The notes under the pieces are model-generated. The model was given only the letters and a program-made list of their open reading frames with translations. It ran no database searches and had not been told where the DNA came from. 64,000 nt of DNA from a virus. Lineage: Duplodnaviria; Caudoviricetes. Shown in pieces: positions 1-64,000 of the stretch; within the stretch, counting starts at the first letter, position 1; the number at the start of each line of letters is the position of its first letter. The position numbers were made by a program, and so were the translations under genes. Location of the stretch: positions 3,776 to 67,775 of IMG/VR virus record IMGVR_UViG_3300034155_000052, one strand, 5' to 3'.

Positions 1-225
1 GCTGGAAATGTAATCGGGTATACTGATGGTAATATCCATTATATTTTCATGATTTCCAATATAAACGATCCAGAATTCAATGTAACTTTTGTGCATGAGG
101 TTTTCCATGCGCTATCAATGTATTATGGAATATACAACAATCATCCTGGAAATTATGCAAATAAATCTAAAATTGATGATGTATTAGCGGAAGAATTCAC
201 AAACTGGCTTGGGTTGGGTAAATAA
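1..225 (+). CDS. partial (5'-truncated) zincin-like metallopeptidase domain protein
   Basis: Frame 1 translated by hand: ...FVHEVFHALS...LAEEF..K-stop; HEXXH plus a downstream Glu. Confidence 0.55.
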   Translation, partial: AGNVIGYTDGNIHYIFMISNINDPEFNVTFVHEVFHALSMYYGIYNNHPGNYANKSKIDDVLAEEFTNWLGLGK

Positions 226-231
226 ATCTAA

Positions 232-246
232 TTCTTTGGTAAAAAC
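232..246 (-). promoter_or_regulatory. recurrent junction motif GTTTTTACCAAAGAA (reverse-oriented copy)
   Basis: TTCTTTGGTAAAAAC right after the stop at 225; same or near-identical at 9604, 14940, 21927, 40697, 44843; function unknown. Confidence 0.45.
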
Positions 247-278
247 ATATGTACAATTGCATTTCTTAGTATTTAATT

Positions 279-2171
279 ATGTTAAATAAGAAGGGAAACC
301 AAATTATCGAGGTTGAGGATGAAGACCTTATAGATTCTTCTGAAGATGAAGATTTATCAGAATCTATTTCTCAACAACCTCAAATTCCAGATTGGCAACA
401 ACAACCGTCTTGGATGCCTACTGAAGATATAGAATTTGATGATGAGGATGTTCCATTTGAAATTGAAGAACTTCCTCCTAAAAGAATAGATTATAAAAAC
501 CCAGATGAAGCATTATCTTATTTAGATTCTATTTCTTCTAAATATCCTATTATATTAGAATTAATATCTTTAATTCATGATACTTATGAACAAATGATAT
601 TAGATGAAGATGAAAAAACCAAGATTGATTTACTTGCTAATACTACATCTAAATTATTAGTTTTAGTTAATAATCCATCTACAATTCAGGAAACTGATAA
701 ACAAAATACAATAGAATGTGCTAGAACAATATTAAAAGTATTAGAAGAATATACAAAAGGACTATCAAAAGCTAGTAAGGATGCATTTGCAAAAGCCACT
801 ACTGGTAAATTACAAGTACAAAAACAAACTATTCCTGAATATAAAAGTAAATATTATGGTACTTCATTAATATTTATTAGAAATAGAGCTATTAAACTTA
901 TTAAAGATGAAGGAATAGATATAGAAGAAGGCAAGAAAAAAGCACAAGAAGAATGGGATTATATATCTAAAGTAATAGATGTAAAAGCACATGATAAAAC
1001 TGATGAGCAAAAAGAACAATTTAAAACAATGTTTGCTCAACAGGTATTAGGTGGAACTCCTTTATTAGATGCTGAGAAGTTTATTACTGATTATATTAAT
1101 ATTGGAACTAGTCATGAGAATATATTCCAAAATGTAGAAGCCGAACCTGATGAGTGGCAAGATCTTATTGGATATTTAACAGATAAAGAAATAATAATCT
1201 CTAGGTTGTCTGAGATTCCAGATGACCAAAGGGAAGACTTAGCTCAAAAGATTTTTACATTTGGAACTCTATCTTCTGAAATTGGAGAAATTACTAAAAA
1301 CTTAATTGAGGGAATAGTATTACAACCTCAAGATATTGAAAAGATTCAAGATTTATATGAAAAAATAATAGCTCTTGGACAACAGATATTAACAATAAAC
1401 CCAGAATATTTAAAATCAGATGAAATATTTGAATGGGTTTATATTGTTTTCCAAAATATGGAAGCTATAGTTGGAGCAATTGGAATTGATACTTTAACTT
1501 TTGCAGATACTTCTGGTGCTGCATTGGCTGCTTCCAATTTAAACATTCATACAAATACAAGAACAAAACGAGATAAAGCTTTGGGTGAAAAGCCTAGGGA
1601 GCGTGATCCTGAGGTAGAAGAAAAGGCTAGACAAGCTTATATTGAAAGAATTAAATCTCAAGATAATTATAAAAAATATTTAGATGCACAATTAGAGAGA
1701 AGAAATGCTAAGCGACCAGAGGAAGAAACTGAGCGCAGAAGAATAAAGACAAGATTTTGGTCACATACAAATAATTCTAAAGTCAAATGGAATGCATTAG
1801 CTCATAATTTAGAAGTTAGTTCTTCAGACATTCAAAATTTAAATAAAGTATTTGCACTTGATGTATTAGACTTATTTAAAAAGATTAAACAATCTTGGCT
1901 ATCTAAAATAGATTTAGATAAAATAGAGAGTGAATTATTACAACATCGTTTAGTAGGACATACAAAATTACTTGAAGGATTAAAAAAAGACAAGACAGCT
2001 AATTCCAGGGTGATAGCTGCGTTAAATGAACATATAAAAATAATTCCTAAGTTTTTTGAACAAGCAGCAGCACAGGTTGAGGGAATGGATATTCCTAAAC
2101 TTAAACACACAAACAAAATAGCATCTATATTAAATATAACTAATTTATATCTGGAAAATATATTCAACTAA
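279..2171 (+). CDS. hypothetical protein, acidic N-terminus, helical
   Basis: 630-aa ORF; no recognised motif. Confidence 0.8.
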   Translation: MLNKKGNQIIEVEDEDLIDSSEDEDLSESISQQPQIPDWQQQPSWMPTEDIEFDDEDVPFEIEELPPKRIDYKNPDEALSYLDSISSKYPIILELISLIHDTYEQMILDEDEKTKIDLLANTTSKLLVLVNNPSTIQETDKQNTIECARTILKVLEEYTKGLSKASKDAFAKATTGKLQVQKQTIPEYKSKYYGTSLIFIRNRAIKLIKDEGIDIEEGKKKAQEEWDYISKVIDVKAHDKTDEQKEQFKTMFAQQVLGGTPLLDAEKFITDYINIGTSHENIFQNVEAEPDEWQDLIGYLTDKEIIISRLSEIPDDQREDLAQKIFTFGTLSSEIGEITKNLIEGIVLQPQDIEKIQDLYEKIIALGQQILTINPEYLKSDEIFEWVYIVFQNMEAIVGAIGIDTLTFADTSGAALAASNLNIHTNTRTKRDKALGEKPRERDPEVEEKARQAYIERIKSQDNYKKYLDAQLERRNAKRPEEETERRRIKTRFWSHTNNSKVKWNALAHNLEVSSSDIQNLNKVFALDVLDLFKKIKQSWLSKIDLDKIESELLQHRLVGHTKLLEGLKKDKTANSRVIAALNEHIKIIPKFFEQAAAQVEGMDIPKLKHTNKIASILNITNLYLENIFN

Positions 2172-2292
2172 TAGATAATTGAAATAAGTCGAGAACCTGG
2201 AAAACCCATACCTAAAAGGTGCCGGCGGCAAAAAAGGGGGTTCAAATTCAGAAAATATTTTTTAAAGTATTTATAATATAATTATACTATAT

Positions 2293-2315
2293 GGGTTTGG
2301 CCTTTGGCCAAACCC
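2293..2315. other. perfect GC-rich hairpin in the leader of the HU-like gene
   Basis: GGGTTTGGCC-TTT-GGCCAAACCC, 10-bp perfect inverted repeat, downstream of TATAAT near 2272. Confidence 0.6.
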
Positions 2316-2345
2316 CCGCAGGTTTTTGAAAGAAATTAAAAAACA

Positions 2346-2687
2346 ATGGGTTTCACCGAAGAATTTCAAGGTTTACCAGATATTGATGAATATTTATCGA
2401 AAAATTCAGGAAAATATCCAATAGAAATTCCTGAATTACATCATTATGTAGAGTGTTTAATTTCTAAATTTGGAATTAATAGAGATATGGCTATAAAGAT
2501 AGTAACTTTATTCTTTCAAGAAATTAGAGATGCAATGATGAATGGAGAATCTATTCAATTATTTGGTTTAGGTAGATTTTATATTTCAACTCCATTAAAT
2601 AAAGCACGTGTTTATCTTAGAACAAAACAAATATTTCCTAAATTTTTATCATGTAGAGATTTTGTTTCTAAATTAAATAGAAAATAG
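2346..2687 (+). CDS. HU/IHF-like DNA-binding protein
   Basis: FFQEIRDAMMNGESIQLFGLGRF matches the HU/IHF core (I..AL..GE.V.L.GFG.F); beta-arm shortened. Confidence 0.7.
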   Translation: MGFTEEFQGLPDIDEYLSKNSGKYPIEIPELHHYVECLISKFGINRDMAIKIVTLFFQEIRDAMMNGESIQLFGLGRFYISTPLNKARVYLRTKQIFPKFLSCRDFVSKLNRK

Positions 2688-2712
2688 TGTTACCAAAGAA
2701 ATTTGATTATTT

Positions 2713-2961
2713 ATGTTTTCCGAAAATAATATAAAATCAGAATCATTAGCTGCAACAATTGTTGCTTATAGGTTTTTAGGTTTATGTAAAACAGAATCTA
2801 GAAATGCTATGATTGAATTAATGAGAAGAAAAAATTTAGGGGATCTTTTTGATTATGAACAATATATATCTGATAAGTTATTATCTTTATCTAAATTAAA
2901 TAACAATTCATCAGATATAAATAATTTATTATCATTATTAATACAGTTTGGAAATAAATAA
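2713..2961 (+). CDS. hypothetical protein
   Basis: 82-aa ORF in the gene-dense + strand run. Confidence 0.65.
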   Translation: MFSENNIKSESLAATIVAYRFLGLCKTESRNAMIELMRRKNLGDLFDYEQYISDKLLSLSKLNNNSSDINNLLSLLIQFGNK

Positions 2962-2962
2962 A

Positions 2963-3502
2963 ATGCAATTACACATAGAATTAATAACAAAAATATTAAA
3001 AGATTTAGGAGCAACACCATTTTCAATGGAAAAGGAAGGGGCAACACATCCAGATCTTTTGGTAAAAGATTCTTTAAAACTAATAACAGAAAACAATGTT
3101 GAAAAACAGATACCAATGTGGTATGGTGAAGCCATTGGTTCTGAAAATATAATGTGTGTTTTATTAAGTAATCTTAATTATCCAGATCATATCCAATTAG
3201 AAGTAGCTGCAATTATTGCTTTTAAAAATCTTGAATCTAAATTAATAAATAATTCAATTCAGATCGGAATTCAATTTGATTGGACATCTACTAATGATCC
3301 TGGTTTATTATCCATTAAAACATTAGATAATTTATCAAATTATAAATGGATTCCAATGAGTTTGGCGCAAAAATTGCGTTTAGCTTTAGGATTTGAAGAA
3401 TTTGTACAAGAGGGTATAATATTAAACCCTGGAAAATTACCATTAGAGATGAAAAAGTCATTTGCAGAGTTGATAGATCTTGATTTTTCAATCGGACAGT
3501 AG
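2963..3502 (+). CDS. hypothetical protein
   Basis: ORF track 2948..3502; ATG at 2963 avoids overlap with the upstream gene. Confidence 0.7.
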   Translation: MQLHIELITKILKDLGATPFSMEKEGATHPDLLVKDSLKLITENNVEKQIPMWYGEAIGSENIMCVLLSNLNYPDHIQLEVAAIIAFKNLESKLINNSIQIGIQFDWTSTNDPGLLSIKTLDNLSNYKWIPMSLAQKLRLALGFEEFVQEGIILNPGKLPLEMKKSFAELIDLDFSIGQ

Positions 3503-3535
3503 TAGACTGCTGGTCATCGGTGAGGAAACTTAAAT

Positions 3536-3967
3536 ATGTCAGATGGAGAATTTATTGTAAAATTTATTGCCACATCTTCTAAAGATGGTAAAACAGCATT
3601 AGATGCTGCAAAGGAAGAAATTAAACAAATAGATTTAAAATTACAAGAGGCAGAAAATCTTAAACTACGAAGAATGAAGCTAGTATCTGTTTTAAATCAT
3701 TTAGGAGATGATTCTTATAAAAGAAGAAGGAATGCCATACCTCAAACTGATGTAGAGCTTAAAAATTATTCAAAAAACCAAGATGATATTTGTGATGAAA
3801 TAAAGAAAGTTCTAACAAATAAAGGTCCTTTATTTATAAGGGAATTAATGTCATCATTTGAAAATGCTTATGATAAAGATGTTCAAATAATTACAGCAAT
3901 TAAACAATTGGGTGAGAGAGATATTATCTCACGAGATGATTCTGGAAGAATTCAGTTAATTAAATAA
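3536..3967 (+). CDS. hypothetical protein, coiled coil plus possible C-terminal winged helix
   Basis: 143-aa ORF with GAGGA RBS; C-terminal pattern (IKKVLTNKGPLFIRELM...AIKQLGERDIISRDDSGRIQL) resembles wHTH. Confidence 0.65.
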   Translation: MSDGEFIVKFIATSSKDGKTALDAAKEEIKQIDLKLQEAENLKLRRMKLVSVLNHLGDDSYKRRRNAIPQTDVELKNYSKNQDDICDEIKKVLTNKGPLFIRELMSSFENAYDKDVQIITAIKQLGERDIISRDDSGRIQLIK

Positions 3968-3981
3968 AGGAAAATAAGAAA

Positions 3982-4896
3982 ATGAAAACTATTAATGTTA
4001 ATGATTATAATTGGTTACGAAATGATTATGTTTGTAATGGAATTGTCGTAAATGGCATTACTTATCCATCAGTTGAATTTGCTTTTCAGGCAGCTAAAAC
4101 CAATGATCCTTTGATTAAACAACAAATTGCCAAGGCTTTTTCGGTAAAAGAAGCTAAGAGGATTGGTAGAAGCGTATCATTGAATCCTAATTGGGATGAT
4201 ATTCGTGGAATGGTAATGGAGGGATTGCTTCGAAAGAAATTTACCTATAATGATGATTTGGCCAATCATCTAATTAATACTGATGATGCAACAATTATTT
4301 GTGCGGGATATGATGAATATTGGGGTACTGGGAAAAATGGAGCTGGTGATAATATATTGGGTCAGATTTTAGAATTAATTCGCGATGAACTAAGGCTTGA
4401 ACAAGGCATGGATGTTGTTGATTACAGTGATGATGATGAAGACGACGAGAAATATGATGATGAGGTTGATGACGATGATAAACGCAATGACTGTAATCAT
4501 TATTATGATTATAGAGAAGAAGAGGAGGAAGATCCAGAAGACGATGATGAGGAAGATGACAGTTGTTTAAACGATTGTTCTAATTGTAAGTACAATATTG
4601 ATATTTGTAGTTCACAAACAGAAGAACCACCATCATTATATGAAGCTTTGGTTTCGGTATCTGGAGAAAACGATCTTCGTGAAGATGAATTAGTTTTATT
4701 TGAGCTTTGCAATAAGTTATTACTTGGGATAGAAGGAATATTACCTGAAAAGAGCAGTTTAACTACAAAAGACGCTCGTGTTTTGGCGCAACAACTTGGT
4801 GTAACCCAAAATGATTATGAAAAATCTGTTCAAAATGTTCTAGATGTAATATTTGTTGTTAAGGATATTAGGGAATTATTAGCAACTAAAGAGTAA
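3982..4896 (+). CDS. NADAR (YbiA-like) domain protein with long acidic insert and helical C-terminus
   Basis: YPSVEFAFQAAK, AKRIGR, WDDIR..VM..LL..KF, L..T.D, YWG, G.N.LG.ILE.IR are the YbiA/NADAR motifs. Confidence 0.85.
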   Translation: MKTINVNDYNWLRNDYVCNGIVVNGITYPSVEFAFQAAKTNDPLIKQQIAKAFSVKEAKRIGRSVSLNPNWDDIRGMVMEGLLRKKFTYNDDLANHLINTDDATIICAGYDEYWGTGKNGAGDNILGQILELIRDELRLEQGMDVVDYSDDDEDDEKYDDEVDDDDKRNDCNHYYDYREEEEEDPEDDDEEDDSCLNDCSNCKYNIDICSSQTEEPPSLYEALVSVSGENDLREDELVLFELCNKLLLGIEGILPEKSSLTTKDARVLAQQLGVTQNDYEKSVQNVLDVIFVVKDIRELLATKE

Positions 4897-4933
4897 TTTT
4901 ATTATAAATTAGGCATATTATTTCCTGGTAGCG

Positions 4934-5314
4934 TTGTTACCAGGAAATTGCTATTTGGAGAGTAAAGTGTTTAGACTTAGTTATCGTAATAATGTTATAG
5001 CAAGTTCATGTTTAGCTAATAGAATACATAAACATATTAAAGGTTTAATTAAACCTAATGTAATTAAGGAAATGACAAAAACCATTATAAAATGTATGAT
5101 AGAAGATTTAATGATGGATCGAACAATTTCTGTTAAAAACTTTGGAACATTAGGAGTAATGACACGTAATAAGCATAATGGTGTAGATGTTGTGACCAAA
5201 CAACTTAGGGTTTTTCCCCCTAAGAGAATTTGTAAATTCTATCCTCAACAAAATTTTATAACGATAGTGAAAGAGCAAATAGAGAAGTTCAAAAAAGAGA
5301 TTGACATAACGTGA
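4934..5314 (+). CDS. HU/IHF-like DNA-binding protein (second copy; start uncertain)
   Basis: EDLMMDRTISVKNFGTLGV..R..HNGVDVVTKQLRVFPPKRICKFYP matches the HU/IHF core and arm. Confidence 0.75.
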   Translation: MLPGNCYLESKVFRLSYRNNVIASSCLANRIHKHIKGLIKPNVIKEMTKTIIKCMIEDLMMDRTISVKNFGTLGVMTRNKHNGVDVVTKQLRVFPPKRICKFYPQQNFITIVKEQIEKFKKEIDIT

Positions 5315-5329
5315 TAGTGGATGTATGAT
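5301..5329 (+). promoter_or_regulatory. sigma70-type promoter
   Basis: TTGACA-17 nt-TATGAT, upstream of the ORF at 5393. Confidence 0.65.
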
Positions 5330-5392
5330 GCTTCTTACAAACAGGGTGACAAACCCAAACAATCCGAAAACAAATAAGAAAGAATATATCAA

Positions 5393-5932
5393 ATGACAAA
5401 TCTAGTAAGTGACGCAATCAATAGTGTTGAATCTGATACCAAAGAAGTTAAGTCACGTGGTACGCGTCCTCATTTTTTCGCATGTATTGCATTAATTAAC
5501 GGAAAGATTGCTTATGAAATGGTTGAAGAATCTTCAAAGGATCGGGCAATTGCAGCCTTTACTGATACCCATGGAGTTGCTCCAAGTATTTGTGATGCTG
5601 GTGAATGTGGTTGTGGATATTTTGTTGTAAAGGGTTTAAATGGAACATCTGATCGTGTATCTATTTCAGTACGACCTGAGCAATTAGCACGTACTACATC
5701 TAAGGCTTTCAAGGGACAGTTTAGTGGGTGGAATGTATTTGCTTCTGGTCTTGCCGGTTTTAATGTTACCGATGGTGGTAAGACTATTGCTAAATATGAA
5801 GACAATGAACTAGTCTCTATTAGTTTTGATTCTCGCATTGATCCTACACTAAAGGTAAAGAAGCCAATTATGAAGAAGCAAGAGGTTCTTCGACTTGAGG
5901 ATCTTGAAAACGTTCAAGAGTTATCTGTATAA
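5393..5932 (+). CDS. hypothetical protein
   Basis: 179-aa ORF between a promoter and a terminator. Confidence 0.75.
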   Translation: MTNLVSDAINSVESDTKEVKSRGTRPHFFACIALINGKIAYEMVEESSKDRAIAAFTDTHGVAPSICDAGECGCGYFVVKGLNGTSDRVSISVRPEQLARTTSKAFKGQFSGWNVFASGLAGFNVTDGGKTIAKYEDNELVSISFDSRIDPTLKVKKPIMKKQEVLRLEDLENVQELSV

Positions 5933-5951
5933 TATCTATTTGAGGTATTAA

Positions 5952-5992
5952 AATAAAGCCAGAAGATCTAAAAAAGGTTTTCTGGCTTTATT
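5952..5992 (+). terminator. intrinsic terminator-like hairpin
   Basis: AATAAAGCCAGAA...TTCTGGCTTTATT inverted repeat after the stop at 5932. Confidence 0.65.
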
Positions 5993-6091
5993 CTATTTTA
6001 AATAAATACCAACAATTCTATGCATAGTTTTCAATTGGTGTTGAAACAAATTTATTTTCAACATAATTAAAAGGAAAAACACAAAGGATAA

Positions 6092-6144
6092 AAAGCAATT
6101 CCTCCCTGTTTATATAACGAACATGGTTTCTTTGCTATATATTT
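6092..6144 (+). mobile_element. orphan right end of an IsrB/IS200-IS605-type element
   Basis: AAAGCAATTCCTCCCTG is identical (17 nt) to 19081..19097; it is followed by ..TTGCT and then ATGA at the same spacing as in element 2. Confidence 0.6.
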
Positions 6145-6480
6145 ATGAAACAATCAGAATTACAAAACTTACGTATTAAGTATATTAATTTACAAGATCA
6201 ATTAATTTCAACAATTGAAAAATCAAATTATGAAATAGATATTGACGGAGATGAAATAGATGAGATTCAAGGAAAGAGCATTATAGCAATTCAAGATCAG
6301 TTATCTCAGAACAATTTAAAGAAGCTTAGAGCGATACAATTAGCAATACAACGTATTGATAATAATGATTATGGTGATTGTGAAGAATGTGGAGAAGCAA
6401 TTGGTATAAAACGATTAGAGGCTATTCCTGGTATTTCTATCTGTGTGTGTTGTGCCGAGTTAATTGAAAAATTACAGTGA
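6145..6480 (+). CDS. dksA: DksA/TraR family C4 zinc-finger protein
   Basis: Coiled coil with D-E-I-D tip; YGDCEECGEAIGIKRLEAIP...CVCC. Confidence 0.85.
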   Translation: MKQSELQNLRIKYINLQDQLISTIEKSNYEIDIDGDEIDEIQGKSIIAIQDQLSQNNLKKLRAIQLAIQRIDNNDYGDCEECGEAIGIKRLEAIPGISICVCCAELIEKLQ

Positions 6481-6534
6481 TGCTGTAATTTAAAAATATA
6501 AGCTAATAGGGAAGCATATCAACAAGGAGCTGAT

Positions 6535-7167
6535 ATGCAATTTTCTAAACAAAATTCTGAGTTTCTAATAGAGTTACCGATAGAACTTGATAAAAAAAAG
6601 ATAGATTATACATCAACCCTATTAAAGAACAGGGTTATTTTTTTAGATTCGGAAATTGATACGGAAGTTGCAAGTAAAATAATAACATTATTATATGTAT
6701 TAAATAAAGAAGATTCTACAAAAGAGATTGAGATATGGTTAATGAGTCCTGGTGGAAGTGTAGATGCTTTTTGTGCTATATATGACATAATGAACTCAAT
6801 AGAAGCACCAATAAAAACAGTATGTATTGGTGAGTGTTGTTCAGCAGCGGCGATTATATTAGCGTCAGGAACTCATGGACTACGTTGTTCTTATCCAAAC
6901 GCTAGAATAATGATTCATCAACTTCAGTGTGAAGGTTTAGGTGGATCAAATGCTGAAATTGAATTAAATACAAAAGAGCTAAAGCAAATAAACGATCATT
7001 TAACAGAAATATTATCAATTCATACTGGTCATGCTAAAGCTAAGGTAAAACGTGATACAAAAATGGATAAATTCATGAGTGCTAAAGAAGCTTTAGAATA
7101 TGGTCTTATTGATCAGATAATACAACCTGTTAAAAAACTTCCAGAAATTACTTCTAAAAAAGAATAA
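6535..7167 (+). CDS. clpP: ATP-dependent Clp protease proteolytic subunit
   Basis: LLKNRVIFL, SPGGSV, CCSAAAIIL (catalytic Ser), MIHQ (His), KMDKFMSA.EALEYGLID (Asp). Confidence 0.92.
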   Translation: MQFSKQNSEFLIELPIELDKKKIDYTSTLLKNRVIFLDSEIDTEVASKIITLLYVLNKEDSTKEIEIWLMSPGGSVDAFCAIYDIMNSIEAPIKTVCIGECCSAAAIILASGTHGLRCSYPNARIMIHQLQCEGLGGSNAEIELNTKELKQINDHLTEILSIHTGHAKAKVKRDTKMDKFMSAKEALEYGLIDQIIQPVKKLPEITSKKE

Positions 7168-7181
7168 ATATCCTAATAACT

Positions 7182-9227
7182 TTGTATTATGGTATGATTT
7201 CCAAGACTGCAAAATCATCAAGACAAAAACGCAAAGATCCAATACAAGAAGAAATTGTATCTAGAAAAGATTCTTTAAATGAAAGAACTACTAAATTAAT
7301 TGATTTTCTTAAAGAATTAAAGCGTGGTTGGAATGGGGGGCCAGCACCAACGATTGGTATTGGCCACAAAAGTAATTTAACAACACCATTACCTGAACAA
7401 GTTATTGGTGCTGGCCAAGCAGCTTCAAGTGCATTGACAGATATTTTAAATGGTTTAGGTGAAGTTAAAAATTTACAAGATCATTATGCAACAGAAAGAG
7501 AGCGCAGGTTAGCTGAAAGAACCCAAAAGGTTCAACAAGCAATGTCAGAGTTTATTATTCAGAAGACAGCTAGTAATCCATTATCAATAATGTGGTCACA
7601 TATTGTTGCACCATTTTCAACAGAACAAGGAAAATGGGAGAGATTAAGAATGTTACGATCATTAGATCGTATGGATGATAATCTTTTAGATATAAATGAA
7701 AAAATTCTTGGTAATGAAAAAGATATATTAGATGCTATTTATTTAACAAAACAAATGTATTTAGATTCCAAGTCTGGGTTTTTTGAAATATTCCAGCAAA
7801 ATTTAAATAATATGATGTTTGCAGCTGAATCAAAAGTAGCTGAATTAGAAAATGAATTAAAAGCACCAAAAGATAAAATACAGGCCAATCCAGTTATTGG
7901 AAATAAACCTATAACTATTGTTACACCAGAAATAACAGCTACTAAAAATGGACCAGTTACAGTTCCTGTAAATACTTCTATTCCAAGTACTGTTAAAGAA
8001 GTTGTTGAAACACAAGAGCCAGCAACATCAACATTATCTGAAACAATTCTTTCTTTAGAAAAAGAAATGAAGGATTTAAAACAATCATTACGTACAAATG
8101 TAACTATACCTATAATTTCTGCTCCTAAAAAGAAAACTACAAAAAAACCAACATTAGAGTTATTAGAACAAGAAGAAGATACATTGGGGCAACCTAATGA
8201 AAACGAAGACGAATTATTACAATCTACAGTAAAAGATGATCAAGAGCCATTTGAACAACCAAGTGAAGGCGAACAAATAATTGAAAACACTGATACTGTT
8301 AAAGAAGAAATTGTTCCAGAACCAATATTAGAACCAGAAATTTCTCCAGAAGAAATACGAAAACAAAAATTTCTTGATAATAGAAAATTTATATTAGAAT
8401 CAGTTGGTAATATATATAATGAGATTAAAACTCAAAAAGGAACTCATTATGAAGATCCTAATCCTTGGGGTGATAGAGTATATCATCAATGGTTAGCTAT
8501 AAATAAAACAATTCAAGAAATAAAATCTTCTAAATCACTTAGAGTATTAATAAATAATTATAGAATTTTTATTAAATCAGTTGGTGATTTAACAGCCACA
8601 TTGCTTTTTATTCAAAAAGAATTAGAAGAACAAAAAACAAATCCTGATTTTGTTTGGGGTTCTACATTAAATGAATCTAAATTAGAACAAGAAGCAATAA
8701 ACTTCTTACATGTTTATGATGAAAAACTAAAGCAAAAATTTGAAGAAACCCTTAAATCAGAAGCATCAAATAGGTTTAATCGTGGTTTTAAACGAATGAT
8801 GACTTATTTATCATCTGATAAGGCAAAGCATATTAAAATAAATATAGATAAAAATATTCAAAAGACTAGAGATGGTATTGAACAAATGATGGATAACCTT
8901 GAACAAAGGAATATTAATTTTAGATCATTAATAGATCAAAGTAGTTTATTTTATAATTCTATTATAGAGACATTTGATAAAATGGGTGATTTAGCAGATA
9001 TGTATAATTCTGCAAAAAGAATGGAAAAAGCAGATAAGAAAACAAAGAAGGAAACTTTTAGTTTTGATTTTATTCCAGTTACTGATATTTCTAATCTTAA
9101 ATTTATGAAAACTAAATTTCAAGAAGATAAAAACAAAATACAAAGATTACATTCTGCTGAGGTTCAGATTTCAAAATTCCAAAACATATTAAAAGAACTA
9201 CAAGAGAGGATTGATAATGTTATGTGA
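7182..9227 (+). CDS. hypothetical protein (possibly virion-associated) with Pro/Thr/Glu-rich linker
   Basis: 681-aa ORF; likely ATG start at 7194; no recognised motif. Confidence 0.75.
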   Translation: MYYGMISKTAKSSRQKRKDPIQEEIVSRKDSLNERTTKLIDFLKELKRGWNGGPAPTIGIGHKSNLTTPLPEQVIGAGQAASSALTDILNGLGEVKNLQDHYATERERRLAERTQKVQQAMSEFIIQKTASNPLSIMWSHIVAPFSTEQGKWERLRMLRSLDRMDDNLLDINEKILGNEKDILDAIYLTKQMYLDSKSGFFEIFQQNLNNMMFAAESKVAELENELKAPKDKIQANPVIGNKPITIVTPEITATKNGPVTVPVNTSIPSTVKEVVETQEPATSTLSETILSLEKEMKDLKQSLRTNVTIPIISAPKKKTTKKPTLELLEQEEDTLGQPNENEDELLQSTVKDDQEPFEQPSEGEQIIENTDTVKEEIVPEPILEPEISPEEIRKQKFLDNRKFILESVGNIYNEIKTQKGTHYEDPNPWGDRVYHQWLAINKTIQEIKSSKSLRVLINNYRIFIKSVGDLTATLLFIQKELEEQKTNPDFVWGSTLNESKLEQEAINFLHVYDEKLKQKFEETLKSEASNRFNRGFKRMMTYLSSDKAKHIKINIDKNIQKTRDGIEQMMDNLEQRNINFRSLIDQSSLFYNSIIETFDKMGDLADMYNSAKRMEKADKKTKKETFSFDFIPVTDISNLKFMKTKFQEDKNKIQRLHSAEVQISKFQNILKELQERIDNVM

Positions 9228-9597
9228 TACAATAAGTATTAAAGGACAATCATTTCCAGCTCTTGTGGCTATTACTGAAAATGAACAAAGACAAGGATTA
9301 ATGTGGAAACCTTATCCAACTCCGATAATGATATTTCCATATTCTACAGCGTCTATTCATAAATTTTGGATGCATAACACAATAGCACCACTTGATATTA
9401 TATTTTGTAGAGATAATAAGATTGTTTTAATAGCACAAGGGGAGCCATTATCAACAAAACTGGTAGGACCAAATGAACCCACTGATTGTGTGGTAGAGCT
9501 TCCTGGAGGATCTGCACAATTGATAGGTTTAAAACCAGGTGATTATATTGGTTATATGCCAAAAAAAGAAGTTTTGGCCGGCTGGATTGCCAAATAA
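9211..9597 (+). CDS. DUF192 family protein
   Basis: VA.T..EQRQGLM, MIFPY, FWMHNTIAPLDIIF, VVELPGGSA..IGLKPGD. Confidence 0.85.
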   Translation: MIMLCDTISIKGQSFPALVAITENEQRQGLMWKPYPTPIMIFPYSTASIHKFWMHNTIAPLDIIFCRDNKIVLIAQGEPLSTKLVGPNEPTDCVVELPGGSAQLIGLKPGDYIGYMPKKEVLAGWIAK

Positions 9598-9743
9598 AAA
9601 AGATTCTTTGGTAAAAACACATTAAACAGATTGCAAAAGATTTAGAACATGTAGTAGAATACATGTTCTAAATCTTTTGAAGGTCGAGGCTTAAGTCTAT
9701 CTTCAATCTATAGCTACAGGAAAACAATAGGAAGAAGGTTGTT

Positions 9744-11201
9744 TTGCAGGAAAATCCTATACAGATTATTAATTCTCATGCGGCAAGCATAACGGAAGAA
9801 GAACTTTCTCAATTAGTTCCTGAATTAGTTGAGTATTATTCTAGAAAGATAAAATACTTATCTTATTATGTATATGGGCAAGATCGTGGTTTACCATTAT
9901 CTGCTTTTCGAGCTTGGGCTGCAGAAACCATTGAAAGTGGTTCTAAAACATTTTTATTCCAAAAACAACATTGGAAAACTGGTAGAAATATTGGTCCTTA
10001 TTTATATAAGTGTTTAGAAAGATTAGCAGATACTCTTAAAAAAAGTTATAATTGTATGTCTTCTATTAGTATGCCAATATGTCCAGCTTGTAAATCTCTT
10101 GGTTGTAGGGAATTCTTAATTCATGAATCTAGAATGCTTAGATGCCCTTGTTGTACAAGAGAAATATATAGATTAGAAGATAGTAAAAGAACAATACGTG
10201 AAGAATATGAATTAAATATTAGAAGAGTATTTTCTCTACACTCTAGCAAAGGTTATAAATGTCCAGATTGTGGTGGTTTTATTCCCGAATCTGTTATTAA
10301 TAATCAAACAGCTAGTTGTCCTTATGATAATTGTACTTGGTTTGGTGATAAATCAAATTTAATTATAATGAATCATCCTATTGGTAGTAATTCTGGATTT
10401 TTAATAAGCTTAAATGCTCCGGTTAACAATTCATTTACCAAAGAAGAGGGTTCTGAAATGCAGAGCTTAATTGATGGTAATGAAATAAATTGTGATCTTA
10501 GAATTGCACAAAGCCAAAAATATGAAAAAGAATTAAAAATTACCAAAGAAGTTTTAAAGATACAAAAATCTAGATTAGAAGATACTAATAAGGTTAAAGG
10601 ATTTAAAAAACAATTAATGTATCAGGCATTTGAAGATTTATTGGAAGAAGATCCTGCTTCAATGATAAGTTATTTAATTCATGGTAAATCAATTGGAGAA
10701 AGACCAATCCAAAGTCAAATATTTCAAAAGTATATTTGGTTAATAGAAAATAAATTACCACTAGAACTTATTGGAAAAAATGGTAAAGTAGAATTTTTAT
10801 CTTTATTAGATCCTGAATTAGAATTGTTTTTAGGAATTAGTGAATACAATGCTTTTGTTAGAGAGAGTGGTATAGTTCCAAATAATACTCATGAGGTTTT
10901 TGTTGGTGCTAAATGTAATGGCCCTTGTTTTATTGGGTATCTTTGTGATGTTTTAGATAAAAATAATAAATCACTATTATCAGAAGTTGAATATTATACT
11001 TTTTCTAATTTAAAAATGAAAAGCACAATACCACAAGAAACAATGTTGAAAATTATACATTTTAGAATGCCACCTCATTATGAGATGTTTTCTTTAGTTT
11101 TACTTCAACGCACCAAAACCAAAATAATAAACAGTATATATAAAAGATTAAACGGCGAAACACGACAAGCCAAAGAAAGAGTTTCCTATGGAATCGATTA
11201 A
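9744..11201 (+). CDS. hypothetical multi-zinc-ribbon protein
   Basis: 485 aa with CPAC, CPCC, CPDC and CPYDNC motifs. Confidence 0.75.
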   Translation: MQENPIQIINSHAASITEEELSQLVPELVEYYSRKIKYLSYYVYGQDRGLPLSAFRAWAAETIESGSKTFLFQKQHWKTGRNIGPYLYKCLERLADTLKKSYNCMSSISMPICPACKSLGCREFLIHESRMLRCPCCTREIYRLEDSKRTIREEYELNIRRVFSLHSSKGYKCPDCGGFIPESVINNQTASCPYDNCTWFGDKSNLIIMNHPIGSNSGFLISLNAPVNNSFTKEEGSEMQSLIDGNEINCDLRIAQSQKYEKELKITKEVLKIQKSRLEDTNKVKGFKKQLMYQAFEDLLEEDPASMISYLIHGKSIGERPIQSQIFQKYIWLIENKLPLELIGKNGKVEFLSLLDPELELFLGISEYNAFVRESGIVPNNTHEVFVGAKCNGPCFIGYLCDVLDKNNKSLLSEVEYYTFSNLKMKSTIPQETMLKIIHFRMPPHYEMFSLVLLQRTKTKIINSIYKRLNGETRQAKERVSYGID

Positions 11202-11499
11202 ATCATTTCAGCGTTATATTATAGATAATGGATTGTTATTTGAAATTAACAGGAGGATATTACATCCTGTTGGTTTGGCGTTAGTGATTGATATAGATAG
11301 AAATAATAGAAAACAATTAGCTTTTACTGAATTATTATCTACAGATGATTCTGAAGGTTTTTTATTTGATGAGGAAGCTTATGAAGTGGGGGATAAAAAC
11401 TATAAAAAGTTTTTATTAAAAAAGGGTGGACAATCAAAGATTGATGCAAGAAAAGAAAAATACGGATTTATAGAACAAGACAAACCAGATTGCGAATGA
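11188..11499 (+). CDS. hypothetical phage protein
   Basis: 103-aa ORF; contains the GLLFEINRRILHPVGLAL motif. Confidence 0.7.
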   Translation: MESIKSFQRYIIDNGLLFEINRRILHPVGLALVIDIDRNNRKQLAFTELLSTDDSEGFLFDEEAYEVGDKNYKKFLLKKGGQSKIDARKEKYGFIEQDKPDCE

Positions 11500-11518
11500 A
11501 ATTAAAAAGGTAAAAACA

Positions 11519-11821
11519 ATGAGTGATACTATTGGAGCGATAGCTGATAAATTATTTACAACCAATGAAAAGATGTGGTTCAACCAAGATCTTTTATATG
11601 AAATTCGTCGTATGACATTCGATGAGTTTAAGACAAAATATTGGAAAACCGAAGATGGAGCAGAAAGACTTTGGGAAACCTTAAAAAGAGCATGTGATTT
11701 AAACTTTCAACGAAATCAACTTATTGATGAATTTGATACTAAACTAGTTGAAATGATTACCGCGGCTGTTAATGGTCAGGATTTGGAACAATTTATTCAA
11801 CGCAAACATAAGAATTATTAA
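11519..11821 (+). CDS. DUF4254-like protein
   Basis: IGAIADKL...MW..QD...LKRACDLNFQRNQLIDEFD pattern; similar to 21153..21488. Confidence 0.55.
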   Translation: MSDTIGAIADKLFTTNEKMWFNQDLLYEIRRMTFDEFKTKYWKTEDGAERLWETLKRACDLNFQRNQLIDEFDTKLVEMITAAVNGQDLEQFIQRKHKNY

Positions 11822-11824
11822 AAA

Positions 11825-12346
11825 ATGGAAACAAAAAATCAATTTGATATTTCTTTATTAAAATGGAAATCTTCACAAGTTTATTCTCAAAGAGAACAAT
11901 TATTAGTTCTTTTTCAAGAAATGGAACAACAAGATGGATTTTTTAAACCTCATCCTTTTACAGCAGATTATATTTCTAAAGTAATTTACAATCCTCAAAT
12001 TGATAGATCATTAGATAAAAAAGATCAATATATAATTGGTCAATATAATGATAAAGCAATAGCTTATGGATTACTAAGAGGTATGGAAGAAGGGTATACA
12101 ATGCCATCTCTTGGTATTTATATTTCTAAAGATTATAGGGGATTAGGTTTATCAAAGATTTTTATGAAAGAACTTCATAATAGAGCTTATGATTGTTATG
12201 GTTTTTTCTATACTGGAAGAAAATTTGTTAGATTAACAGTTAATAAACAAAATGAAAAAGCTATTAATTTATATAAATCTCTTGGATATACATTTACAGA
12301 AAAAGATTATGATAATTTAATTGGTTTAACAGAATTAAAAAAGTAA
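11825..12346 (+). CDS. GNAT family acetyltransferase
   Basis: LGIYISKDYRGLGLSK (motif A); LTVNKQNEKAINLYKSLGY (motif B). Confidence 0.88.
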   Translation: METKNQFDISLLKWKSSQVYSQREQLLVLFQEMEQQDGFFKPHPFTADYISKVIYNPQIDRSLDKKDQYIIGQYNDKAIAYGLLRGMEEGYTMPSLGIYISKDYRGLGLSKIFMKELHNRAYDCYGFFYTGRKFVRLTVNKQNEKAINLYKSLGYTFTEKDYDNLIGLTELKK

Positions 12347-12362
12347 TATTATTTGAAAGATT

Positions 12363-12764
12363 ATGTATATGGCTGATGTTTTTACAGCATTTGAAAACCA
12401 TACAAAAACCACTGATGAAGAAGATAGATATTTAAAAAAATGTCCTCTTAGCAAAGCTTTGCTAATTATTCATGAAGGTCTTTGTGATGTGCTTCAGTTC
12501 ATAGGTTCTGATTTAGATTATTTACAAGATCATTGCGGTTTAAGAGAAGAATTTCAACTAATTTGCGATGAAGAAAAATCAGGAGTATATATCTGGGAAG
12601 GAAGCTTATGTACTAGTCAGGATTATTTTGGAGAATATGATGAGTGGTTGGATGGTAGCTTTAGACCAGCAACTAAAGAAGAATGGAAAGCACATTTAGA
12701 CGATGAATACCCTTGGGATGTTTCTTTGTGGTGGAAAACAGAAGACAAAACGAAAGAAGATTAA
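12363..12764 (+). CDS. hypothetical protein
   Basis: 133-aa acidic ORF. Confidence 0.7.
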   Translation: MYMADVFTAFENHTKTTDEEDRYLKKCPLSKALLIIHEGLCDVLQFIGSDLDYLQDHCGLREEFQLICDEEKSGVYIWEGSLCTSQDYFGEYDEWLDGSFRPATKEEWKAHLDDEYPWDVSLWWKTEDKTKED

Positions 12765-12766
12765 AT

Positions 12767-14950
12767 ATGACATTTGATTGGTCTGTGTATACAGGAAATT
12801 TAACTTGGTTACCTGAACGTACAATATATTTAACCAAGCATGGATCGCACTCGTATGGCACAAATATACCCACGAGTGATTTAGATATACGAGGTATAGC
12901 TGTTCCTCCAAGAAATTATTATATTGGATTAACAAATAATTTTGAACAAGCTTCTGTTAAAGAGCCTGATATGGTAATTTTTGAAATTAGAAAATTTTTA
13001 AAATTAGCCTCTGAATGTAATCCAAACGCTTTAGAAATTATCTTTACAGAGCCTGAAGATCATTTATTAATGACACCAGCTGCGGAGTTATTAATTGAAA
13101 ATAGAGATTTATTCTTAACAAAGAGAGTAAAACATACTTTCCAAGGGTATGCACACGCTCAAATGAAGAGAATATTAACTCATAGACGTTGGTTATTAAA
13201 CCCTGTAGAACATCAACCAACCAGAAAAGAGTGTGGATTACCAGAAAGAACACTAATTCCTCAAGATCAAATATCTGCAGCAAACTCTGCAATTAAAAAG
13301 AAAATTGATGAATGGAGTTGGAAAGAAATGGATGATTTAGATCCTGCTTTACGACAAAGCATTCATACAGAATTTTATAATAGATTAGTTGAAATAACTT
13401 CTTGGCAAGATGATGAAATAGAATCCAAAACATGGAGAGCTGCGGCCAATACTCTTGGTTTTGATACTAACTTTATTGACTTTTTAGATAAAGAAAGGCT
13501 ATATACAAACAAATATAAGGAATGGAAACAGTATCAAGAATGGAAAGCAAATAGAAACCCAAAAAGGGCTGAATTAGAAGCAAAATATCATTTCGATTGC
13601 TATGCTGATGACACAGAATTTTTAACCAGCGATGGTTGGAAAGAATTTAATGATATTACAGATGATTGTTTATTAGCTACTGTTTTTATAAAAGAAGGTA
13701 TTGGATCTAGGAGGTTTCTAGGGGTAGAATATCAAAAACCAATAGATAAATTTGATTCATTATATTCAGGATCAATGTATCATATTTATGGGATACATAC
13801 AGATTCACTGGTTACAGCGAATCATAAAATGTTAATTCAGAAATCTGAAAGAAAAAGCAAAAAGAAACATGGGTGGGTGTTAGAAGAAGCTGCTGTTATT
13901 CCTGATACTTTTGATGTTCTTATTGCTCCACTACCGCGAAAAACAACATTTTCTAATAAAGAGATATTTAATGGGTTGTCAATACCTGTTCAAGCATATT
14001 TATCATTGATGGGTTGGTATTTAAGCGATGGGTGTGCTGTATTTAATACATATGGTGATATGAGTGCTGCCAGTATTAGAATAAGTCAAAAACCAGGAGG
14101 TAAGCTTTCTGGATATATGAAAAGATGGAATGATAAATATTGTGCAATCGCTCATTCATCAATATATACTTACACCAGACATCCAAGTACATATAATCCA
14201 AGAGAACATGAAGAGATGATTCTTGATGTTAGAGATAAAAACATTATAACTCGTATTATTAATGAGTGTAATTATAAAGAAAATAAAAGGATTCCTAGAT
14301 ATATTTTTAATTTATCACAATCATTATTAGAATGTTTATTATTTGCTTTGATTAGAGGGGATGGTACAATACGAGAACATGTATCAAAATTAGATAGTTA
14401 TATTTATTATTCAAAATCAAAAGATCTTGCTAATGACGTACAAGAATTAGCATTAATGGCAGGGTGGGAAACAGCGTTATGGGGGCCTTATTTAACAGAT
14501 ACAGAAGGGCGTGAATGTTTAATTTATCAAGTACATCTTAGAAAAAACAAAAACCAAATAAGAACGTTAATAAGATCTAGCAATGTGGAAAAAATTACTG
14601 TAGAAAATAAAAGAGTTGTATGTTTTACAGTTCCAAATGGAACTTTAATTACTAGACGTAATGGAAAGATAGGAATTCATGGAAACTGTAAACATACACT
14701 TCACCTTGTACGATTATCAAGAGCTTGTAAAGAGTTATTATTAACTGGAAAATTAAATGTAAAAAGACAAGATGCTGAGGAGTTAATAGCTATTAGGAAT
14801 GGAGCCTGGACATTTGAATATCTTTGTGAATGGTTTGAAAAACAATCAAAAGAGATTGAAGAAGCAGAAAAAATTTCTCTATTGCCAAAGGCACCAAACC
14901 ATGATAAGATCGACAAACTTTCAATAAAAATAATAGAACTTTTTTGGTAA
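12767..14950 (+). CDS. Pol-beta superfamily nucleotidyltransferase (RlaP/YcgL/T4 NrdC.11-like), intein-containing
   Basis: HGSHSYGTNIPTSDLDIRGI (GS..DxD); after intein removal reads AKYHFDCKHTLHLVRL, like the family's YD.KHA.HL.RL motif; ATG at 12767 just after the upstream stop. Confidence 0.85.
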   Translation: MTFDWSVYTGNLTWLPERTIYLTKHGSHSYGTNIPTSDLDIRGIAVPPRNYYIGLTNNFEQASVKEPDMVIFEIRKFLKLASECNPNALEIIFTEPEDHLLMTPAAELLIENRDLFLTKRVKHTFQGYAHAQMKRILTHRRWLLNPVEHQPTRKECGLPERTLIPQDQISAANSAIKKKIDEWSWKEMDDLDPALRQSIHTEFYNRLVEITSWQDDEIESKTWRAAANTLGFDTNFIDFLDKERLYTNKYKEWKQYQEWKANRNPKRAELEAKYHFDCYADDTEFLTSDGWKEFNDITDDCLLATVFIKEGIGSRRFLGVEYQKPIDKFDSLYSGSMYHIYGIHTDSLVTANHKMLIQKSERKSKKKHGWVLEEAAVIPDTFDVLIAPLPRKTTFSNKEIFNGLSIPVQAYLSLMGWYLSDGCAVFNTYGDMSAASIRISQKPGGKLSGYMKRWNDKYCAIAHSSIYTYTRHPSTYNPREHEEMILDVRDKNIITRIINECNYKENKRIPRYIFNLSQSLLECLLFALIRGDGTIREHVSKLDSYIYYSKSKDLANDVQELALMAGWETALWGPYLTDTEGRECLIYQVHLRKNKNQIRTLIRSSNVEKITVENKRVVCFTVPNGTLITRRNGKIGIHGNCKHTLHLVRLSRACKELLLTGKLNVKRQDAEELIAIRNGAWTFEYLCEWFEKQSKEIEEAEKISLLPKAPNHDKIDKLSIKIIELFW
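13598..14686 (+). mobile_element. 363-aa intein with LAGLIDADG homing endonuclease
   Basis: Starts CYADDTEFLTSDGWK; block B VTANHKML; LAGLIDADG-like LMGWYLSDGC and ALIRGDGT; ends TLITRRNGKIGIHGN followed by Cys+1. Confidence 0.9.
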
Positions 14951-14954
14951 AAAC

Positions 14955-15341
14955 ATGATAATTATTAAACATTTATCAAATACACAGCTATCAAATATAG
15001 ATTTAAAAATATCATTACCAAATTCATTTTGGATTTCAAATGATGATAATAATCATTATCGTGTAGGGTACAGGTCTTGTAATACATTATTAGAAAACAA
15101 AGGTTGTGGTTTACATCTTGTTAAATACTCTAAGCAATTAGAAAATATTGGAAGAGAAGTTTGGGTTTGTGTTGATAAAAGCAATGGAAATACAGATATG
15201 TATTTTGGGAAAATATATTCTTGGATATTTAAAACGCAAAAAGAAGCACAAAAACAATATTTACTTCATAAAAGCTGCAAAAAATTTGCTTCTTTGTTTC
15301 CGCCAACTAAATATTTGGTAATTGATAAAGTTTGGGTTTGA
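14955..15341 (+). CDS. hypothetical protein
   Basis: 128-aa ORF. Confidence 0.6.
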   Translation: MIIIKHLSNTQLSNIDLKISLPNSFWISNDDNNHYRVGYRSCNTLLENKGCGLHLVKYSKQLENIGREVWVCVDKSNGNTDMYFGKIYSWIFKTQKEAQKQYLLHKSCKKFASLFPPTKYLVIDKVWV

Positions 15342-15378
15342 TTAATTATTTATAGTATAATAGGGATACAGTATAATT

Positions 15379-16482
15379 ATGATTAATAAAAGCATTATTG
15401 AAAAAAACGTAAGGATATCGATTGTAGCAACTGGAGGTGGAGCTGGGGCACAAAATATGCTTTGGCAAATTCCTGGAATTTCTTCAGTTTTAATCGATTG
15501 TACCTTTCCATATGATTCGGAATTTACAAAAGATTATTTAGGATTTGAACCTGAAAAATATTGCTCACCTGAAACAGCGGTTGAATTAGCTATGCAAGCT
15601 TATTATAGAGCATATCAACCAAATAACGCTCCATCTATAGGTGTTGGGTGTACTGCATCGGTAGCAAGTACTGTAATTCATAAAGGTCAACATAGAATAT
15701 ATATAGCATCGGCATCGGAAAACGGTTGTGAGCTTACATCAATTGTATTAACCAAAGGACGTGGTGAAGAGGCCCGTATTATTGATGGTAAAATTTGTGA
15801 TATTGCCATAATTGAAGCATTAAATAAAGCTATTGGATATAATGATCAAAGTATTTTACCTAAAGATCTTAATATTATTAGTTATCAAGTAGAAGATGCT
15901 ACAGAATTAGCAAAGAAACAATTTTTTAAACATCCATATTTTTGTGCTGATACTGGAAAGAGATTAGAGAAAGAGCAAAAGCTTAATAGAGATAATGGTG
16001 ATGCTATATTTCCAGGATCGTTCAATCCGCCACACGATGGTCATTTTGGGATGGTTGAATCATACTGTTATTATAAACCTAATGCTAGTATAATATATTG
16101 TATTGAGACACAATCACCACATAAGGGAGATTTAACGATAACAGATATGCTTAATAGGGCGAAGATGTTAAAGGGAAATAATATATTATTTACTAAAGGT
16201 TTGGGATTATACTTAGATAAAGCAAAACATTTTGATAAAGCCAATATAATTATTGGAATAGATTCATTTATTAGGTTATTAGATGGTAAATGGGGTGTAG
16301 GTATAAAGGAATTGATTGAAGGATTTAAGAGTTGTGGCACACATTTTTATGTAGTAGACAGGGTAATTGATGGAAAGTTAGTTTCAATAAAAGACCAAAC
16401 ATTTGAAACTAATGGTTTAAATTTCACACCGCTAGATGGTAGGTGGGATATTAGCTCTACTGAATTACGAAATATTAAGTAA
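15379..16482 (+). CDS. CinA/PncC-like fold fused to an HxGH adenylyltransferase (NadD/NMNAT-like)
   Basis: N-half TGGG...IPGISS...PY..LG...SPETA.ELA parallels the CinA C-domain; C-half FPGSFNPPHDGH, IIIGIDSF, ISSTELR. Confidence 0.7.
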   Translation: MINKSIIEKNVRISIVATGGGAGAQNMLWQIPGISSVLIDCTFPYDSEFTKDYLGFEPEKYCSPETAVELAMQAYYRAYQPNNAPSIGVGCTASVASTVIHKGQHRIYIASASENGCELTSIVLTKGRGEEARIIDGKICDIAIIEALNKAIGYNDQSILPKDLNIISYQVEDATELAKKQFFKHPYFCADTGKRLEKEQKLNRDNGDAIFPGSFNPPHDGHFGMVESYCYYKPNASIIYCIETQSPHKGDLTITDMLNRAKMLKGNNILFTKGLGLYLDKAKHFDKANIIIGIDSFIRLLDGKWGVGIKELIEGFKSCGTHFYVVDRVIDGKLVSIKDQTFETNGLNFTPLDGRWDISSTELRNIK

Positions 16483-16483
16483 T

Positions 16484-16512
16484 GTTTTTACCAAAGAAAG
16501 ATTTATATCATG
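16484..16512 (+). promoter_or_regulatory. conserved leader GTTTTTACCAAAGAAAGATTTATATCATG of Trp-repeat genes
   Basis: Near-identical leader ends at the ATG at 16510, 28147, 42372, 43416, 49421 and 50282. Confidence 0.55.
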
Positions 16513-17445
16513 TCAACTGAAGATTGGTTTCATATATGCAGTACACCTGGATTAAGCGAAGAATTTATTAAGGAAAATTCTGATAAAGTAAATTGGATTT
16601 ATATATCAACTTATCAAAAATTAAGTGAAGGTTTTATAAGAGAGTTTTCTGATAAAGTATCATGGGAATCTATATCAATATCTCAAAAGCTTAGTGAAAA
16701 GTTTATTAAAGATTTTTATAATAAAGTAGATTGGTATTATATATCGAAATATCAAAAACTTAGTGAAGAGTTTATTAGTGAGTTTTCTGATATAGTAGAT
16801 TGGTTTAAAATAATAGAATATCAAAAACTAAGTGAAGAATTTATAACAAGGTTTTCTCATAAGATAAACTGGAATTCTATATCAATATCTCAAAAACTTA
16901 GTGAAGAATTTATTAGAAAAAATTCTACTAAAGTAAATTGGAACTTTATATCAAAATATCAAAAATTAAGTGAAGGGTTTATTAGAGAGTTTTATATTGA
17001 AGTAAACTGGGATTGTATATCACAATATCAAAAGTTAAGTCCAGAATTTATTAAAGAATATAATTTAACAATTCCACAAACATGTTGGTTATATACAGAT
17101 AAAGAATTTAAGAGAGAATATATTAAAAAACTTACTGATTATGAGATAATAGGAGATAATGTAATAGCATATAAGACATGTAGAAAAGACGGATATTCTA
17201 AATATAATTTTCAATATTTATATGAAGTTGGCGGAGAATATGAAAGTAATGCAAATTATAATATAGATGAACGAGATAGTTTCGGATTATCTGCCTGGAC
17301 AAAAAAAGGAGCATTATCATATTATGATGAAGGGAAGTTATTCAAAGTAGAGATAGATATAGATGATATCGCTGCTATTGTACATGAAGGAAAAAAGATA
17401 AGAGCGAGTAAGATAAAGATATTGGAAGAGGTGTCACATGATTGA
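16510..17445 (+). CDS. 22-aa Trp-repeat protein, paralogue 1 (8 repeats plus conserved C-terminal domain)
   Basis: Tandem (Q)KLSEEFIREFSDKVxWxxISxx repeats; C-domain AYK.CR.DGYS.YNFQY.YEVG...SFGLSAWT...GKLFKVEI...KIRASKIKILEE. Confidence 0.85.
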   Translation: MSTEDWFHICSTPGLSEEFIKENSDKVNWIYISTYQKLSEGFIREFSDKVSWESISISQKLSEKFIKDFYNKVDWYYISKYQKLSEEFISEFSDIVDWFKIIEYQKLSEEFITRFSHKINWNSISISQKLSEEFIRKNSTKVNWNFISKYQKLSEGFIREFYIEVNWDCISQYQKLSPEFIKEYNLTIPQTCWLYTDKEFKREYIKKLTDYEIIGDNVIAYKTCRKDGYSKYNFQYLYEVGGEYESNANYNIDERDSFGLSAWTKKGALSYYDEGKLFKVEIDIDDIAAIVHEGKKIRASKIKILEEVSHD

Positions 17446-17756
17446 TAATTTTACATTAGATGTTATTTGCGAATTAAAAGATTTAGAAAAAGCATTAATT
17501 CTTGGATTTTCAAATAACGGATTTGCTAAATCTTATTATGTTCATACAAGAACTGATACAACAGGATCTTATATTGAAAAAATACCTGTACTAACTTTTT
17601 GCTGGATATCTTCTGTAGACATTAATAAAAGTGTGTTTATAGTTGATCCATTAAATTATCTTCAAGATTTAATTATAGATTCTGGCCCAAGTGATATTTG
17701 TCTTATGGTTGAAAAATGGTTAAGCAAACAACCATATGGACCCGTTCCAGATATTG

Positions 17757-18030
17757 GTCATAACCCCCACCAAGCTTCTAGCTTGGAAGGGGCTTGTTAG
17801 AGTCATTTAATGCCAAATTTAGTACATAAACAAGTTAAATCAATGACTAGAGTATCCAGTCTTCCTACTCGTAAGAGTAGGAAGATTAAGGAAACTGAAT
17901 CATCTTCTCGTGGTAGAGAACAATATATTTCTAATGTTTCTCTAGTTGGAAATCCCTATGATGATCAGTCTCGAAGAGAGCAATTATCCAAATTGTCGCA
18001 AGATAATTTGGACTGGAAGGTAACTTCCAA
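17757..18030 (+). ncRNA. putative omega-RNA scaffold of IsrB element 1 (guide would be the ~16-20 nt 5' of 17757; 3' boundary approximate)
   Basis: Conserved across three copies; GNRA-capped hairpin 17987..18012 covaries with 45778..45803 and 38620..38631. Confidence 0.6.
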
Positions 18031-19069
18031 ATCTGTTACGAAAATATATGTTCCAGTAATTTCTTTTGTTGGTATTCCATTAATTCCTTGCTCTCCAAGA
18101 AGAGCAAAGGAATTAATGATAAAACATAAAGCGAAGAAGCAATGGAAATATGGTATTTTCTATATTAAATTAATTGAAAGAGATATAGGAAATATTCAAG
18201 AGATATCATGTGGAATAGATTCTGGATCTAAGAGAGAAGCAATTACTGTTAAATCCAAGAATAAAACATTTATTAATATTTTAGCTGATGCTAGAACGGG
18301 AATAAAAGAATCTATTGAAGTTAGAAGAAATATGAGAAGAGCAAGAAGGTTTAGGAAAACTCCTTGTAGAAAGAATAAATTAAATAGAAAAAGGAATATA
18401 AAATTTATTCCTCCATCAACTCGGGCAAGATGGAATTCTAAATTAAGGTTAATAAATATATTAAAAAAGATATATCCAATATCAATATATGTTGTAGAAG
18501 ATATAAAAGCGAACACAAAAGAAGGAAAGAAAAATTGGAATAAGAATTTTTCACCATTAGAAATAGGAAAGAAATATTTCTATAATATATTAAAAACATA
18601 TGGACATCTTATTTTAAAAGAAGGATGGGAAACAAGTGAAAAAAGAAAAGAATTAGGTTTGGTGAAAACCTATCATAAATTAGACAAAATATTTTCTGCA
18701 CATAATGTTGATAGTTGGGTTTTAGCCAATTTTCCTTTTGATATTCAAACACATCCTGAAAATATTGATATGTATTATTTCCAGCAAATTGAATTACATA
18801 GAAGACAATTACATATGTTACAGTTTGCTAAAGGAGGAAAAAGGAAAAGATATGGAGGGACAGTATCTCTTAGAATTCCTAAAGGAACAGTAGTAAAAAT
18901 AAAATATAAAAAGAAAGAAATAATATGTTATATTGGTGGAAATATGAATGGAAAATTATCAATCCATAATATGGAGAATGGGGAAAGAATAAGTAAAAGT
19001 ATAAATAAAGAAAATATAAAATATATGGGATATATAACTAAGTGGAAAGTAGAAAAAATAAAAGGATAA
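17810..19069 (+). CDS. isrB: IsrB (HNH-less IscB relative, RNA-guided RuvC nickase), copy 1; true start may lie downstream
   Basis: PLIP (PLMP/RRXRR domain), RuvC-I GIDSGS, Arg-rich bridge helix RRNMRRARR, RuvC-II VVEDI, RuvC-III HNVD; no HNH insert. Confidence 0.8.
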   Translation: MPNLVHKQVKSMTRVSSLPTRKSRKIKETESSSRGREQYISNVSLVGNPYDDQSRREQLSKLSQDNLDWKVTSKSVTKIYVPVISFVGIPLIPCSPRRAKELMIKHKAKKQWKYGIFYIKLIERDIGNIQEISCGIDSGSKREAITVKSKNKTFINILADARTGIKESIEVRRNMRRARRFRKTPCRKNKLNRKRNIKFIPPSTRARWNSKLRLINILKKIYPISIYVVEDIKANTKEGKKNWNKNFSPLEIGKKYFYNILKTYGHLILKEGWETSEKRKELGLVKTYHKLDKIFSAHNVDSWVLANFPFDIQTHPENIDMYYFQQIELHRRQLHMLQFAKGGKRKRYGGTVSLRIPKGTVVKIKYKKKEIICYIGGNMNGKLSIHNMENGERISKSINKENIKYMGYITKWKVEKIKG

Positions 19070-19260
19070 CAAGAAGGAGTAAAGCAATTCCTCCCTGCCT
19101 GCGTAGCATACAGGGTTCACTTGCTCATCTTGATGGAAGTGTTAGTAAAGGTGTTTCAATATATACTTTAAATACTCATCCTTATGAAAATTTAAATTTA
19201 TACTCAATTGTTTCGATAGAACCTGCATGGGTTTTGCACCATAAATAACAGGGTTAATAT

Positions 19261-19494
19261 ATGGATGTTGTTAAAGGAAAGTTTGGTTTATTATTAGATG
19301 ATAAAGGTATTATTTGGAAACAAATATCTGAGGAAATAGATATTGATTGTCCAGAAGATATGTTTGTTGAGGTTCTTCATTGTAAAAGTGAAAACTCTTA
19401 TGATTATATTAAGCTTTCACGAGAAGAGAGTGAAGAAGTGCATTTCTTAAATAAATTATGGCATCAAAAAACCAATACACCACATCATGCCTAG
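19261..19494 (+). CDS. hypothetical protein
   Basis: 77-aa ORF. Confidence 0.6.
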   Translation: MDVVKGKFGLLLDDKGIIWKQISEEIDIDCPEDMFVEVLHCKSENSYDYIKLSREESEEVHFLNKLWHQKTNTPHHA

Positions 19495-19516
19495 GCATTT
19501 TTAAGTATTTTCAGGA

Positions 19517-20323
19517 ATGACAATTCTGGAATTAAAAACCTGTGTTGGGATAGGAGATTTAATATTTATATACTCTTATACTGAACAAGTAAAACATTTA
19601 TATTCAAAAATTAAGATATGTCCTGAATATTCTATTTTGTCAGCATACAGATCTGGATCTAAAGAGAGCTACGACTTTTCCAAAAAGTTTGTAGCTTTTT
19701 TGTTTTCTGAGCCTTATTATATTCTTGGAGAACATTGCAATGGCAAACCTTTAACATTATCATGGGATTTGTTCAATGGTGATATTAAAGCTCAATATGT
19801 TGATTTAAGATCAAAATTATGTTTACCTGAAAGGGTAGATATAGGAACTGATGATTATATTGTAATAAATACAAAAATAAGAGATTTTGATATACGATTT
19901 TGGAATAAAATAAAACATGATTTTTTTAAAACATTAAGATCAACATCTAAAAAAATTGTATTAATGGGAGAGCGCAGGATTGGTATAAATAAAGAACAAA
20001 ACATATATACTGTATATGAAGATTTAAAAGATGCGTTATATGGAATTGATCATTTAGATTTTACCAAAGAAGTTATATTAGATTATCCTAATTTTGATGA
20101 GTTGAGGAGAGATTTAACAATTATAAGGGATGCCAAAGCATCTATAAACTTTGGAGCCAGTGGGATGGCAGTATTATCACCCACTGTAGCAGATGTATCT
20201 ATAGGGTATAGATTAGATAATTATACTTTCTTTAATGATTTTCTATTAGGAATAAATAAAAATTCTTTGGTAACAAATAATATTGAAGATTTCCTTAGAT
20301 TTACCAGTGGTATTTGCTTATGA
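19517..20323 (+). CDS. GT9-like (GT-B) glycosyltransferase-like protein, paralogue A
   Basis: N-terminal GIGD motif; late DLTII..AKASINFGASG resembles the GT9 LI..A...I..DSG motif. Confidence 0.5.
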   Translation: MTILELKTCVGIGDLIFIYSYTEQVKHLYSKIKICPEYSILSAYRSGSKESYDFSKKFVAFLFSEPYYILGEHCNGKPLTLSWDLFNGDIKAQYVDLRSKLCLPERVDIGTDDYIVINTKIRDFDIRFWNKIKHDFFKTLRSTSKKIVLMGERRIGINKEQNIYTVYEDLKDALYGIDHLDFTKEVILDYPNFDELRRDLTIIRDAKASINFGASGMAVLSPTVADVSIGYRLDNYTFFNDFLLGINKNSLVTNNIEDFLRFTSGICL

Positions 20324-21144
20324 AATCTATATTTGAAACCAAAACCTGTGTTGGAATAGGTGATTTAATATTTACTTATTCTTTAACAGAGCAGGTTAAG
20401 CATATATATTCAGAAATTAAAATATGTCCTGATTATTCTATTTTAAAATCCGTAAGATCTGGATCAAAAGAAAGTTATCTTTTTACCAAACAATTTGTTT
20501 CTTTATTATTTAATGAATCATATTATACAGTATTGGATGAGTTGAATTTACCAACAATAAATCCAGAAGTATTATCTAAATCATTAAATAGAAAAATTAA
20601 ATTTGTTGATTTAACAAATAAGACAAATCTATTTATACCAATAGATATTGGTATTGAAGATTATGTGGTTATCAATACTAAAATAAGAGGGATAACAAGA
20701 ACAAATTTTGATTTGGTTAAAGACAGGTTTTTTGAAGTTATTAAAAATAGTAAAAGAAAAATTGTATTAATTGGAGAAAGAAATAATGGAATTAATAAAG
20801 AAGCTGAATATTGTAATATTTATACAATTTATAATGACCTTATAACGGTGTTAGCAGGAAAAGATTATATAGATTTTACCAAAGAAGTTATATTAGATGT
20901 TCCAAGTATAGATGAATTTAAAAGAGATATAACAATTATTAAAAACGCTAAAGGAAGTATAAGTTTTGGGGTTTCTGGAATAGTTACACTAAATACGGCT
21001 ATATCTAAAACATGTGCAGTATATAGATGTGATGATTTTGATTATTCTTATTTAGATAATTCGTTTATTGGTATGGGTACTAATAAAATGGTAACTACAA
21101 ACATTGATAAATTTATTGAATTTATTACCAAAATGTATTTTTAG
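20320..21144 (+). CDS. GT9-like glycosyltransferase-like protein, paralogue B
   Basis: Aligns along its length with 19517..20323 (KTCVGIGDLIF, RSGSKESY, VINTKIR, DFTKEVILD). Confidence 0.5.
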   Translation: MKSIFETKTCVGIGDLIFTYSLTEQVKHIYSEIKICPDYSILKSVRSGSKESYLFTKQFVSLLFNESYYTVLDELNLPTINPEVLSKSLNRKIKFVDLTNKTNLFIPIDIGIEDYVVINTKIRGITRTNFDLVKDRFFEVIKNSKRKIVLIGERNNGINKEAEYCNIYTIYNDLITVLAGKDYIDFTKEVILDVPSIDEFKRDITIIKNAKGSISFGVSGIVTLNTAISKTCAVYRCDDFDYSYLDNSFIGMGTNKMVTTNIDKFIEFITKMYF

Positions 21145-21152
21145 GGAGAAAT

Positions 21153-21488
21153 ATGCCACAAGATATAATTGATCAAAAAATTAAAGAATATGTAAAAATA
21201 ATTTGCTCACAAAAAACTCTTCCAGAAGTTAAAGAATATATAGAAACTGATAATTTAGGAGAGGTAATTGATAAATTAATAATTGTACATATTCGTACTT
21301 GGATGCTTGAAGATATGATTCATGATACTATATCAGATCAAGAATTAGCTAATATTAAACGTAAAATTGATATTTGTTTTAAACAAAAACGTCCAAAATT
21401 AATTGAGGCTATAAATCAATTGGTTCAAAAAGCCGTTATAGAAGGAAAATCTTTGATTGAAGATAATGTAAAATCCTACAAGGTTTAA
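21153..21488 (+). CDS. DUF4254-like protein
   Basis: LGEVIDKL..V..RTW.LED.I......KRKID...R.KLIEAIN. Confidence 0.6.
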   Translation: MPQDIIDQKIKEYVKIICSQKTLPEVKEYIETDNLGEVIDKLIIVHIRTWMLEDMIHDTISDQELANIKRKIDICFKQKRPKLIEAINQLVQKAVIEGKSLIEDNVKSYKV

Positions 21489-21500
21489 TATTTTTATACA

Positions 21501-21535
21501 AAAAAGGCCTCTTGATTTTTTCAAGAGGCCTTTTT
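21501..21535. terminator. bidirectional intrinsic terminator
   Basis: AAAAAGGCCTCTTGA-TTTTT-TCAAGAGGCCTTTTT between convergent genes. Confidence 0.85.
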
Positions 21536-21552
21536 CTATTTAAAAACTTAAA

Positions 21553-21900
21553 TTATTTAATGGTAATAGATCTTGTTTTAGCAGATTGCTTTTTTTGCAA
21601 CACTATAGATAATATACCGTTTTTCAATTCTGCTGAAATATCATCCTGATCAAATTCTGTTGATAATTTCCAGCTTTTTACAAACTTGCGCTGCTCTTTA
21701 GCTGTATAAATAGCTAATACATTATTATTTATTTCAATATTAATTTGATCTTTATCAAATCCAGGAATTTCAATTTTTAAAGTTAATTGATTATCTTTTT
21801 CCTCTGTTTTGTATTTTGTATACAAATCTTCAAAACACTTATGTACATAATTACCTAACAACACATCTTCAGGACATCTAAAATACCAATCGTGAAACAT
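21553..21900 (-). CDS. small heat-shock protein (Hsp20/alpha-crystallin)
   Basis: EIPGFDKDQINIE...F.KSWKL...DQDDISAELKNGILSIVL; AAGGAG RBS. Confidence 0.9.
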   Translation of the reverse strand: MFHDWYFRCPEDVLLGNYVHKCFEDLYTKYKTEEKDNQLTLKIEIPGFDKDQINIEINNNVLAIYTAKEQRKFVKSWKLSTEFDQDDISAELKNGILSIVLQKKQSAKTRSITIK

Positions 21901-22035
21901 ATTATTTTCTCCTTTTAAAATAAGAATTCTTTGGTAAAATCATATACCAAGAAGTTCTCTAACACTCGAAATATAAGCATCGTATTTTTCCTGTCAACAC
22001 CACCTGTGTGTTTTTTTTATTGGGGTTTGTAGCCC

Positions 22036-23280
22036 TCATACTACAATGGTTAATTTGTTTGAGCTTCTAGAAACAGCAGTATAAAGCCATCGTTTATAAG
22101 TATCATCATCTACAGGAGCCGGTCTTTCATTATAAACAATTATATTATCTAATTGATTACCTTGAAATTTATGACAAGTAGAAGCATACCCATAATCAAA
22201 TAACATTCCTGTTTCATTCCAATGACTTACATCCATTCCAAATTTCTTTAATTCATCAAAAGAACTAAATGTTTTTTGAAACCCAAATTGATGTTTACAG
22301 ATATTACTTATTGTTTTATTTATACCTTCATCTGGGAAGTTAACCCTTGCTTCAATAAAATCATCATCTAATTCAGTAATAGAAGAATGAATATAGCCTC
22401 TAAACCCATTATATATAGGATCTTTTACATGACCTTTAGAATTTCTTAAACAAACCACTAAATCATTAGCTACTGGTTGTTTTAAATATGATCCAAATAT
22501 CATTTTTCTAATTGTGGTATTTAAATTACACCTTGTAGTATTTTTATAACACAAAATAGCAGTATCTAATAATTTTATTGGATCTTTTTCTTTTAAATAG
22601 ATAGATTCAATTAATGGAATATATTCAGATTTTTTAATAATTTGAACATGATTGTTATTTTTATAATTAGTTGGAATTTTACCTGTTTCTCTAACTGTCA
22701 TAGCTAGAGAAATAATTGGATTTCCTTCAGCTTGACGATGTATTTTCTCTAGTTTAATGTGTGGTTCTTTCATTAGACAAAACTTACCTTCAATTGGAGG
22801 TAATTGGCCATGATCACCAACCGCGAGAATATCAACATTATAACTAGATAAGTCTTTAAAAATATCTTCAGATATCATTGAAGCCTCATCTAATACAATA
22901 ACATCATAATCTAAAACTTCTTTTTTTGCCCAATAAATAATTTCACCTTTATCATTTTCTATTGGTTTATATATTAATCTATGAATTGTTCCACAATAAT
23001 GAGATTCTTTATTGGATATAATTATACCATTTGCTTTTAATTTATTACCCAATACACTAGCGGCACGACCAGATAAAGCACAAAAAGCAAATCTAATTGA
23101 TTTATCAAATTCTTTTGCTAATAAAGAGACTAAAAATGTTTTTCCACAGCCTCCTAAGCCGGCTAATGTTAATAATTTTGGATTTTTTTGTTTAGAAGTA
23201 ACACATCCACCACCACCTAACCATTTGGCAATGAGCTTATATGCTTTTTCTTGATCTTTTGATAGTGTTATTTGAGACAT
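22036..23280 (-). CDS. Dda/RecD2-like SF1B helicase
   Basis: GLGGCGKT, TIHRLIY, VLDEASM, VGDHGQLPP, L.KIHRQ, YASTCHKFQG, WLYTAVSR; ATG start at 23280. Confidence 0.9.
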   Translation of the reverse strand: MSQITLSKDQEKAYKLIAKWLGGGGCVTSKQKNPKLLTLAGLGGCGKTFLVSLLAKEFDKSIRFAFCALSGRAASVLGNKLKANGIIISNKESHYCGTIHRLIYKPIENDKGEIIYWAKKEVLDYDVIVLDEASMISEDIFKDLSSYNVDILAVGDHGQLPPIEGKFCLMKEPHIKLEKIHRQAEGNPIISLAMTVRETGKIPTNYKNNNHVQIIKKSEYIPLIESIYLKEKDPIKLLDTAILCYKNTTRCNLNTTIRKMIFGSYLKQPVANDLVVCLRNSKGHVKDPIYNGFRGYIHSSITELDDDFIEARVNFPDEGINKTISNICKHQFGFQKTFSSFDELKKFGMDVSHWNETGMLFDYGYASTCHKFQGNQLDNIIVYNERPAPVDDDTYKRWLYTAVSRSSNKLTIVV

Positions 23281-23346
23281 TATGTTATAATATTCACGAG
23301 ACAAGTTGATCGACACGCTTTATTTAAAATAATAGGAGAATTAAAC

Positions 23347-24126
23347 TTGAGCAAATGGAGACCTGCAAATAGTTGTATATATGTTATTCCAGATATACAT
23401 GGAATGAAATGCGAATTAGAGTTAATTCTTAATCGGATTATTCCATTAAGGAAAAGTGAAGGAAATATTGATAAATTAATATTCCTAGGAGATTATATTG
23501 ATCGAAGAGCAGCTTCTGATAGTGTACTCGATTTGGTAATGGAAATCAAGGAAGATCAACCTGATCAGGTTTTTTGTTTAAAAGGCAATCATGAACAATT
23601 ATTATTAGAAGCAAGTTCACCAAAAGCCACAGTTCACGCTTATAATATGTGGATGAAAAATGGAGGTGAACATACATTTTATGGATATCTAAAAAGAGCT
23701 AATAGTAATGTTGATAATCCGTACTTAATACCAAGAAAAAATATAGACGTTTATGTTCCAAAAGAGCATATGTCTTTTCTTTTATCTTTACTACCTTATT
23801 ATGAAACAAATGAATATATATTTGTACATGGTGGATGTGATCCATTTATTCCTTTAAATAAACAAGATCCAAATACATTAATATGGGATAGAAGCGTTTA
23901 TAAAAACGTTACTAGAATGAAAGAGTTTAATTTTAATTGCCCTTGGAGTAAGACTATAGTAACGGGACACAATGGAGAAACACATGGAAAACCATTTATT
24001 TATGATAAGTTTATGATGTTAGATTGCTCTCCTGTCGAGAAACTTATTGTTCTAGAGCTTAATTCTAGAGAATGCTTTTCTGCAAGAGCTGGAAAAAATC
24101 GATTGGTTAAAGAACCATTAATTTAG
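23347..24126 (+). CDS. calcineurin-like metallophosphoesterase (phage Ser/Thr phosphatase type)
   Basis: DIHG, GDYIDR, GNHE, VHGG, GH motifs; TTG start at 23347 after AGGAG. Confidence 0.9.
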   Translation: MSKWRPANSCIYVIPDIHGMKCELELILNRIIPLRKSEGNIDKLIFLGDYIDRRAASDSVLDLVMEIKEDQPDQVFCLKGNHEQLLLEASSPKATVHAYNMWMKNGGEHTFYGYLKRANSNVDNPYLIPRKNIDVYVPKEHMSFLLSLLPYYETNEYIFVHGGCDPFIPLNKQDPNTLIWDRSVYKNVTRMKEFNFNCPWSKTIVTGHNGETHGKPFIYDKFMMLDCSPVEKLIVLELNSRECFSARAGKNRLVKEPLI

Positions 24127-24165
24127 AATATTGGTATTATGTTTAAGAAATTTGCATCAAATATA

Positions 24166-24194
24166 TTGACAGATCTTTCAGATGAGTGTATAGT
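24166..24194 (+). promoter_or_regulatory. possible sigma70 promoter
   Basis: TTGACA-17 nt-TATAGT; lies inside a possible short 52-aa ORF, so chance cannot be excluded. Confidence 0.45.
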
Positions 24195-24328
24195 GAAAGC
24201 ATTGTTATCTCAAAACTCAGAAGATTCTGAACTATATAACAAAATCGCTTTAAAAATTAATAATATAGTTAAATCTTTAGATTCAACAAAAAATTAAAAC
24301 TGTAAAAAGGAAAGAATTGTGAGACCAA

Positions 24329-24580
24329 ATGAATAAAGAAACATCGTTTCTAGAACAATACGAAAGAAACCTACTGAAGGCTTGTCAAGATCTTCACATG
24401 GATATTACTGGAGCAAGCGATACCTTATCTTTAATGCAAAGAATAGAGTTGGTAGGATTTCTAAAACAAAAGATTTTTAATTGGCGTAGTTTAATATGCC
24501 ATTCAAAAGCATATGATGATGCGGTAAAAAGATTAATAGAAATAACCATTAGTGAATCTACTGGAACATTGGTTAAATAA
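24329..24580 (+). CDS. hypothetical protein
   Basis: 83-aa ORF. Confidence 0.6.
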   Translation: MNKETSFLEQYERNLLKACQDLHMDITGASDTLSLMQRIELVGFLKQKIFNWRSLICHSKAYDDAVKRLIEITISESTGTLVK

Positions 24581-24581
24581 T

Positions 24582-24815
24582 ATGGAATATATTTATAGAG
24601 AGTGTGGTGGAATGTGGTTAGTTAATATAATAAGTGATTCAACTAGCCAAGTGAAAAACGGTATAATGAGAACCGTTACATTATCATGTATTAAAACTAT
24701 AAGAGCCCCTATTGGTATATCAAATATAGAAGATAATTCTATTTGGAAAGCAGAATCTTTGCAAGGATATGAATTATATGCAGGTTGGTATTTATCACCA
24801 GCAAATCAACCATAA
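24582..24815 (+). CDS. hypothetical protein
   Basis: ORF track 24552..24815; ATG at 24582. Confidence 0.55.
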   Translation: MEYIYRECGGMWLVNIISDSTSQVKNGIMRTVTLSCIKTIRAPIGISNIEDNSIWKAESLQGYELYAGWYLSPANQP

Positions 24816-24934
24816 TATTCACCAGATTAATTAATTTCTCATCAAAATCCTTGTGTATTTTAATAGTTTGTGGTCGAGGACTTCAGAGAAACAATCAATT
24901 ATATTGATAATATCGCTTTTTTTGAAAGTTAAAA

Positions 24935-27079
24935 ATGACAGCATTAATTATTGTAGAATCTCCGGCAAAAATTAAAACAATTTCAAAAATCCTTGGTCCA
25001 AATTATGTTATTAGAGCTACAGTTGGACACATTATAGATTTAGCAAAAGGTAAAGGAGGAGATCTTGGAATAGATATTTTAAATGGTTTTAAACCAAGAT
25101 ATGAAGTTTTACCAGATAAAAAAGATAAAATTAAAGCAATTGTGGATGCCGCAAAATCAGTTGATATTATTTATGTAGCTTCCGATCCTGATAGAGAAGG
25201 TGAAGCTATAGCTTTTCATATAGCCAATCAATTAAAACATTTAAATAAACCAATTAAACGCATTGAGTTTAATCAAATTACCAAAAAAGTAATTGAGAAT
25301 GCCGTAGAAAACCCACGTGATTTTGATCAAAATCTATTTGATGCTCAACAAGCGCGTAGGGTTTTAGATCGTATTGTTGGTTTTATGGTTTCTCCATTTA
25401 TTTCAAAGAAATTAAATGATAAACTAAGCGCTGGAAGAGTACAATCTGTTGTTTTACGTATGATTGTTGATAGGGATCGGGAAATATCTTCATTTGTTCC
25501 TGATGTTTATTATAATATAAATGCAACATTATCAAAAACACAAGATAAAGCAGATTGTTTTGTTGCTAAATTTCAACAAAGAGTGGAAAACGAACAAGAA
25601 GCTATTAAAATTAAAGAAGATTTGGACAAATCAACATATGAAATATTTGATATTCAAACTAAACCAACTCCTAGAAAAGCAAATCCTCCGCTTACTACTT
25701 CAGCTCTCCTACAAGAAGCCTCCACAAAACTAAAGTTTAAAGCCGATAGAACTACTAAAGCAGCTCAATCATTATATGAAGGTGGGTATATTACCTACAT
25801 TCGTACAGATGCTGTTAGGAATTCAGAGGAATCAATTATAGAGGTAAGGAAGTATATTACTTCAAATGGATTTAGTATTCCAAAATCTCCTAATGAATAT
25901 CAAAACAAAGATGGGGCACAAGACGCACATGAAGCTATTAGACCTACACATGTAGATATGTTACCAGAAAAAATTCCTGTTGAAACAGATCAGCAAAATG
26001 TATATGAATTAATTTGGAGAATGTTTGTAGCATCTCAAATGGAGCCGGCTATTTTTGAGGTTGTTAAGGTTAGTATTAAAGCTTCTTCTGGTCATCATCT
26101 TGTTGCGGAAGGGAAAATCCTTAGAGAAGAAGGTTGGATGAGTGTTATGAAACCTCTCCTTAAAAAGGATAAGGATGTTATACTTCCAATTTTAAATATA
26201 AAAGATAAACTTTCTTTGGTAACACCCAAAGTTAAAATGGAGAAAAGCCAAACAAAACCACCGGCTAGATATTCGGAAGCATCTTTAATAGCAGAATTAG
26301 AAAGAAAAGAAATAGGAAGACCGTCTACGTATGCTAGTACAATTTCTAGAATAGCTACAAGAAGATATGTTAAAGATACTCCAAATGGTTTAGTACCAAC
26401 AGATTTAGGGTTTACTGTAATAGATAATTTAAAAGATTCTTTTTCTTTTATGGATTATTTATATACAGCTAATATGGAAAAGAAACTAGATGAAATAGCT
26501 CATGGTAAATTGGAATATATTCCAATGATGACGGAGTTTTTTGAAGGATTCAAAAATGAATTTCAAAAAGCACGAGGGGAACAGGGCATGAATGCAGGTA
26601 TAAAATGTCCTAAATGTGGAAGTGATATGGTTGTAAGAAAATCTAAATATGGATTTTTTGCAGGGTGTGTAAGATATAAGGGTGGGTGTGATGGAATTGT
26701 AAGCATTCTTGTTGAAGATGGTAAAGTATTAGAAAAAGAACACAAAGCTAAAGTAGATGATAGTATTAAATGTCCAGATTGTGGATCTGGAATGGTATAT
26801 AGACCAGATGGAAGGTTTGGTCCATTTTATTCTTGTTCTAATTATCCTAAGTGTTATGGTAAAAGAAAAACTCCATTTGGAAAGACATGTTCTAAATGTG
26901 GAAATGAATTATATGCTACATTATTTAATGGAAATCTAAAATTAGCATGTATGGGATATCCTAACTGTAAAAATATTGAAGATATTCCAAGTGGGTCTAA
27001 TGTAGATTGGTTAGACCCTGAAAAAATAACCCCACCAACATATGATAAAAAAGTTGAAAAGGTTTTGTTAAAATATTAA
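24935..27079 (+). CDS. topA: DNA topoisomerase I (type IA) with C-terminal zinc ribbons
   Basis: IVESPAK, ASDPDREGEAIA, SAGRVQS, ITYIRTD (catalytic Tyr), AHEAIRPT, IGRPSTYA, repeated CP.CG zinc ribbons. Confidence 0.95.
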   Translation: MTALIIVESPAKIKTISKILGPNYVIRATVGHIIDLAKGKGGDLGIDILNGFKPRYEVLPDKKDKIKAIVDAAKSVDIIYVASDPDREGEAIAFHIANQLKHLNKPIKRIEFNQITKKVIENAVENPRDFDQNLFDAQQARRVLDRIVGFMVSPFISKKLNDKLSAGRVQSVVLRMIVDRDREISSFVPDVYYNINATLSKTQDKADCFVAKFQQRVENEQEAIKIKEDLDKSTYEIFDIQTKPTPRKANPPLTTSALLQEASTKLKFKADRTTKAAQSLYEGGYITYIRTDAVRNSEESIIEVRKYITSNGFSIPKSPNEYQNKDGAQDAHEAIRPTHVDMLPEKIPVETDQQNVYELIWRMFVASQMEPAIFEVVKVSIKASSGHHLVAEGKILREEGWMSVMKPLLKKDKDVILPILNIKDKLSLVTPKVKMEKSQTKPPARYSEASLIAELERKEIGRPSTYASTISRIATRRYVKDTPNGLVPTDLGFTVIDNLKDSFSFMDYLYTANMEKKLDEIAHGKLEYIPMMTEFFEGFKNEFQKARGEQGMNAGIKCPKCGSDMVVRKSKYGFFAGCVRYKGGCDGIVSILVEDGKVLEKEHKAKVDDSIKCPDCGSGMVYRPDGRFGPFYSCSNYPKCYGKRKTPFGKTCSKCGNELYATLFNGNLKLACMGYPNCKNIEDIPSGSNVDWLDPEKITPPTYDKKVEKVLLKY

Positions 27080-27090
27080 AGGTATAAATT

Positions 27091-28119
27091 ATGAAAAATG
27101 ATTTAAGCGAAGAGGTTATTAGAGAAAATTCATATGATTTAGACTGGTATAATGTATCAGAATATGAAAAATTAAGTGAAAGTTTAATTAGAGAATTTTC
27201 TAATAAAGTAAATTGGACAATGATATCAAGATATCAAAAACTTAGTGAAAACTTTATTAGAGAATTTTCTGATAAGGTAAACTGGGAGTTTATATCAAGT
27301 TCTCAAAAATTAAGTGAAAACTTTATTAGAGAATTTTCTAATAAGGTATATTGGGAGTTAATATCGCAGTTTCAAATTTTAAGTGAAGAATTTATTATAG
27401 AGTTTTTTAATTGGTTAAATATGGATGTGATATCACAACATCAAAAGTTAAGTGAAGAATTTATTAGAAAATATCCTCATAAGGTATATTGGTATAATGT
27501 ATCAGAATATCAAAAATTAAGTGAAAACTTTATTAAAGAATTTTCTGATAAAGTAGATTGGGGTGGTATATCAATTGATCAAAAACTTAGCGAAGAATTT
27601 ATTAGAGAATTTTCTGATAAGGTAGATTGGGGTTGTATATCAAAATATCAAAAGTTAAGTGAGGGGTTTATAAGAGAGTTTTCTGATAAAATATTTTGGA
27701 AATACATATCTAAATATCAAAAGTTAAGCCAAGAATATGATTTATATATTCCCGAAACATGTTGGTTGTATAAAGATAAAGAACTTAAACGAGAATATAT
27801 TAAGAAAAATACAAATTATGAGATAATTGGAGATAAAGTAATTGCATATAAATCTTGTAAGGAAAATGGATATTCTAAATTTAATTTCCAATATTTATAT
27901 GAGATCGGGAAAGAATATGAAAGTCATGCAGATTATAATTTAAATGATCCAAATAGTTTTGGATTATCTGCTTGGACAAAAGAAAGAGCATTAGAGTATT
28001 ATAATAAAGGCAAACTATTTAAAGTAGAAATAGATTTAGAAGATATTGCTGCGGTTGTATATGAAGGAAACAAGATTAGAGCGAGTAAGATTAAAATATT
28101 AGAAGAGATTAATATTTAA
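27091..28119 (+). CDS. 22-aa Trp-repeat protein, paralogue 2 (about 9 repeats)
   Basis: Same repeats and C-terminal domain as 16510. Confidence 0.85.
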   Translation: MKNDLSEEVIRENSYDLDWYNVSEYEKLSESLIREFSNKVNWTMISRYQKLSENFIREFSDKVNWEFISSSQKLSENFIREFSNKVYWELISQFQILSEEFIIEFFNWLNMDVISQHQKLSEEFIRKYPHKVYWYNVSEYQKLSENFIKEFSDKVDWGGISIDQKLSEEFIREFSDKVDWGCISKYQKLSEGFIREFSDKIFWKYISKYQKLSQEYDLYIPETCWLYKDKELKREYIKKNTNYEIIGDKVIAYKSCKENGYSKFNFQYLYEIGKEYESHADYNLNDPNSFGLSAWTKERALEYYNKGKLFKVEIDLEDIAAVVYEGNKIRASKIKILEEINI

Positions 28120-28146
28120 ATATTTTTACCAAAGAAGATTTATATC

Positions 28147-29092
28147 ATGTTAAATGCAGAAAAAATTCATTATGATGAAAGTTGGTATAGTATATCAACT
28201 TACTATAAATTAAGCGAAGAATTTATTAGGGATAATTCTGATAAAGTACATTGGGAAACTATATCAACTAATCAAAAATTAAGCGAAAATTTAATTAGAG
28301 AGTTTTCTGATAAAGTATATTGGGGTTTATTATCAGAATGTCAAAAGCTTAGTGAAAAATTTATTATAGAATTTACCGATAAAGTAAATTGGGTATATGT
28401 GTCAAAAACACAAAAGCTAAGCGAAGAGTTTATAAGAGAAAACTCTGAAAAGGTTAATTGGTGGAAAATATCAGAAATTAAGCGAAGCGTTTATAAGGGA
28501 AAATTCTAATAAGGTACATTGGATAAATATATCAATTTTTCAAAAACTAAGTGAAGAATTTATTAGAGAATTTTCTGATAAAGTAAATTGGTATTATATA
28601 TCAAAAGATCAAAAGTTAAGCGAAAATTTTATTAGAGAATTTTCTGATAAAATACACATTAATAATGTATCAAAATATCAAAAGTTAAGCCAAGAGTTTA
28701 TTAAAGAATATAATTTAGAAATATGTCCCACATGTTGGTTATATAAGGATAAGGAATTTAAGAGACAATATATTAAGAAAATTAAATGTTATGAAATTAT
28801 TGGAGATAAAATAATTGCATATAAATCTTGTAGATTAGATGGACATTCTAAATTTAATTTCCAATATTGTTATAAAGTTGGGGGAGAATACGAATGTCAT
28901 GCAGATTATAATATAACTAATATAGATAGCTTTGGATTATCAGCATGGACAAAGGAAAGAGCGTTATTATATTATGATAGAGGGAAGTTATTTAAGGTAG
29001 AGATAGATTTAGAAGATATTGCAGCAATAATTTGTGAAGGAAACAAGATTAGAGCTTCCAAAATTAAAATATTAGAAGAAATTATTATCTAA
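28147..29092 (+). pseudogene. 22-aa Trp-repeat protein, paralogue 3, frameshifted near 28468
   Basis: Repeats and the full C-domain continue in another frame to TAA at 29090..29092. Confidence 0.8.
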
Positions 29093-29340
29093 TGAAAAAA
29101 ATACAAATACCAAATACATTAAAAAATATATTATTAGTGGAAAATACTAGTAGACAAAATAAATTGTGGTTAGTTACTACTTGGAAACATTTTGAAAACT
29201 GGTATATTGATTGGAAATGGGCTGGAGAACCAATGAAATCTAGAATGTTATTTAAATTTGCTCCAGAAGACAAATGGATTGAAGCAAAAAGTTTTGAAGA
29301 AGATTTATTTCCAACATATAAATTTGCTAAAGATAAATAA
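29092..29340 (+). CDS. hypothetical protein
   Basis: 82-aa ORF, start overlaps the upstream stop. Confidence 0.6.
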   Translation: MKKIQIPNTLKNILLVENTSRQNKLWLVTTWKHFENWYIDWKWAGEPMKSRMLFKFAPEDKWIEAKSFEEDLFPTYKFAKDK

Positions 29341-29353
29341 AAAGGTTTAAAAA

Positions 29354-29791
29354 ATGATTTTAACACACCCGAAATCAGTTGAGTATGTTTTTGTAGTTTG
29401 TCAAGATACAAAACCTTTATGTGGAGAATATATAGATCCTCGTGGACATTTTTGGTATGTTAGAAACGTAAAGGAAGATAACGATCTTATTCTTACAGAT
29501 CCAGGACCTACTAGATGGAAAATACAAGTAACACCAGAAAACCCATCGTATACTATTTGTTATAACGATAAATTACAAATGATTTTTAATCCTTATGAAA
29601 TAGGCATTAGACGAGAGAAGCTAAGAGCATTATTAATTAATAAGGTTGGTTTTAAATATGTTGGAGTGTCTAATGACGGTATTTCTCTTGAAGCAAATTT
29701 TAATACTGTTTTGTCCAAACATGATTTAAAAGAAATAAATGATATTGATATTGATGGGATGCCAGTAATAGTTAAATACATTGAAGATTAG
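29354..29791 (+). CDS. hypothetical protein
   Basis: 145-aa ORF with AAAGGT RBS. Confidence 0.7.
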   Translation: MILTHPKSVEYVFVVCQDTKPLCGEYIDPRGHFWYVRNVKEDNDLILTDPGPTRWKIQVTPENPSYTICYNDKLQMIFNPYEIGIRREKLRALLINKVGFKYVGVSNDGISLEANFNTVLSKHDLKEINDIDIDGMPVIVKYIED

Positions 29792-29834
29792 TATCCTTTA
29801 AAAGAGTTGATATATATGATAGTGGACGTTTTAA

Positions 29835-30209
29835 ATGTCTAAAGAAAGAGAGATAGTTACTAAAATGTGGAAAAAAACAACAATACCTGCAGAATTTGAT
29901 CATTCTTATGTTCATCCAATTGAAGTTCATATTAAAGGATCTTCTAGAGAAGATTTTGAACATGCTTGCCGAAAATTTAAAATCCTTTTTCAAAGAGAAC
30001 GAATTGTAGGACAACTTAAAGATAGGTCTTCATATGAAAAACCATCAGCCAAAAAGCGTCGTAAAACAAGAGAAGCCCAAGATCGTCAAGCTATGCTTGT
30101 TATGAGAGAGCAAATGATTAAAACTGGTGAATGGGACCGTAGACAACGCCAAAAGGCTAAAAACAAAATTCGTAAAGAAGAAAAAAGGGCTGGATCTTTA
30201 AATGTCTGA
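29835..30209 (+). CDS. rpsU: ribosomal protein bS21-like with N- and C-terminal extensions
   Basis: IEVHI...EDFEHACRKFK...ERIVGQLKDRSSYEKPSAKKRRK matches bS21 (F..ALRRFK...G...E.R.R..YEKPS..R.RK). Confidence 0.8.
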   Translation: MSKEREIVTKMWKKTTIPAEFDHSYVHPIEVHIKGSSREDFEHACRKFKILFQRERIVGQLKDRSSYEKPSAKKRRKTREAQDRQAMLVMREQMIKTGEWDRRQRQKAKNKIRKEEKRAGSLNV

Positions 30210-31128
30210 AAATAGTACTTCTCAAAATAAATTAAAAAAGATTTTGGAAGAAAAACAAACAATTCCAGAATATCAAAGGTTAGATATTGAACCAGCTGAA
30301 GGTGGAAAGCCTCTTTTATTAAATGATTTTGGGAAACCTTTAATTTCAAAAGAAATTAAAAACAAATTAAAAGTTCCATTATTAAAAGAAATTACCAATG
30401 AACCAATTCATTGTAAAGCCCAACCAGAAAATAATAAAAAACCAATTGATAATGATGGGTTCGTGCCTCCAAAATCCAATTTTGTTTCCATTGGAAATAC
30501 CAAAGACCATGTGTGGTATGATTTGCCACTTTCTTCTAAAGAAGATGAAATAGATATTGATGCATTACAAGGATTAGACCCTTTAACATCTGAAATAGAT
30601 GCGTCAATGTCAGAGCAAATTATCGCTACTGAAAAAATGCTCACTGACATTAAAAATAATGTAGTTAAACATTTATCTACAATTAACAATTTAGATGATT
30701 TAAAATTATTAAAAATCAATCTTTTTGGTAAAAATAGTAATTTTGATCAAATGCTTAGATATATTAATATTTTACAACCTAAAGAGAAACATGTAATTGG
30801 AGAAATGATTGCAAATACTATGAGTATTCTATCCTTAGAACTAGATGCTAAGGAATATGAGTTTATTACATCTAAAGAAGAAACTATAGAAGAAGATATA
30901 GAAGATGAAGAAATTGAAGATGAGGAATATAACTCTACTGAAAATATTTCTTTATTAGAAGGTGATTATTCTATTTATTTAGATGGGGAGAATATCTCTG
31001 TAGAACAAGATATTAATATAATTAGAAAGATGTTATCGAAATTATTATTAGAAGATAATATAGATATTTCTAGAATTATGTTAATAAAAAGAATTCCTAT
31101 TGATTTTGGTGTTTTAATTAAAGATTAA
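30202..31128 (+). CDS. hypothetical acidic protein with a central PheS N-terminal-like coiled-coil segment
   Basis: INNLDDLKLLKINLFGKNSNF..ML..I..L.PKEK..IGEMIAN parallels PheRS-alpha N-domain (L..LE.LRV..LGKKG.LT..LK.L..L..EER...G...N). Confidence 0.55.
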   Translation: MSENSTSQNKLKKILEEKQTIPEYQRLDIEPAEGGKPLLLNDFGKPLISKEIKNKLKVPLLKEITNEPIHCKAQPENNKKPIDNDGFVPPKSNFVSIGNTKDHVWYDLPLSSKEDEIDIDALQGLDPLTSEIDASMSEQIIATEKMLTDIKNNVVKHLSTINNLDDLKLLKINLFGKNSNFDQMLRYINILQPKEKHVIGEMIANTMSILSLELDAKEYEFITSKEETIEEDIEDEEIEDEEYNSTENISLLEGDYSIYLDGENISVEQDINIIRKMLSKLLLEDNIDISRIMLIKRIPIDFGVLIKD

Positions 31129-31134
31129 AAAAAC

Positions 31135-31818
31135 ATGGAACCTGAAAATGTGCAAAGAGCTGCAACTGATATTCTTTTAAGTATTGAAAGTAAATTAGAT
31201 GTTCTTGAAAAAAGATGTCAGAATAGTGAGAATTTATTAAAACTCCTTTTAGGAAGATTTAATCAGTTTTTACCATCTTCACAAAAACAATCTGTTTCTC
31301 AACCATCTATACCAGAAGATATAGTTGTCAAAAACAATTTTGATAATCGTCCTAAAACTGATAAGTTTATACAGTTAGCCGCTAAACAGGGAATTGTAAT
31401 AGATGATAAAGTTGATAATATTCCTAAAAACATTATTACAGCTGTACCACAATTTAATGATGATATTGAAACAATGACAGAAGCGAAAGTACGTGGAAAT
31501 GTTAGAGGTCAACGTGGCCCTAAAATAGAAGGTGGTAAATCATCAGTATCGCAAATGTTAACTGGTAATAATAATGTTCCGTTATTTTTGGCTAATATAG
31601 AAATTTTAAATGAAAATAACGAATTGATAAATCAAACAAGAACAAATACAAAAGGTCGATGGTTGACAGCACTTGCACCAGGTAATTATCAAGTACATGT
31701 TATCAAAAACTTTCCTGCCGATAGTGGTAAGAAAACTATTGATACCACATATGAGATACTCGTACCTTCATCGGCTCAACCGGTGGAGCTTAGCCCATTA
31801 TCGTTTGATAATGGTTAA
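31135..31818 (+). CDS. hypothetical protein, C-terminal prealbumin/Ig-like beta domain
   Basis: PLFLANIEI......TRTNTKGRW...LAPGNYQVHV pattern. Confidence 0.65.
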   Translation: MEPENVQRAATDILLSIESKLDVLEKRCQNSENLLKLLLGRFNQFLPSSQKQSVSQPSIPEDIVVKNNFDNRPKTDKFIQLAAKQGIVIDDKVDNIPKNIITAVPQFNDDIETMTEAKVRGNVRGQRGPKIEGGKSSVSQMLTGNNNVPLFLANIEILNENNELINQTRTNTKGRWLTALAPGNYQVHVIKNFPADSGKKTIDTTYEILVPSSAQPVELSPLSFDNG

Positions 31819-31841
31819 TTATAGAAGGGTGGTGATAGCCT

Positions 31842-32081
31842 TTGTCGAAATATCGATATAGGACAAATGCTATACGTCAGAATACGGTTAATCAAAACAA
31901 GCAATATGTCACTCGTGCTACAAAACATGAGGAGCTTGTAAATAATTTAATCGAATTACGTTCAGCATTAGAAACAATAAAAGAAACATCAGCATCAATT
32001 GAATTAGCCCTAGACGAATTAGGAGATTCAATTGATACAATAGATAACTCCCTCTCCGATTTAGAGAACGAAATTATCTAA
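31842..32081 (+). CDS. hypothetical coiled-coil protein
   Basis: 79-aa ORF followed by a terminator. Confidence 0.55.
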   Translation: MSKYRYRTNAIRQNTVNQNKQYVTRATKHEELVNNLIELRSALETIKETSASIELALDELGDSIDTIDNSLSDLENEII

Positions 32082-32111
32082 ACAGTCGAGAAAAAAACTG
32101 GTGGTAGTTTT

Positions 32112-32140
32112 CAAAAGGCAGGTTAATTACCTGCCTTTTG
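32112..32140 (+). terminator. intrinsic terminator
   Basis: CAAAAGGCAGG-TTAATTA-CCTGCCTTTTG followed by T-run. Confidence 0.8.
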
Positions 32141-32165
32141 TTTTTCTAAAGAAAGGATAGTTTTT

Positions 32166-32594
32166 ATGCGAATTTTTCTTGCATCATATTTTGAACCAGA
32201 AAATCATGGACCTGGACGTAAAATTGGTATTTCCCCATCTAAACCCAAAAACCTTATGGCTGAATGTGGCTATGAATGTGATTTTTGTTATGATGGATTC
32301 TCTCCAGAAGAGGTTTTTTGGGATTATCATAAAGCTAAAAAAGCCGCCAATGGAGATTTGGCACTATTAAAAATAGCTGGTGATAATTTTGTTAATGGTT
32401 ATTTACAAAAATTAGCTTCATTTAAAAAACTTATAGAAATAGAATCTGAAAAAACAGGTGAATCTATCCAGAATTTAATTGGATTAGAAGAAGGGGATTC
32501 TTTATTATCTTGGGAACGAGACGGACACATTTCTTACAGAACTCATACAGCACAGTTTTTACAAGAGTTGGGGTATGATGTCGAAGAACACTGA
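32166..32594 (+). CDS. hypothetical protein
   Basis: 142-aa ORF with AAGGA RBS. Confidence 0.7.
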   Translation: MRIFLASYFEPENHGPGRKIGISPSKPKNLMAECGYECDFCYDGFSPEEVFWDYHKAKKAANGDLALLKIAGDNFVNGYLQKLASFKKLIEIESEKTGESIQNLIGLEEGDSLLSWERDGHISYRTHTAQFLQELGYDVEEH

Positions 32595-32925
32595 ACTTAA
32601 ACTTTTAAAACGTAATGTTAAAACACTTAATTTAGATCTTAAAGCATTAATGCAAGAACATGACCATTATGCATTAGAAGGATCTGATGAAGATGCTAAA
32701 GAGTGGTTTCATTCTTTACCAATAGAAACACTTTATGATTCTATATCAAAAGATTTGCTTTTGCCAAGAAGAAAATATTCTCTTAAAGATATGAAAATGA
32801 AGTTTTATCTTAAAAAAGAATATGAAAAAACTCAAGAAGAATTAGAAAGAAAGAAAATACAATTAAATATTGCTGTTATTGATGATTTATTAAATCAAAT
32901 CAAAAATATTCCAGGCGTTTTTTAA
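32575..32925 (+). CDS. hypothetical protein
   Basis: 116-aa ORF. Confidence 0.6.
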   Translation: MMSKNTELKLLKRNVKTLNLDLKALMQEHDHYALEGSDEDAKEWFHSLPIETLYDSISKDLLLPRRKYSLKDMKMKFYLKKEYEKTQEELERKKIQLNIAVIDDLLNQIKNIPGVF

Positions 32926-33075
32926 TATTGGAAAGAAATAAAAATGAAACCAATTGATATTTATAATTACTTTAGACCTTCCATGGCATAGTAAGTCATT
33001 TATATCTAATGATTAAAAATGATATTAAAAGTATGGATTGTTTAGATGACTGTTCTGATTTAAATAATGTTATAA

Positions 33076-34036
33076 ACCGGTGTATTAACAATAAAAAAAA
33101 CACTAGCGGATAATATTAAATTAGTTTCAGAATTAAATAAAGAAAAAAATATAGAAATAAACCCTTCTAAGATATCTGAGTTTTCATTAAAAAAATTATG
33201 GTGGAAATGTTCTAAGGGACATGAATGGAAAACGTCGGTTTCTGCTAGAAGTAATGGAACTGGATGTCCTTTTTGTAAAAGAAAGCTTGCTACTGCTGAA
33301 TATAATTTAAAAATTAAATTTCCAGATATAGTATCTCAATGGTCTTTTAAAAATAATTCTTTACCAGAAAATTTTCTACCATATTCAAAAGTTAAGGTTA
33401 TTTGGGTTTGTAATTTAGGTCATGAATGGATGGCAACAATAAGTGATAGAACTTTATCTGGAAGTGGTGTCACATTTGCTCTGGGTATTCAAAACAAAAA
33501 AAAAATGTGAACTTTCTGAAGATGGATATGAAAAACGATGTAATTCATGTTCTGAAATGAAAAATATTTGTGAGTTTAGGAATAGAAAAAATATAAAAAA
33601 TCAAAAAAATAATAAAAGCAATTGGCTAAATTCAGTTTGCAGACAATGTGAAAACAAAGATGTTGATCATTATAGAACAATGACACCACTAGGTATTGCT
33701 AGTGAGATTGTTAGAAGAAAAAAAAGTGTTTGTTTAAAAAATAATTTAAAATTTGATCTTACTAAGGATTTTGTTTTAGATCGATTAAATAAAATTGGTT
33801 GGAAATGTGAATTAACAAATCTTCCCATGAGATCTATTAAAACTAGTATAGATGAAAAATATCAAGGTTTTCATTTAGATTCAATCTCTATGGATAGAAT
33901 AGATCATGCAAGTGGTTATACTAAAGATAATATTAGATTTGTATTAAATCAAGTTAATGTTTTTAGATCTAATGGATCTGATGAACGTATGTATAAAATA
34001 GCTGAAGCACTATTAAAAAATAGGAAAACAACATGA
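33076..34036 (+). pseudogene. degenerate free-standing homing endonuclease: zinc-ribbon (DUF4379-like) repeats plus His-Me-finger C-terminus
   Basis: 33076..33510 frame: WWKCSKGHEW...GCPFC and WVCNLGHEW, no start codon; two frameshifts near 33469 and 33500; 33443..34036 ends SMDRIDHASGYTKDNIRFVLNQVN. Confidence 0.65.
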
Positions 34037-34734
34037 AATATAGAGTATTGGTTGCAGATTGTCCTTGGAAATTTTCAGATCCTCTTTTAATGTCAAATGT
34101 AAAAAGAGGAGCGTCTTCTGTTTATAATACATTAACAATAACAGATTTAAAAAACCTTCCTGTAAAAGATATTGCTGAAGATGATTCAATTCTTTTACTT
34201 TGGTGTCCTTCATCATTATTAGAAGAAGGCTTGGAAGTAATGAAAAGCTGGGGTTTTTCATTTAAACAAACCCATATTTGGGTTAAAGTTAAAAAAAATG
34301 TCTTATTTTCGCTAATATCAAATATTAAAAAGATATTTTCTAATTTTCTAAATGAAAAAATTACTGCAAAAACACTAAGTTCAACTAGTTTTGATTTGGG
34401 AAGTGTGTTATCATTCGGAATGGGTAGGTTATTTCGCCAAACACACGAATTAGCATTAGTTGGAGTTCGTGGTAAAATATATAATCATTTAGAAAATAAA
34501 TCTCAAAGGTCTGTACATTTTTTTCCTTCAACAAAACATTCTGTTAAACCTGATATTTTACAAGATATGTTAGAAAAAATGTTTCCTGGTAAAGAACATA
34601 ATAAAATTGAATTATTTGCTAGAAGATCTAAAAATGGATGGACTTGTGTAGGTTTAGAATCTCCAAGTACTATTGGAGAAGATATTAGAGATTCTATAGA
34701 AAGATTAAAAAATGAAAACATTAAAATTGGATAG
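34033..34734 (+). CDS. MT-A70 family N6-adenine methyltransferase
   Basis: LVADCPWKF (DPPW-like), LLLWCP, WGFSFK..HIWVK, RQTHELALVG.RG, HSVKP, IELFAR. Confidence 0.88.
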   Translation: MKYRVLVADCPWKFSDPLLMSNVKRGASSVYNTLTITDLKNLPVKDIAEDDSILLLWCPSSLLEEGLEVMKSWGFSFKQTHIWVKVKKNVLFSLISNIKKIFSNFLNEKITAKTLSSTSFDLGSVLSFGMGRLFRQTHELALVGVRGKIYNHLENKSQRSVHFFPSTKHSVKPDILQDMLEKMFPGKEHNKIELFARRSKNGWTCVGLESPSTIGEDIRDSIERLKNENIKIG

Positions 34735-35230
34735 AGATTATAAACCTATTGAGTTTATAACAATGAAAAAAACCGCTAAACTTATATCTAAAGATAAGGT
34801 AGAAGTTTTAGCAGAGTGGCCAAATATAACATTTTATAAAAACTCTAAATTACCAGCTATAGTTGTACTTAAAGAATATGTACGTAAAAAGATATTACCA
34901 CATCGTTTTACATTAAAAGGTATATTTAGAAGAGATTTATATATTTGCCAATATACAGGAGTAGCATTATTACCGGACCAATTAACAGTAGACCATATTA
35001 TTCCTAAATCCAGGGGTGGTAAGAGTACTTGGGAAAACTGTGTAACTGCATCTAGAAAAATTAATTTAGAGAAGGGTAATAAAACTCCAGAAGAGGCTGG
35101 TTTAAAATTGCTTAATAAACCTACATCTCCATATGATAAATTAACTTTGGAATATATTACTATGGGGGAAACTCATCCATCTTGGTCTATTTATTTCCCT
35201 GGAATTACAAACCAAAGTAGAAAAATGTAG
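34712..35230 (+). CDS. HNH endonuclease (McrA-like)
   Basis: FRRDLYICQYTG...TVDHIIPKSRGGKSTWENCVTAS..IN..KGNKTPEEAG. Confidence 0.88.
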   Translation: MKTLKLDRDYKPIEFITMKKTAKLISKDKVEVLAEWPNITFYKNSKLPAIVVLKEYVRKKILPHRFTLKGIFRRDLYICQYTGVALLPDQLTVDHIIPKSRGGKSTWENCVTASRKINLEKGNKTPEEAGLKLLNKPTSPYDKLTLEYITMGETHPSWSIYFPGITNQSRKM

Positions 35231-35286
35231 TTTTACTAAAGAAATAGAGTATTATTCACGCATTTAAGAAGAATTGGCGGTATATA

Positions 35287-35550
35287 ATGTTTAGATCAAG
35301 AGATATAGGGTTTCCTAAAACAGTAAATTGTCAAGCTTGCGGAAGCGAATATGTAGAAACTGATCTAAAAACTGTAAAATTAGCAGGTTTTACATCCCCT
35401 ATAGAGATTTGTAAATCTTGTTCAGATAAATCAGTAGATGATTCTTTTAAAGATGCCGCTGAAATTTTAAATGATATTGTAAATATTGCAAAATCTGATA
35501 AAGATCCTGAAAGAAGATTATTATTAATAAAAGCTTTAATCGGAGAATAG
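35287..35550 (+). CDS. hypothetical zinc-finger protein
   Basis: CQAC...CKSC. Confidence 0.65.
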   Translation: MFRSRDIGFPKTVNCQACGSEYVETDLKTVKLAGFTSPIEICKSCSDKSVDDSFKDAAEILNDIVNIAKSDKDPERRLLLIKALIGE

Positions 35551-35553
35551 GTT

Positions 35554-35988
35554 TTGGCTGAATATTTTGATCGTAAAGATGATTATGGGTATGTTCGTTG
35601 GGCCCAGGAAGTAAAAAAACGAGACCATTATACTTGTACTATTTGTGGTAGAAAAGGCGTTGCTCTTAATTCTCACCACCTAAACTCTTGGGCAGATCAT
35701 CCAAGTGAACGATACGATGTAAGTAATGGTACGACACTGTGTACTTACCACCATCAAAATTTTCATAAGTTAAAAGGTAAGGGTAAAAATACATTAGCAC
35801 AATTTGAAGAATATAGAAAAATTGCAGAAACAATTATAGCGGTAACAAAAGAAGAATGTATCAAAGATTTTACAGTAAGAAAATTATTACAAACAGCTGA
35901 GAAGGATATGGTTATACAAGCCATATTAGCTGATTTGGAATTAAATAATGGTATTGTAGAAAGATTAACAGATGGTTATTCTGAATAA
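35554..35988 (+). CDS. HNH endonuclease domain protein
   Basis: WAQEVKKRD.YTCTICG...NSHHL...DVSNGTTLC..HH..FH. Confidence 0.8.
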   Translation: MAEYFDRKDDYGYVRWAQEVKKRDHYTCTICGRKGVALNSHHLNSWADHPSERYDVSNGTTLCTYHHQNFHKLKGKGKNTLAQFEEYRKIAETIIAVTKEECIKDFTVRKLLQTAEKDMVIQAILADLELNNGIVERLTDGYSE

Positions 35989-36054
35989 TGTTTGTGTCGA
36001 GATTGTGTTTTGAACTCTGTAAGATAAAAGGTTTGGAAAAAGAAAGAAAACAAA

Positions 36055-36588
36055 ATGATTTATAAAACTTTTGAGTATTACGAAATTTGTCCTCCTGTTT
36101 ATCGATTTGCGGTAAAAGAAGGATTAGATGATAGTTTCTTACCAACACAATCCAGTGAAAAAGCAACTGGATGGGATGTAAGGGCCGCAGAAACAATCAT
36201 ATTACAACCAACAATAACAACATTAATACCTTTAGGTATTAGGTGTATAGCACCTCAAGGATGGTGGTTAGATTTAGCTTGCAGATCTTCAACATTCGCT
36301 AAGAAACAAATCCATACATTATATGGCAAGATTGATGAAGATTATTTTGGTCAAATTATGTTAGCGGCACAATGGCTTCCTAGTTATCATGAAGTTGGAA
36401 ATGATATTAAAGATTATTTAACTCAACAAATGGTAATTGAAAAGGGAGAAAGGGTTGGGCAATTAATTCCTGTTAAACGTATGACAATGAAAATTGAACA
36501 AATTTCCAATCAAGAATTAGATGAATATAAGGAATCATATGAAACATTACGTAACGAAGCTGGGTTTGGAGCATCTGGAACAAAATAA
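36055..36588 (+). CDS. dut: trimeric dUTPase
   Basis: ATGWDVRA, RSST, GKIDEDYFG, GERVGQLI, R..AGFGASG. Confidence 0.9.
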   Translation: MIYKTFEYYEICPPVYRFAVKEGLDDSFLPTQSSEKATGWDVRAAETIILQPTITTLIPLGIRCIAPQGWWLDLACRSSTFAKKQIHTLYGKIDEDYFGQIMLAAQWLPSYHEVGNDIKDYLTQQMVIEKGERVGQLIPVKRMTMKIEQISNQELDEYKESYETLRNEAGFGASGTK

Positions 36589-36927
36589 AATATCTGTAAT
36601 ACAATTACTTATATATTTACAAACCAACAATAGTTGTTCTAATAATTCGGTAGAATGTTCTTATATTAGAACAGAAGAGATTTGTGATCAAATATCATTT
36701 GATTCAAATTATCAAATTCAAAGCTTTTATATATTAAACTGGTTTTGTGAAGTAAAAAACCCTTGTTCACCATTTGTAAATTATCAAAATGCTGGTATAA
36801 ATTATGTTGTTGTAGTACCAACACCTGAAGGAATTTTTAGTTCAATTATTAAAAGATCGCAAAAGAATGAAAAATTAAAATTTTGCACATCACCAATAAC
36901 GCTTTCTAAAGCTTTTGTTAAAATATT

Positions 36928-37143
36928 ATGTTAAACAAATATATAACTGATACCATGGAGGATTATTTACAAAAAGAAGATATGGAAATCTCACAAGGCC
37001 TGTGTATAAATACAGATAAGTGTATTTATAAGGATAAAGATAGTTATACAGGTAACGTAGTAGTAGAAATAAATTCTCCAAATTATCCTTATGATGGTTC
37101 TATTAAAAAAAGAAAATATTGGAAAAAGGTTATAGAAAAATAA
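36928..37143 (+). CDS. hypothetical protein
   Basis: 71-aa ORF. Confidence 0.45.
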   Translation: MLNKYITDTMEDYLQKEDMEISQGLCINTDKCIYKDKDSYTGNVVVEINSPNYPYDGSIKKRKYWKKVIEK

Positions 37144-37174
37144 TTAGTTTTATAATTAAAAAAGAAAGAAATAT

Positions 37175-37807
37175 ATGTTTTTATTTGGACTTTCCCCTTG
37201 GATATTTGTTGTTTCACTTTTATTATTTGTTGCACTTGTAACAATTGTGCAAATGGAATTTTACGGATGGTCAACATTTGTATGTGTTGGAAGTTTGGTA
37301 TTTATACAGTTTTTAATGAAAATTAATATATATAATTATATTAAAGATAATCCAAATACTATAGTTTTAACATTTGTAATTTATTTATCTTTAGGGCTTA
37401 TATGGTCATTTATTAAATGGGTTTCTTTTTTATATAAGTTTAAACAATGTCGCGAAGATAAACTTAAACAATTTTATAAACACGAAGATTATGAACTAAA
37501 CAGAGAAAATGAAAGACTTGCAGTAATCGGGAAAGCACCTTTGACACATTTTACAACAAAGGTTTCTGAGTTTGGGTTTTTAAATGATATAATTTATAAA
37601 AATAAAACAAGGATGTCAAAATCTCCCTCCTTTATCGATTATAAAGGAGATATAGTTGCTTGGGTTATATTTTGGATTCCTTCACTAATTGGAACTTTAT
37701 TAAATGATTTTGTTGGAAATTTAGTTATCTGGATTGTTAATAGGTTTAGTGCATTATATCAAAAACTATCTAATAAAATTGTTGGAGACTTACCAAATGA
37801 GAAATGA
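37175..37807 (+). CDS. hypothetical membrane protein
   Basis: Three N-terminal hydrophobic segments and one near the C-terminus. Confidence 0.75.
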   Translation: MFLFGLSPWIFVVSLLLFVALVTIVQMEFYGWSTFVCVGSLVFIQFLMKINIYNYIKDNPNTIVLTFVIYLSLGLIWSFIKWVSFLYKFKQCREDKLKQFYKHEDYELNRENERLAVIGKAPLTHFTTKVSEFGFLNDIIYKNKTRMSKSPSFIDYKGDIVAWVIFWIPSLIGTLLNDFVGNLVIWIVNRFSALYQKLSNKIVGDLPNEK

Positions 37808-38054
37808 ACATTTTCGTGGTGTTTTATGGCCGCGTCAATTACCATCAGATGGACCTAAAGAAATTTATCGTTATGTTATTTGTGGTGTTTTAACCACAAA
37901 TAAGCCTTTAAATTTGCCCGAAGAATTTGCAAATGAATCTATCATTGATGGGTTTGCGGCAATAGCAGATGGTATTGAAGCGGTTAACAAACGAGCTTCA
38001 AAAATACCAACGGGTGATGCTGTTAATGTTCTTTGTTCACTTGATATTTTGTAA
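37797..38054 (+). CDS. hypothetical protein
   Basis: ORF track 37734..38054; ATG at 37797 overlaps the upstream stop. Confidence 0.55.
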   Translation: MRNEHFRGVLWPRQLPSDGPKEIYRYVICGVLTTNKPLNLPEEFANESIIDGFAAIADGIEAVNKRASKIPTGDAVNVLCSLDIL

Positions 38055-38292
38055 AGGATTGTTAATAAAAACTCCAAAATACAACATCGGAGATATTGTT
38101 GGTACAAAAACATATATTGATCGGGATTATTATAAACGGTATTTAGATCCGTCTAAAATAGTTAAAATTGAATTTGGGTTTCTTCCATATGTAAGTTCTA
38201 ACACTTATTATCCAGATAAACAGTTTATTTATATATTAAAAGATAAAAGAACTGTTGCTGAAAAAGATATCGTTCAATCACGTTATTGGTAA
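37969..38292 (+). CDS. hypothetical protein (start uncertain)
   Basis: C-half has a phage-like PKYNIGDIV pattern. Confidence 0.4.
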   Translation: MVLKRLTNELQKYQRVMLLMFFVHLIFCKGLLIKTPKYNIGDIVGTKTYIDRDYYKRYLDPSKIVKIEFGFLPYVSSNTYYPDKQFIYILKDKRTVAEKDIVQSRYW

Positions 38293-38388
38293 GTTTGTTA
38301 AAGTTTTAATTTTTTATTATTTTGTAAAATTCTTAATTTCCTTGATGTTTTGTAAAGTTTCCAGTTGCGTTCTCACTGTTTTTCTGCT

Positions 38389-38650
38389 GTTATAACCCCA
38401 TCAAGCCTCCAGCTTGGAAAGGGGCTTGTTAGAGTCGTTTAATGCCAAATTTAGTACATAAACAAGTTAAATTAATGACTAGAGTACCCGGTCTTCCTAC
38501 TCGTAAGAGTAGGAAGATACAGGAAACTGAATCATCTTCTCGTGGCAGAGAAAAATATATTTCTGATACTTCTCTAGTTGGAAATCCCTATGATGATCAG
38601 TCTCGAAGAGAGCAATTACCGGAGCAATCCGTGAGGAAGGTAACTTCCAA
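38389..38650 (+). ncRNA. putative omega-RNA scaffold of element 2 (boundary approximate)
   Basis: Homologous to 17757 ff.; shortened CGGA-GCAA-TCCG hairpin at 38620..38631. Confidence 0.55.
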
Positions 38651-39677
38651 CCATTGGATTTCCATTATTTCTAATAATGAGAATCCTCTTATGCCTTGTC
38701 ATCCTGCTAGAGCAAGACAATTACTTAAACAAAATAAAGCTAAAAAACAATTTGCTAATTCTATTTGTTATCTTAAACTAATTAAAAGAAATATAGGAAA
38801 CATTCAAGATATTTCTTGTGGAATTGATTCAGGATCTAAAAGAGAAGCGATAACTGTAAAATCAAAGAATAAAACATTTATTAATATTTTAGCTGATGCT
38901 AGAATAGGAGTAAAAGAATCTATTGAAATTAGAAGAAACATGAGAAGATCAAGGAGGTTTAGGAAAACTCCTTGTAGAAAGAATAAATATAATAGAAAAA
39001 GAAATGTAAATTTTATTCCTCCGTCAACAAGAGCAAGATGGAATTCTAAGTTAAGGTTGATAAATATATTAAAGAAGATATATCCAATATCGATATATGT
39101 TGTTGAAGATATAAAAGCTAAAACATTAAAAGGTAAAAGAAATTGGAATAAGAATTTTTCTCCATTAGAAGTTGGGAAAACATATTTCTATAATATTATT
39201 AAAACATATGGAAGTCTTGTTCTAAAAGAAGGTTGGGAAACATCTGAAAAAAGAAAATCTTTAAATTTGGTGAAAACTAATAAAAAATTAGATAAAATAT
39301 TTTCCGCACATAATGTTGATAGTTGGGTTTTAGCAAATTTCCCATTTAATATTCAAATATATCCTGAAAATATTGATATGTATTATTTCCAACAAATTGA
39401 GTTACACAGAAGACAATTACATATGTTGCAGTTTTCTAAAAGAGGAAAAAGAAAGAGATATGGAGGGACAGTATCTCTTGGAATACCTAAGGGAACAGTA
39501 ATAAAAGTAAAATATAAAAAGAAAGAAATATATGCTTATGTTGGTGGAAATATGGAGGGGAAATTATCTATACATAATTTAGAAACAGGAAAAAGAATTT
39601 GTCAAAGTATAGATAAGGATAATGTTGAGTTATATAAAGGATGGATAGAAAAATGGAAAACAGAAAAAATAAAATGA
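38442..39677 (+). CDS. isrB: IsrB, copy 2
   Basis: PLMPCHPARARQLL, GIDSGS, RRNMRRSRR, VVEDI, HNVD; no HNH. Confidence 0.8.
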   Translation: MPNLVHKQVKLMTRVPGLPTRKSRKIQETESSSRGREKYISDTSLVGNPYDDQSRREQLPEQSVRKVTSNHWISIISNNENPLMPCHPARARQLLKQNKAKKQFANSICYLKLIKRNIGNIQDISCGIDSGSKREAITVKSKNKTFINILADARIGVKESIEIRRNMRRSRRFRKTPCRKNKYNRKRNVNFIPPSTRARWNSKLRLINILKKIYPISIYVVEDIKAKTLKGKRNWNKNFSPLEVGKTYFYNIIKTYGSLVLKEGWETSEKRKSLNLVKTNKKLDKIFSAHNVDSWVLANFPFNIQIYPENIDMYYFQQIELHRRQLHMLQFSKRGKRKRYGGTVSLGIPKGTVIKVKYKKKEIYAYVGGNMEGKLSIHNLETGKRICQSIDKDNVELYKGWIEKWKTEKIK

Positions 39678-39790
39678 TAACAAAAAGGAGTAGAGCAATT
39701 CTTCCATGCCTGCTACGCAGACAGGGGTTTCCTTGCTCATTTCAAATGATATTCGATAGTTGGCTCTTAACAGGAAAGAATTATTAAAAT

Positions 39791-40369
39791 ATGTCTGAAA
39801 CAAATAAACAACGACTAGAAATTATAGCAAATAATATCAATGTTTGTACAAAATGTGAGTTGTGTAATACACCAGGGAAACATGTTCCAGGAACTGGATT
39901 AGAAACAGCTAAAATTGTTGCTCTTGGCGAGGCTCCAGGAGCAACAGAGGCTGAATGTGGTTTGCCATTTGTAGGTAGAGCTGGGAAATTGTTAGATGGT
40001 TTATTAGAAATGGTTGGTTTAAGTAGAGATAAAATATATATATTAAATACGGTATGTTGTAGACCTCCAGAAAATAGAAAACCGTTGCCTAAAGAAAGCC
40101 AAGAATGTAGGCATTTTTTAGTTGAACAGTTAGAAATATTAAATCCTGATATAATCATTGCGCTAGGGAACAGTGCTTTAGGGGCAATAACAGGAATTGA
40201 TGGAGGAATAGTAAAACGATGTGGTAAATGGGAAACCACAAATATTATTGGTAAAAACACACTTGTAATGCCATGTTTCCATCCATCTGGAATATTAAGG
40301 AATCCTAATTGGAAAGAGCCTACTCTTTTAGCATTAAAAGAAGCTTTTGTAAAGGCAAGTGTAGCATGA
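39791..40369 (+). CDS. family-4 uracil-DNA glycosylase
   Basis: C..C.LC, GEAPG..E, GLPFVGRAG, NTVCCRPPENR.P, FHPS. Confidence 0.9.
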   Translation: MSETNKQRLEIIANNINVCTKCELCNTPGKHVPGTGLETAKIVALGEAPGATEAECGLPFVGRAGKLLDGLLEMVGLSRDKIYILNTVCCRPPENRKPLPKESQECRHFLVEQLEILNPDIIIALGNSALGAITGIDGGIVKRCGKWETTNIIGKNTLVMPCFHPSGILRNPNWKEPTLLALKEAFVKASVA

Positions 40370-40692
40370 TTACTATAAATCAATTTAGTAAGGAATTTTA
40401 TGACAGACATAACTTTAATTGTGATGATGATGACTTTTTACCAAATAAATATAAACACATTAGATTTAGTAACATTCCTGAAGCCTGGATTTGTAAAATT
40501 GATTCTTTTTTAGAAAAGATGGATTTACCAGAAAAGATTAAATCAATTACTCAAACACATGGTTTCTTATCAATAGATGTTGATACTGAAAATCAAAAAG
40601 ACATTAAATTGTTACAAAAATTAGATAATTGTTTAATGTCAATAGATATTGATTTAAGAAATCAAATAGAACAAAGCAAAATGCTACACTAA
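40366..40692 (+). CDS. hypothetical protein
   Basis: ORF track 40309..40692; ATG at 40366 overlaps the UDG stop. Confidence 0.65.
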   Translation: MITINQFSKEFYDRHNFNCDDDDFLPNKYKHIRFSNIPEAWICKIDSFLEKMDLPEKIKSITQTHGFLSIDVDTENQKDIKLLQKLDNCLMSIDIDLRNQIEQSKMLH

Positions 40693-40712
40693 TTAATTTT
40701 TTGGTAAAAACT

Positions 40713-40850
40713 ATGTACGAAAATAATAAATTTAAATATCTCTATTGGGAAGATTTTGAGTTTGAAACAGATAATCTTGAAATTAAAAAACAAAATAAAG
40801 AAATCGATATCGATTCTTTAACTTTAAAAGAAATTAAGAAAGAAAAATAA
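40713..40850 (+). CDS. small hypothetical protein (45 aa)
   Basis: Hand-translated MYENNKFKYLYWEDFEFE...; fills the gap exactly. Confidence 0.4.
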   Translation: MYENNKFKYLYWEDFEFETDNLEIKKQNKEIDIDSLTLKEIKKEK

Positions 40851-41459
40851 ATGTTGAATCTAAATATTTTAGGAGATCAGGCTTATGAAATATCTCTAGC
40901 CCATGGGTTTAGAGAAGCAGAAATCAATTATAGCACAATAATGTTGTTATTTCAGTCAGAAGTATCAGAAGCATTAGAAGATTATAGAAAAAATCATGGA
41001 ATTAGAGAATATTGGTACGAGAGGAAAGTATTAGATTGTTATATAGAAACAATAGCAAAACTTCCTCATAATTCATCAGATATTGTAAGCACGGATAAGC
41101 TTTGTGGTATACCTTCAGAATTGGCAGATATTGTAATTCGTATTTGCGAACAGTGTTCGTATTGGAGAAAGGTTGATGGTTATCAAGAGGCAGATCTTGA
41201 TGGAATTATAGAAAATATTATTTTTTGTTTAAAACCTAATACTGATAATTTTGAAGAGTGTTTAGCTAAAATTAGTTGGGCTATTTCAAAATCATATGAA
41301 TCCAAAAATCATTTTGAGATTTGTAATTTTCTTGCTATAGCTATATATTATGTGTTTCATATAGCTGTTGTTAATGAAATAGATTTGCAATATATAATTA
41401 AACAGAAAATGGAGTATAATAAAACACGTGAGTTTAAACACGGGAATAAAAGATTTTAA
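40851..41459 (+). CDS. MazG-like NTP pyrophosphatase, paralogue A
   Basis: SEVSEALE...GIPSELADIVIRI...KMEYNKTREFKHG. Confidence 0.7.
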   Translation: MLNLNILGDQAYEISLAHGFREAEINYSTIMLLFQSEVSEALEDYRKNHGIREYWYERKVLDCYIETIAKLPHNSSDIVSTDKLCGIPSELADIVIRICEQCSYWRKVDGYQEADLDGIIENIIFCLKPNTDNFEECLAKISWAISKSYESKNHFEICNFLAIAIYYVFHIAVVNEIDLQYIIKQKMEYNKTREFKHGNKRF

Positions 41460-41460
41460 A

Positions 41461-42039
41461 ATGGAAAGTTTAAATAATTTGGGTAGAATTTCATTTAAAA
41501 ACTCTAAAAGCAAAGGGTTTTGGGATGCTGAAAAAGATTATGATCTTGTTGTATTATTAATACAAGCAGAAGTTTCGGAAATTGTTGAAGATTATCGTAG
41601 AGGGCATAAACTTAATGAAATTTGGTTTGAAGAAGCTAATACTAAAAACATTGTATTTGAGCAAAACAAAGAAAATACTAACAAGCCTTGTGGAATACCA
41701 ACAGAATTAGCTGATGTATATCTTTGGATTTGTGAATATTTTGCTTATCAAAATGTTGATTTTAATGAAATACACATTATTTTAAATGATGTAAATAAAA
41801 TTTTACCAACAACATGTGTTAATTATTCTTTTACGAAATTATTAGCGATTATCAGTTTATATTTATCTAAATCATGGGAGGATACATCTTTAATAGAAAG
41901 ATATCATCATCTTGCAATAGTTTTATATTATATTAATCTTATTGTATCTAATCATGGTATTAATTTTGAATATGCAATAAATTTAAAGCTAGAATATAAT
42001 AAAACACGTGATTTTAAGCATGGTGGAAAGATATTTTAA
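41461..42039 (+). CDS. MazG-like NTP pyrophosphatase, paralogue B
   Basis: AEVSEIVE...GIPTELADV...KLEYNKTRDFKHG; ATG at 41461. Confidence 0.7.
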   Translation: MESLNNLGRISFKNSKSKGFWDAEKDYDLVVLLIQAEVSEIVEDYRRGHKLNEIWFEEANTKNIVFEQNKENTNKPCGIPTELADVYLWICEYFAYQNVDFNEIHIILNDVNKILPTTCVNYSFTKLLAIISLYLSKSWEDTSLIERYHHLAIVLYYINLIVSNHGINFEYAINLKLEYNKTRDFKHGGKIF

Positions 42040-42040
42040 C

Positions 42041-42340
42041 ATGTCGAAGAAAAAGTTTTTTATTAAGGAAGAAGATGGAGTATATTCAGTAGACAGGTCA
42101 TTTTTTAATGATATAGAAACGAGACAAGAGGCATTGGGGATAGCTCTTAGAACGTTGGGGGAGATACATAATACAATGTATGAAGAAGTTGAAGCTGGGA
42201 TTCAATATATTGGATCTGTTAAAGTAATTATTGGTTTACAAAGATGTATAAATGAACTTAATCTTAAGTGGCCTGGTTTAATATCTGAAATATATTCTGT
42301 TCAGAGAAAAATTAATGGAAAATTATTAGGTTGTTCTTAA
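42041..42340 (+). CDS. hypothetical protein
   Basis: ORF track 42008..42340; ATG at 42041. Confidence 0.6.
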   Translation: MSKKKFFIKEEDGVYSVDRSFFNDIETRQEALGIALRTLGEIHNTMYEEVEAGIQYIGSVKVIIGLQRCINELNLKWPGLISEIYSVQRKINGKLLGCS

Positions 42341-42371
42341 TAATTATGTTTACCAAAGAAAGATTTATATT

Positions 42372-43364
42372 ATGTTAAATGAAGAAAAAGATTGGGATGA
42401 AATATCCCACACATTTGGATTAAGTGAAGAATTTATAAGAGAAAACGCTGATAAATTAGATTGGGGACTAACATCAAGTTTTCAAAAATTAAGTGAAGAT
42501 TTTATTAGGGAATTTTCTGATAAAGTAGATTGGCAATATATTTCAATATCCCAAAAACTTAGTGAGGATTTTATAAGAGAATTTTCAGAAAAGGTATCTT
42601 GGAGAGATATATCAATTCACCAAATACTTAGTGAGTCATTAATTAAAGATAATGTTAATAAAGTAAAATGGTATTATATATCAGAAGGTCAAAAGCTTAG
42701 TGAAGAATTTATTAGAGAATTTTCTGATAAAGTAGATTGGAAACTAATATCAAAATATCAAAAACTTAGTGAAGGTTTTATTAAGGAATTTTCTGATAAA
42801 GTAGATTGGTATAATATATCGGTTTATCAAAAACTTAGTGAAGGTTTTATTAAGGAATTTTCCTATAAAGTAGATTGGGCTTGTATATCTGTATGTCAAA
42901 AATTAAGTGAAAAATTTATAAGAGAAAATTTAAAACAATTAAATTTTGATTATATATCTTGGTATCAAAAATTAAGTCCAGAATATATTAAAGAATATAA
43001 TTTAGAGATATCAGAAAATTTTTGGTTATATAAGGATAAAGAATTTAAACGAGAATATATTAAAAACAATACAGAATATGATATTATTGGAGATAAAGTA
43101 ATAGCATATAAGAGTTGTCGATCAGATGGATATTCTTTATATAATTTTCAATATCATTATGAGGTTGGTGGAGAATATGAATGTCATGCAAATTCCGATA
43201 CAGAATACGAGGATAGTTTTGGATTATCTGCGTGGACAAAAGTAGGTGCATTAGCTTGTTATTCTAAAGGAAAATTACTTAAAGTAGAAATTGATTTAGA
43301 TGATATTGCCTGTATAACGCTTATAGATAAAAAAATTAGGGCAAGTAAAATTAAAATATTATAA
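42372..43364 (+). CDS. 22-aa Trp-repeat protein, paralogue 4 (about 9 repeats)
   Basis: Same repeats, C-domain and leader. Confidence 0.85.
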   Translation: MLNEEKDWDEISHTFGLSEEFIRENADKLDWGLTSSFQKLSEDFIREFSDKVDWQYISISQKLSEDFIREFSEKVSWRDISIHQILSESLIKDNVNKVKWYYISEGQKLSEEFIREFSDKVDWKLISKYQKLSEGFIKEFSDKVDWYNISVYQKLSEGFIKEFSYKVDWACISVCQKLSEKFIRENLKQLNFDYISWYQKLSPEYIKEYNLEISENFWLYKDKEFKREYIKNNTEYDIIGDKVIAYKSCRSDGYSLYNFQYHYEVGGEYECHANSDTEYEDSFGLSAWTKVGALACYSKGKLLKVEIDLDDIACITLIDKKIRASKIKIL

Positions 43365-43415
43365 GAGATTAGTTTTTAAATATTATTATACTTTTACCAA
43401 AGAAAGATTTATATT

Positions 43416-44144
43416 ATGTTAAACGAAGGAAAAGATTGGGACAAAATATCATATACACCAGGATTAAGCGAAGAATTTATTAGAGAAAATTCTGATAAAG
43501 CATGTTGGATTTGTATATCCAGATTTCAAAAACTAAGTGAAGAATTTATTAGAGAGAATGCTAATAAAGTAAACTGGGATTATATATCGTGTTATCAAAA
43601 GCTTAGTGAAACATTTATTAGAGAGTTTTTTGATAAAGTAAATTGGGAATATATATCAATATATCAAAAACTAAGTGAAGGATTTATTAGAGAATATTCT
43701 GATAAAATATATTTGAATAATATAGTAAAATTTCAAAAGTTAAGTCCAGAATTTATTAAAGAATATAATTTAATAATTCCAGAAACAAATTGGTTTTATA
43801 AAGATAAAGAATATAAGAGAGAATATATTAATAAAAACACAGAATATGAGATAATTGGAGATAAAGTAATTGCTTATAAAACATGTAGATCAGATGGATA
43901 TTCTAAATATAATTTCCAATATTATTATGAAGTAGGAAAAGAATATGAAGCTCATGCAGATTATAATATAGATGAAAATGGTTTTGGTTTATCGGCGTGG
44001 ACAAAAGATGGAGCATTATCATACTGTAATAATGGAAAACTATTTAAAGTAGAAATAGATTTGGAAGATATTGCCGCTATTGTTCATGAAGGTAATAAGA
44101 CAAGAGCTTCTAAAATTAAAATATTAGAAGAAATTAGTGTTTAA
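43416..44144 (+). CDS. 22-aa Trp-repeat protein, paralogue 5 (about 5 repeats)
   Basis: Same repeats, C-domain and leader. Confidence 0.85.
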   Translation: MLNEGKDWDKISYTPGLSEEFIRENSDKACWICISRFQKLSEEFIRENANKVNWDYISCYQKLSETFIREFFDKVNWEYISIYQKLSEGFIREYSDKIYLNNIVKFQKLSPEFIKEYNLIIPETNWFYKDKEYKREYINKNTEYEIIGDKVIAYKTCRSDGYSKYNFQYYYEVGKEYEAHADYNIDENGFGLSAWTKDGALSYCNNGKLFKVEIDLEDIAAIVHEGNKTRASKIKILEEISV

Positions 44145-44149
44145 AACCC

Positions 44150-44596
44150 ATGATTATTACAAATATATCTTTATTAAAACCGGTTTGTGAATTGGTTTTA
44201 CCAGAAGAAGTAGATGATTTAATAAAAAAACTAGAGGAAGAACTTTTAAATTCTAAAGATTTAGGGTTTCCTGGAGTTGGTTTGGCTTGTCCTCAAATTG
44301 GAATACCTAAATCCTTAGCAATTGTAAGAATTGGTGATTTTAAACTTAATTTGGTTAATGCTAAAATTATAGAGAAATATCATCCTTTTATCTTTGATGG
44401 TGAGGGTTGTCTCAGTTTTCCTAATCTATTTATTCAAACGAATAGATATAGAGAGATTGTAGTTGATAATAATTTGGTTAAGCCTTATAAATTTATTATA
44501 ACTGATTTTGCGGCTGTAGTAGTACAACATGAATTAGATCATTTAAACCAGGTATTATTACCTGATTTAGCTATACCAAAACCCCTATCTATTTGA
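44150..44596 (+). CDS. def: peptide deformylase
   Basis: GVGLACPQIG, EGCLSFP, QHELDHLN. Confidence 0.92.
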   Translation: MIITNISLLKPVCELVLPEEVDDLIKKLEEELLNSKDLGFPGVGLACPQIGIPKSLAIVRIGDFKLNLVNAKIIEKYHPFIFDGEGCLSFPNLFIQTNRYREIVVDNNLVKPYKFIITDFAAVVVQHELDHLNQVLLPDLAIPKPLSI

Positions 44597-44634
44597 TATA
44601 TAGGCATTTTTTGAGATTTGAGGGAGATTTAAAT

Positions 44635-44841
44635 ATGCAAAATGAAGAGATTCATACAGTATTTGGTAAACAAAGTACAATAATTACAACGTTGTTATTA
44701 AGAGTATATACATTAGAAAAACTAATGGTAGAAAAAAAGTTGGTAACGGAGGAAGATTTAATAAAGAAAACAGAAGAATTATCGCTTGAGTTTATTGAGC
44801 AGCTAAAAAGCAATCTGCAAAACGTTAATACTAAAAAATAA
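44635..44841 (+). CDS. hypothetical protein
   Basis: ORF track 44593..44841; ATG at 44635 after GGGAG. Confidence 0.55.
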   Translation: MQNEEIHTVFGKQSTIITTLLLRVYTLEKLMVEKKLVTEEDLIKKTEELSLEFIEQLKSNLQNVNTKK

Positions 44842-44886
44842 CTTTTTTGGTAAAAACAAACTTTAAATAAAACATAGGAAAAATAA

Positions 44887-45177
44887 ATGGACCTTAACAT
44901 TGATTTGAATATTAGTAACGGAATTAGTTTAGTAGCATTTGTAGCAACGTGGTGCAAAGTTTCAAAAAAAATTAAAACCACAATACAAAAAGTATCTACA
45001 GAATTTCCAGATATTCAATTTCATGAAATGGATGTAGATGATAATCCTGTTATGGCTAAGAAATATAAAATTAGTAGCATTCCTACTGTAATTTTGTTTA
45101 AAGATGGTAATGAAATTACAAGAATTCTAGGATCTTTTAAAATTGATGCTTTAAGAAAAGTTTTAAGAGACGCTTGA
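44887..45177 (+). CDS. thioredoxin-fold protein with CxxS site
   Basis: FVATWCKVS, MDVDDNP..A.KY.I.SIPTVILFKDG. Confidence 0.85.
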   Translation: MDLNIDLNISNGISLVAFVATWCKVSKKIKTTIQKVSTEFPDIQFHEMDVDDNPVMAKKYKISSIPTVILFKDGNEITRILGSFKIDALRKVLRDA

Positions 45178-45207
45178 TATATAGATTTTGAGAAAGGGAA
45201 AATAAAA

Positions 45208-45501
45208 ATGAAAGAAGATACAACAATAACTGAAACGGCATCTACTAAACTTTGGAATAAGATTAAGGATGCACCAATTGATATTTTTGGATTACCAAAT
45301 CAATTAATTAGTCAATGGGTACAACGAGAAGAGAAATTAGAACAAGCAGAACCAGGTGCAATATTTTTACAATTAAAAACAGGTGCCGTTCTACCCGCTC
45401 TTGAACAAGCTTTATATTCTGTTCGACTTGGTAAATCAGAACGATTTTCTATTACCCAAGTAGATAAATATACAGTAATTAAAATTATTCCAAAAAATTA
45501 A
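45208..45501 (+). CDS. hypothetical protein
   Basis: 97-aa ORF. Confidence 0.65.
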   Translation: MKEDTTITETASTKLWNKIKDAPIDIFGLPNQLISQWVQREEKLEQAEPGAIFLQLKTGAVLPALEQALYSVRLGKSERFSITQVDKYTVIKIIPKN

Positions 45502-45509
45502 GCATGACA

Positions 45510-45547
45510 ATTCGTGGAAGAACATGCATATTTAATGCTAGGATGCT
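45510..45547 (+). repeat. 38-bp direct repeat, copy A (left flank/guide of element 3)
   Basis: 35/38 identical to 46868..46905. Confidence 0.9.
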
Positions 45548-45820
45548 GTCATAACCCCCATCAAGTTTTCATCTTGATCGAGGCTTGTTAGAGTCATTTA
45601 ATGCCAAATTTAGTACATAAACAAGTTAAATCAATGACTAGAGTATCCGGTCTTCCTGCTCGTAAGAGTAGGAAGATTAAGGAAACTGAATCATCTTCCT
45701 GTGGCAAGGAAAAATATATTTCTAATGTTTCTCTAGTTGGAAATCCCTATGATGATCAGTCTCGAAGAGAGCAATTATCCAAATTATCGAAAGGTAATTT
45801 GGACTGGAAGGTAACTTCCA
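45548..45820 (+). ncRNA. putative omega-RNA scaffold of element 3 (boundary approximate)
   Basis: Homologous to 17757 ff.; hairpin TCCAAATTATC-GAAA-GGTAATTTGGA at 45778..45803. Confidence 0.55.
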
Positions 45821-46867
45821 AATTTGTTACGAAAATATATGTTCCAGTAATTTCTTGTACTGGAGTTCCATTAATGCCTTGCTCTCCAAGGAGAGCAAAA
45901 GAATTAATGAGAAAATATAAAGCGAAAAAGCAGTGGAGATATGGTATTTTCTATATTAAATTACTAGAAAGAGATATAGGAAATATTCAAGAGATATCAT
46001 GTGGAATAGATTCTGGATCTAAGAGAGAAGCGATAACGGTAAAATCCAAGAATAAAACTTTTATTAATGTTTTAGCAGATGCTAGAACAGGAGTAAAAGA
46101 ATCTCTTGAAGTTAGAAAAAATATGAGAAGGGCAAGAAGATTTAAAAAAACTCCTTGTAGAAAGAATAAATTAAATAGAAAAAGGAATAAAAACTTTATT
46201 CCACCATCAACAAGGGCGAGATGGAATTCCAAGTTAAGGTTGATAAATATATTAAAGAAAATATATCCAATATCGATATATGTTGTAGAAGATATAAAGG
46301 CAAAAACTTTAAAAGGAAAGAAAAATTGGAATAAGAATTTTTCACCATTAGAAGTAGGAAAGAAATATTTCTATAATATATTAAAAACATATGGAAATCT
46401 TATTTTGAAAGAAGGATGGGAAACATTTAACAAAAGAACAGAATTAGGTTTAGTAAAAACAACTAAGAAATTAGATAAAATATTTTCTGCGCATAATGTT
46501 GATAGTTGGGTTTTGGCTAATTTCCCTTTTAATATTCAAACATATCCTGAAAATATTGATATGTATTATTTTCAACAAATTGAATTGCATAGAAGACAAT
46601 TACACATGTTACAGTTTGCTAAGGGAGGGAAAAGGAAAAGATATGGAGGAACAGTATCTCTTGGAATACCAAAGGGAACAGTAGTAATAGCAAAATATAA
46701 AAAGAAAGAAATATATAGTTATATTGGTGGAAATATGAATGGTAAATTATCAATCCATAATATGCAGAATGGAGAAAGAATAAGTAAATGTATAAATAAA
46801 GAAGATATAAAATATATGGGATATATAGCAAAGTGGAAAGTAGAAAAAATAACAGAAAATAACGAGC
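45548..46867 (+). mobile_element. IS200/IS605-family (OMEGA) element 3, right end missing
   Basis: Left end GTCATAACCCCC..GAGGCTTGTTAG; sequence switches to the flank duplicate where the right-end hairpin should begin. Confidence 0.8.
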
Positions 46868-46893
46868 ATTCGTGGAAGAACATGCATATTTAA
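45601..46893 (+). CDS. isrB: IsrB, copy 3 (C-terminus extended by read-through into the duplicated flank)
   Basis: PLMPCSPRRAKELM, GIDSGS, VVEDI, HNVD; no HNH. Confidence 0.8.
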   Translation: MPNLVHKQVKSMTRVSGLPARKSRKIKETESSSCGKEKYISNVSLVGNPYDDQSRREQLSKLSKGNLDWKVTSKFVTKIYVPVISCTGVPLMPCSPRRAKELMRKYKAKKQWRYGIFYIKLLERDIGNIQEISCGIDSGSKREAITVKSKNKTFINVLADARTGVKESLEVRKNMRRARRFKKTPCRKNKLNRKRNKNFIPPSTRARWNSKLRLINILKKIYPISIYVVEDIKAKTLKGKKNWNKNFSPLEVGKKYFYNILKTYGNLILKEGWETFNKRTELGLVKTTKKLDKIFSAHNVDSWVLANFPFNIQTYPENIDMYYFQQIELHRRQLHMLQFAKGGKRKRYGGTVSLGIPKGTVVIAKYKKKEIYSYIGGNMNGKLSIHNMQNGERISKCINKEDIKYMGYIAKWKVEKITENNEHSWKNMHI

Positions 46894-46905
46894 CGCTAGG
46901 TTGTT
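46868..46905 (+). repeat. 38-bp direct repeat, copy B, followed by ATGG
   Basis: ATTCGTGGAAGAACATGCATATTTAAcGCTAGGtTGtT vs copy A ...TTTAAtGCTAGGaTGcT. Confidence 0.9.
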
Positions 46906-47300
46906 ATGGGAGAAAAGAAAATGGGTTTATTCTTTGTCCGTCTATTGAAAACCGAATATTACAACTAAGTGAATCATTAGTTAATTTTGAAAAATTAATG
47001 GATTATCTAGACTCTATAAAGTTATTTGATCGTCCAATTATCAATCAAAATGCTATAATTCACTTAGTTTATCATATTCAGGATAAGTTTAATCAAAAAA
47101 TTAAACCTATTTGGACAGATCACGAATATCATTTAATCGAGCGTTTTATCCAAATGCATAAAAACTGTGGTATATATTCTCAAATTATACTTACAGCCGA
47201 AGAATTTGTTGATAAAACTCAGGTTGATACTCCTATATTTATTAAAAATTCCAAAGAACCATTATTAAACCTTACCAATATTCGCGGCAGAAGATTTTGA
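46872..47300 (+). CDS. hypothetical protein (target gene of element 3, restored downstream)
   Basis: GTG start; its first 11 codons are also present upstream of the element at 45514. Confidence 0.65.
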   Translation: MEEHAYLTLGCYGRKENGFILCPSIENRILQLSESLVNFEKLMDYLDSIKLFDRPIINQNAIIHLVYHIQDKFNQKIKPIWTDHEYHLIERFIQMHKNCGIYSQIILTAEEFVDKTQVDTPIFIKNSKEPLLNLTNIRGRRF

Positions 47301-47545
47301 ACAATTTTAATTTAATCCATCCAATTATTTTTGATGTTTTTTCAAATTATTTGGCTTTAGATATTTTACAAAATAAATTATCACATTTAGGACCAAGTGG
47401 TTTAACCATTCAAATTCAGCAAGAAGTAGAATATGCTTCTAGTGAATATACGATTGCGTTTAGGAAAGCTGAAGAAATATTCAAAGATCCTAAGATTATC
47501 CAAAAACAAATGGAGAGTTTTGCATCATCAATTGGGGTGGCGTAA
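47297..47545 (+). CDS. hypothetical protein
   Basis: 82-aa ORF. Confidence 0.55.
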   Translation: MNNFNLIHPIIFDVFSNYLALDILQNKLSHLGPSGLTIQIQQEVEYASSEYTIAFRKAEEIFKDPKIIQKQMESFASSIGVA

Positions 47546-47562
47546 TAATTAAGTATTGTATT

Positions 47563-47811
47563 ATGGTTGATATTGGTAAAGCTAAGCAGAATATTGAAAG
47601 AAACGAGCGATTAAATCGTAGGAAGCGATTATTTCAAATATTAAGAGATATATCTACAGGAAAGGTAGATAGTTCTAAAAAGCTTCTAGAACCAATATTT
47701 AATCAAAATGGACCAAGACAGACATATATATCTCCAAAAGACAGGGGAACATATAATTCTGGTGGAATGCAATCAAGCGAATTTTTAGCAGGAAATCCTT
47801 TCGGAGAATAA
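47563..47811 (+). CDS. hypothetical protein
   Basis: 82-aa ORF. Confidence 0.6.
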   Translation: MVDIGKAKQNIERNERLNRRKRLFQILRDISTGKVDSSKKLLEPIFNQNGPRQTYISPKDRGTYNSGGMQSSEFLAGNPFGE

Positions 47812-47812
47812 A

Positions 47813-48190
47813 ATGCGTACAATTTCAAATATATTAAAGAAAAAATTAATGGCACAAGTTGATGAGGCTAATTTCCAAGGATTAGAGAAAATATCAAATA
47901 ACCTTAATTATTTGGTAAAAACATCATCTACCCGTCCAGATCATGATGAATATGTTTATTCCCATGCAAGTTTAAAAAGTGATATGGAAAAGCTTCTTTG
48001 GACTGCAGCTGTTAGGGTTCAAGATTATTTTGGTAAAACAGCAAACGCTCAAGATATTGATAGTATTATTGAAGCCCATGCGAATGATTTAATTGTTGAA
48101 ATTAAACACAAGATTGGTGGAAATATAATTGGACCATATGAACCTTTAGTTGCTGGTGAATTAAGAAACGTTGTAGAAATAGAAGAGTAA
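47813..48190 (+). CDS. hypothetical protein
   Basis: 125-aa ORF. Confidence 0.7.
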   Translation: MRTISNILKKKLMAQVDEANFQGLEKISNNLNYLVKTSSTRPDHDEYVYSHASLKSDMEKLLWTAAVRVQDYFGKTANAQDIDSIIEAHANDLIVEIKHKIGGNIIGPYEPLVAGELRNVVEIEE

Positions 48191-48191
48191 T

Positions 48192-48644
48192 ATGTCTATT
48201 ATAAACCCCAATGAGAAACAGGTAGTAGCAACTAAAGGTGTAAAATTACGCAATAAAGGATTTGAGAAAGCTGAACAAGAAAAGCTTGAAAAAGAAGAAT
48301 ATAAAAAAAGATTTGAACAACAAGCTGATAAAACGATAGAGCACATTGATGGAAAGCAGCAAAAATCATTAGGTGTTGTATCTAAGTTCATGCAAATTGT
48401 TAAAGATAAGACATTAGAGGTTAATAAGGGACCAATTGCTAAGGATGTTGAAAGAGAGATTAGACAGGAATTAGTACAGTTAGTAATAGATTTAAATAAT
48501 GATGAAACTGAAGAAAATAATGATCAAGGGTCTACTATTGCAATTAGTGTTTTAACCAAAATAGTATTAATATATAGAGATCAGATTAATAATCTAGAGT
48601 ATGAATTGTCACAAATTAAAAAGGATTTGATTAAATCAAAATAA
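48192..48644 (+). CDS. hypothetical protein
   Basis: 150-aa helical ORF. Confidence 0.7.
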   Translation: MSIINPNEKQVVATKGVKLRNKGFEKAEQEKLEKEEYKKRFEQQADKTIEHIDGKQQKSLGVVSKFMQIVKDKTLEVNKGPIAKDVEREIRQELVQLVIDLNNDETEENNDQGSTIAISVLTKIVLIYRDQINNLEYELSQIKKDLIKSK

Positions 48645-48656
48645 TCGAGTTGGCAC

Positions 48657-48833
48657 ATGGCGAACGAATCTCTTAAAGACACAATAATTCAGATGATAAC
48701 TATAGAGAAAGATAAGTTAGCAGCTTATAAAGGATTATGCACAGAGTTTCACATAGCACAAAACCCAATTCCGGAAGCGATAGTTCAGGCGAAAGTGGAA
48801 ACACTGAAGATAATTCTGAAAAATTTTCCTTAA
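48657..48833 (+). CDS. small hypothetical protein (58 aa) overlapping the next ORF
   Basis: Hand-translated MANESLKDTIIQMITIEKDKLAAYKGLCTEFHIAQNPIPEAIVQAKVETLKIILKNFP. Confidence 0.45.
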   Translation: MANESLKDTIIQMITIEKDKLAAYKGLCTEFHIAQNPIPEAIVQAKVETLKIILKNFP

Positions 48834-49384
48834 TAAAGATAGCAAATAATAGGGTAAAGCTACTTGATATTTTACGTCATTATGGATTTAAGATAGAGCA
48901 AAACTATCAACGTCCAATATGGAGTAATAATATTGTTTGCCCTTTAGCATCACATAAAGGGGCAAAAGAGAGAACTCCATCTTTTGGATATCATTTTGCA
49001 AGAGATTATTTTTCATGTTTTGGGTGTGGAAAAGCCGGTAGAGCTGTTGAATTCATAGCTGAATATGAACAGATCCCGAGGGGTGTTGTAGCTGAGAGAA
49101 TATTATCTCAATATGGTGGTAATGATATTACATCAGATGATTTTAAAGATTATCAAGATGATTTAACAAATATTCTTTTAGATGGGTCAAAGTATTTACA
49201 AATACTAATACAAAAAAATAAAAATAACCCTAAAGAATTACAAAAAATAGAAAAAGTGATATGGTGGTTAGATTTTTATTTAATGTCTAAAGTACAAAAT
49301 AAAAAGATTCAACCTCAAGATCTTGAATTTATAATAAATAAAGCAAAAAACCTACTTAATAATCAGGATATTATTTTATTTTAA
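48737..49384 (+). CDS. stand-alone CHC2 zinc-finger (primase zinc-binding domain) protein
   Basis: CPLASH...ERTPSF...YFSCFGCGKAG.AVEFI; no TOPRIM domain. Confidence 0.8.
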   Translation: MHRVSHSTKPNSGSDSSGESGNTEDNSEKFSLIKIANNRVKLLDILRHYGFKIEQNYQRPIWSNNIVCPLASHKGAKERTPSFGYHFARDYFSCFGCGKAGRAVEFIAEYEQIPRGVVAERILSQYGGNDITSDDFKDYQDDLTNILLDGSKYLQILIQKNKNNPKELQKIEKVIWWLDFYLMSKVQNKKIQPQDLEFIINKAKNLLNNQDIILF

Positions 49385-49420
49385 TTGAAAATATATTTTT
49401 ACCAAAGAAAGATTTGTGTT

Positions 49421-50251
49421 ATGTTAAAAGAAGACGAATGGGATGAAATATCAAGAACACCTGGATTAAGTGAAGAATTTATTAGGGAGAATTCTGATAA
49501 AATAACTTGGTATAATATATCAGAATATCAAAAACTTAGTGAAGGATTTATTAGAGAATTTTCTGATAAAGTAGATTGGTGGTATATATCAATTTATCAA
49601 AAGCTAAGTGAAGGATTTATTAGAGAGTTTTCTAATAAAATATATTGGGATTTAATAGAAAAATATCAAAAATTAAGTGAAGGGTTTATTAGAGACTTTT
49701 CTAATAAAGTAAATTGGATAAATATATCAAAATACCAAAAATTAAGTGAAGAATTTATTATAGAAAACCATGATAAAGTAAATAGATATAATATATTTAA
49801 ATATCAAAAACTAGGAAAAGATCTTATCAAAAAATATAATATTAACATACACACTCCTGAAACAAATTGGTTATATAAAGATAAAGAATATAAGAGAAAA
49901 TATATTAAAGCAAATACAGAATATGAGATTGTTGGAGATAATGTAATAGCATATAAAAGTTGTAGATCTGATGGGTATTCATGTTATAATTTCCAATATC
50001 ATTATGAAGTTGGTGGAGAATATGAATGTCATGCAGATTATAATATAGATATTGAAAATAGCTTTGGATTATCTGCATGGACAAAAGACGGAGCATTACA
50101 ATATTATAATAAAGGAAAATTATTTAAAGTAGAAATAGATTTGGAAGATATTGCAGCTATTGTGCATGATGGAAAAAAGATAAGAGCAAGTAAAATAAAA
50201 ATATTAGAAGAAGCTGAAATATTTCCATATGAACAAGAAGTTTGTTTGTAA
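49421..50251 (+). CDS. 22-aa Trp-repeat protein, paralogue 6 (about 6 repeats)
   Basis: ATG at 49421 follows the conserved leader. Confidence 0.85.
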   Translation: MLKEDEWDEISRTPGLSEEFIRENSDKITWYNISEYQKLSEGFIREFSDKVDWWYISIYQKLSEGFIREFSNKIYWDLIEKYQKLSEGFIRDFSNKVNWINISKYQKLSEEFIIENHDKVNRYNIFKYQKLGKDLIKKYNINIHTPETNWLYKDKEYKRKYIKANTEYEIVGDNVIAYKSCRSDGYSCYNFQYHYEVGGEYECHADYNIDIENSFGLSAWTKDGALQYYNKGKLFKVEIDLEDIAAIVHDGKKIRASKIKILEEAEIFPYEQEVCL

Positions 50252-50281
50252 TTATATTTTTACCAAAGAAAGGTTTATATT

Positions 50282-51076
50282 ATGTTAAATGAACAAAAAG
50301 ATTGGGATGAAATTTCGGTTAAGCTTGGTTTAACCGAAGTGTTTATTAGAGAAAATGCTAATAAAGTAAATTGGTATTTTATATCATATTATCAAAAACT
50401 AAGTGAAGAATTTATTAGAGAATTTTCTGATAAAATAGATTGGGACTGTGTATCGCAACAGCAAAAACTAAGTGAAGATTTTATTAGAGAGTTTTCTAAA
50501 AAAGTAAATTGGTATCATATTTCAATTTATCAGAAATTAAGCGAAGAATTTATTAGAGAATTTTCTAATGAAGTAGATTGGAATAATATATCAATTTATC
50601 AAAAGCTTAGTGAGGGATTTATAAGAGAGTTTTTTAAAAAATTATATTATATAGAAAGATATCAGAAATTAAGTCCAGAATTTATTAAGGAATATAATTT
50701 AACAATTCCAGAAACATGTTGGTTATATAAGGATAAAGAATTTAAAAGAGAATATATTAAAACAAATACATCATATGAGATTATTGGAGATAAAGTAATT
50801 GCATATAAAACATGTAGGGAAGATGGATATTCTAGATTTAATTTCCAATATCATTATGAAACCGGTAAAGAATATGAAGCTCATGCAGATTACAATATAA
50901 ATAATTATAATAGTTTTGGTTTATCTGCTTGGATAAAAGAAAAAGCAATAGAATATTATAATATAGGGAAATTATTTAAAGTAGAAATAGATTTAGATGA
51001 TATAGCAGCAATAGTCCATGAAGGAAATAAGATAAGAGCAAGTAAGATTAAAATATTGGAAGAGGTTGGTTTTTAA
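50282..51076 (+). CDS. 22-aa Trp-repeat protein, paralogue 7 (about 6 repeats)
   Basis: Same repeats, C-domain and leader. Confidence 0.85.
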   Translation: MLNEQKDWDEISVKLGLTEVFIRENANKVNWYFISYYQKLSEEFIREFSDKIDWDCVSQQQKLSEDFIREFSKKVNWYHISIYQKLSEEFIREFSNEVDWNNISIYQKLSEGFIREFFKKLYYIERYQKLSPEFIKEYNLTIPETCWLYKDKEFKREYIKTNTSYEIIGDKVIAYKTCREDGYSRFNFQYHYETGKEYEAHADYNINNYNSFGLSAWIKEKAIEYYNIGKLFKVEIDLDDIAAIVHEGNKIRASKIKILEEVGF

Positions 51077-51078
51077 AA

Positions 51079-52293
51079 ATGAAATGTTTAATTTTAGGGG
51101 ATTTTCATATTGGTCGTAGTAATGGTGGTAAACCAGCTGAATTAGGAAAATTAAATTCTCGCATTCAAGACCAGGTTGATTTATTAGACTGGGCTTATGA
51201 TCAGTGTACACAAGACACAAGTATTACCACAATAATTATTACAGGAGATGTCTATCATGATTTTAGACCTTATCCAACAATAATTTGTATTTTTATGAAA
51301 TTTCTTAAAAAATGTGAACATTTCGGTATAGATGTTCATATTGTTATGGGTAATCATGATGTTATGCGTTCTGGACAATATATTGTATCAGCTTTGGATT
51401 TGGTATCAGAATTAGAACTAACTAATGCAACTGTTCATAAAACAATAGATAGAATAGAATTAGATGATTTTACTATAGTTTTTGTTCCGTTTCGAGATAA
51501 ACGAATGTATGAAGTTAAAACAACAGAATCAGGTATTGAAAAACTAAAATCAGAATTAGATTCTGTATGTGTCATTCCATCTAATAAAACAAAAATTTCT
51601 ATTGGTCATTTGGCTATTGAGGGGTCTTTATGTGTTGGAGATGAAATTGCAGATCAGTTAAATGAATTATATGTTCCAACAGATATTTTTGAATGGTTTG
51701 ATTATGTTTTTATGGGTCATATTCATCATCCTCAAATAATTCAACATACAACCCCGTATGTTGCTCATATTGGAAGCCTTGACCGTTCTGATTTTTCCAA
51801 AACAGAAATTGAGTCTGATAAAATTGCTATTTTATTAGATTCTTCTCTAGAAAATAAATTTATAGAATTAAAATTACCAACACGAGCATTAAGATCTTTA
51901 AGTATAGAAGTACCTGTTGAAAAAGACTCTACAGAATTTGTGATAAATGAATTGTGTTTATTATCAAAAAAATATGAATTTAAAGGGGCTATTGTTAAAT
52001 TAGAGGTTAAATTAATAGGTAATGAACTAGAAAACGTTCAAAGAGACAAAATTGAATCATATTTATTTGATCGTCTAGAAATTTTCCATTTAACTGATTT
52101 TTCCGAATCGAGGGTTTTATCTACAATTCAAATAAACCCAGAAGATGTATTTGATAATACTATGGAAATTGCTCAAACCATAAATAAATGGGCTGAAACA
52201 AGACAAAGTTTTGATAATGATCAAGAACGAGAACTATTTAGAGCAGCCGCCCATGAAATAAGAGCAGAATATGAGGAAAAATTGAAAAAATGA
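51079..52293 (+). CDS. sbcD: SbcD/Mre11-like nuclease
   Basis: GDFHIG, TGDVYH, MGNHD, IGHL, MGHIH, GSL. Confidence 0.88.
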   Translation: MKCLILGDFHIGRSNGGKPAELGKLNSRIQDQVDLLDWAYDQCTQDTSITTIIITGDVYHDFRPYPTIICIFMKFLKKCEHFGIDVHIVMGNHDVMRSGQYIVSALDLVSELELTNATVHKTIDRIELDDFTIVFVPFRDKRMYEVKTTESGIEKLKSELDSVCVIPSNKTKISIGHLAIEGSLCVGDEIADQLNELYVPTDIFEWFDYVFMGHIHHPQIIQHTTPYVAHIGSLDRSDFSKTEIESDKIAILLDSSLENKFIELKLPTRALRSLSIEVPVEKDSTEFVINELCLLSKKYEFKGAIVKLEVKLIGNELENVQRDKIESYLFDRLEIFHLTDFSESRVLSTIQINPEDVFDNTMEIAQTINKWAETRQSFDNDQERELFRAAAHEIRAEYEEKLKK

Positions 52294-54428
52294 GACCACT
52301 TAGATTATATCTTAAAAACTTTATGAATCATAAACTGAGTGAAATTGATTGCACTCAGTTTTCTTCTGTCCTTATTGTTGGTAAAAATTATAAAAACGAT
52401 AAAATATCTAATGGAGTTGGTAAAACCACTTTATTCAACGCTATTGAATATGTATTATTTAATGAATCACATTCTACTACATTGGATAAAGTAGTAATGG
52501 ATGGTAAGAAAAAATGTATTGTAGAATATGATTTTGAATTAAATAATGAAATTTATAGAATTTATCGTCATAGAACAAATACAGGGTCTCCAGACGTAAG
52601 ATTATATAAAAAGCTACCAACTGGAGAATTTGAATCTATATCTGAAAGAACACCTTCAGAAACAGATGCTAAAATACGTGGTTTAATTAAAATCTCTCAT
52701 AAAGCATTTACCTATTCTGTTTTATTTAGACAAGCAGATCTTACTGGTATTTCCACTGTTAAAGAACCTGCTAAACGTAAAGAAATTTTAAAAGAACCTC
52801 TTAATTTATGCGTTTATACCAAATTAGAAGAATTAGCAGCTAAAAAAACAAAACCACTTAGAAAAGAAATTGATAGATTAGAAGGATCTATCTCTGTTAT
52901 CGGAAACCCAATAGAAGATATTAATAAATCAGAGTTAGAATTATCTAATATTTTAACAAAAATTACAGATAATGAACAATTAATTAAAGAAACAAATGCT
53001 AGTCTTGAAATTAAACGCAATTTCTTAGAAGAACTAAAATCTTCATTGTCTATGGAGGATTCTGATATTTATAAAAAAATATCAGAACAAGAAAGCTCTT
53101 TAAAAAAATTAAGAGAATCTTCTTCTGGATATGAATTAAAACTAAAAAATATTACAACTATTATATCTAATAAATTAAAAGAATTAAAAACTTCAGAAAA
53201 CAATACACAAGAATTTAATAAAAAACTAACTCAATTATCTTTAAATAAAACAACCGATATTGAAGAATTACAAGCGGTATATAGAAAAGTTTGTGCAGAT
53301 GAAGTAAGAGGATCTGGTTTAATTGCTGGTATTGCTGCTCAAATAAAGTTTATAAAGAAAACAATTCCTGATACAGATCAATGTCCAGCTTGTCAACAAT
53401 CAATTACCAAAGAATATAGATATGCTTTAGAAAATGATACTGCTCAAAAATTAGCAATTCAACAAGATCAATTAAATTCTTTAGAAGATGCTTTAACAAA
53501 ATGTCAAAGAAAAAAGAAGAGATTAGATGATGAAATAAAAATAGCAAGAACTCTTCAACAAGACATTTTAAAATTAGAAACCCAAATAAATTCTTCACGT
53601 AATGATCAAGTATCAAAACGGGAAGAAATTGATCGTCTAACTATAGAACAGAATGAATTAAATAAGAAAATTCAAGAAAATTCTTCAAGTATTTTAGAAA
53701 ACTCTAAACATTTAGATGTTTTAAGAGAGTCTTCTACAAAATCCTCTGTTCCAGTATTAAATAATCAAATTTTGCTCCTTTCTAAGGAAATTGATGAATT
53801 AAAAGAAAACAATTCATTATATAATCAAAGAGCCTCATCTCTATCTTCAATGAAAGGAGGATTAGAGGAAAGAATTACCAATAGAAAAGCAGACCAAGGG
53901 AAACTAGAAATATTAAAGAGTTCTTTGGTAACAACCAAAAGCGAATTAAAAATACGACAAATGGTCGTAGATTCTTTCCATAGTATTCCTTCTTTTATTA
54001 TTCAAACCGTTTTAGATGATTTACAATTCGAAACAAATAAAGCAGTAAAAGAACTTAGACCAGAATTAGATATTCAAATTGATTCTGAATTAAATTTTAT
54101 ATATCGTAGAAATGGTGTAATTAGAGAATATTCTCAGCTTTCCCATGGACAACATGTATATATTGCTCTTTCTTTTAAAAGAGGTATGTCTAATGTTATT
54201 CAAAAACGTATAGGTATTCCAATTAAATTATTAGAATTAGATGAGGTTGATGCCAATTTAGATGAAAGCGGTATAGAAGCTTTTGCTGATGCTATACAAA
54301 AATGGAAAAAAGACTATACAATATTTGTGATTACTCATAATAAAGATTTAAAAGATAAATTTTCTCATGCAATCTTAGTCGAAGAGGAACAAGATGGAGC
54401 TACTGCTACTTTAGTAACTAGTTGGTAA
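52290..54428 (+). CDS. sbcC: SbcC/Rad50-like SMC ATPase
   Basis: NGVGKTT, long coiled coil, CPAC zinc hook, LSHGQ signature, LLELDEVDANLD, ITH. Confidence 0.9.
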   Translation: MRPLRLYLKNFMNHKLSEIDCTQFSSVLIVGKNYKNDKISNGVGKTTLFNAIEYVLFNESHSTTLDKVVMDGKKKCIVEYDFELNNEIYRIYRHRTNTGSPDVRLYKKLPTGEFESISERTPSETDAKIRGLIKISHKAFTYSVLFRQADLTGISTVKEPAKRKEILKEPLNLCVYTKLEELAAKKTKPLRKEIDRLEGSISVIGNPIEDINKSELELSNILTKITDNEQLIKETNASLEIKRNFLEELKSSLSMEDSDIYKKISEQESSLKKLRESSSGYELKLKNITTIISNKLKELKTSENNTQEFNKKLTQLSLNKTTDIEELQAVYRKVCADEVRGSGLIAGIAAQIKFIKKTIPDTDQCPACQQSITKEYRYALENDTAQKLAIQQDQLNSLEDALTKCQRKKKRLDDEIKIARTLQQDILKLETQINSSRNDQVSKREEIDRLTIEQNELNKKIQENSSSILENSKHLDVLRESSTKSSVPVLNNQILLLSKEIDELKENNSLYNQRASSLSSMKGGLEERITNRKADQGKLEILKSSLVTTKSELKIRQMVVDSFHSIPSFIIQTVLDDLQFETNKAVKELRPELDIQIDSELNFIYRRNGVIREYSQLSHGQHVYIALSFKRGMSNVIQKRIGIPIKLLELDEVDANLDESGIEAFADAIQKWKKDYTIFVITHNKDLKDKFSHAILVEEEQDGATATLVTSW

Positions 54429-54499
54429 TTCAATTATTATTGTGATATAGAATTATCAATAAAAGAGCGTTAGGGGTTTAGCGATAAAAGGTTTAAACA

Positions 54500-55138
54500 A
54501 TGATTATAGGAATTTCAGGATTAGCAGGTTCGGGTAAAGATACTGTAGCAGATATTTTTTTAAAACGAAAAGGAATTGTTAAAATAGCTTTAGCAGATCC
54601 TATTAAAAGATTTGTTAAAGAACTTTGGTATTTTTCATATTCTCAATTGTGGGGTGAGTCAAGTCAAAGATCTGTTCAAGATATTAGATATCCTAAAGAA
54701 ATAAATGGAAATATAGAATATTTAACACCTAGAAAATGTCTTCAACATCTCGGTACCGAGGGTGCTAGGTTTTTAGATGAAGATGTTTTTGTTAGATATG
54801 GAATTAAACAAGCCAAATTATTGTTGAAATCTAGCTATTTAAATAATAGCCCAACTCTTGGCGTTTATACATCAGATATTTATAACCCAATCAAAGCAGT
54901 TATTATTTCTGATTTGAGATTTATAAATGAGATAAAATACATTAAACAAGAAGGTGGTGTAATTATAAAGGTTGTTAGACCAAACTCTGGATTAAAAGAA
55001 GGTTTTGCAACCCACCAAAGTGAATCTGAACAGTCTTCTGTTTCTGATTTGTGTTTTAATGAAATTATTGATAATTCAGGTACAATTGAAGATTTAACGA
55101 TTAAAGTAGAAAAAATTATAGATAAATTAGGCCTATAA
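54500..55138 (+). CDS. deoxynucleoside monophosphate kinase (T4 gp1-like)
   Basis: IIGISGLAGSGKDT, ALADPIK, TPRKCLQHLGTE.R, ISDLRFINE, HQSE. Confidence 0.88.
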   Translation: MIIGISGLAGSGKDTVADIFLKRKGIVKIALADPIKRFVKELWYFSYSQLWGESSQRSVQDIRYPKEINGNIEYLTPRKCLQHLGTEGARFLDEDVFVRYGIKQAKLLLKSSYLNNSPTLGVYTSDIYNPIKAVIISDLRFINEIKYIKQEGGVIIKVVRPNSGLKEGFATHQSESEQSSVSDLCFNEIIDNSGTIEDLTIKVEKIIDKLGL

Positions 55139-55150
55139 TAGGATTATATT

Positions 55151-55315
55151 ATGTTTGAAGGAAAAGATAGAGTAGATTTTTGGGTTTCTTTTACTGAGTT
55201 TTCAAAACAAGTAGATCAAATTAAAGAACTTGAAGATGAGGTTTTCAAACTTAAAACAACAATAACTAATCTTGAAGAGCAATTAGCTATAAAAATAGCT
55301 CAAAAAGAATCCTAA
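55151..55315 (+). CDS. small hypothetical coiled-coil protein (54 aa)
   Basis: Hand-translated MFEGKDRVDFWVSFTEFSKQVDQIKELEDEVFKLK... Confidence 0.45.
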   Translation: MFEGKDRVDFWVSFTEFSKQVDQIKELEDEVFKLKTTITNLEEQLAIKIAQKES

Positions 55316-55345
55316 ACGCATCTTTTGGTATGTCAATACCTACAA

Positions 55346-56335
55346 ATGGCAACAATTACCATTACAATTACAGAATCGGTTTTACAATTATTGGCTGGAA
55401 TACCATCTAATATTATTTTAGATACTAATGTCCCAGCTACTATATTTTATACATTAGACGGATCAACTCCAACTACTTATTCTTTTGTTGTGGTTGGTCC
55501 AATTGATCTTCCTACTAACTCTGCACATGTGGTTATTAAAGCTTTTGCTACTGATGGTGTTGATACTAGTGCTGTAATTACCCAAGAATATACTACAAAC
55601 GTTATTGGTTTAAGAAATTCTCATGATACTGTAATATTAAATCAAGACTGTTGTAATAAAGCAACATATCCATTTGGTAGTTCTTCTTCAGAAATGGGTG
55701 AATTACCAATTTGGGGAAATGCTGGTGGTGTTATTGTTGATAATAATCAATCAACAAGAACTGCTGATGGTTATGATGGTACTGGAACAAATACTGGTGC
55801 CGGTTATTATACACCTCCAGATACACGATATGATGTTTTATTTTCAGAAACAAATAGTATTGGTGAAACTGGCAGGGGAATTGGTACTTTACCAGGTAGA
55901 GTAATTTATTCAAAACCAAGAAATGATAACGTTACAGAAAATAGTTCTAATACAGCAAGTCCTTTTTTCAATCCAAAAGCACTAGTTATATTTCAAGATT
56001 CTAGTGAAGAACAATTTGATCCTGATATACCTAGAATAAATAGACCATATTTTGATCTTGAAAATCAAGCTAAAGCTAGAGATGGGGCTTTATTGTCTGA
56101 AGGGGCAATATCTCCTTCTGGTGGTTTTTTAAAAGCTATATTTAACCCAACTGATAATACGTTAACGTATTATTATTATGATAACAGGGCTTGTAGATGG
56201 ATTATATCTAAAGAACCTTATTCTCCAGCACAAAATCCAACAGCTAATTTATCTGGTATGGTTTCTAGGTCGAGAGGCCAAGGTGCTGGTAAGGTATTTA
56301 AATGGATACCATTTAAGTATCGTACATTAATTTAA
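55346..56335 (+). CDS. probable structural protein with N-terminal CHB_HEX_C/Fn3-associated Ig-like domain
   Basis: TIFYTLDGSTPT motif; Gly/Thr-rich; ATG at 55346. Confidence 0.65.
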   Translation: MATITITITESVLQLLAGIPSNIILDTNVPATIFYTLDGSTPTTYSFVVVGPIDLPTNSAHVVIKAFATDGVDTSAVITQEYTTNVIGLRNSHDTVILNQDCCNKATYPFGSSSSEMGELPIWGNAGGVIVDNNQSTRTADGYDGTGTNTGAGYYTPPDTRYDVLFSETNSIGETGRGIGTLPGRVIYSKPRNDNVTENSSNTASPFFNPKALVIFQDSSEEQFDPDIPRINRPYFDLENQAKARDGALLSEGAISPSGGFLKAIFNPTDNTLTYYYYDNRACRWIISKEPYSPAQNPTANLSGMVSRSRGQGAGKVFKWIPFKYRTLI

Positions 56336-56349
56336 GAAAGATTTTACTA

Positions 56350-57195
56350 ATGGATATTGAAGTTACACTTTTGTCTAAAAAAGACATGAGTAATATAGAG
56401 TTAACGCTTTCAGTTTCAAAAGCTAAAACTTTTGAAGATTGTAAAGCTAAGTATAGATTTTGTTATATAGATAAATTACCAAGAATTGAACAAGATTTTC
56501 ATATTTTTGGTAAATTCTTACATCAAATTCTTGAAAACTTTCATAAAGCACTTATTTGTGATCCTGATAGATCTAAATATTGGCAAGTAGTAATGGAAGA
56601 AGCTTGGAATATAGCTCATACAGAATATGAATCACAAATAACTGGTTTACAATATAAAGATGCTAAAAATATTATTAAAGAATATTGTGAAATTTTAGAA
56701 GAAGAAGGTCTTCCGAATGTTTTGGCTAATGAAAAACCATTTTTCATTAAGCTTAATTCTGTTTTATTGAATGGATATATTGATCGAGTACAAGTAGATT
56801 CTGATGGAGTATTACATGTAATTGATTATAAAACAACAAAAGATCCTAAATATCTTAAAGATTATTTTCAATTATTAACATATGCTTATGCTTTAATGTT
56901 AGAAGATCCTAAGCTAAATAGAGTTAGAGCGTCATTTGTATTACTTAAACATGGGTTTAGATATTTAACAGAAGAATATACTAGAGAACAGGTAATGCCA
57001 ATTGCCGAGAAGTTTATCAAATACTATCTAAATATTCAAGAAGAAAAAACCTGGAGACCAAACCCTCAATTTCTGTGTAAGTATTGTGATTATATGGAAC
57101 ATTGTAAAGCAGGAAAAGATTATTTGGTCAAAAAAGGAATTATAGAAGGTAAAAAAAATATACCGTTTGTAGGTATGAAGAAATGGGGAAAGTAG
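56350..57195 (+). CDS. PD-(D/E)XK nuclease, RecB/Cas4-like with 4-Cys cluster
   Basis: LSVS....F..C, G..LH..LE, GYIDRV, IDYKT, QL..YA, CKYCDY...C. Confidence 0.88.
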   Translation: MDIEVTLLSKKDMSNIELTLSVSKAKTFEDCKAKYRFCYIDKLPRIEQDFHIFGKFLHQILENFHKALICDPDRSKYWQVVMEEAWNIAHTEYESQITGLQYKDAKNIIKEYCEILEEEGLPNVLANEKPFFIKLNSVLLNGYIDRVQVDSDGVLHVIDYKTTKDPKYLKDYFQLLTYAYALMLEDPKLNRVRASFVLLKHGFRYLTEEYTREQVMPIAEKFIKYYLNIQEEKTWRPNPQFLCKYCDYMEHCKAGKDYLVKKGIIEGKKNIPFVGMKKWGK

Positions 57196-57202
57196 TAAAA
57201 AT

Positions 57203-58594
57203 ATGCAAAAAGAAACAATAAACGATAATACAACAATCCTAAAAAGCAGAGCTGTAGGTTTTTCAACACAAAATTTTGAACAATTAATAGCTTCTGATGT
57301 TAAAGAATTAACATTTGAAGAAGAAATTACTTATCCAATAATTAAAACAACCGAACTTGAATATTGTAAAATAGCAATACATTATGAAACAAGTCCTGAA
57401 ATAGTTTCTACCAAACAAGATGAAGCTATTGCTATGCTTAGAGATGTTAAAATTCCTGGGTTTAGAAAGGGTAAGGCACCTGATTATGCTATTAAATCAA
57501 AACTTCGTCCACAGATTAATCAATATGTAGCTAGAGAATTAGCTTCTAGTGCTATTGATGATATTGTTTTTGAAACAAATATTAAACCAATAGGACAGCC
57601 TAAATTTGATAATGTAAAACTAGATAAAAAGTTTACTTGTGATATTGAATTATGTAAAAGACCTGAGTTTAAGGTTGAAAATATAAAGTTTGATATTCCC
57701 CGTCCAGTTTCTCAATTAGATGAAGAATCATTAGCAGAACAATCTCTTTATAATTTACGATTACGAGTTGGTGAAATGGCTCCTTATGAAGAAGATACTT
57801 CTGTCGAGATGGGAGACCAGGTAACATTATCATTTAATGCAACAACAAAAGGTATAACTTTAGATGATACAACTCCTGCACCAGATGTAGATTTTGAAGG
57901 ATCTGTTGTAGAAGGAGAAATGTATACAATTGGTGCAAATAAGTGGTCTGGATTTGACACTTATCTTATTGGTATGAAAGCTGGAGAAACTAGAGAGTTT
58001 GATTTTGTATTTGAGGATGGAGATCTTAAGGGTAAAACCGCACATTTCTCAGTTACTATTCATATGGGGACAAGAAAAACACCTCATCCTATTAACGAAT
58101 CGTTTTTTGAGCAAATGGGTGTTAAATCAATTGAAGAAATAATGGATAAACTTCGCCAAATTTCCAGAGTTTCCATTACAAACCAATCTAAAGCAGCAAT
58201 TCGTTCTCAAGCAGCTATTAAATTAATTGAAAATAATAAGTTTGAATTGCCAAAGTTTTTAATTGATGCTGAAATTGATAATATTGTAAAAAATTCTGGT
58301 AAAGATATTAAAACAATTTCTGGCGACGAACTTTCTAAAATTACTGAAAATGCAAAACAAAATTTATCACTTTCTTTGATTTTAGATTCTGTTCGAGATG
58401 TTGAGCCAGACTCTGTACTAAATGACAATGAAGCAAAACAACACTTGGCAAATCATATAGCTTCTCAAGGACAAGACCCAAATCAGTTATTTAGCAATAA
58501 AAACGCACAATACCAAGTCAGTATGTTATTACACGCAGTAAAAGACGAGTTCACTCTACAATGGGTAGCTGATCAAGCTACTATAATTGATTGA
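57203..58594 (+). CDS. tig: trigger factor
   Basis: IPGFRKGKAP ribosome-binding loop; FKBP-like middle domain (GDQV...F..G.IGMKAGETREF..GK.A.F.V.I); helical C-domain. Confidence 0.9.
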   Translation: MQKETINDNTTILKSRAVGFSTQNFEQLIASDVKELTFEEEITYPIIKTTELEYCKIAIHYETSPEIVSTKQDEAIAMLRDVKIPGFRKGKAPDYAIKSKLRPQINQYVARELASSAIDDIVFETNIKPIGQPKFDNVKLDKKFTCDIELCKRPEFKVENIKFDIPRPVSQLDEESLAEQSLYNLRLRVGEMAPYEEDTSVEMGDQVTLSFNATTKGITLDDTTPAPDVDFEGSVVEGEMYTIGANKWSGFDTYLIGMKAGETREFDFVFEDGDLKGKTAHFSVTIHMGTRKTPHPINESFFEQMGVKSIEEIMDKLRQISRVSITNQSKAAIRSQAAIKLIENNKFELPKFLIDAEIDNIVKNSGKDIKTISGDELSKITENAKQNLSLSLILDSVRDVEPDSVLNDNEAKQHLANHIASQGQDPNQLFSNKNAQYQVSMLLHAVKDEFTLQWVADQATIID

Positions 58595-58621
58595 TTGATT
58601 TAAAAAGGAATATAAAAAAAT

Positions 58622-59005
58622 ATGGCACGACCTAAGAAACAAAAGAGCGCATCAACTTCACCTGATGGTTTTCCAGAAAAGTCTTGGAATAAACTATCCG
58701 AAATCTGGAGGGATGCTGCACAGGCAAAACAAACAGAAGAATTAGAAAAGGATATTATTAAATCAGTAAGAGCTATGTCTGGTTTTAGTTTTGATATGAA
58801 AAACGATGCAAAACTAACAGATTTACAAGAAGATTTAAAAGCTCTTAAAGGTGGTTATACAGATGCTATTGGTGCTGAAAAGGCCAAGGTTGATTTTTGT
58901 GTCTATCTTTTCAATACTAGAGGACAACCAATATCATCGGATACTAAAAAGGCTGTGAAAAAAGCTTCCGATGCAGAGGTTGATGATGAAGAGACATCCG
59001 ATTAA
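58622..59005 (+). CDS. hypothetical protein
   Basis: 127-aa ORF with AAAGGA RBS. Confidence 0.7.
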   Translation: MARPKKQKSASTSPDGFPEKSWNKLSEIWRDAAQAKQTEELEKDIIKSVRAMSGFSFDMKNDAKLTDLQEDLKALKGGYTDAIGAEKAKVDFCVYLFNTRGQPISSDTKKAVKKASDAEVDDEETSD

Positions 59006-59273
59006 ATCTTGTTGTGGTAGCAGATCTTATTTATTTGAATTAGATGCACCTATTTCTAAAGAAGCGTTAAAAATATTCAAAGACGCTGGTTATGCAGTTA
59101 ATGATGTTTATACTAGAGTTGGCGTTTTTCATGTGGAAAAATCAGGTCTTATTGCTAACGGTTCTTTTGGTGGTATGAAAATTCAAGTTCGTTGTTCTGG
59201 TTCCGCTAATTGTGGTTTGTTATTAGATCATCTGGAAAATACATTCAAAATTATATCTGCTCCCAAACCTTAA
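58971..59273 (+). CDS. hypothetical protein
   Basis: 100-aa ORF with SCCG. Confidence 0.6.
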   Translation: MQRLMMKRHPIKSCCGSRSYLFELDAPISKEALKIFKDAGYAVNDVYTRVGVFHVEKSGLIANGSFGGMKIQVRCSGSANCGLLLDHLENTFKIISAPKP

Positions 59274-59636
59274 ATGCAACTTTCTTCCTTTTTTACTTAT
59301 ATTTTTGATAATGTTCCAGAAAATACTTCTTTAAATAAAATAATTACTTATATAAAAGCACATAGGGATTTACCCTATGTGCTTTTATATTTAAACAACT
59401 CTACCAAATTTCAATTATCTTTTCTAAAATTATTAGAAAGATTAATTGATACACAAGCCAATCTTGAATTAACTTGTTCTTTGGTAATATTAATAGAATC
59501 AAATATACCTAAAACAACAGACCTTGTGTCGAGAGTGCTGTCCTTACCAGATAATTGTATATTGTCCAAGTCTTTAGTTCAAAGCTATTTGATTAACCAG
59601 GAAATTTTTCATGAGAAATTACGTAAGTTTACATAA
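59274..59636 (+). CDS. hypothetical protein
   Basis: 120-aa ORF. Confidence 0.55.
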   Translation: MQLSSFFTYIFDNVPENTSLNKIITYIKAHRDLPYVLLYLNNSTKFQLSFLKLLERLIDTQANLELTCSLVILIESNIPKTTDLVSRVLSLPDNCILSKSLVQSYLINQEIFHEKLRKFT

Positions 59637-62307
59637 TCATACTACTGGATCTATTGGTGATTCTTTAATTACACCAAAAGAATTAATTGAAACAACCAAA
59701 TCATTAGGACAAACAGCCGTTGCTGTTACTGACCACGGTTCTTTATCAGCTATTTGGGATCTTTATAAACTTTCAACTAAAGCAAACGTAAAACTTATTG
59801 CTGGATGTGAATGTTATTTCGTAAATGATAATAGTGATAATGATGATACTACTTTATATCATTTAGTATTATTAGCGAAAAACGCTATTGGATATAAAAA
59901 CTTACTTACAATTAATAAACGTGGGTTTGATAAGTTTACTCTAGCCTTTAAAAGAGCAACTCCACGAATTGATTGGAATATATTAGAAGAATTTTCTGAA
60001 GGCATTATTTGTACTTCTGCTTGTGGAAATAGTATTATCGGTCAATATATTATGGCTGATCAATTACAAGAGGCCAAAACAGCTGCACAAAAATTCAAAA
60101 ATATTTTTAAAGATGATTTTGTTTTAGAATTACAACCGCATAATTTACAACATAGAGCTTCTTCTTATACTGGTCCAGTAAATCAGCAAAAAATTAATAT
60201 TGCTTTAAAAAAGATTGCTCAAGATTTAGATATTAGATGTATTGTTGCTACTGATGCTCATTATACTAAACAAGAACATCATAGAGCACATGATGTATAC
60301 CTGTGTGATTCATCTGGTCAACCAATTACTTCTGGAAATAGATTAAGATATGATAAGCATGAGTTTTATATTAAAGATAGTGATACTATATATGAATATT
60401 TTTCTAGACATATGAAAATGTGGGGAGAAGATTTTGTAGAGTCATTATTTACTAATACAATTTATTATGCTGATAAATGTGAAAGTCCAGATTGGATTGA
60501 TCCTGCAGTTTCAACGGGAGAAAAAAATCAATTACCAGAGTTTCCTTATAAAGATGAACCAGATTTAGCTCAGTTTGAAAATTGGAAATCTTCTGGTAAA
60601 TTAGTAAACCCTAATATTGATGAGGATGCTCAGTTTTATCGTTATAGAAGTGAAATTGGGCTAGAACAAAAAATTAGTGAAGGTAAAATTCCTGAAGAAG
60701 ATAGAGAGGAATGTTATTCTGCGATGTTAGAGGAATTTGATGTTTTAGAATATCGAAAATTCTCTAGTTATATGCTTATTACTGCTGGTTTTTTAAAATG
60801 GGGTAGAGAAAATGGAATTATAATTGGTCCTGGAAGAGGATCTGTTGGAGGGTCTTTAACAGCTTATGTTAATGGAATACATCAAGCATATCCTAAAAAA
60901 TATGGATTAATTTTTGCTAGGTTTCTTAATAAATATAAAGATGCTTTCCCTGATTGTGATAATGATATTGCACCATCAGGTCGTGATAAATTATATAGTT
61001 ATTTATGTGATAAATATGGTCATGAAAATGTTTGTCATGTATCTAATATAAATACAATTACTCCAAAAGTTTATGCTAGAGATATTTCTCGTGTATTTGA
61101 ATTTGGTGGAGAAGGTAGAAGTGCCGCTGTAGAAATTGGTAACAATATCGCTGACTCTTTACCTAGTGAAATACATTCTATTAAACAAGCTTTAGAAGAA
61201 GCTCCTTTATTTGCTGAATATGCTAAACAATATCCTGAATTAATTGAGTATGCTAATCTTTGCGGAATGCCACGAGCATGGAGCACTCATGCTGGTGGTA
61301 TTATTATTTCTAAAAAACCACTTACCGGATTAGTTCCTCTTAGAAGAGATCCTACAGGAGCTCTTGTACTTGAAGCTGATAAAATTACTGCAGAAGAACA
61401 AGGATTAATTAAAATTGATTTGCTAGGGTTAGAAACACTTGATATTATAAGTGATACCTATAAATTAATAGAAGACCAAGGAAAAGCATATGAAAAAGAT
61501 TTGAAAGAAAAATTTAATGATCCTGAAGTATATGATTTAATAAGTAAAGGAAATACATTTGGTGTTTTCCAATTAGAATCAACAGCTGTTCATGTATGTA
61601 AAAAAATAAAACCAAAAAACTTAGAAGATATATCTTTAATTTCAGCGTTAGTAAGACCTGCTGCAAAAGATATTATTCCTGATTTATTAAAGGTTAGGAA
61701 TGGTGAAGAAGAGATGACTTTAATACATCCTTCTTTAGAAAGAGCTTTTGGTGGTACATATGGATTTGGGCTGTTTGAAGAAAGTTTAATGTATTTGGCA
61801 TTGGATATTGGGGGCTGGAACCTACACTCTGCTGATAAGTTGAGAAAATTAACTAAAGAAAAAGGAAAGCATCCAGAGCTTGTTGCTCAATGGCGTGCTG
61901 AATTTATTAATGATTCAGTTAAGAATAATATAGAAGAAGAAATAGCTATAAAAATATGGGACGAAACTATAAATGGTTTCCAAGGATATGGTTTCAACAA
62001 ATCCCTACACTTTTTAGAAACTGTTGACATATACACATTTGATGGCAAATTTGTTATTTCCAAAGCTGTTAAAGATGTTTTGCCTGGTGAATTTGTTAGA
62101 TCAAGAGATGAGTTTACTGGTAAAGATGTTTTTATTGAAGTATTAGCTAATCATGATCATGGAGAATTAAATGTGGTAGAAATTGAATTAGATACTGGAG
62201 AAAAAGCGCGGTGTTCTACTGATCATAAATTTAGAGTTAAAGAAACAGGAGAAATGTTATCTCTTTGTGAAATTATTAAAAATGATTTATCGATAGTAGT
62301 AGGTTAA
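59611..62307 (+). CDS. dnaE: DNA polymerase III alpha subunit, N-terminal part, fused to a split-intein N-half
   Basis: PHP motifs LHNHT..S..D, VTDHG, HLVLLAKN, ATDAHY; GPGRGS.GGSL; FARFLN..K..FPD.D.D; STHAGG; KIDLLGL; GVFQLES; stops shortly after GYGFNK. Confidence 0.93.
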   Translation: MRNYVSLHNHTTGSIGDSLITPKELIETTKSLGQTAVAVTDHGSLSAIWDLYKLSTKANVKLIAGCECYFVNDNSDNDDTTLYHLVLLAKNAIGYKNLLTINKRGFDKFTLAFKRATPRIDWNILEEFSEGIICTSACGNSIIGQYIMADQLQEAKTAAQKFKNIFKDDFVLELQPHNLQHRASSYTGPVNQQKINIALKKIAQDLDIRCIVATDAHYTKQEHHRAHDVYLCDSSGQPITSGNRLRYDKHEFYIKDSDTIYEYFSRHMKMWGEDFVESLFTNTIYYADKCESPDWIDPAVSTGEKNQLPEFPYKDEPDLAQFENWKSSGKLVNPNIDEDAQFYRYRSEIGLEQKISEGKIPEEDREECYSAMLEEFDVLEYRKFSSYMLITAGFLKWGRENGIIIGPGRGSVGGSLTAYVNGIHQAYPKKYGLIFARFLNKYKDAFPDCDNDIAPSGRDKLYSYLCDKYGHENVCHVSNINTITPKVYARDISRVFEFGGEGRSAAVEIGNNIADSLPSEIHSIKQALEEAPLFAEYAKQYPELIEYANLCGMPRAWSTHAGGIIISKKPLTGLVPLRRDPTGALVLEADKITAEEQGLIKIDLLGLETLDIISDTYKLIEDQGKAYEKDLKEKFNDPEVYDLISKGNTFGVFQLESTAVHVCKKIKPKNLEDISLISALVRPAAKDIIPDLLKVRNGEEEMTLIHPSLERAFGGTYGFGLFEESLMYLALDIGGWNLHSADKLRKLTKEKGKHPELVAQWRAEFINDSVKNNIEEEIAIKIWDETINGFQGYGFNKSLHFLETVDIYTFDGKFVISKAVKDVLPGEFVRSRDEFTGKDVFIEVLANHDHGELNVVEIELDTGEKARCSTDHKFRVKETGEMLSLCEIIKNDLSIVVG
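62002..62304 (+). mobile_element. 101-aa N-terminal half of a naturally split intein (Ser1)
   Basis: Begins SLHFLETVD right after FNK; block B CSTDHKFRV; stop at 62305..62307 with no block F/G. Confidence 0.8.
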
Positions 62308-62311
62308 TTGT

Positions 62312-64000
62312 ATGTCAAAAAAACTAATAAATATTATTGAATTAGTAAACAAATATAAAAATTATATTAAAGTTGATTTGCCAATAAAATCATCAAGTAT
62401 TATAGAATATACTCATCCTAAATGTGGTCATCGATACACAACAACATTAAATTTATTCTTTAGTAGAAAACAGTTTGAATATTGTAGTTGTTGTATAAAA
62501 AAAATAAAAAACCCTATACCACTTCAATATCAAGATAATATTGTGTATCTTGATGATTTTAATATTTGTGGTATGAAAACCAGAATTGAATATAAAAATC
62601 CATTTTGTGGTCATATATCCAATTCAACTATTAGTGGTTTTTTACAAAGACGACAATTTGAACGATGTTCAAATTGTGTAAATAGAACTATATTAGATTA
62701 TTTGATTAAAATTCCAGAACAATATCATAATTGTTTTCTTATAAAACCACAAAAAACAAATTCATTAATTAAATTTAAACATCCTGGTTGTGGACATATT
62801 ACAGAAATATCTTTTCGATCATTTTCTCAAAGGTCTACTTTTGAGTATTGTCAGAAATGTAGATATATTAAAAATATTTTTCCTTTAGATTATTATCTTA
62901 ATAAAATACCAAAAGAATATCATAACAATATTTCTGTTATAGGTATTTGGAATGGAAGTCTTACGAATATACGTTATATTCATCCTGTATGCGGACATGA
63001 GACACAAACAACAATAGGAACATTTGTAAATAGATCTGGTTTTGATATTTGTCTAGATTGTTTTATTCCTAATAAATTAACTAAGGATCATATTAACAAT
63101 GAACTAATGCCTTTTATAAATAATATCCAAATACAAGACACTGAATTTAATCAGAATATTATCATTTCTGCAAAATGTAAAAACTGCGAATCTGATATTT
63201 TAGAAAAATATTCTAATTTAAGATCTTATTATAAAAAATATAATAAACCGCAGTGTAAACACTGCTGTCCAAAAAGCTTCTATCAACAAGAATTATATAA
63301 TTTTATAAGTAATATATGTAATAAAAAAATACTTTATGATGATCGAACTACAATAAAAATTAATAATAAAAATAATGAACTTGATATTTTTGTTCCTGAA
63401 TTAAAGTTCGCGATAGAATATAATGGTATTGTATGGCACGATAATAAACATAAAAATAAAAATTATCATTTTGAAAAAACTAAAGAATGTATTAAGCAAG
63501 GCATATCTTTATTACATATTTGGGATGATCTTTATATGTCTAAAAAAGACATTTATCATTCTATTATTAAAGTAAAATTAGGTTTAATTATTTCAAAAAT
63601 TTTTGCTAGAAAGACAATTATTAGAGAATTATCAAAAAGTCAACTAAAAGAATTTTTTGATAATAATCATTTAGATGGACATTCTGGATGTATAACTGGA
63701 TGGGGATTGTTTTATAATAATATTTTAGTACAAGCTATTTCGGTTAGAAAAGTTAATAGTCAAAATAACAAATATAAAGGTTTTTTGGAAATAGCACGAG
63801 AAGCTACATTGATAGACCATTTAGTAGTTGGTGGAGAATCTAAACTATTATCAGAGGTTGAAAAATATGCTATTAAAAATTATTATCGTGGTATTTTAAA
63901 TTATGTTAGTTGTGAATTTGGTGGTTTTCCAAAACAAAAATGGAAATTTGTATTTAATGGATTAACTCCAGTCTCATATTTTTATACAGATACACATAAA
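62312..64000 (+). CDS. free-standing homing-endonuclease-like protein (runs off window)
   Basis: Hand-translated open frame: four (H/N)PxCGH...C..C repeats, then ELDIFVPELKFAIEYNGIVWH...LLHIWDD (Vsr/DUF559-like) and an IFARKT..FF..NHL.G tail. Confidence 0.8.
   Translation, partial: MSKKLINIIELVNKYKNYIKVDLPIKSSSIIEYTHPKCGHRYTTTLNLFFSRKQFEYCSCCIKKIKNPIPLQYQDNIVYLDDFNICGMKTRIEYKNPFCGHISNSTISGFLQRRQFERCSNCVNRTILDYLIKIPEQYHNCFLIKPQKTNSLIKFKHPGCGHITEISFRSFSQRSTFEYCQKCRYIKNIFPLDYYLNKIPKEYHNNISVIGIWNGSLTNIRYIHPVCGHETQTTIGTFVNRSGFDICLDCFIPNKLTKDHINNELMPFINNIQIQDTEFNQNIIISAKCKNCESDILEKYSNLRSYYKKYNKPQCKHCCPKSFYQQELYNFISNICNKKILYDDRTTIKINNKNNELDIFVPELKFAIEYNGIVWHDNKHKNKNYHFEKTKECIKQGISLLHIWDDLYMSKKDIYHSIIKVKLGLIISKIFARKTIIRELSKSQLKEFFDNNHLDGHSGCITGWGLFYNNILVQAISVRKVNSQNNKYKGFLEIAREATLIDHLVVGGESKLLSEVEKYAIKNYYRGILNYVSCEFGGFPKQKWKFVFNGLTPVSYFYTDTHK

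Follow-up and report, generated by a model that had tools for sequence, protein, structure and literature searches.

Three IsrB/omega-RNA elements with different predicted guides in an AT-rich, probably huge phage

The window, by which we mean the whole 64,000-nt stretch of DNA analysed here, belongs to an IMG/VR virus record of 67,775 nt and harbours three related elements of 1.32-1.38 kb, each made of an omega-RNA gene of about 270 nt with covarying helices followed by an intact isrB (Table 1). The elements are 76-93% identical, and a repeat search returns three-copy families, D5-D7, at 17757-18358, 38389-38966 and 45548-46149 with the same range of identity; with ORF proteins that are 79-89% identical to one another, the family of three with a shared left end proposed in the initial annotation is borne out. 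Elements 1 and 3 share 90-93% identity, yet they sit at different sites, and the closest relatives of element 2 are proteins of the PEQS-VRKV type (P0005-P0017). Terminal inverted repeats are absent. Instead, there is a left subterminal hairpin, CCAAGCT-TCT-AGCTTGG, nested in CCCC..GGGG, and a right subterminal hairpin, CCCTG..CAGGG, in elements 1 and 2, and the right-end structure of element 1 recurs in element 2, in a related element of another phage contig (L084), in an orphan end and at many IMG/VR loci. Elements 1 and 2 keep complete ends, but element 3 lacks the right-end hairpin and ends in a diverged 38-nt copy of its own 5′ flank. The orphan end is real, since all 15 positions of the right-end core match at 6094 where 0.01 such matches are expected by chance, and its similarity extends back into the last isrB codons.

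Table 1. Positions of the elements and their parts in the window
Feature	Position	Strand	Remarks
Orphan right end	6066..6148	+	about 80 nt; abuts ATGA start of DksA-like gene
Phage gene split by element 1	17438..19250	+	parts 17438-17756 plus 19133-19250
Guide, element 1 (predicted)	17737..17756	+	TGGACCCGTTCCAGATATTG; 20 nt directly 5′ of scaffold
Element 1, subfamily A	17757..19132	+	1376 nt; omega-RNA gene, isrB and right end; D5-D7
Omega-RNA scaffold, element 1	17757..18028	+	minimum extent, to last conserved helix GGAAGGTAACTTCC
isrB ORF, element 1	17810..19069	+	419-codon open frame; IsrB-homologous part from near 18035
Right end, element 1	19070..19132	+	GGAG..CTCC stem, CCCTG..CAGGG hairpin, TTCAC, 12-nt spacer
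TAM-position flank, element 1	19133..19136	+	ATGG; fixed by uninterrupted relative P0122
Guide, element 2 (predicted)	38369..38388	+	GTTCTCACTGTTTTTCTGCT; position by same scaffold-start homology
Element 2, subfamily B	38389..39745	+	1357 nt; intergenic; 45 nt before uracil-DNA-glycosylase-like gene
isrB ORF, element 2	38442..39677	+	411 codons; Gln at Q326-equivalent position
TAM-position flank, element 2	39746..39749	+	ATGA; 13 nt past GGGTTTCC motif, usual spacing
Guide, element 3 (predicted)	45528..45547	+	ATATTTAATGCTAGGATGCT; 20 nt 5′ of element
Element 3, subfamily A	45548..46867 (end approximate)	+	right-end hairpin deleted
isrB ORF, element 3	45601..46893	+	430 codons; Lys at Q326-equivalent position
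Second copy of element 3 target plus ATGG	46868..46909	+	3 mismatches, 12, 5 and 2 nt from TAM

RRXRR is the only Pfam family matched by the three ORFs (E 1.4e-28, 6e-31 and 2.4e-31 for elements 1, 2 and 3), the match beginning at position 1-3 of the model and at residue 75-81 of the ORF. The PLIP/PLMP motif lies at ORF residues 90-93, in the part aligned to residues 1-59 of DtIsrB, the IsrB of Desulfovirgula thermocuniculi, and the RuvC residues D137, E230, H298 and D301 (element 1 numbering) are invariant in the three copies and in 15 diverse homologues. Only about 65 residues, free of Cys and without His pairs, separate RuvC-II from RuvC-III, and no Pfam HNH match is found in the three ORFs at E 0.1; there is thus no HNH domain, and the PLMP and RuvC composition first read from the letters holds. 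The best PDB match of the element 1 protein is DtIsrB (8DMB; Hirano et al.), with E 9e-34 by sequence and 6e-57 by profile at 25% identity. Its AlphaFold model (pLDDT 79.8) superposes on 8DMB with TM 0.77/0.81 (E 1e-26), and the fold search ranks 8DMB above all IscB entries. The predicted structure is RNase H-like, matches RuvC resolvases too, and spans DtIsrB fully and IscB partly (TM by target 0.81 versus 0.39-0.68). Thus, although PLMP domain, RuvC and a 5′ omega-RNA are common to IscB/HEARO and the phage elements, an IscB identity is rejected, as the HNH domain is missing and IscB structures match worse than IsrB. In the C-terminal TI domain, profile alignment pairs R393 with R323 of DtIsrB, and this TAM-reading Arg is kept in all three copies, while the residue aligned with Q326 is Lys in elements 1 and 3 (K396) and Gln in element 2 (local sequence GKRICQSI). 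It is to be noted that the first 75 or so ORF codons share their DNA with the omega-RNA gene and are without equivalent in DtIsrB: where isrB usually starts, elements 1 and 3 read ATA, and on the 5′ side the frame stays open for another 73-81 codons, into the omega-RNA gene. We regard the assignment of the three loci to IsrB/omega-RNA elements as practically certain, and the product, with PLMP, RuvC and TAM-interacting domain in this order and without HNH, is a candidate non-target-strand nickase.

With nhmmer, the omega-RNA scaffold stretch is detected upstream of IsrB genes whose proteins are only 40-57% identical, and compensatory changes occur in 28 of the 49 pairs drawn by RNAalifold. Paired cells amount to 95%, against 29-44% with slid partners, and none of 500 shuffles reaches the observed value, which substantiates the structured 5′ region of the initial annotation. 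An Rfam search of 17650-19250 returned no group I intron and no match of any kind even at E 10; the Rfam library would hold HEARO, hence there is no HEARO match at E 10 either. An IStron is therefore rejected, the 5′ RNA being homologous to IsrB omega-RNAs instead. The scaffold start, GTCA(A/T)..ACCCC-hairpin-GGGGCTTG, is common to 48 loci and to the published omega-RNA of DtIsrB, in which the guide is nt 1-20, directly before the scaffold (PMC9581776). Because the GTCA left border matches this experimentally defined scaffold start, the upstream 20 nt are taken as guides; they differ in each element, and as far as sequence can tell, each element has its own guide, as had been supposed. For the guide of element 1, a search of the window with five or fewer mismatches plus TAM gave no second match.

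What would these guides be read together with? The flanks that follow the ends are as first reported, ATGG at 19133, ATGA at 39746, ATGG at 46906 and ATGA at 6145 for the orphan end, and all five ends of these IsrB elements are followed by NTGR if the GTGA of L084 is included. Such flanks fit the published IsrB TAMs, which are NTGA, NTG and NTGG, and in DtIsrB an Arg reads G3 of the TAM while Q326 reads base 4 (PMC9581776). Gln occupies the Q326-aligned position in 35 of 36 NTGA-type calls, and Lys or Arg goes with NTGG in three of four (Fisher 0.0016, loci being counted irrespective of relatedness). The single ATGR motif that had been proposed is thus better read from sequence as two specificities, a Lys type with ATGG (elements 1 and 3) and a Gln type with RTGA (element 2 and L084). 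The leading A is probably not required by IsrB; more likely, it reflects the integration site and a bias toward start codons.

The insertion site of element 1 can be followed most closely. If the element is excised in silico, the split phage gene reads ...VPDI|DGSVSKG..., as does an uninterrupted metagenomic relative, P0122, and the joined frame stays open for 38 codons further, matching P0122 to its stop. TTG on both sides leaves a border ambiguity of 3 nt, which is settled by the initial GT of all four related elements. Because P0122 reads straight across the site, the comparison of sequences proves that the insertion is scarless, that P0122 is an empty allele and that the flank is ATGG. Only filled junctions were seen among the matches listed when contigs from four metagenome runs were compared with element 1. 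By its insertion, element 1 inactivates or truncates the phage gene. The empty allele, the different sites of elements 1 and 3 and the solo right end at 6094 together indicate mobility.

The carrier, which comes from a peat metagenome, is AT-rich and probably a huge phage. CheckV gives the record a completeness of 16%, implying a genome of roughly 400 kb, and homologues of the gene hit by element 3 sit on phage contigs of 124-446 kb; no terminase or capsid genes are found in the window. GC content is 28.8% in the window and 29-30% in the elements, and this closeness suggests that they are long-term residents of such genomes. A Dda-like helicase, an SbcCD-like nuclease and a DNA polymerase, all of phage type, are encoded in the same window, which indicates that a recombination-prone replication module is present. 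The initial annotation had called the elements TnpA-less. Indeed, PF01797, the Y1 tnpA family, matches nowhere on the 67,775-nt record and does match in control genomes, but the statement holds only for these 67.8 kb, or some 16% of the genome, and just outside the window the contig begins inside a truncated tnpB, any tnpA partner of which would lie beyond the contig end. We therefore file the elements as non-autonomous. Among other huge phages, one with five IsrB copies encodes an IS605 tnpA-tnpB, and three genomes that are 92-95% complete, with one IsrB each, have no Y1 TnpA.

Element 3 has taken a different course. It tracks element 1 to about 46860; from there, at CA(A)TTC, the sequence continues as the copy of the element's own 5′ flank, through which the last 11 codons of the isrB ORF run. 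This 38-nt repeat is not a target-site duplication, as it is diverged and takes the place of the right end. As its target, element 3 has LGCYGR, an invariant motif in a gene that is conserved among huge phages. The downstream gene 46872-47300 takes its start and its first 12 codons from the diverged copy; it is full length in comparison with 65 homologues, and it has the same native-like Thr as P0123. Because the right end is gone, element 3 is no longer movable by TnpA, and it survives because the mismatched target copy rebuilds the interrupted conserved gene.

Taken together, the loci resemble the non-autonomous ISC1/IS200-IS605 elements of Kapitonov, Makarova and Koonin (2016), as a later review summarises them (PMC13565253), and whose mechanism is described by Meers et al. 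(2023; PMC10055086): a single isrB, subterminal hairpins at both ends, neither inverted repeats nor target duplication, and scarless insertion adjacent to a short, fixed motif with a second role as TAM. They differ in that no TnpA is on the sampled record, the host is a phage, probably a huge one, and not a cell, and one copy has swapped its right end for a target copy. DtIsrB is alike in its PLMP domain, split RuvC without HNH, TI domain, G3-reading Arg, NTG(A/G) motif 3′ of the target and 5′ omega-RNA gene with the scaffold directly after the guide, but not in the residue that reads base 4, which is Lys in two phage copies, nor in the AT-rich phage host.

How might such elements work? By analogy with the family, the element would be transcribed into an omega-RNA whose first 20 nt are the phage DNA directly left of the element. 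IsrB with this RNA would bind the uninterrupted insertion site, where a guide match is followed by NTGG (elements 1 and 3) or NTGA (element 2), and nick the non-target strand. IsrB is a nickase only. Recombination-dependent replication of the phage may then turn the nick into a break, which would be repaired from an element-bearing copy, so that the element is kept or copied, and new sites may be reached either via a Y1 TnpA acting in trans, encoded by the host or in the 84% of the genome that lies outside the record, or by recombination alone. No demonstration of nick-driven copying by IsrB in any system was found in the literature. We consider it probable that the loci are, as a whole, three non-autonomous IS200/IS605-type (ISC1-like) OMEGA elements of two subfamilies working in this way.

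A tentative alternative, which we hold to be possible and on balance doubtful, is that homing independent of TnpA is the main way of spread. Nicking intron endonucleases of Bacillus phages home likewise: in a co-infecting relative, the empty allele would be nicked and the element copied in through the recombination-dependent replication of the phage. A 2026 review calls this "non-restorative homing" (PMC13565253). Homing endonucleases of the I-HmuI type and free-standing ones in phages are similar in principle, as a single-strand cut in the insert-free allele is repaired from the insert-bearing genome, and the element 3 target likewise lies beside its nuclease gene and is protected by substitutions; recognition is by protein there, while an RNA guide and a 4-nt motif would serve here, and Rfam shows no group I intron. 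The lack of Y1 TnpA on the contig and in the three nearly complete genomes would agree with homing, as would the SbcCD-like and Dda-like recombination functions. Element 3, in particular, keeps its omega-RNA gene and isrB intact without the end that TnpA requires, its target is a typical choice of homing endonucleases, and its duplication at the CA(A)TTC microhomology fits recombination or template switch; to our knowledge, TnpA never makes a 38-nt flank duplication of this kind. Under homing, its right end would have been lost at a junction with 6-nt microhomology and the recipient target kept as a seed-protected copy with three mismatches. On the other hand, elements 1 and 2 keep complete IS200/IS605-type hairpin ends that are superfluous for homing, copies at unrelated sites of one genome require transposition or retargeting, the phage with five IsrB copies carries tnpA, and in our phage the contig starts in tnpB with most of the genome lying beyond it.

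It is improbable that the elements serve mainly as weapons, by guide-directed nicking of insert-free related phages that cuts the yield of competitors whether copying follows or not. Such an effect is described for a jumbo-phage intron endonuclease in work cited by the same review (PMC13565253), and three intact, differently aimed nucleases within 30 kb with targets in phage genes, one of them conserved, would suit this role; a single nick is a weak weapon, however, the damage done by element 1 to a phage gene looks selfish rather than useful, and intactness is the sole sign of selection. That the copies are merely inert remains of past insertions is very improbable, for although element 3 has no right end, an orphan end exists and no canonical start codon adjoins the PLMP domain, the frames are open for 411-430 codons with all catalytic and TAM-reading residues in place, compensatory changes preserve the omega-RNA helices even when element 1 is compared with element 3, and a truly decaying relative, L084/P0017, is frameshifted, unlike the three copies.

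The class of IsrB/omega-RNA elements itself is known, and the three copies preferred here as non-autonomous OMEGA elements are well-preserved new members of it. It may be, though we think it rather unlikely, that IsrB elements of huge phages are true RNA-guided homing elements freed from the transposase, in which case element 3 would be a fossil of such an event. In either case, element 3 is an example of how an element can settle in a genome without killing the gene it has hit.

The three insertions belong to one dispersed sequence family, whose copies start at 17757, 38389 and 45548 and are 76-93% identical (repeat search, families D5-D7). Elements 1 and 3 make up subfamily A, and element 2 represents subfamily B, further members of which lie on several metagenome contigs. 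Each element has one long ORF (419, 411 and 430 codons in elements 1, 2 and 3, respectively), and the sole Pfam match of each ORF is RRXRR, entered at model position 1-3 from ORF residue 75-81. The motifs PL(I/M)PC, GIDSGSK, VVEDIKA and SAHNVDSW are invariant across the three ORFs. Because only ~65 residues, free of Cys, separate RuvC-II from RuvC-III, the three proteins have no HNH domain. By sequence, the best solved relative is DtIsrB of Desulfovirgula thermocuniculi (8DMB; E 9e-34, and 6e-57 with the family profile), and the alignment covers DtIsrB from its first residues on. The 344 IsrB-homologous residues were modelled with AlphaFold (mean pLDDT 79.8); the top match of the model is the same structure, at full length (TM 0.77/0.81, E 1e-26), and IscB structures rank below it with poorer target coverage. 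The initial annotation had described a PLMP- and RuvC-containing IsrB without HNH; with RRXRR as the only domain and 8DMB as the top fold, neither an HNH domain nor a non-RuvC fold was found, and the identification of these loci as IsrB elements is confirmed.

The most conserved portion of the elements is the ~270 nt that begin at the left border and extend to the helix GGAAGGTAACTTCC. Used as a nucleotide profile, this portion matches the region upstream of IsrB genes whose products are only 40-57% identical. RNAalifold, applied to an 11-sequence alignment, gives 49 pairs, 28 of which show compensatory changes; 95.2% of the cells are paired, against 29-44% when the partners are slid by 1-3 columns, and pairs with double changes number 28 against 4-9 in the slid controls, values that were reached in 0 of 500 shuffles. 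The scaffold start, GTCA(A/T)..ACCCC-hairpin-GGGGCTTG, is found in 48 loci, and the DtIsrB omega-RNA of the cryo-EM structure has the same motif directly behind its 20-nt guide (PMC9581776). By this match the three left borders are fixed and the guides placed (see the table). Apart from a copy of its own flank beside element 3, no second plausible target for any of the three guides was found in the window, and a promoter scan found no + strand promoter near the left flank of element 2. Rfam returned only chance miRNA-like matches, and no HEARO, omega-RNA or intron family, for the whole window at gathering thresholds and for element 1 at E 10. The idea that element 1 is an IStron or intron that is spliced out was rejected, since the element lacks a ribozyme and has the omega-RNA as its 5' RNA.

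Coordinates of the IsrB elements, their guides and related features
Feature	Sequence	Position	Strand	Remark
Element 1	window	17757-19132	+	omega-RNA gene and isrB
Element 2	window	38389-39745	+	omega-RNA gene and isrB
Element 3	window	45548-c.46867	+	omega-RNA gene and isrB
Guide of element 1	window	17737-17756	+	20 nt 5' of scaffold start
Guide of element 2	window	38369-38388	+	20 nt 5' of scaffold start
Guide of element 3	window	45528-45547	+	20 nt 5' of scaffold start
Solo right end (orphan)	window	6066-6144	+	~80 nt
Truncated tnpB	contig G000:C1 (L091)	2-502		3.3 kb before window start; 166 codons; OrfB_IS605 and Cas12f1-like TNB domain
tnpA-tnpB pair	IMGVR_UViG_3300023213_000432 (L090)	43933-47286		phage record of 327 kb; five IsrB copies

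The open isrB frame reaches 73-81 codons into the omega-RNA gene on its 5' side (17810-18040, 38442-38660 and 45601-45830). The upstream ATG that opens it (ATGCCAA) lies in a paired part of the RNA, and the usual start position beside the PLMP domain is ATA in elements 1 and 3. In these three elements, the RNA gene may possibly encode an N-terminal extension of IsrB. Such dual coding was rejected as a general rule, the frame being open through the omega-RNA gene in only 10 of 41 loci.

What does the enzyme read beside its target? The bases after five right ends of the element family are ATGG, ATGA, ATGG, ATGA and GTGA, and those after elements 1-3 and the orphan are the ones the initial annotation had reported. 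Published IsrB TAMs are NTGA for DtIsrB, NTGG for BbIsrB, and NTG for four orthologues, one of them of viral-metagenome origin; in DtIsrB, G3 is recognized by R323 and A4 by Q326, and a Q326R mutant accepts G too (PMC9581776). In a profile alignment, R393 of element 1 falls on R323, and the Q326 position is occupied by Lys396 in elements 1 and 3 and by Gln in element 2 and in L084, a related IsrB element on a second phage contig. The flank tracks this residue: both copies with Lys are followed by ATGG, and the two with Gln by ATGA and by GTGA. A rule-based call of the right end was possible for 41 dereplicated IMG/VR loci; there, an A at base 4 accompanies Gln in 35 of 36, and a G accompanies Lys or Arg in three of four (Fisher 0.0016, indicative only, as the loci are related). 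Since the flank follows Lys/Arg versus Gln in this way, the single ATGR TAM proposed at first is better read as two specificities, NTGG and NTGA.

The leading A is probably not a requirement of IsrB, and the siting of the elements bears on its frequency in the flanks. In the dereplicated IMG/VR loci (L006-L089), with right ends about 60-90 nt past the isrB stop, 37 of 41 have ATG directly behind the right end. In 29 of the 41, this ATG opens an ORF of at least 100 codons; among control RTGR sites the share is 21.6% (p 4e-11). When the empty sites are rebuilt, an in-frame stop lies just upstream in 33 of 34, a Shine-Dalgarno-like word is present in 16 of 34 (20% expected), and about nine are ATGA stop/start overlaps. 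IsrB elements of phage contigs thus sit mostly right before start codons, between the ribosome-binding site and ATG, and often on ATGA stop/start overlaps. Within the window, the orphan end alone sits directly before a start codon.

Element 1 lies within a gene. Its removal gives ...GAT ATT G + AT GGA AGT..., with the frame open for 38 more codons to a stop, and a metagenomic protein (P0122), 90% identical over the overlap, reads ...VPDIDGSVSKG... to the same C-terminus. Because P0122 reads across the site, the uninterrupted allele occurs in nature, and element 1 was inserted without scar or target duplication. Insertion of this kind is the hallmark of IS200/IS605-type integration, and subterminal hairpins are present at both ends. 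The back-translated empty-site pattern had no match in IMG/VR, and no relative of the host gene was found there or on a related contig, G001. In contigs of four DNA runs covering 16900-19700, both filled junctions of element 1 are present in the probable source run, and no empty-site joint was among the joints listed.

Element 3 has no right-end hairpin. After ...ATAACGAG it switches into a 38-nt copy of its own 5' flank, followed by ATGG, and the switch point is CA(A)TTC, which occurs both in the right-end core and in the phage gene. A downstream gene of ~148 aa (46872-47300) takes its GTG start and its first 12 codons from this copy, and the gene thus rebuilt has the Thr seen in its closest relative, P0123. 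Its product, which matches no Pfam family and in which the motifs LGCYGR.ENGF and WTDHEY are invariant, is a conserved protein of huge phages (65 homologues, on contigs of 124-446 kb). The target of element 3 is the invariant LGCYGR motif itself. Of nine homologous IMG/VR loci in which this motif could be placed, seven have the site empty with ATGG and one has ACGG; the motif was not found in two homologous loci, and the gene is absent from G001 and from G007. How could such an end arise? It is beyond TnpA, and recombination or a template switch at the microhomology can make it. Judging from its sequence, element 3 is now without the ability to transpose and its host gene is no longer harmed. 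The flank copy has three mismatches to the guide, which lie 12, 5 and 2 nt away from the TAM, and cutting of this neighbouring target copy by the IsrB of element 3 seems unlikely. Element 3 is the best single hint of recombinational spread, though it is one event.

The elements had also been called TnpA-less. This is right for the window, PF01797 (Y1 tnpA) having no match on the 67,775-nt record, but it can be said of no more than this record, which covers one-sixth of the genome and starts in a tnpB. The phage thus has a TnpB-type OMEGA element as well; its tnpB runs off the contig, and a tnpA partner, if there is one, would lie just beyond the assembly edge. Among five large phage records with IsrB that were compared, the five-copy record has an IS605-type tnpA-tnpB pair, and no Y1 transposase was found in three huge phage records of 92-95% completeness with a single IsrB each.

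CheckV puts the completeness of the record at 16%, implying a genome of ~400 kb. The GC content of the window is 28.8%, and a phage replication and recombination module is present, with a Dda-like helicase, an SbcC/SbcD-like nuclease and a DnaE-type polymerase. PHROGs marks 59611-62307 as DNA polymerase. The initial annotation saw other selfish elements crowding the window, namely a candidate intein inside a nucleotidyltransferase-like gene (12713-14950) and a DnaE that ends after ~800 polymerase residues, followed by a large ORF (59611-64000). Seven genes are built of 69-nt (23-codon) tandem repeats (16482-17443, 27033-29093, 42350-44145 and 49327-51077; repeat families D1-D4 and D8) and have in common a C-terminal part and an upstream motif, TTTTTACCAAAGAAAG...ATG. 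Elements 1 and 3 adjoin such genes.

Unannotated RRXRR genes are present in GenBank phages and on about 80 IMG/VR contigs. An exact-word scan of IMG/VR gave one related contig only, a frameshifted relative lies on the second phage contig (L084), and scanning metagenomes with the family alignment gave at least five distant loci. In the four runs over 16900-19700, IsrB and omega-RNA relatives are present also in bioreactor and wastewater metagenomes, and the omega-RNA stretch is the part most widely common to them. In a peat metagenome, the summed contig depth over element 1 is 10-20x that of unique flanks, though summed depth should not be taken for copy number; depth is likewise high over the repeat gene at 16900-17400, in all four runs.

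IsrB, to our knowledge the smallest relative on the Cas9 line, is in use as a programmable nickase. By analogy, the mechanism of the three elements would be that of the known family, with a predicted chain of transcription, nicking and recombinational copying. Non-restorative homing in phages has already been published as a concept (PMC13565253), and a literature search returned no paper describing IsrB elements in phage genomes as such. This locus leaves what is known of the IsrB class unchanged. It brings together, in a small space, three states that bear on the life of OMEGA elements in viruses: an occupied site whose empty allele is known, a copy between genes, and an end-less copy whose host gene is repaired; contrasting them is a way to tell transposition from homing. 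It also offers three natural, intact and closely related enzyme/RNA pairs with readable guides that differ at the residue reading base 4, and Lys/ATGG versus Gln/RTGA is a ready prediction for TAM engineering. The main value lies in having this natural Lys/Gln TAM pair and the three life-stages together.

Follow-up and report, generated by a model that had tools for sequence, protein, structure and literature searches.

An IsrB element in a conserved huge-phage gene, flanked by two slightly different copies of the gene's 5' end

How can a phage gene be whole when an IsrB element has been inserted into it, and why does the sequence on the guide side of this element occur a second time at its far end? 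The question is raised by a locus in a 64-kb stretch of DNA (64,000 nt, here called the window) out of a 67.8-kb IMG/VR virus record. The CheckV completeness of about 16% indicates that the source is a very large phage, and the G+C content of the genome is 29%. An element of ~1.35 kb was found in three copies within the window, with pairwise identities of 76-93%. The third copy, element 3, starts at 45548 and is the subject of this analysis. The other two copies served for comparison:

17757..19132, + strand: element 1, complete with its end hairpin, splitting a gene
38389..39745, + strand: element 2, complete with its end hairpin, intergenic

In the naming used for IS605 elements, the omega-RNA side is called RE, and the end that abuts the TAM, which an earlier note on this DNA called the "right" end, is called LE. 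We conclude that element 3, in a conserved huge-phage gene, is an unusual single case and not a new kind of system.

The anatomy of the locus is set by a direct repeat on both sides of the element and by the gene to which this repeat belongs:

45510..45547, + strand: left (guide-side) copy of the repeat, the original 5' end of a 142-aa gene, with ATG, GGA and TGC
46868..46905, + strand: right copy of the repeat, the working 5' end of the 142-aa gene, with ACG, GGT and TGT
46872..47300, + strand: the 142-aa gene (g142), GTG start, intact, conserved in this huge-phage group
46906..46909, + strand: TAM ATGG and original insertion point, inside codon 12 (split as T/AT)

By direct reading, the 38 nt at 45510-45547 reappear at 46868-46905 with 3 mismatches, and the longest exact run inside the repeat is 26 nt. 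The mismatches are 45536 T versus 46894 C (ATG versus ACG, 12 nt from ATGG), 45543 A versus 46901 T (GGA versus GGT, 5 nt) and 45546 C versus 46904 T (TGC versus TGT, 2 nt). When the upstream and downstream flanks are compared without gaps, the top match scores 30, and shuffles peak at 13-16. A 21-nt guide-side word occurs exactly twice in the window when up to 3 mismatches are allowed, where none is expected by chance. Direct reading, shuffles and word count thus agree with the earlier note, which had described a 38-nt recurrence with three changes followed by ATGG, and the same reading returns its distances of 2, 5 and 12 nt from the TAM. In the left copy the gene begins with GTG at 45514 and keeps 11 full codons plus one base of codon 12 before it is severed. 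The right copy occupies the place of the ~70-nt hairpin end seen in elements 1 and 2.

Insertion without target duplication is a trait of IS200/IS605 elements, from which element 3 departs with its 38-nt imperfect direct repeat. No comparable flank repeat was found when 14 further IsrB loci were examined, namely elements 1 and 2 together with 12 viral ones. Separately, shorter flank repeats at the 12 other viral loci were not above chance, except for an end-hairpin repeat in locus L032.

To place the interrupted gene among its relatives, we compared g142 and its left neighbour with homologous sequences:

45208..45501, + strand: upstream gene up97 (97 aa), an ORF that is the direct left neighbour of g142 in relatives

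We found 65 homologs of the 142-aa gene. A 17-sequence alignment showed that residues E3, Y6, L7, G10, C11, G13 and R14 of g142 are invariant, indicating that g142 needs the 12 codons that it receives from the right copy. The ORF at 46872-47300 is whole and its N-terminus is conserved family-wide, which upholds the earlier claim of an intact, GTG-started gene downstream of the element. The gene order peptide deformylase (pdf), thioredoxin (trx), up97, g142 and four downstream genes is kept in 17 related metagenome loci, in which up97 and g142 are separated by 15-80 nt with no IsrB between them. This conserved adjacency without IsrB indicates that element 3 is an insertion into a conserved block.

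The close relatives of g142 (P0001, P0188, P0189, P0190) are 94-97% identical to it, and up97 has close alleles in P0192-P0194. Close alleles of both genes are found together on contigs of 12503 and 4346 nt, and there is no IsrB match at those sizes. The existence of unoccupied relatives of the element 3 locus is supported by these comparisons; for the close ones we infer it. Scans of viral, metagenome and genome sequences for the gene or for a back-translated empty-site pattern returned no DNA of near relatives, a phage-collection search gave no match, and the 142-aa gene is absent from the records of IsrB-bearing viral loci. Among the five close alleles, 7/9 variable g142 residues are located at positions 4-40, adjoining the insertion site (Fisher P 0.003). 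The long-term conservation of these positions is high and equal to that of the protein's middle, and up97 hardly varies. This excess of variation in a part that is conserved in the long term indicates that diverged sequence was exchanged at this place.

The element itself consists of a predicted guide, an RNA scaffold and a protein-coding region:

45528..45547, + strand: predicted omega-RNA guide, 20 nt, the flank directly 5' of the conserved scaffold
45548..45834, + strand: omega-RNA scaffold, on the IS "RE" side, ending in a GGAAGG...CUUCC stem-loop at 45805-45820
45835..46893, + strand: IsrB coding region, with PLMP and split RuvC, no HNH

The IsrB frame of element 3 is open from an ATG at 45601, and its stop codon lies at 46891-46893. 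Pfam RRXRR matches the protein at 2.4e-31, and each element copy encodes an RRXRR-matching protein. The DtIsrB structure 8DMB matches it at 1.3e-34 from residue 79, beginning at the PLMP motif. In this alignment (residues 79-369) the PLMP, GID, VEDI and HN.D motifs line up, with GIDSGS, VVEDI and HNVDSW in element 3; VPLMPCSPRRAKEL pairs with the PLMP strand of DtIsrB, and the Asp, Glu and His/Asp residues of the split RuvC are all present. No HNH domain was found by Pfam, and the protein is ~350 aa long when counted from the PLMP domain. An AlphaFold model of it was too poor for use (mean pLDDT 50). The dN/dS of element 3 IsrB against elements 1 and 2 is 0.18-0.26. Such values between copies indicate that all three IsrB genes of the window are under purifying selection, and suggest that they are maintained as functional.

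The ~290 nt upstream of the protein part showed a different pattern. The scaffold of element 3 is 93% identical to that of element 1, and a consensus fold built from five sequences comprises 72 pairs, of which 16 show compensatory changes. The dS is 0.08 in this stretch versus 0.32 in the protein part. The low dS and the compensatory pairs together indicate that the stretch is an RNA, the omega-RNA, and not the N-terminus of the protein. An Rfam search gave no match to an omega-RNA family. Conservation among four elements with unrelated flanks begins at 45548. The start shared by elements 1, 2 and a further element, L024, is GTYATAACCCC, and the left repeat copy stops exactly there. Since conservation starts at this point, the 20 nt before GTYATAACCCC are the predicted guide; the length of 20 nt is an assumption for element 3, borrowed from DtIsrB (PMC9581776). 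The guides of IscB and IsrB come from the flank outside the element (Meers 2023; Hirano 2022, PMC9581776).

Taken together, the Pfam RRXRR match, the DtIsrB alignment and the omega-RNA fold confirm the earlier assignment to IsrB, and by its sequence element 3 is classed as an IsrB/omega-RNA OMEGA element of the IS200/IS605 type without its own transposase. No PF01797 match, the mark of a Y1 TnpA, was found in the 67.8-kb record, which is weak evidence as the record covers about 16% of the genome.

The TAM of DtIsrB is NTGA (PMC9581776). Element 1 is followed by ATGG at 19133, and its uninterrupted homolog P0196 reads ...VPDI-DGSVSKG..., exactly as predicted on removing 17757-19132. This empty-site sequence fixes both the ends of element 1 and its ATGG TAM. 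The TAM of element 2 is ATGA at 39746, and that of L024 is probably GTGA. The 3' TAMs of the window (ATGG for elements 1 and 3, ATGA for element 2) are therefore of the NTGA type and agree with DtIsrB.

The opposite, TAM-side end of element 3 differs from that of the other copies. Elements 1, 2 and L024 end on this side in a two-tier hairpin with an outer stem AGCAA/TTGCT and an inner stem CCCTG/CAGGG. Comparison with these three showed that element 3 has no such hairpin, as the earlier note had stated, and it therefore departs from the IS200/IS605 trait of a subterminal hairpin at each end. In place of the hairpin there is a short stretch that leads into the right repeat copy:

46853..46867, + strand: junction stretch CAGAAAATAACGAGC, a degraded 3' untranslated remnant of the element, or filler

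Clear homology of element 3 to elements 1 and 2 stops at 46852, within the final IsrB codons, so that 13 foreign codons are read until the stop. These final 13 codons (from 46852) form a foreign tail that enters the right repeat copy, and the IsrB reading frame stops 22 nt into the 142-aa gene. The 13-residue tail is absent from all 3100 IsrB homologs compared, and the tail-bearing, junction-spanning protein was seen in one JGI contig only, which is the source of the window.

The stretch 46853-46867 aligns with the other copies only via 3 substitutions, a 10-11-nt deletion and a 2-nt insertion that also shifts the reading frame off the former TAA. The CAATTC of the junction has one A absent. 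The 5' arm of the outer stem survives in element 3 as GAGCA, directly before ATTCGTGG, and the left flank reads ACAATTCGTGG. These observations make it plausible that the join took place at CA(A)TTC, at the base of the hairpin. The switch that the earlier note had placed at CA(A)TTC is therefore plausible but not exact: homology ends at 46852, the next 15 nt are imperfect and one A is missing. We place the join somewhere in 46853-46871, as judged from the alignment. Two further ideas were rejected. An extension of the right copy to the left, into a second copy of the end of the upstream gene, takes four gaps to align, and the conserved ...IIPKN stop is not encoded there. An orphan end at 6092 was considered to share the short deletion of element 3, and its MAFFT alignment differs.

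From this anatomy we consider it probable that the locus originated in two steps, an ordinary insertion followed by a microhomology-type join with an unoccupied locus, which would have made the gene whole and fixed the element in place. The first step is well supported. An element without its own transposase would have inserted directly 5' of ATGG, within codon 12 of g142, severing the invariant N-terminal residues and turning the 20 nt on its left into a guide. The canonical left junction and a repeat that ends exactly at ATGG indicate that this first event was an ordinary insertion in codon 12. The left boundary is common to elements 1, 2 and L024, and the insertion directly before ATGG is like that of element 1.

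In the second step, we infer, the occupied locus was joined to an unoccupied copy where the TAM-side hairpin has its foot. This empty partner may have come from a relative infecting the same cell or from a sister genome after excision, and the join may have been an illegitimate crossover, or a stalled polymerase switching template, via CA(A)TTC. An occupied sister copy was rejected as the template, since it would yield a tandem element. The product would keep the left flank, the omega-RNA and IsrB, would lose the ~70-nt hairpin end, and would carry the empty allele from 4 nt before GTG. The gene g142 would then be whole again, and the product was probably selected for that. TnpA excision or movement of element 3 would no longer be possible, because the end structure needed for TnpA transposition has been replaced by the 5' end of the gene, and IsrB would have gained its 13-residue tail.

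This two-step origin is supported by a repeat that is not a habit of the family, as its absence at the 14 other IsrB loci shows, and by the retention of IsrB and the omega-RNA (dN/dS 0.18, compensatory pairs). Against it, the junction is not a clean microhomology product and rests on one assembly. The guide-side allele (ATG, GGA, TGC) is not among the known alleles, all five of which, including that of the window, have Thr8 at the protein level. Thus, of the recombination with an empty allele that the earlier note had proposed, the insertion at ATGG, the end replacement, the gene repair and the immobilisation stand on the anatomy, P0196 and the relatives; the clean switch point does not.

The three mismatches between the copies were earlier taken as a recoding of the gene copy and as a snapshot of escape from self-targeting. 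Neither idea was supported when alleles of the gene at 46872 were compared at the protein level: Thr8 is present in 4/4 close relatives as in the right copy, and it is the Met on the guide side that is odd. Because Thr8 is common to all four close relatives, the right copy looks like an ordinary allele. ACG is rare in the genome (25/739 Thr codons), as is TGC (22/223 Cys codons, versus 201 TGT). Under AT-biased codon use, the history would most simply be one C-to-T change on each copy. The location of all three mismatches within the 20-nt target is not significant (hypergeometric P 0.135); for the 12 TAM-proximal nt P is about 0.03, with this interval picked post hoc. Most simply, the three mismatches are ordinary divergence of the parental copies, or later drift, and an allelic difference is sufficient to explain them. 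DtIsrB tolerates a mismatch at positions 1 and 3 (PMC12188381), and two of the three mismatches of the resident target fall outside these positions. By analogy, three mismatches would probably stop a DtIsrB-like enzyme, and the resident target would be protected as a side effect.

An alternative to such allelic divergence is that the copies were identical at birth, from an excised sister genome, that IsrB nicked the restored target and that mutations near the TAM were selected. All three differences indeed lie within 12 TAM-proximal nt of the 38-nt repeat, two of them are silent in the gene copy, and a change of TGC to TGT in the gene copy fits the codon bias. At position 12, however, the gene copy keeps the clade-wide Thr in a rare codon (ACG), and it is the guide side that has changed. 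The clustering amounts to a P of about 0.14 for the 20-nt target, the 0.03 being post hoc, ordinary alleles show silent differences too, and harm to this phage from a single nick would have to be assumed. We regard this history as unlikely. A different proposal concerns what the element does now, namely that the end-less element 3 acts like a T4-type free-standing homing endonuclease gene, which we find possible but doubtful. Read-through from up97 would give the omega-RNA, the guide would target unoccupied alleles in co-infecting phages, and the nick would be repaired from the occupied genome. Its own downstream target would be shielded by the mismatches and, with the host gene intact, the cassette would be costless. 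Element 3 might then be a transition from a transposon to an RNA-guided homing nickase with a spare mismatched target, spread by nick-induced recombination between co-infecting phages, and we offer this only tentatively.

Several features fit such homing. Element 3 lies between two conserved, co-oriented genes, which would serve as long homology arms, and the upstream gene can supply the guide transcript. Its IsrB and omega-RNA are intact and constrained, and the 67.8-kb contig has no Y1 transposase (weak, at about 16% of the genome). Its presence varies among relatives, with no IsrB at this place in the 17 related loci, like a homing gene between conserved genes, and the excess of amino-acid variation beside the site is what co-conversion tracts predict. 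Three mismatches, mid-target ones among them, should block a DtIsrB-like enzyme (PMC12188381). The guide, however, does not fit the unoccupied allele as read at the protein level: it encodes Met where 5/5 known alleles have Thr8, which means at least one mismatch, at position 12 in the mismatch-sensitive middle. Moreover, element 3 alone shows the arrangement among 15 IsrB loci and 3100 homologs, and nicking by the tailed IsrB is putative. A direct repeat bracketing the insert would also result from a single non-canonical insertion that duplicated 38 bp of target, as when a linear element fragment is captured at staggered breaks. Fragment capture would not yield both an exact canonical left end and a repeat end exactly at ATGG, and the three mismatches would remain to be explained, so we consider it very unlikely. 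We give equally little credence to an assembly artefact joining occupied and empty variants. This would agree with a single metagenome assembly and a junction-spanning protein seen nowhere else. But 15 nt of the join are unique within the window, no word common to the element end and the flank is long enough to mislead an assembler, and the longest exact repeat run of 26 nt is spanned by reads and usual k-mer sizes; from these features a chimera appears unlikely. We thus retain an insertion followed by replacement of the end as our preferred explanation.

According to the current view, OMEGA nucleases maintain themselves by cutting the empty site that excision leaves behind. The element 3 locus bears on how transposase-less OMEGA copies persist in phages: it would no longer be a transposon or harm its gene, yet it has an intact nuclease and guide RNA beside a sequence that nearly matches its own target. 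Being a single event without replication, the case carries limited weight. The locus provides a defined substrate pair, perfect versus 3-mismatch with the same TAM, for mismatch tolerance, and a concrete place for seeking RNA-guided homing between phages.

Some integrative elements, for example prophages in icd or tRNA genes, supply a new end for the gene that they enter. As at element 3, the original gene end is displaced, and the gene stays whole thanks to another copy that differs slightly. However, their spare copy belongs to the mobile unit, and an integrase delivers it at each insertion, whereas that of element 3 would be a one-off replacement of a transposon end. Among the closest known systems are the IsrB OMEGA elements of the IS200/IS605 (ISC1) type themselves, such as DtIsrB from Desulfovirgula thermocuniculi (8DMB; Hirano 2022, PMC9581776; Meers 2023), with which element 3 shares a ~350-aa PLMP and RuvC protein without HNH, a ~290-nt structured upstream RNA, a guide from the outside flank and a 3' NTGR TAM. 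It also resembles them in having no transposase of its own and in its co-orientation with the upstream gene. Element 3 differs in the lack of the TAM-side hairpin, the 38-nt imperfect target repeat, the intact host gene, the 13-residue foreign IsrB tail and the absence of a canonical start codon beside the PLMP domain.

In the intronless homing of T4-like free-standing homing endonuclease genes (reviewed in PMC13565253), a nuclease gene likewise lies between two conserved phage genes and is missing from relatives. Their donor target differs at few bases, and variation clusters beside the site. In element 3, by contrast, recognition would be RNA-guided, the enzyme would be a nickase, the guide has no perfect match among the sampled alleles and homing is only hypothetical. 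In IStrons, which combine IS605/IS607 TnpB with a group I intron, the cost of an OMEGA element to the interrupted gene is likewise removed (10.1101/2023.11.20.567912). In IStrons the gene is restored when the RNA is spliced, and mobility is kept, whereas the repair at element 3 would have taken place at the DNA level and would have ended its mobility.

In the gene of 142 aa (46872-47300) that is rebuilt downstream of element 3, the IsrB copy lacking its TAM-side hairpin end, we compared the window's allele with four close relatives. Seven of the nine variable residues fall within residues 4-40 (46872-47000; Fisher P 0.003), and this cluster directly adjoins the IsrB target. Residues 4-40 are strongly conserved among distant relatives despite the variation among these five close alleles. 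Such a distribution resembles a locally confined tract of diverged, exchanged sequence.

The gene interrupted by element 1 encodes about 144 aa. Its JGI homolog P0196 is continuous across the predicted empty site, indicating that the element 1 insertion is unrepaired in the window's phage.

17438-17756 and 19133-19248: the two parts of the gene split by element 1

No omega-RNA or isrB lies upstream of the orphan end listed below, which is the converse of element 3, where all but the TAM-side end is retained. A distant viral IsrB element, L032, carries an identical 21-nt palindromic hairpin at both ends (L032:2243-2263 and L032:3535-3555); this two-hairpin layout is the expected arrangement, lost in element 3.

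6082-6145: orphan IsrB-type TAM-side end, AAGCAATTCCTCCCTG...TTTGCT, then ATGA

At least seven paralogous genes composed of tandem repeats are scattered across the window. They have a common C-terminal domain, each is preceded by a conserved leader of about 50 nt, and the 23-aa unit follows the pattern ...SEEFIRE.SDKVNW..IS.YQKL....

16482-17445, 27033-29093, 42350-44145 and 49327-51077: tandem-repeat paralogs, 69-nt (23-aa) units

An ATG located 53 nt into the omega-RNA scaffold opens an uninterrupted IsrB frame in all three window copies and 15 other aligned relatives. Within the scaffold-overlapping part of the frame, indels between copies are multiples of three, dS is low, and dN/dS is 0.55-0.7; its predicted model has a pLDDT of about 30. 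From the final omega-RNA hairpin to the N-terminal PLMP domain, the frame contains no ATG, GTG or TTG. Either ATA or ATT serves as the IsrB start codon, or translation also covers the scaffold.

45601-45837, 17810-18046 and 38442-38654: scaffold-overlapping open IsrB frame, one stretch per copy
45805-45820: final omega-RNA stem-loop, GGAAGGUAACUUCC

This stem-loop scores as a terminator-like site and contains an SD-like GGAAGG. In this it resembles the terminal hairpin, likewise carrying an SD, that has been described for Desulfovirgula thermocuniculi IsrB (DtIsrB).
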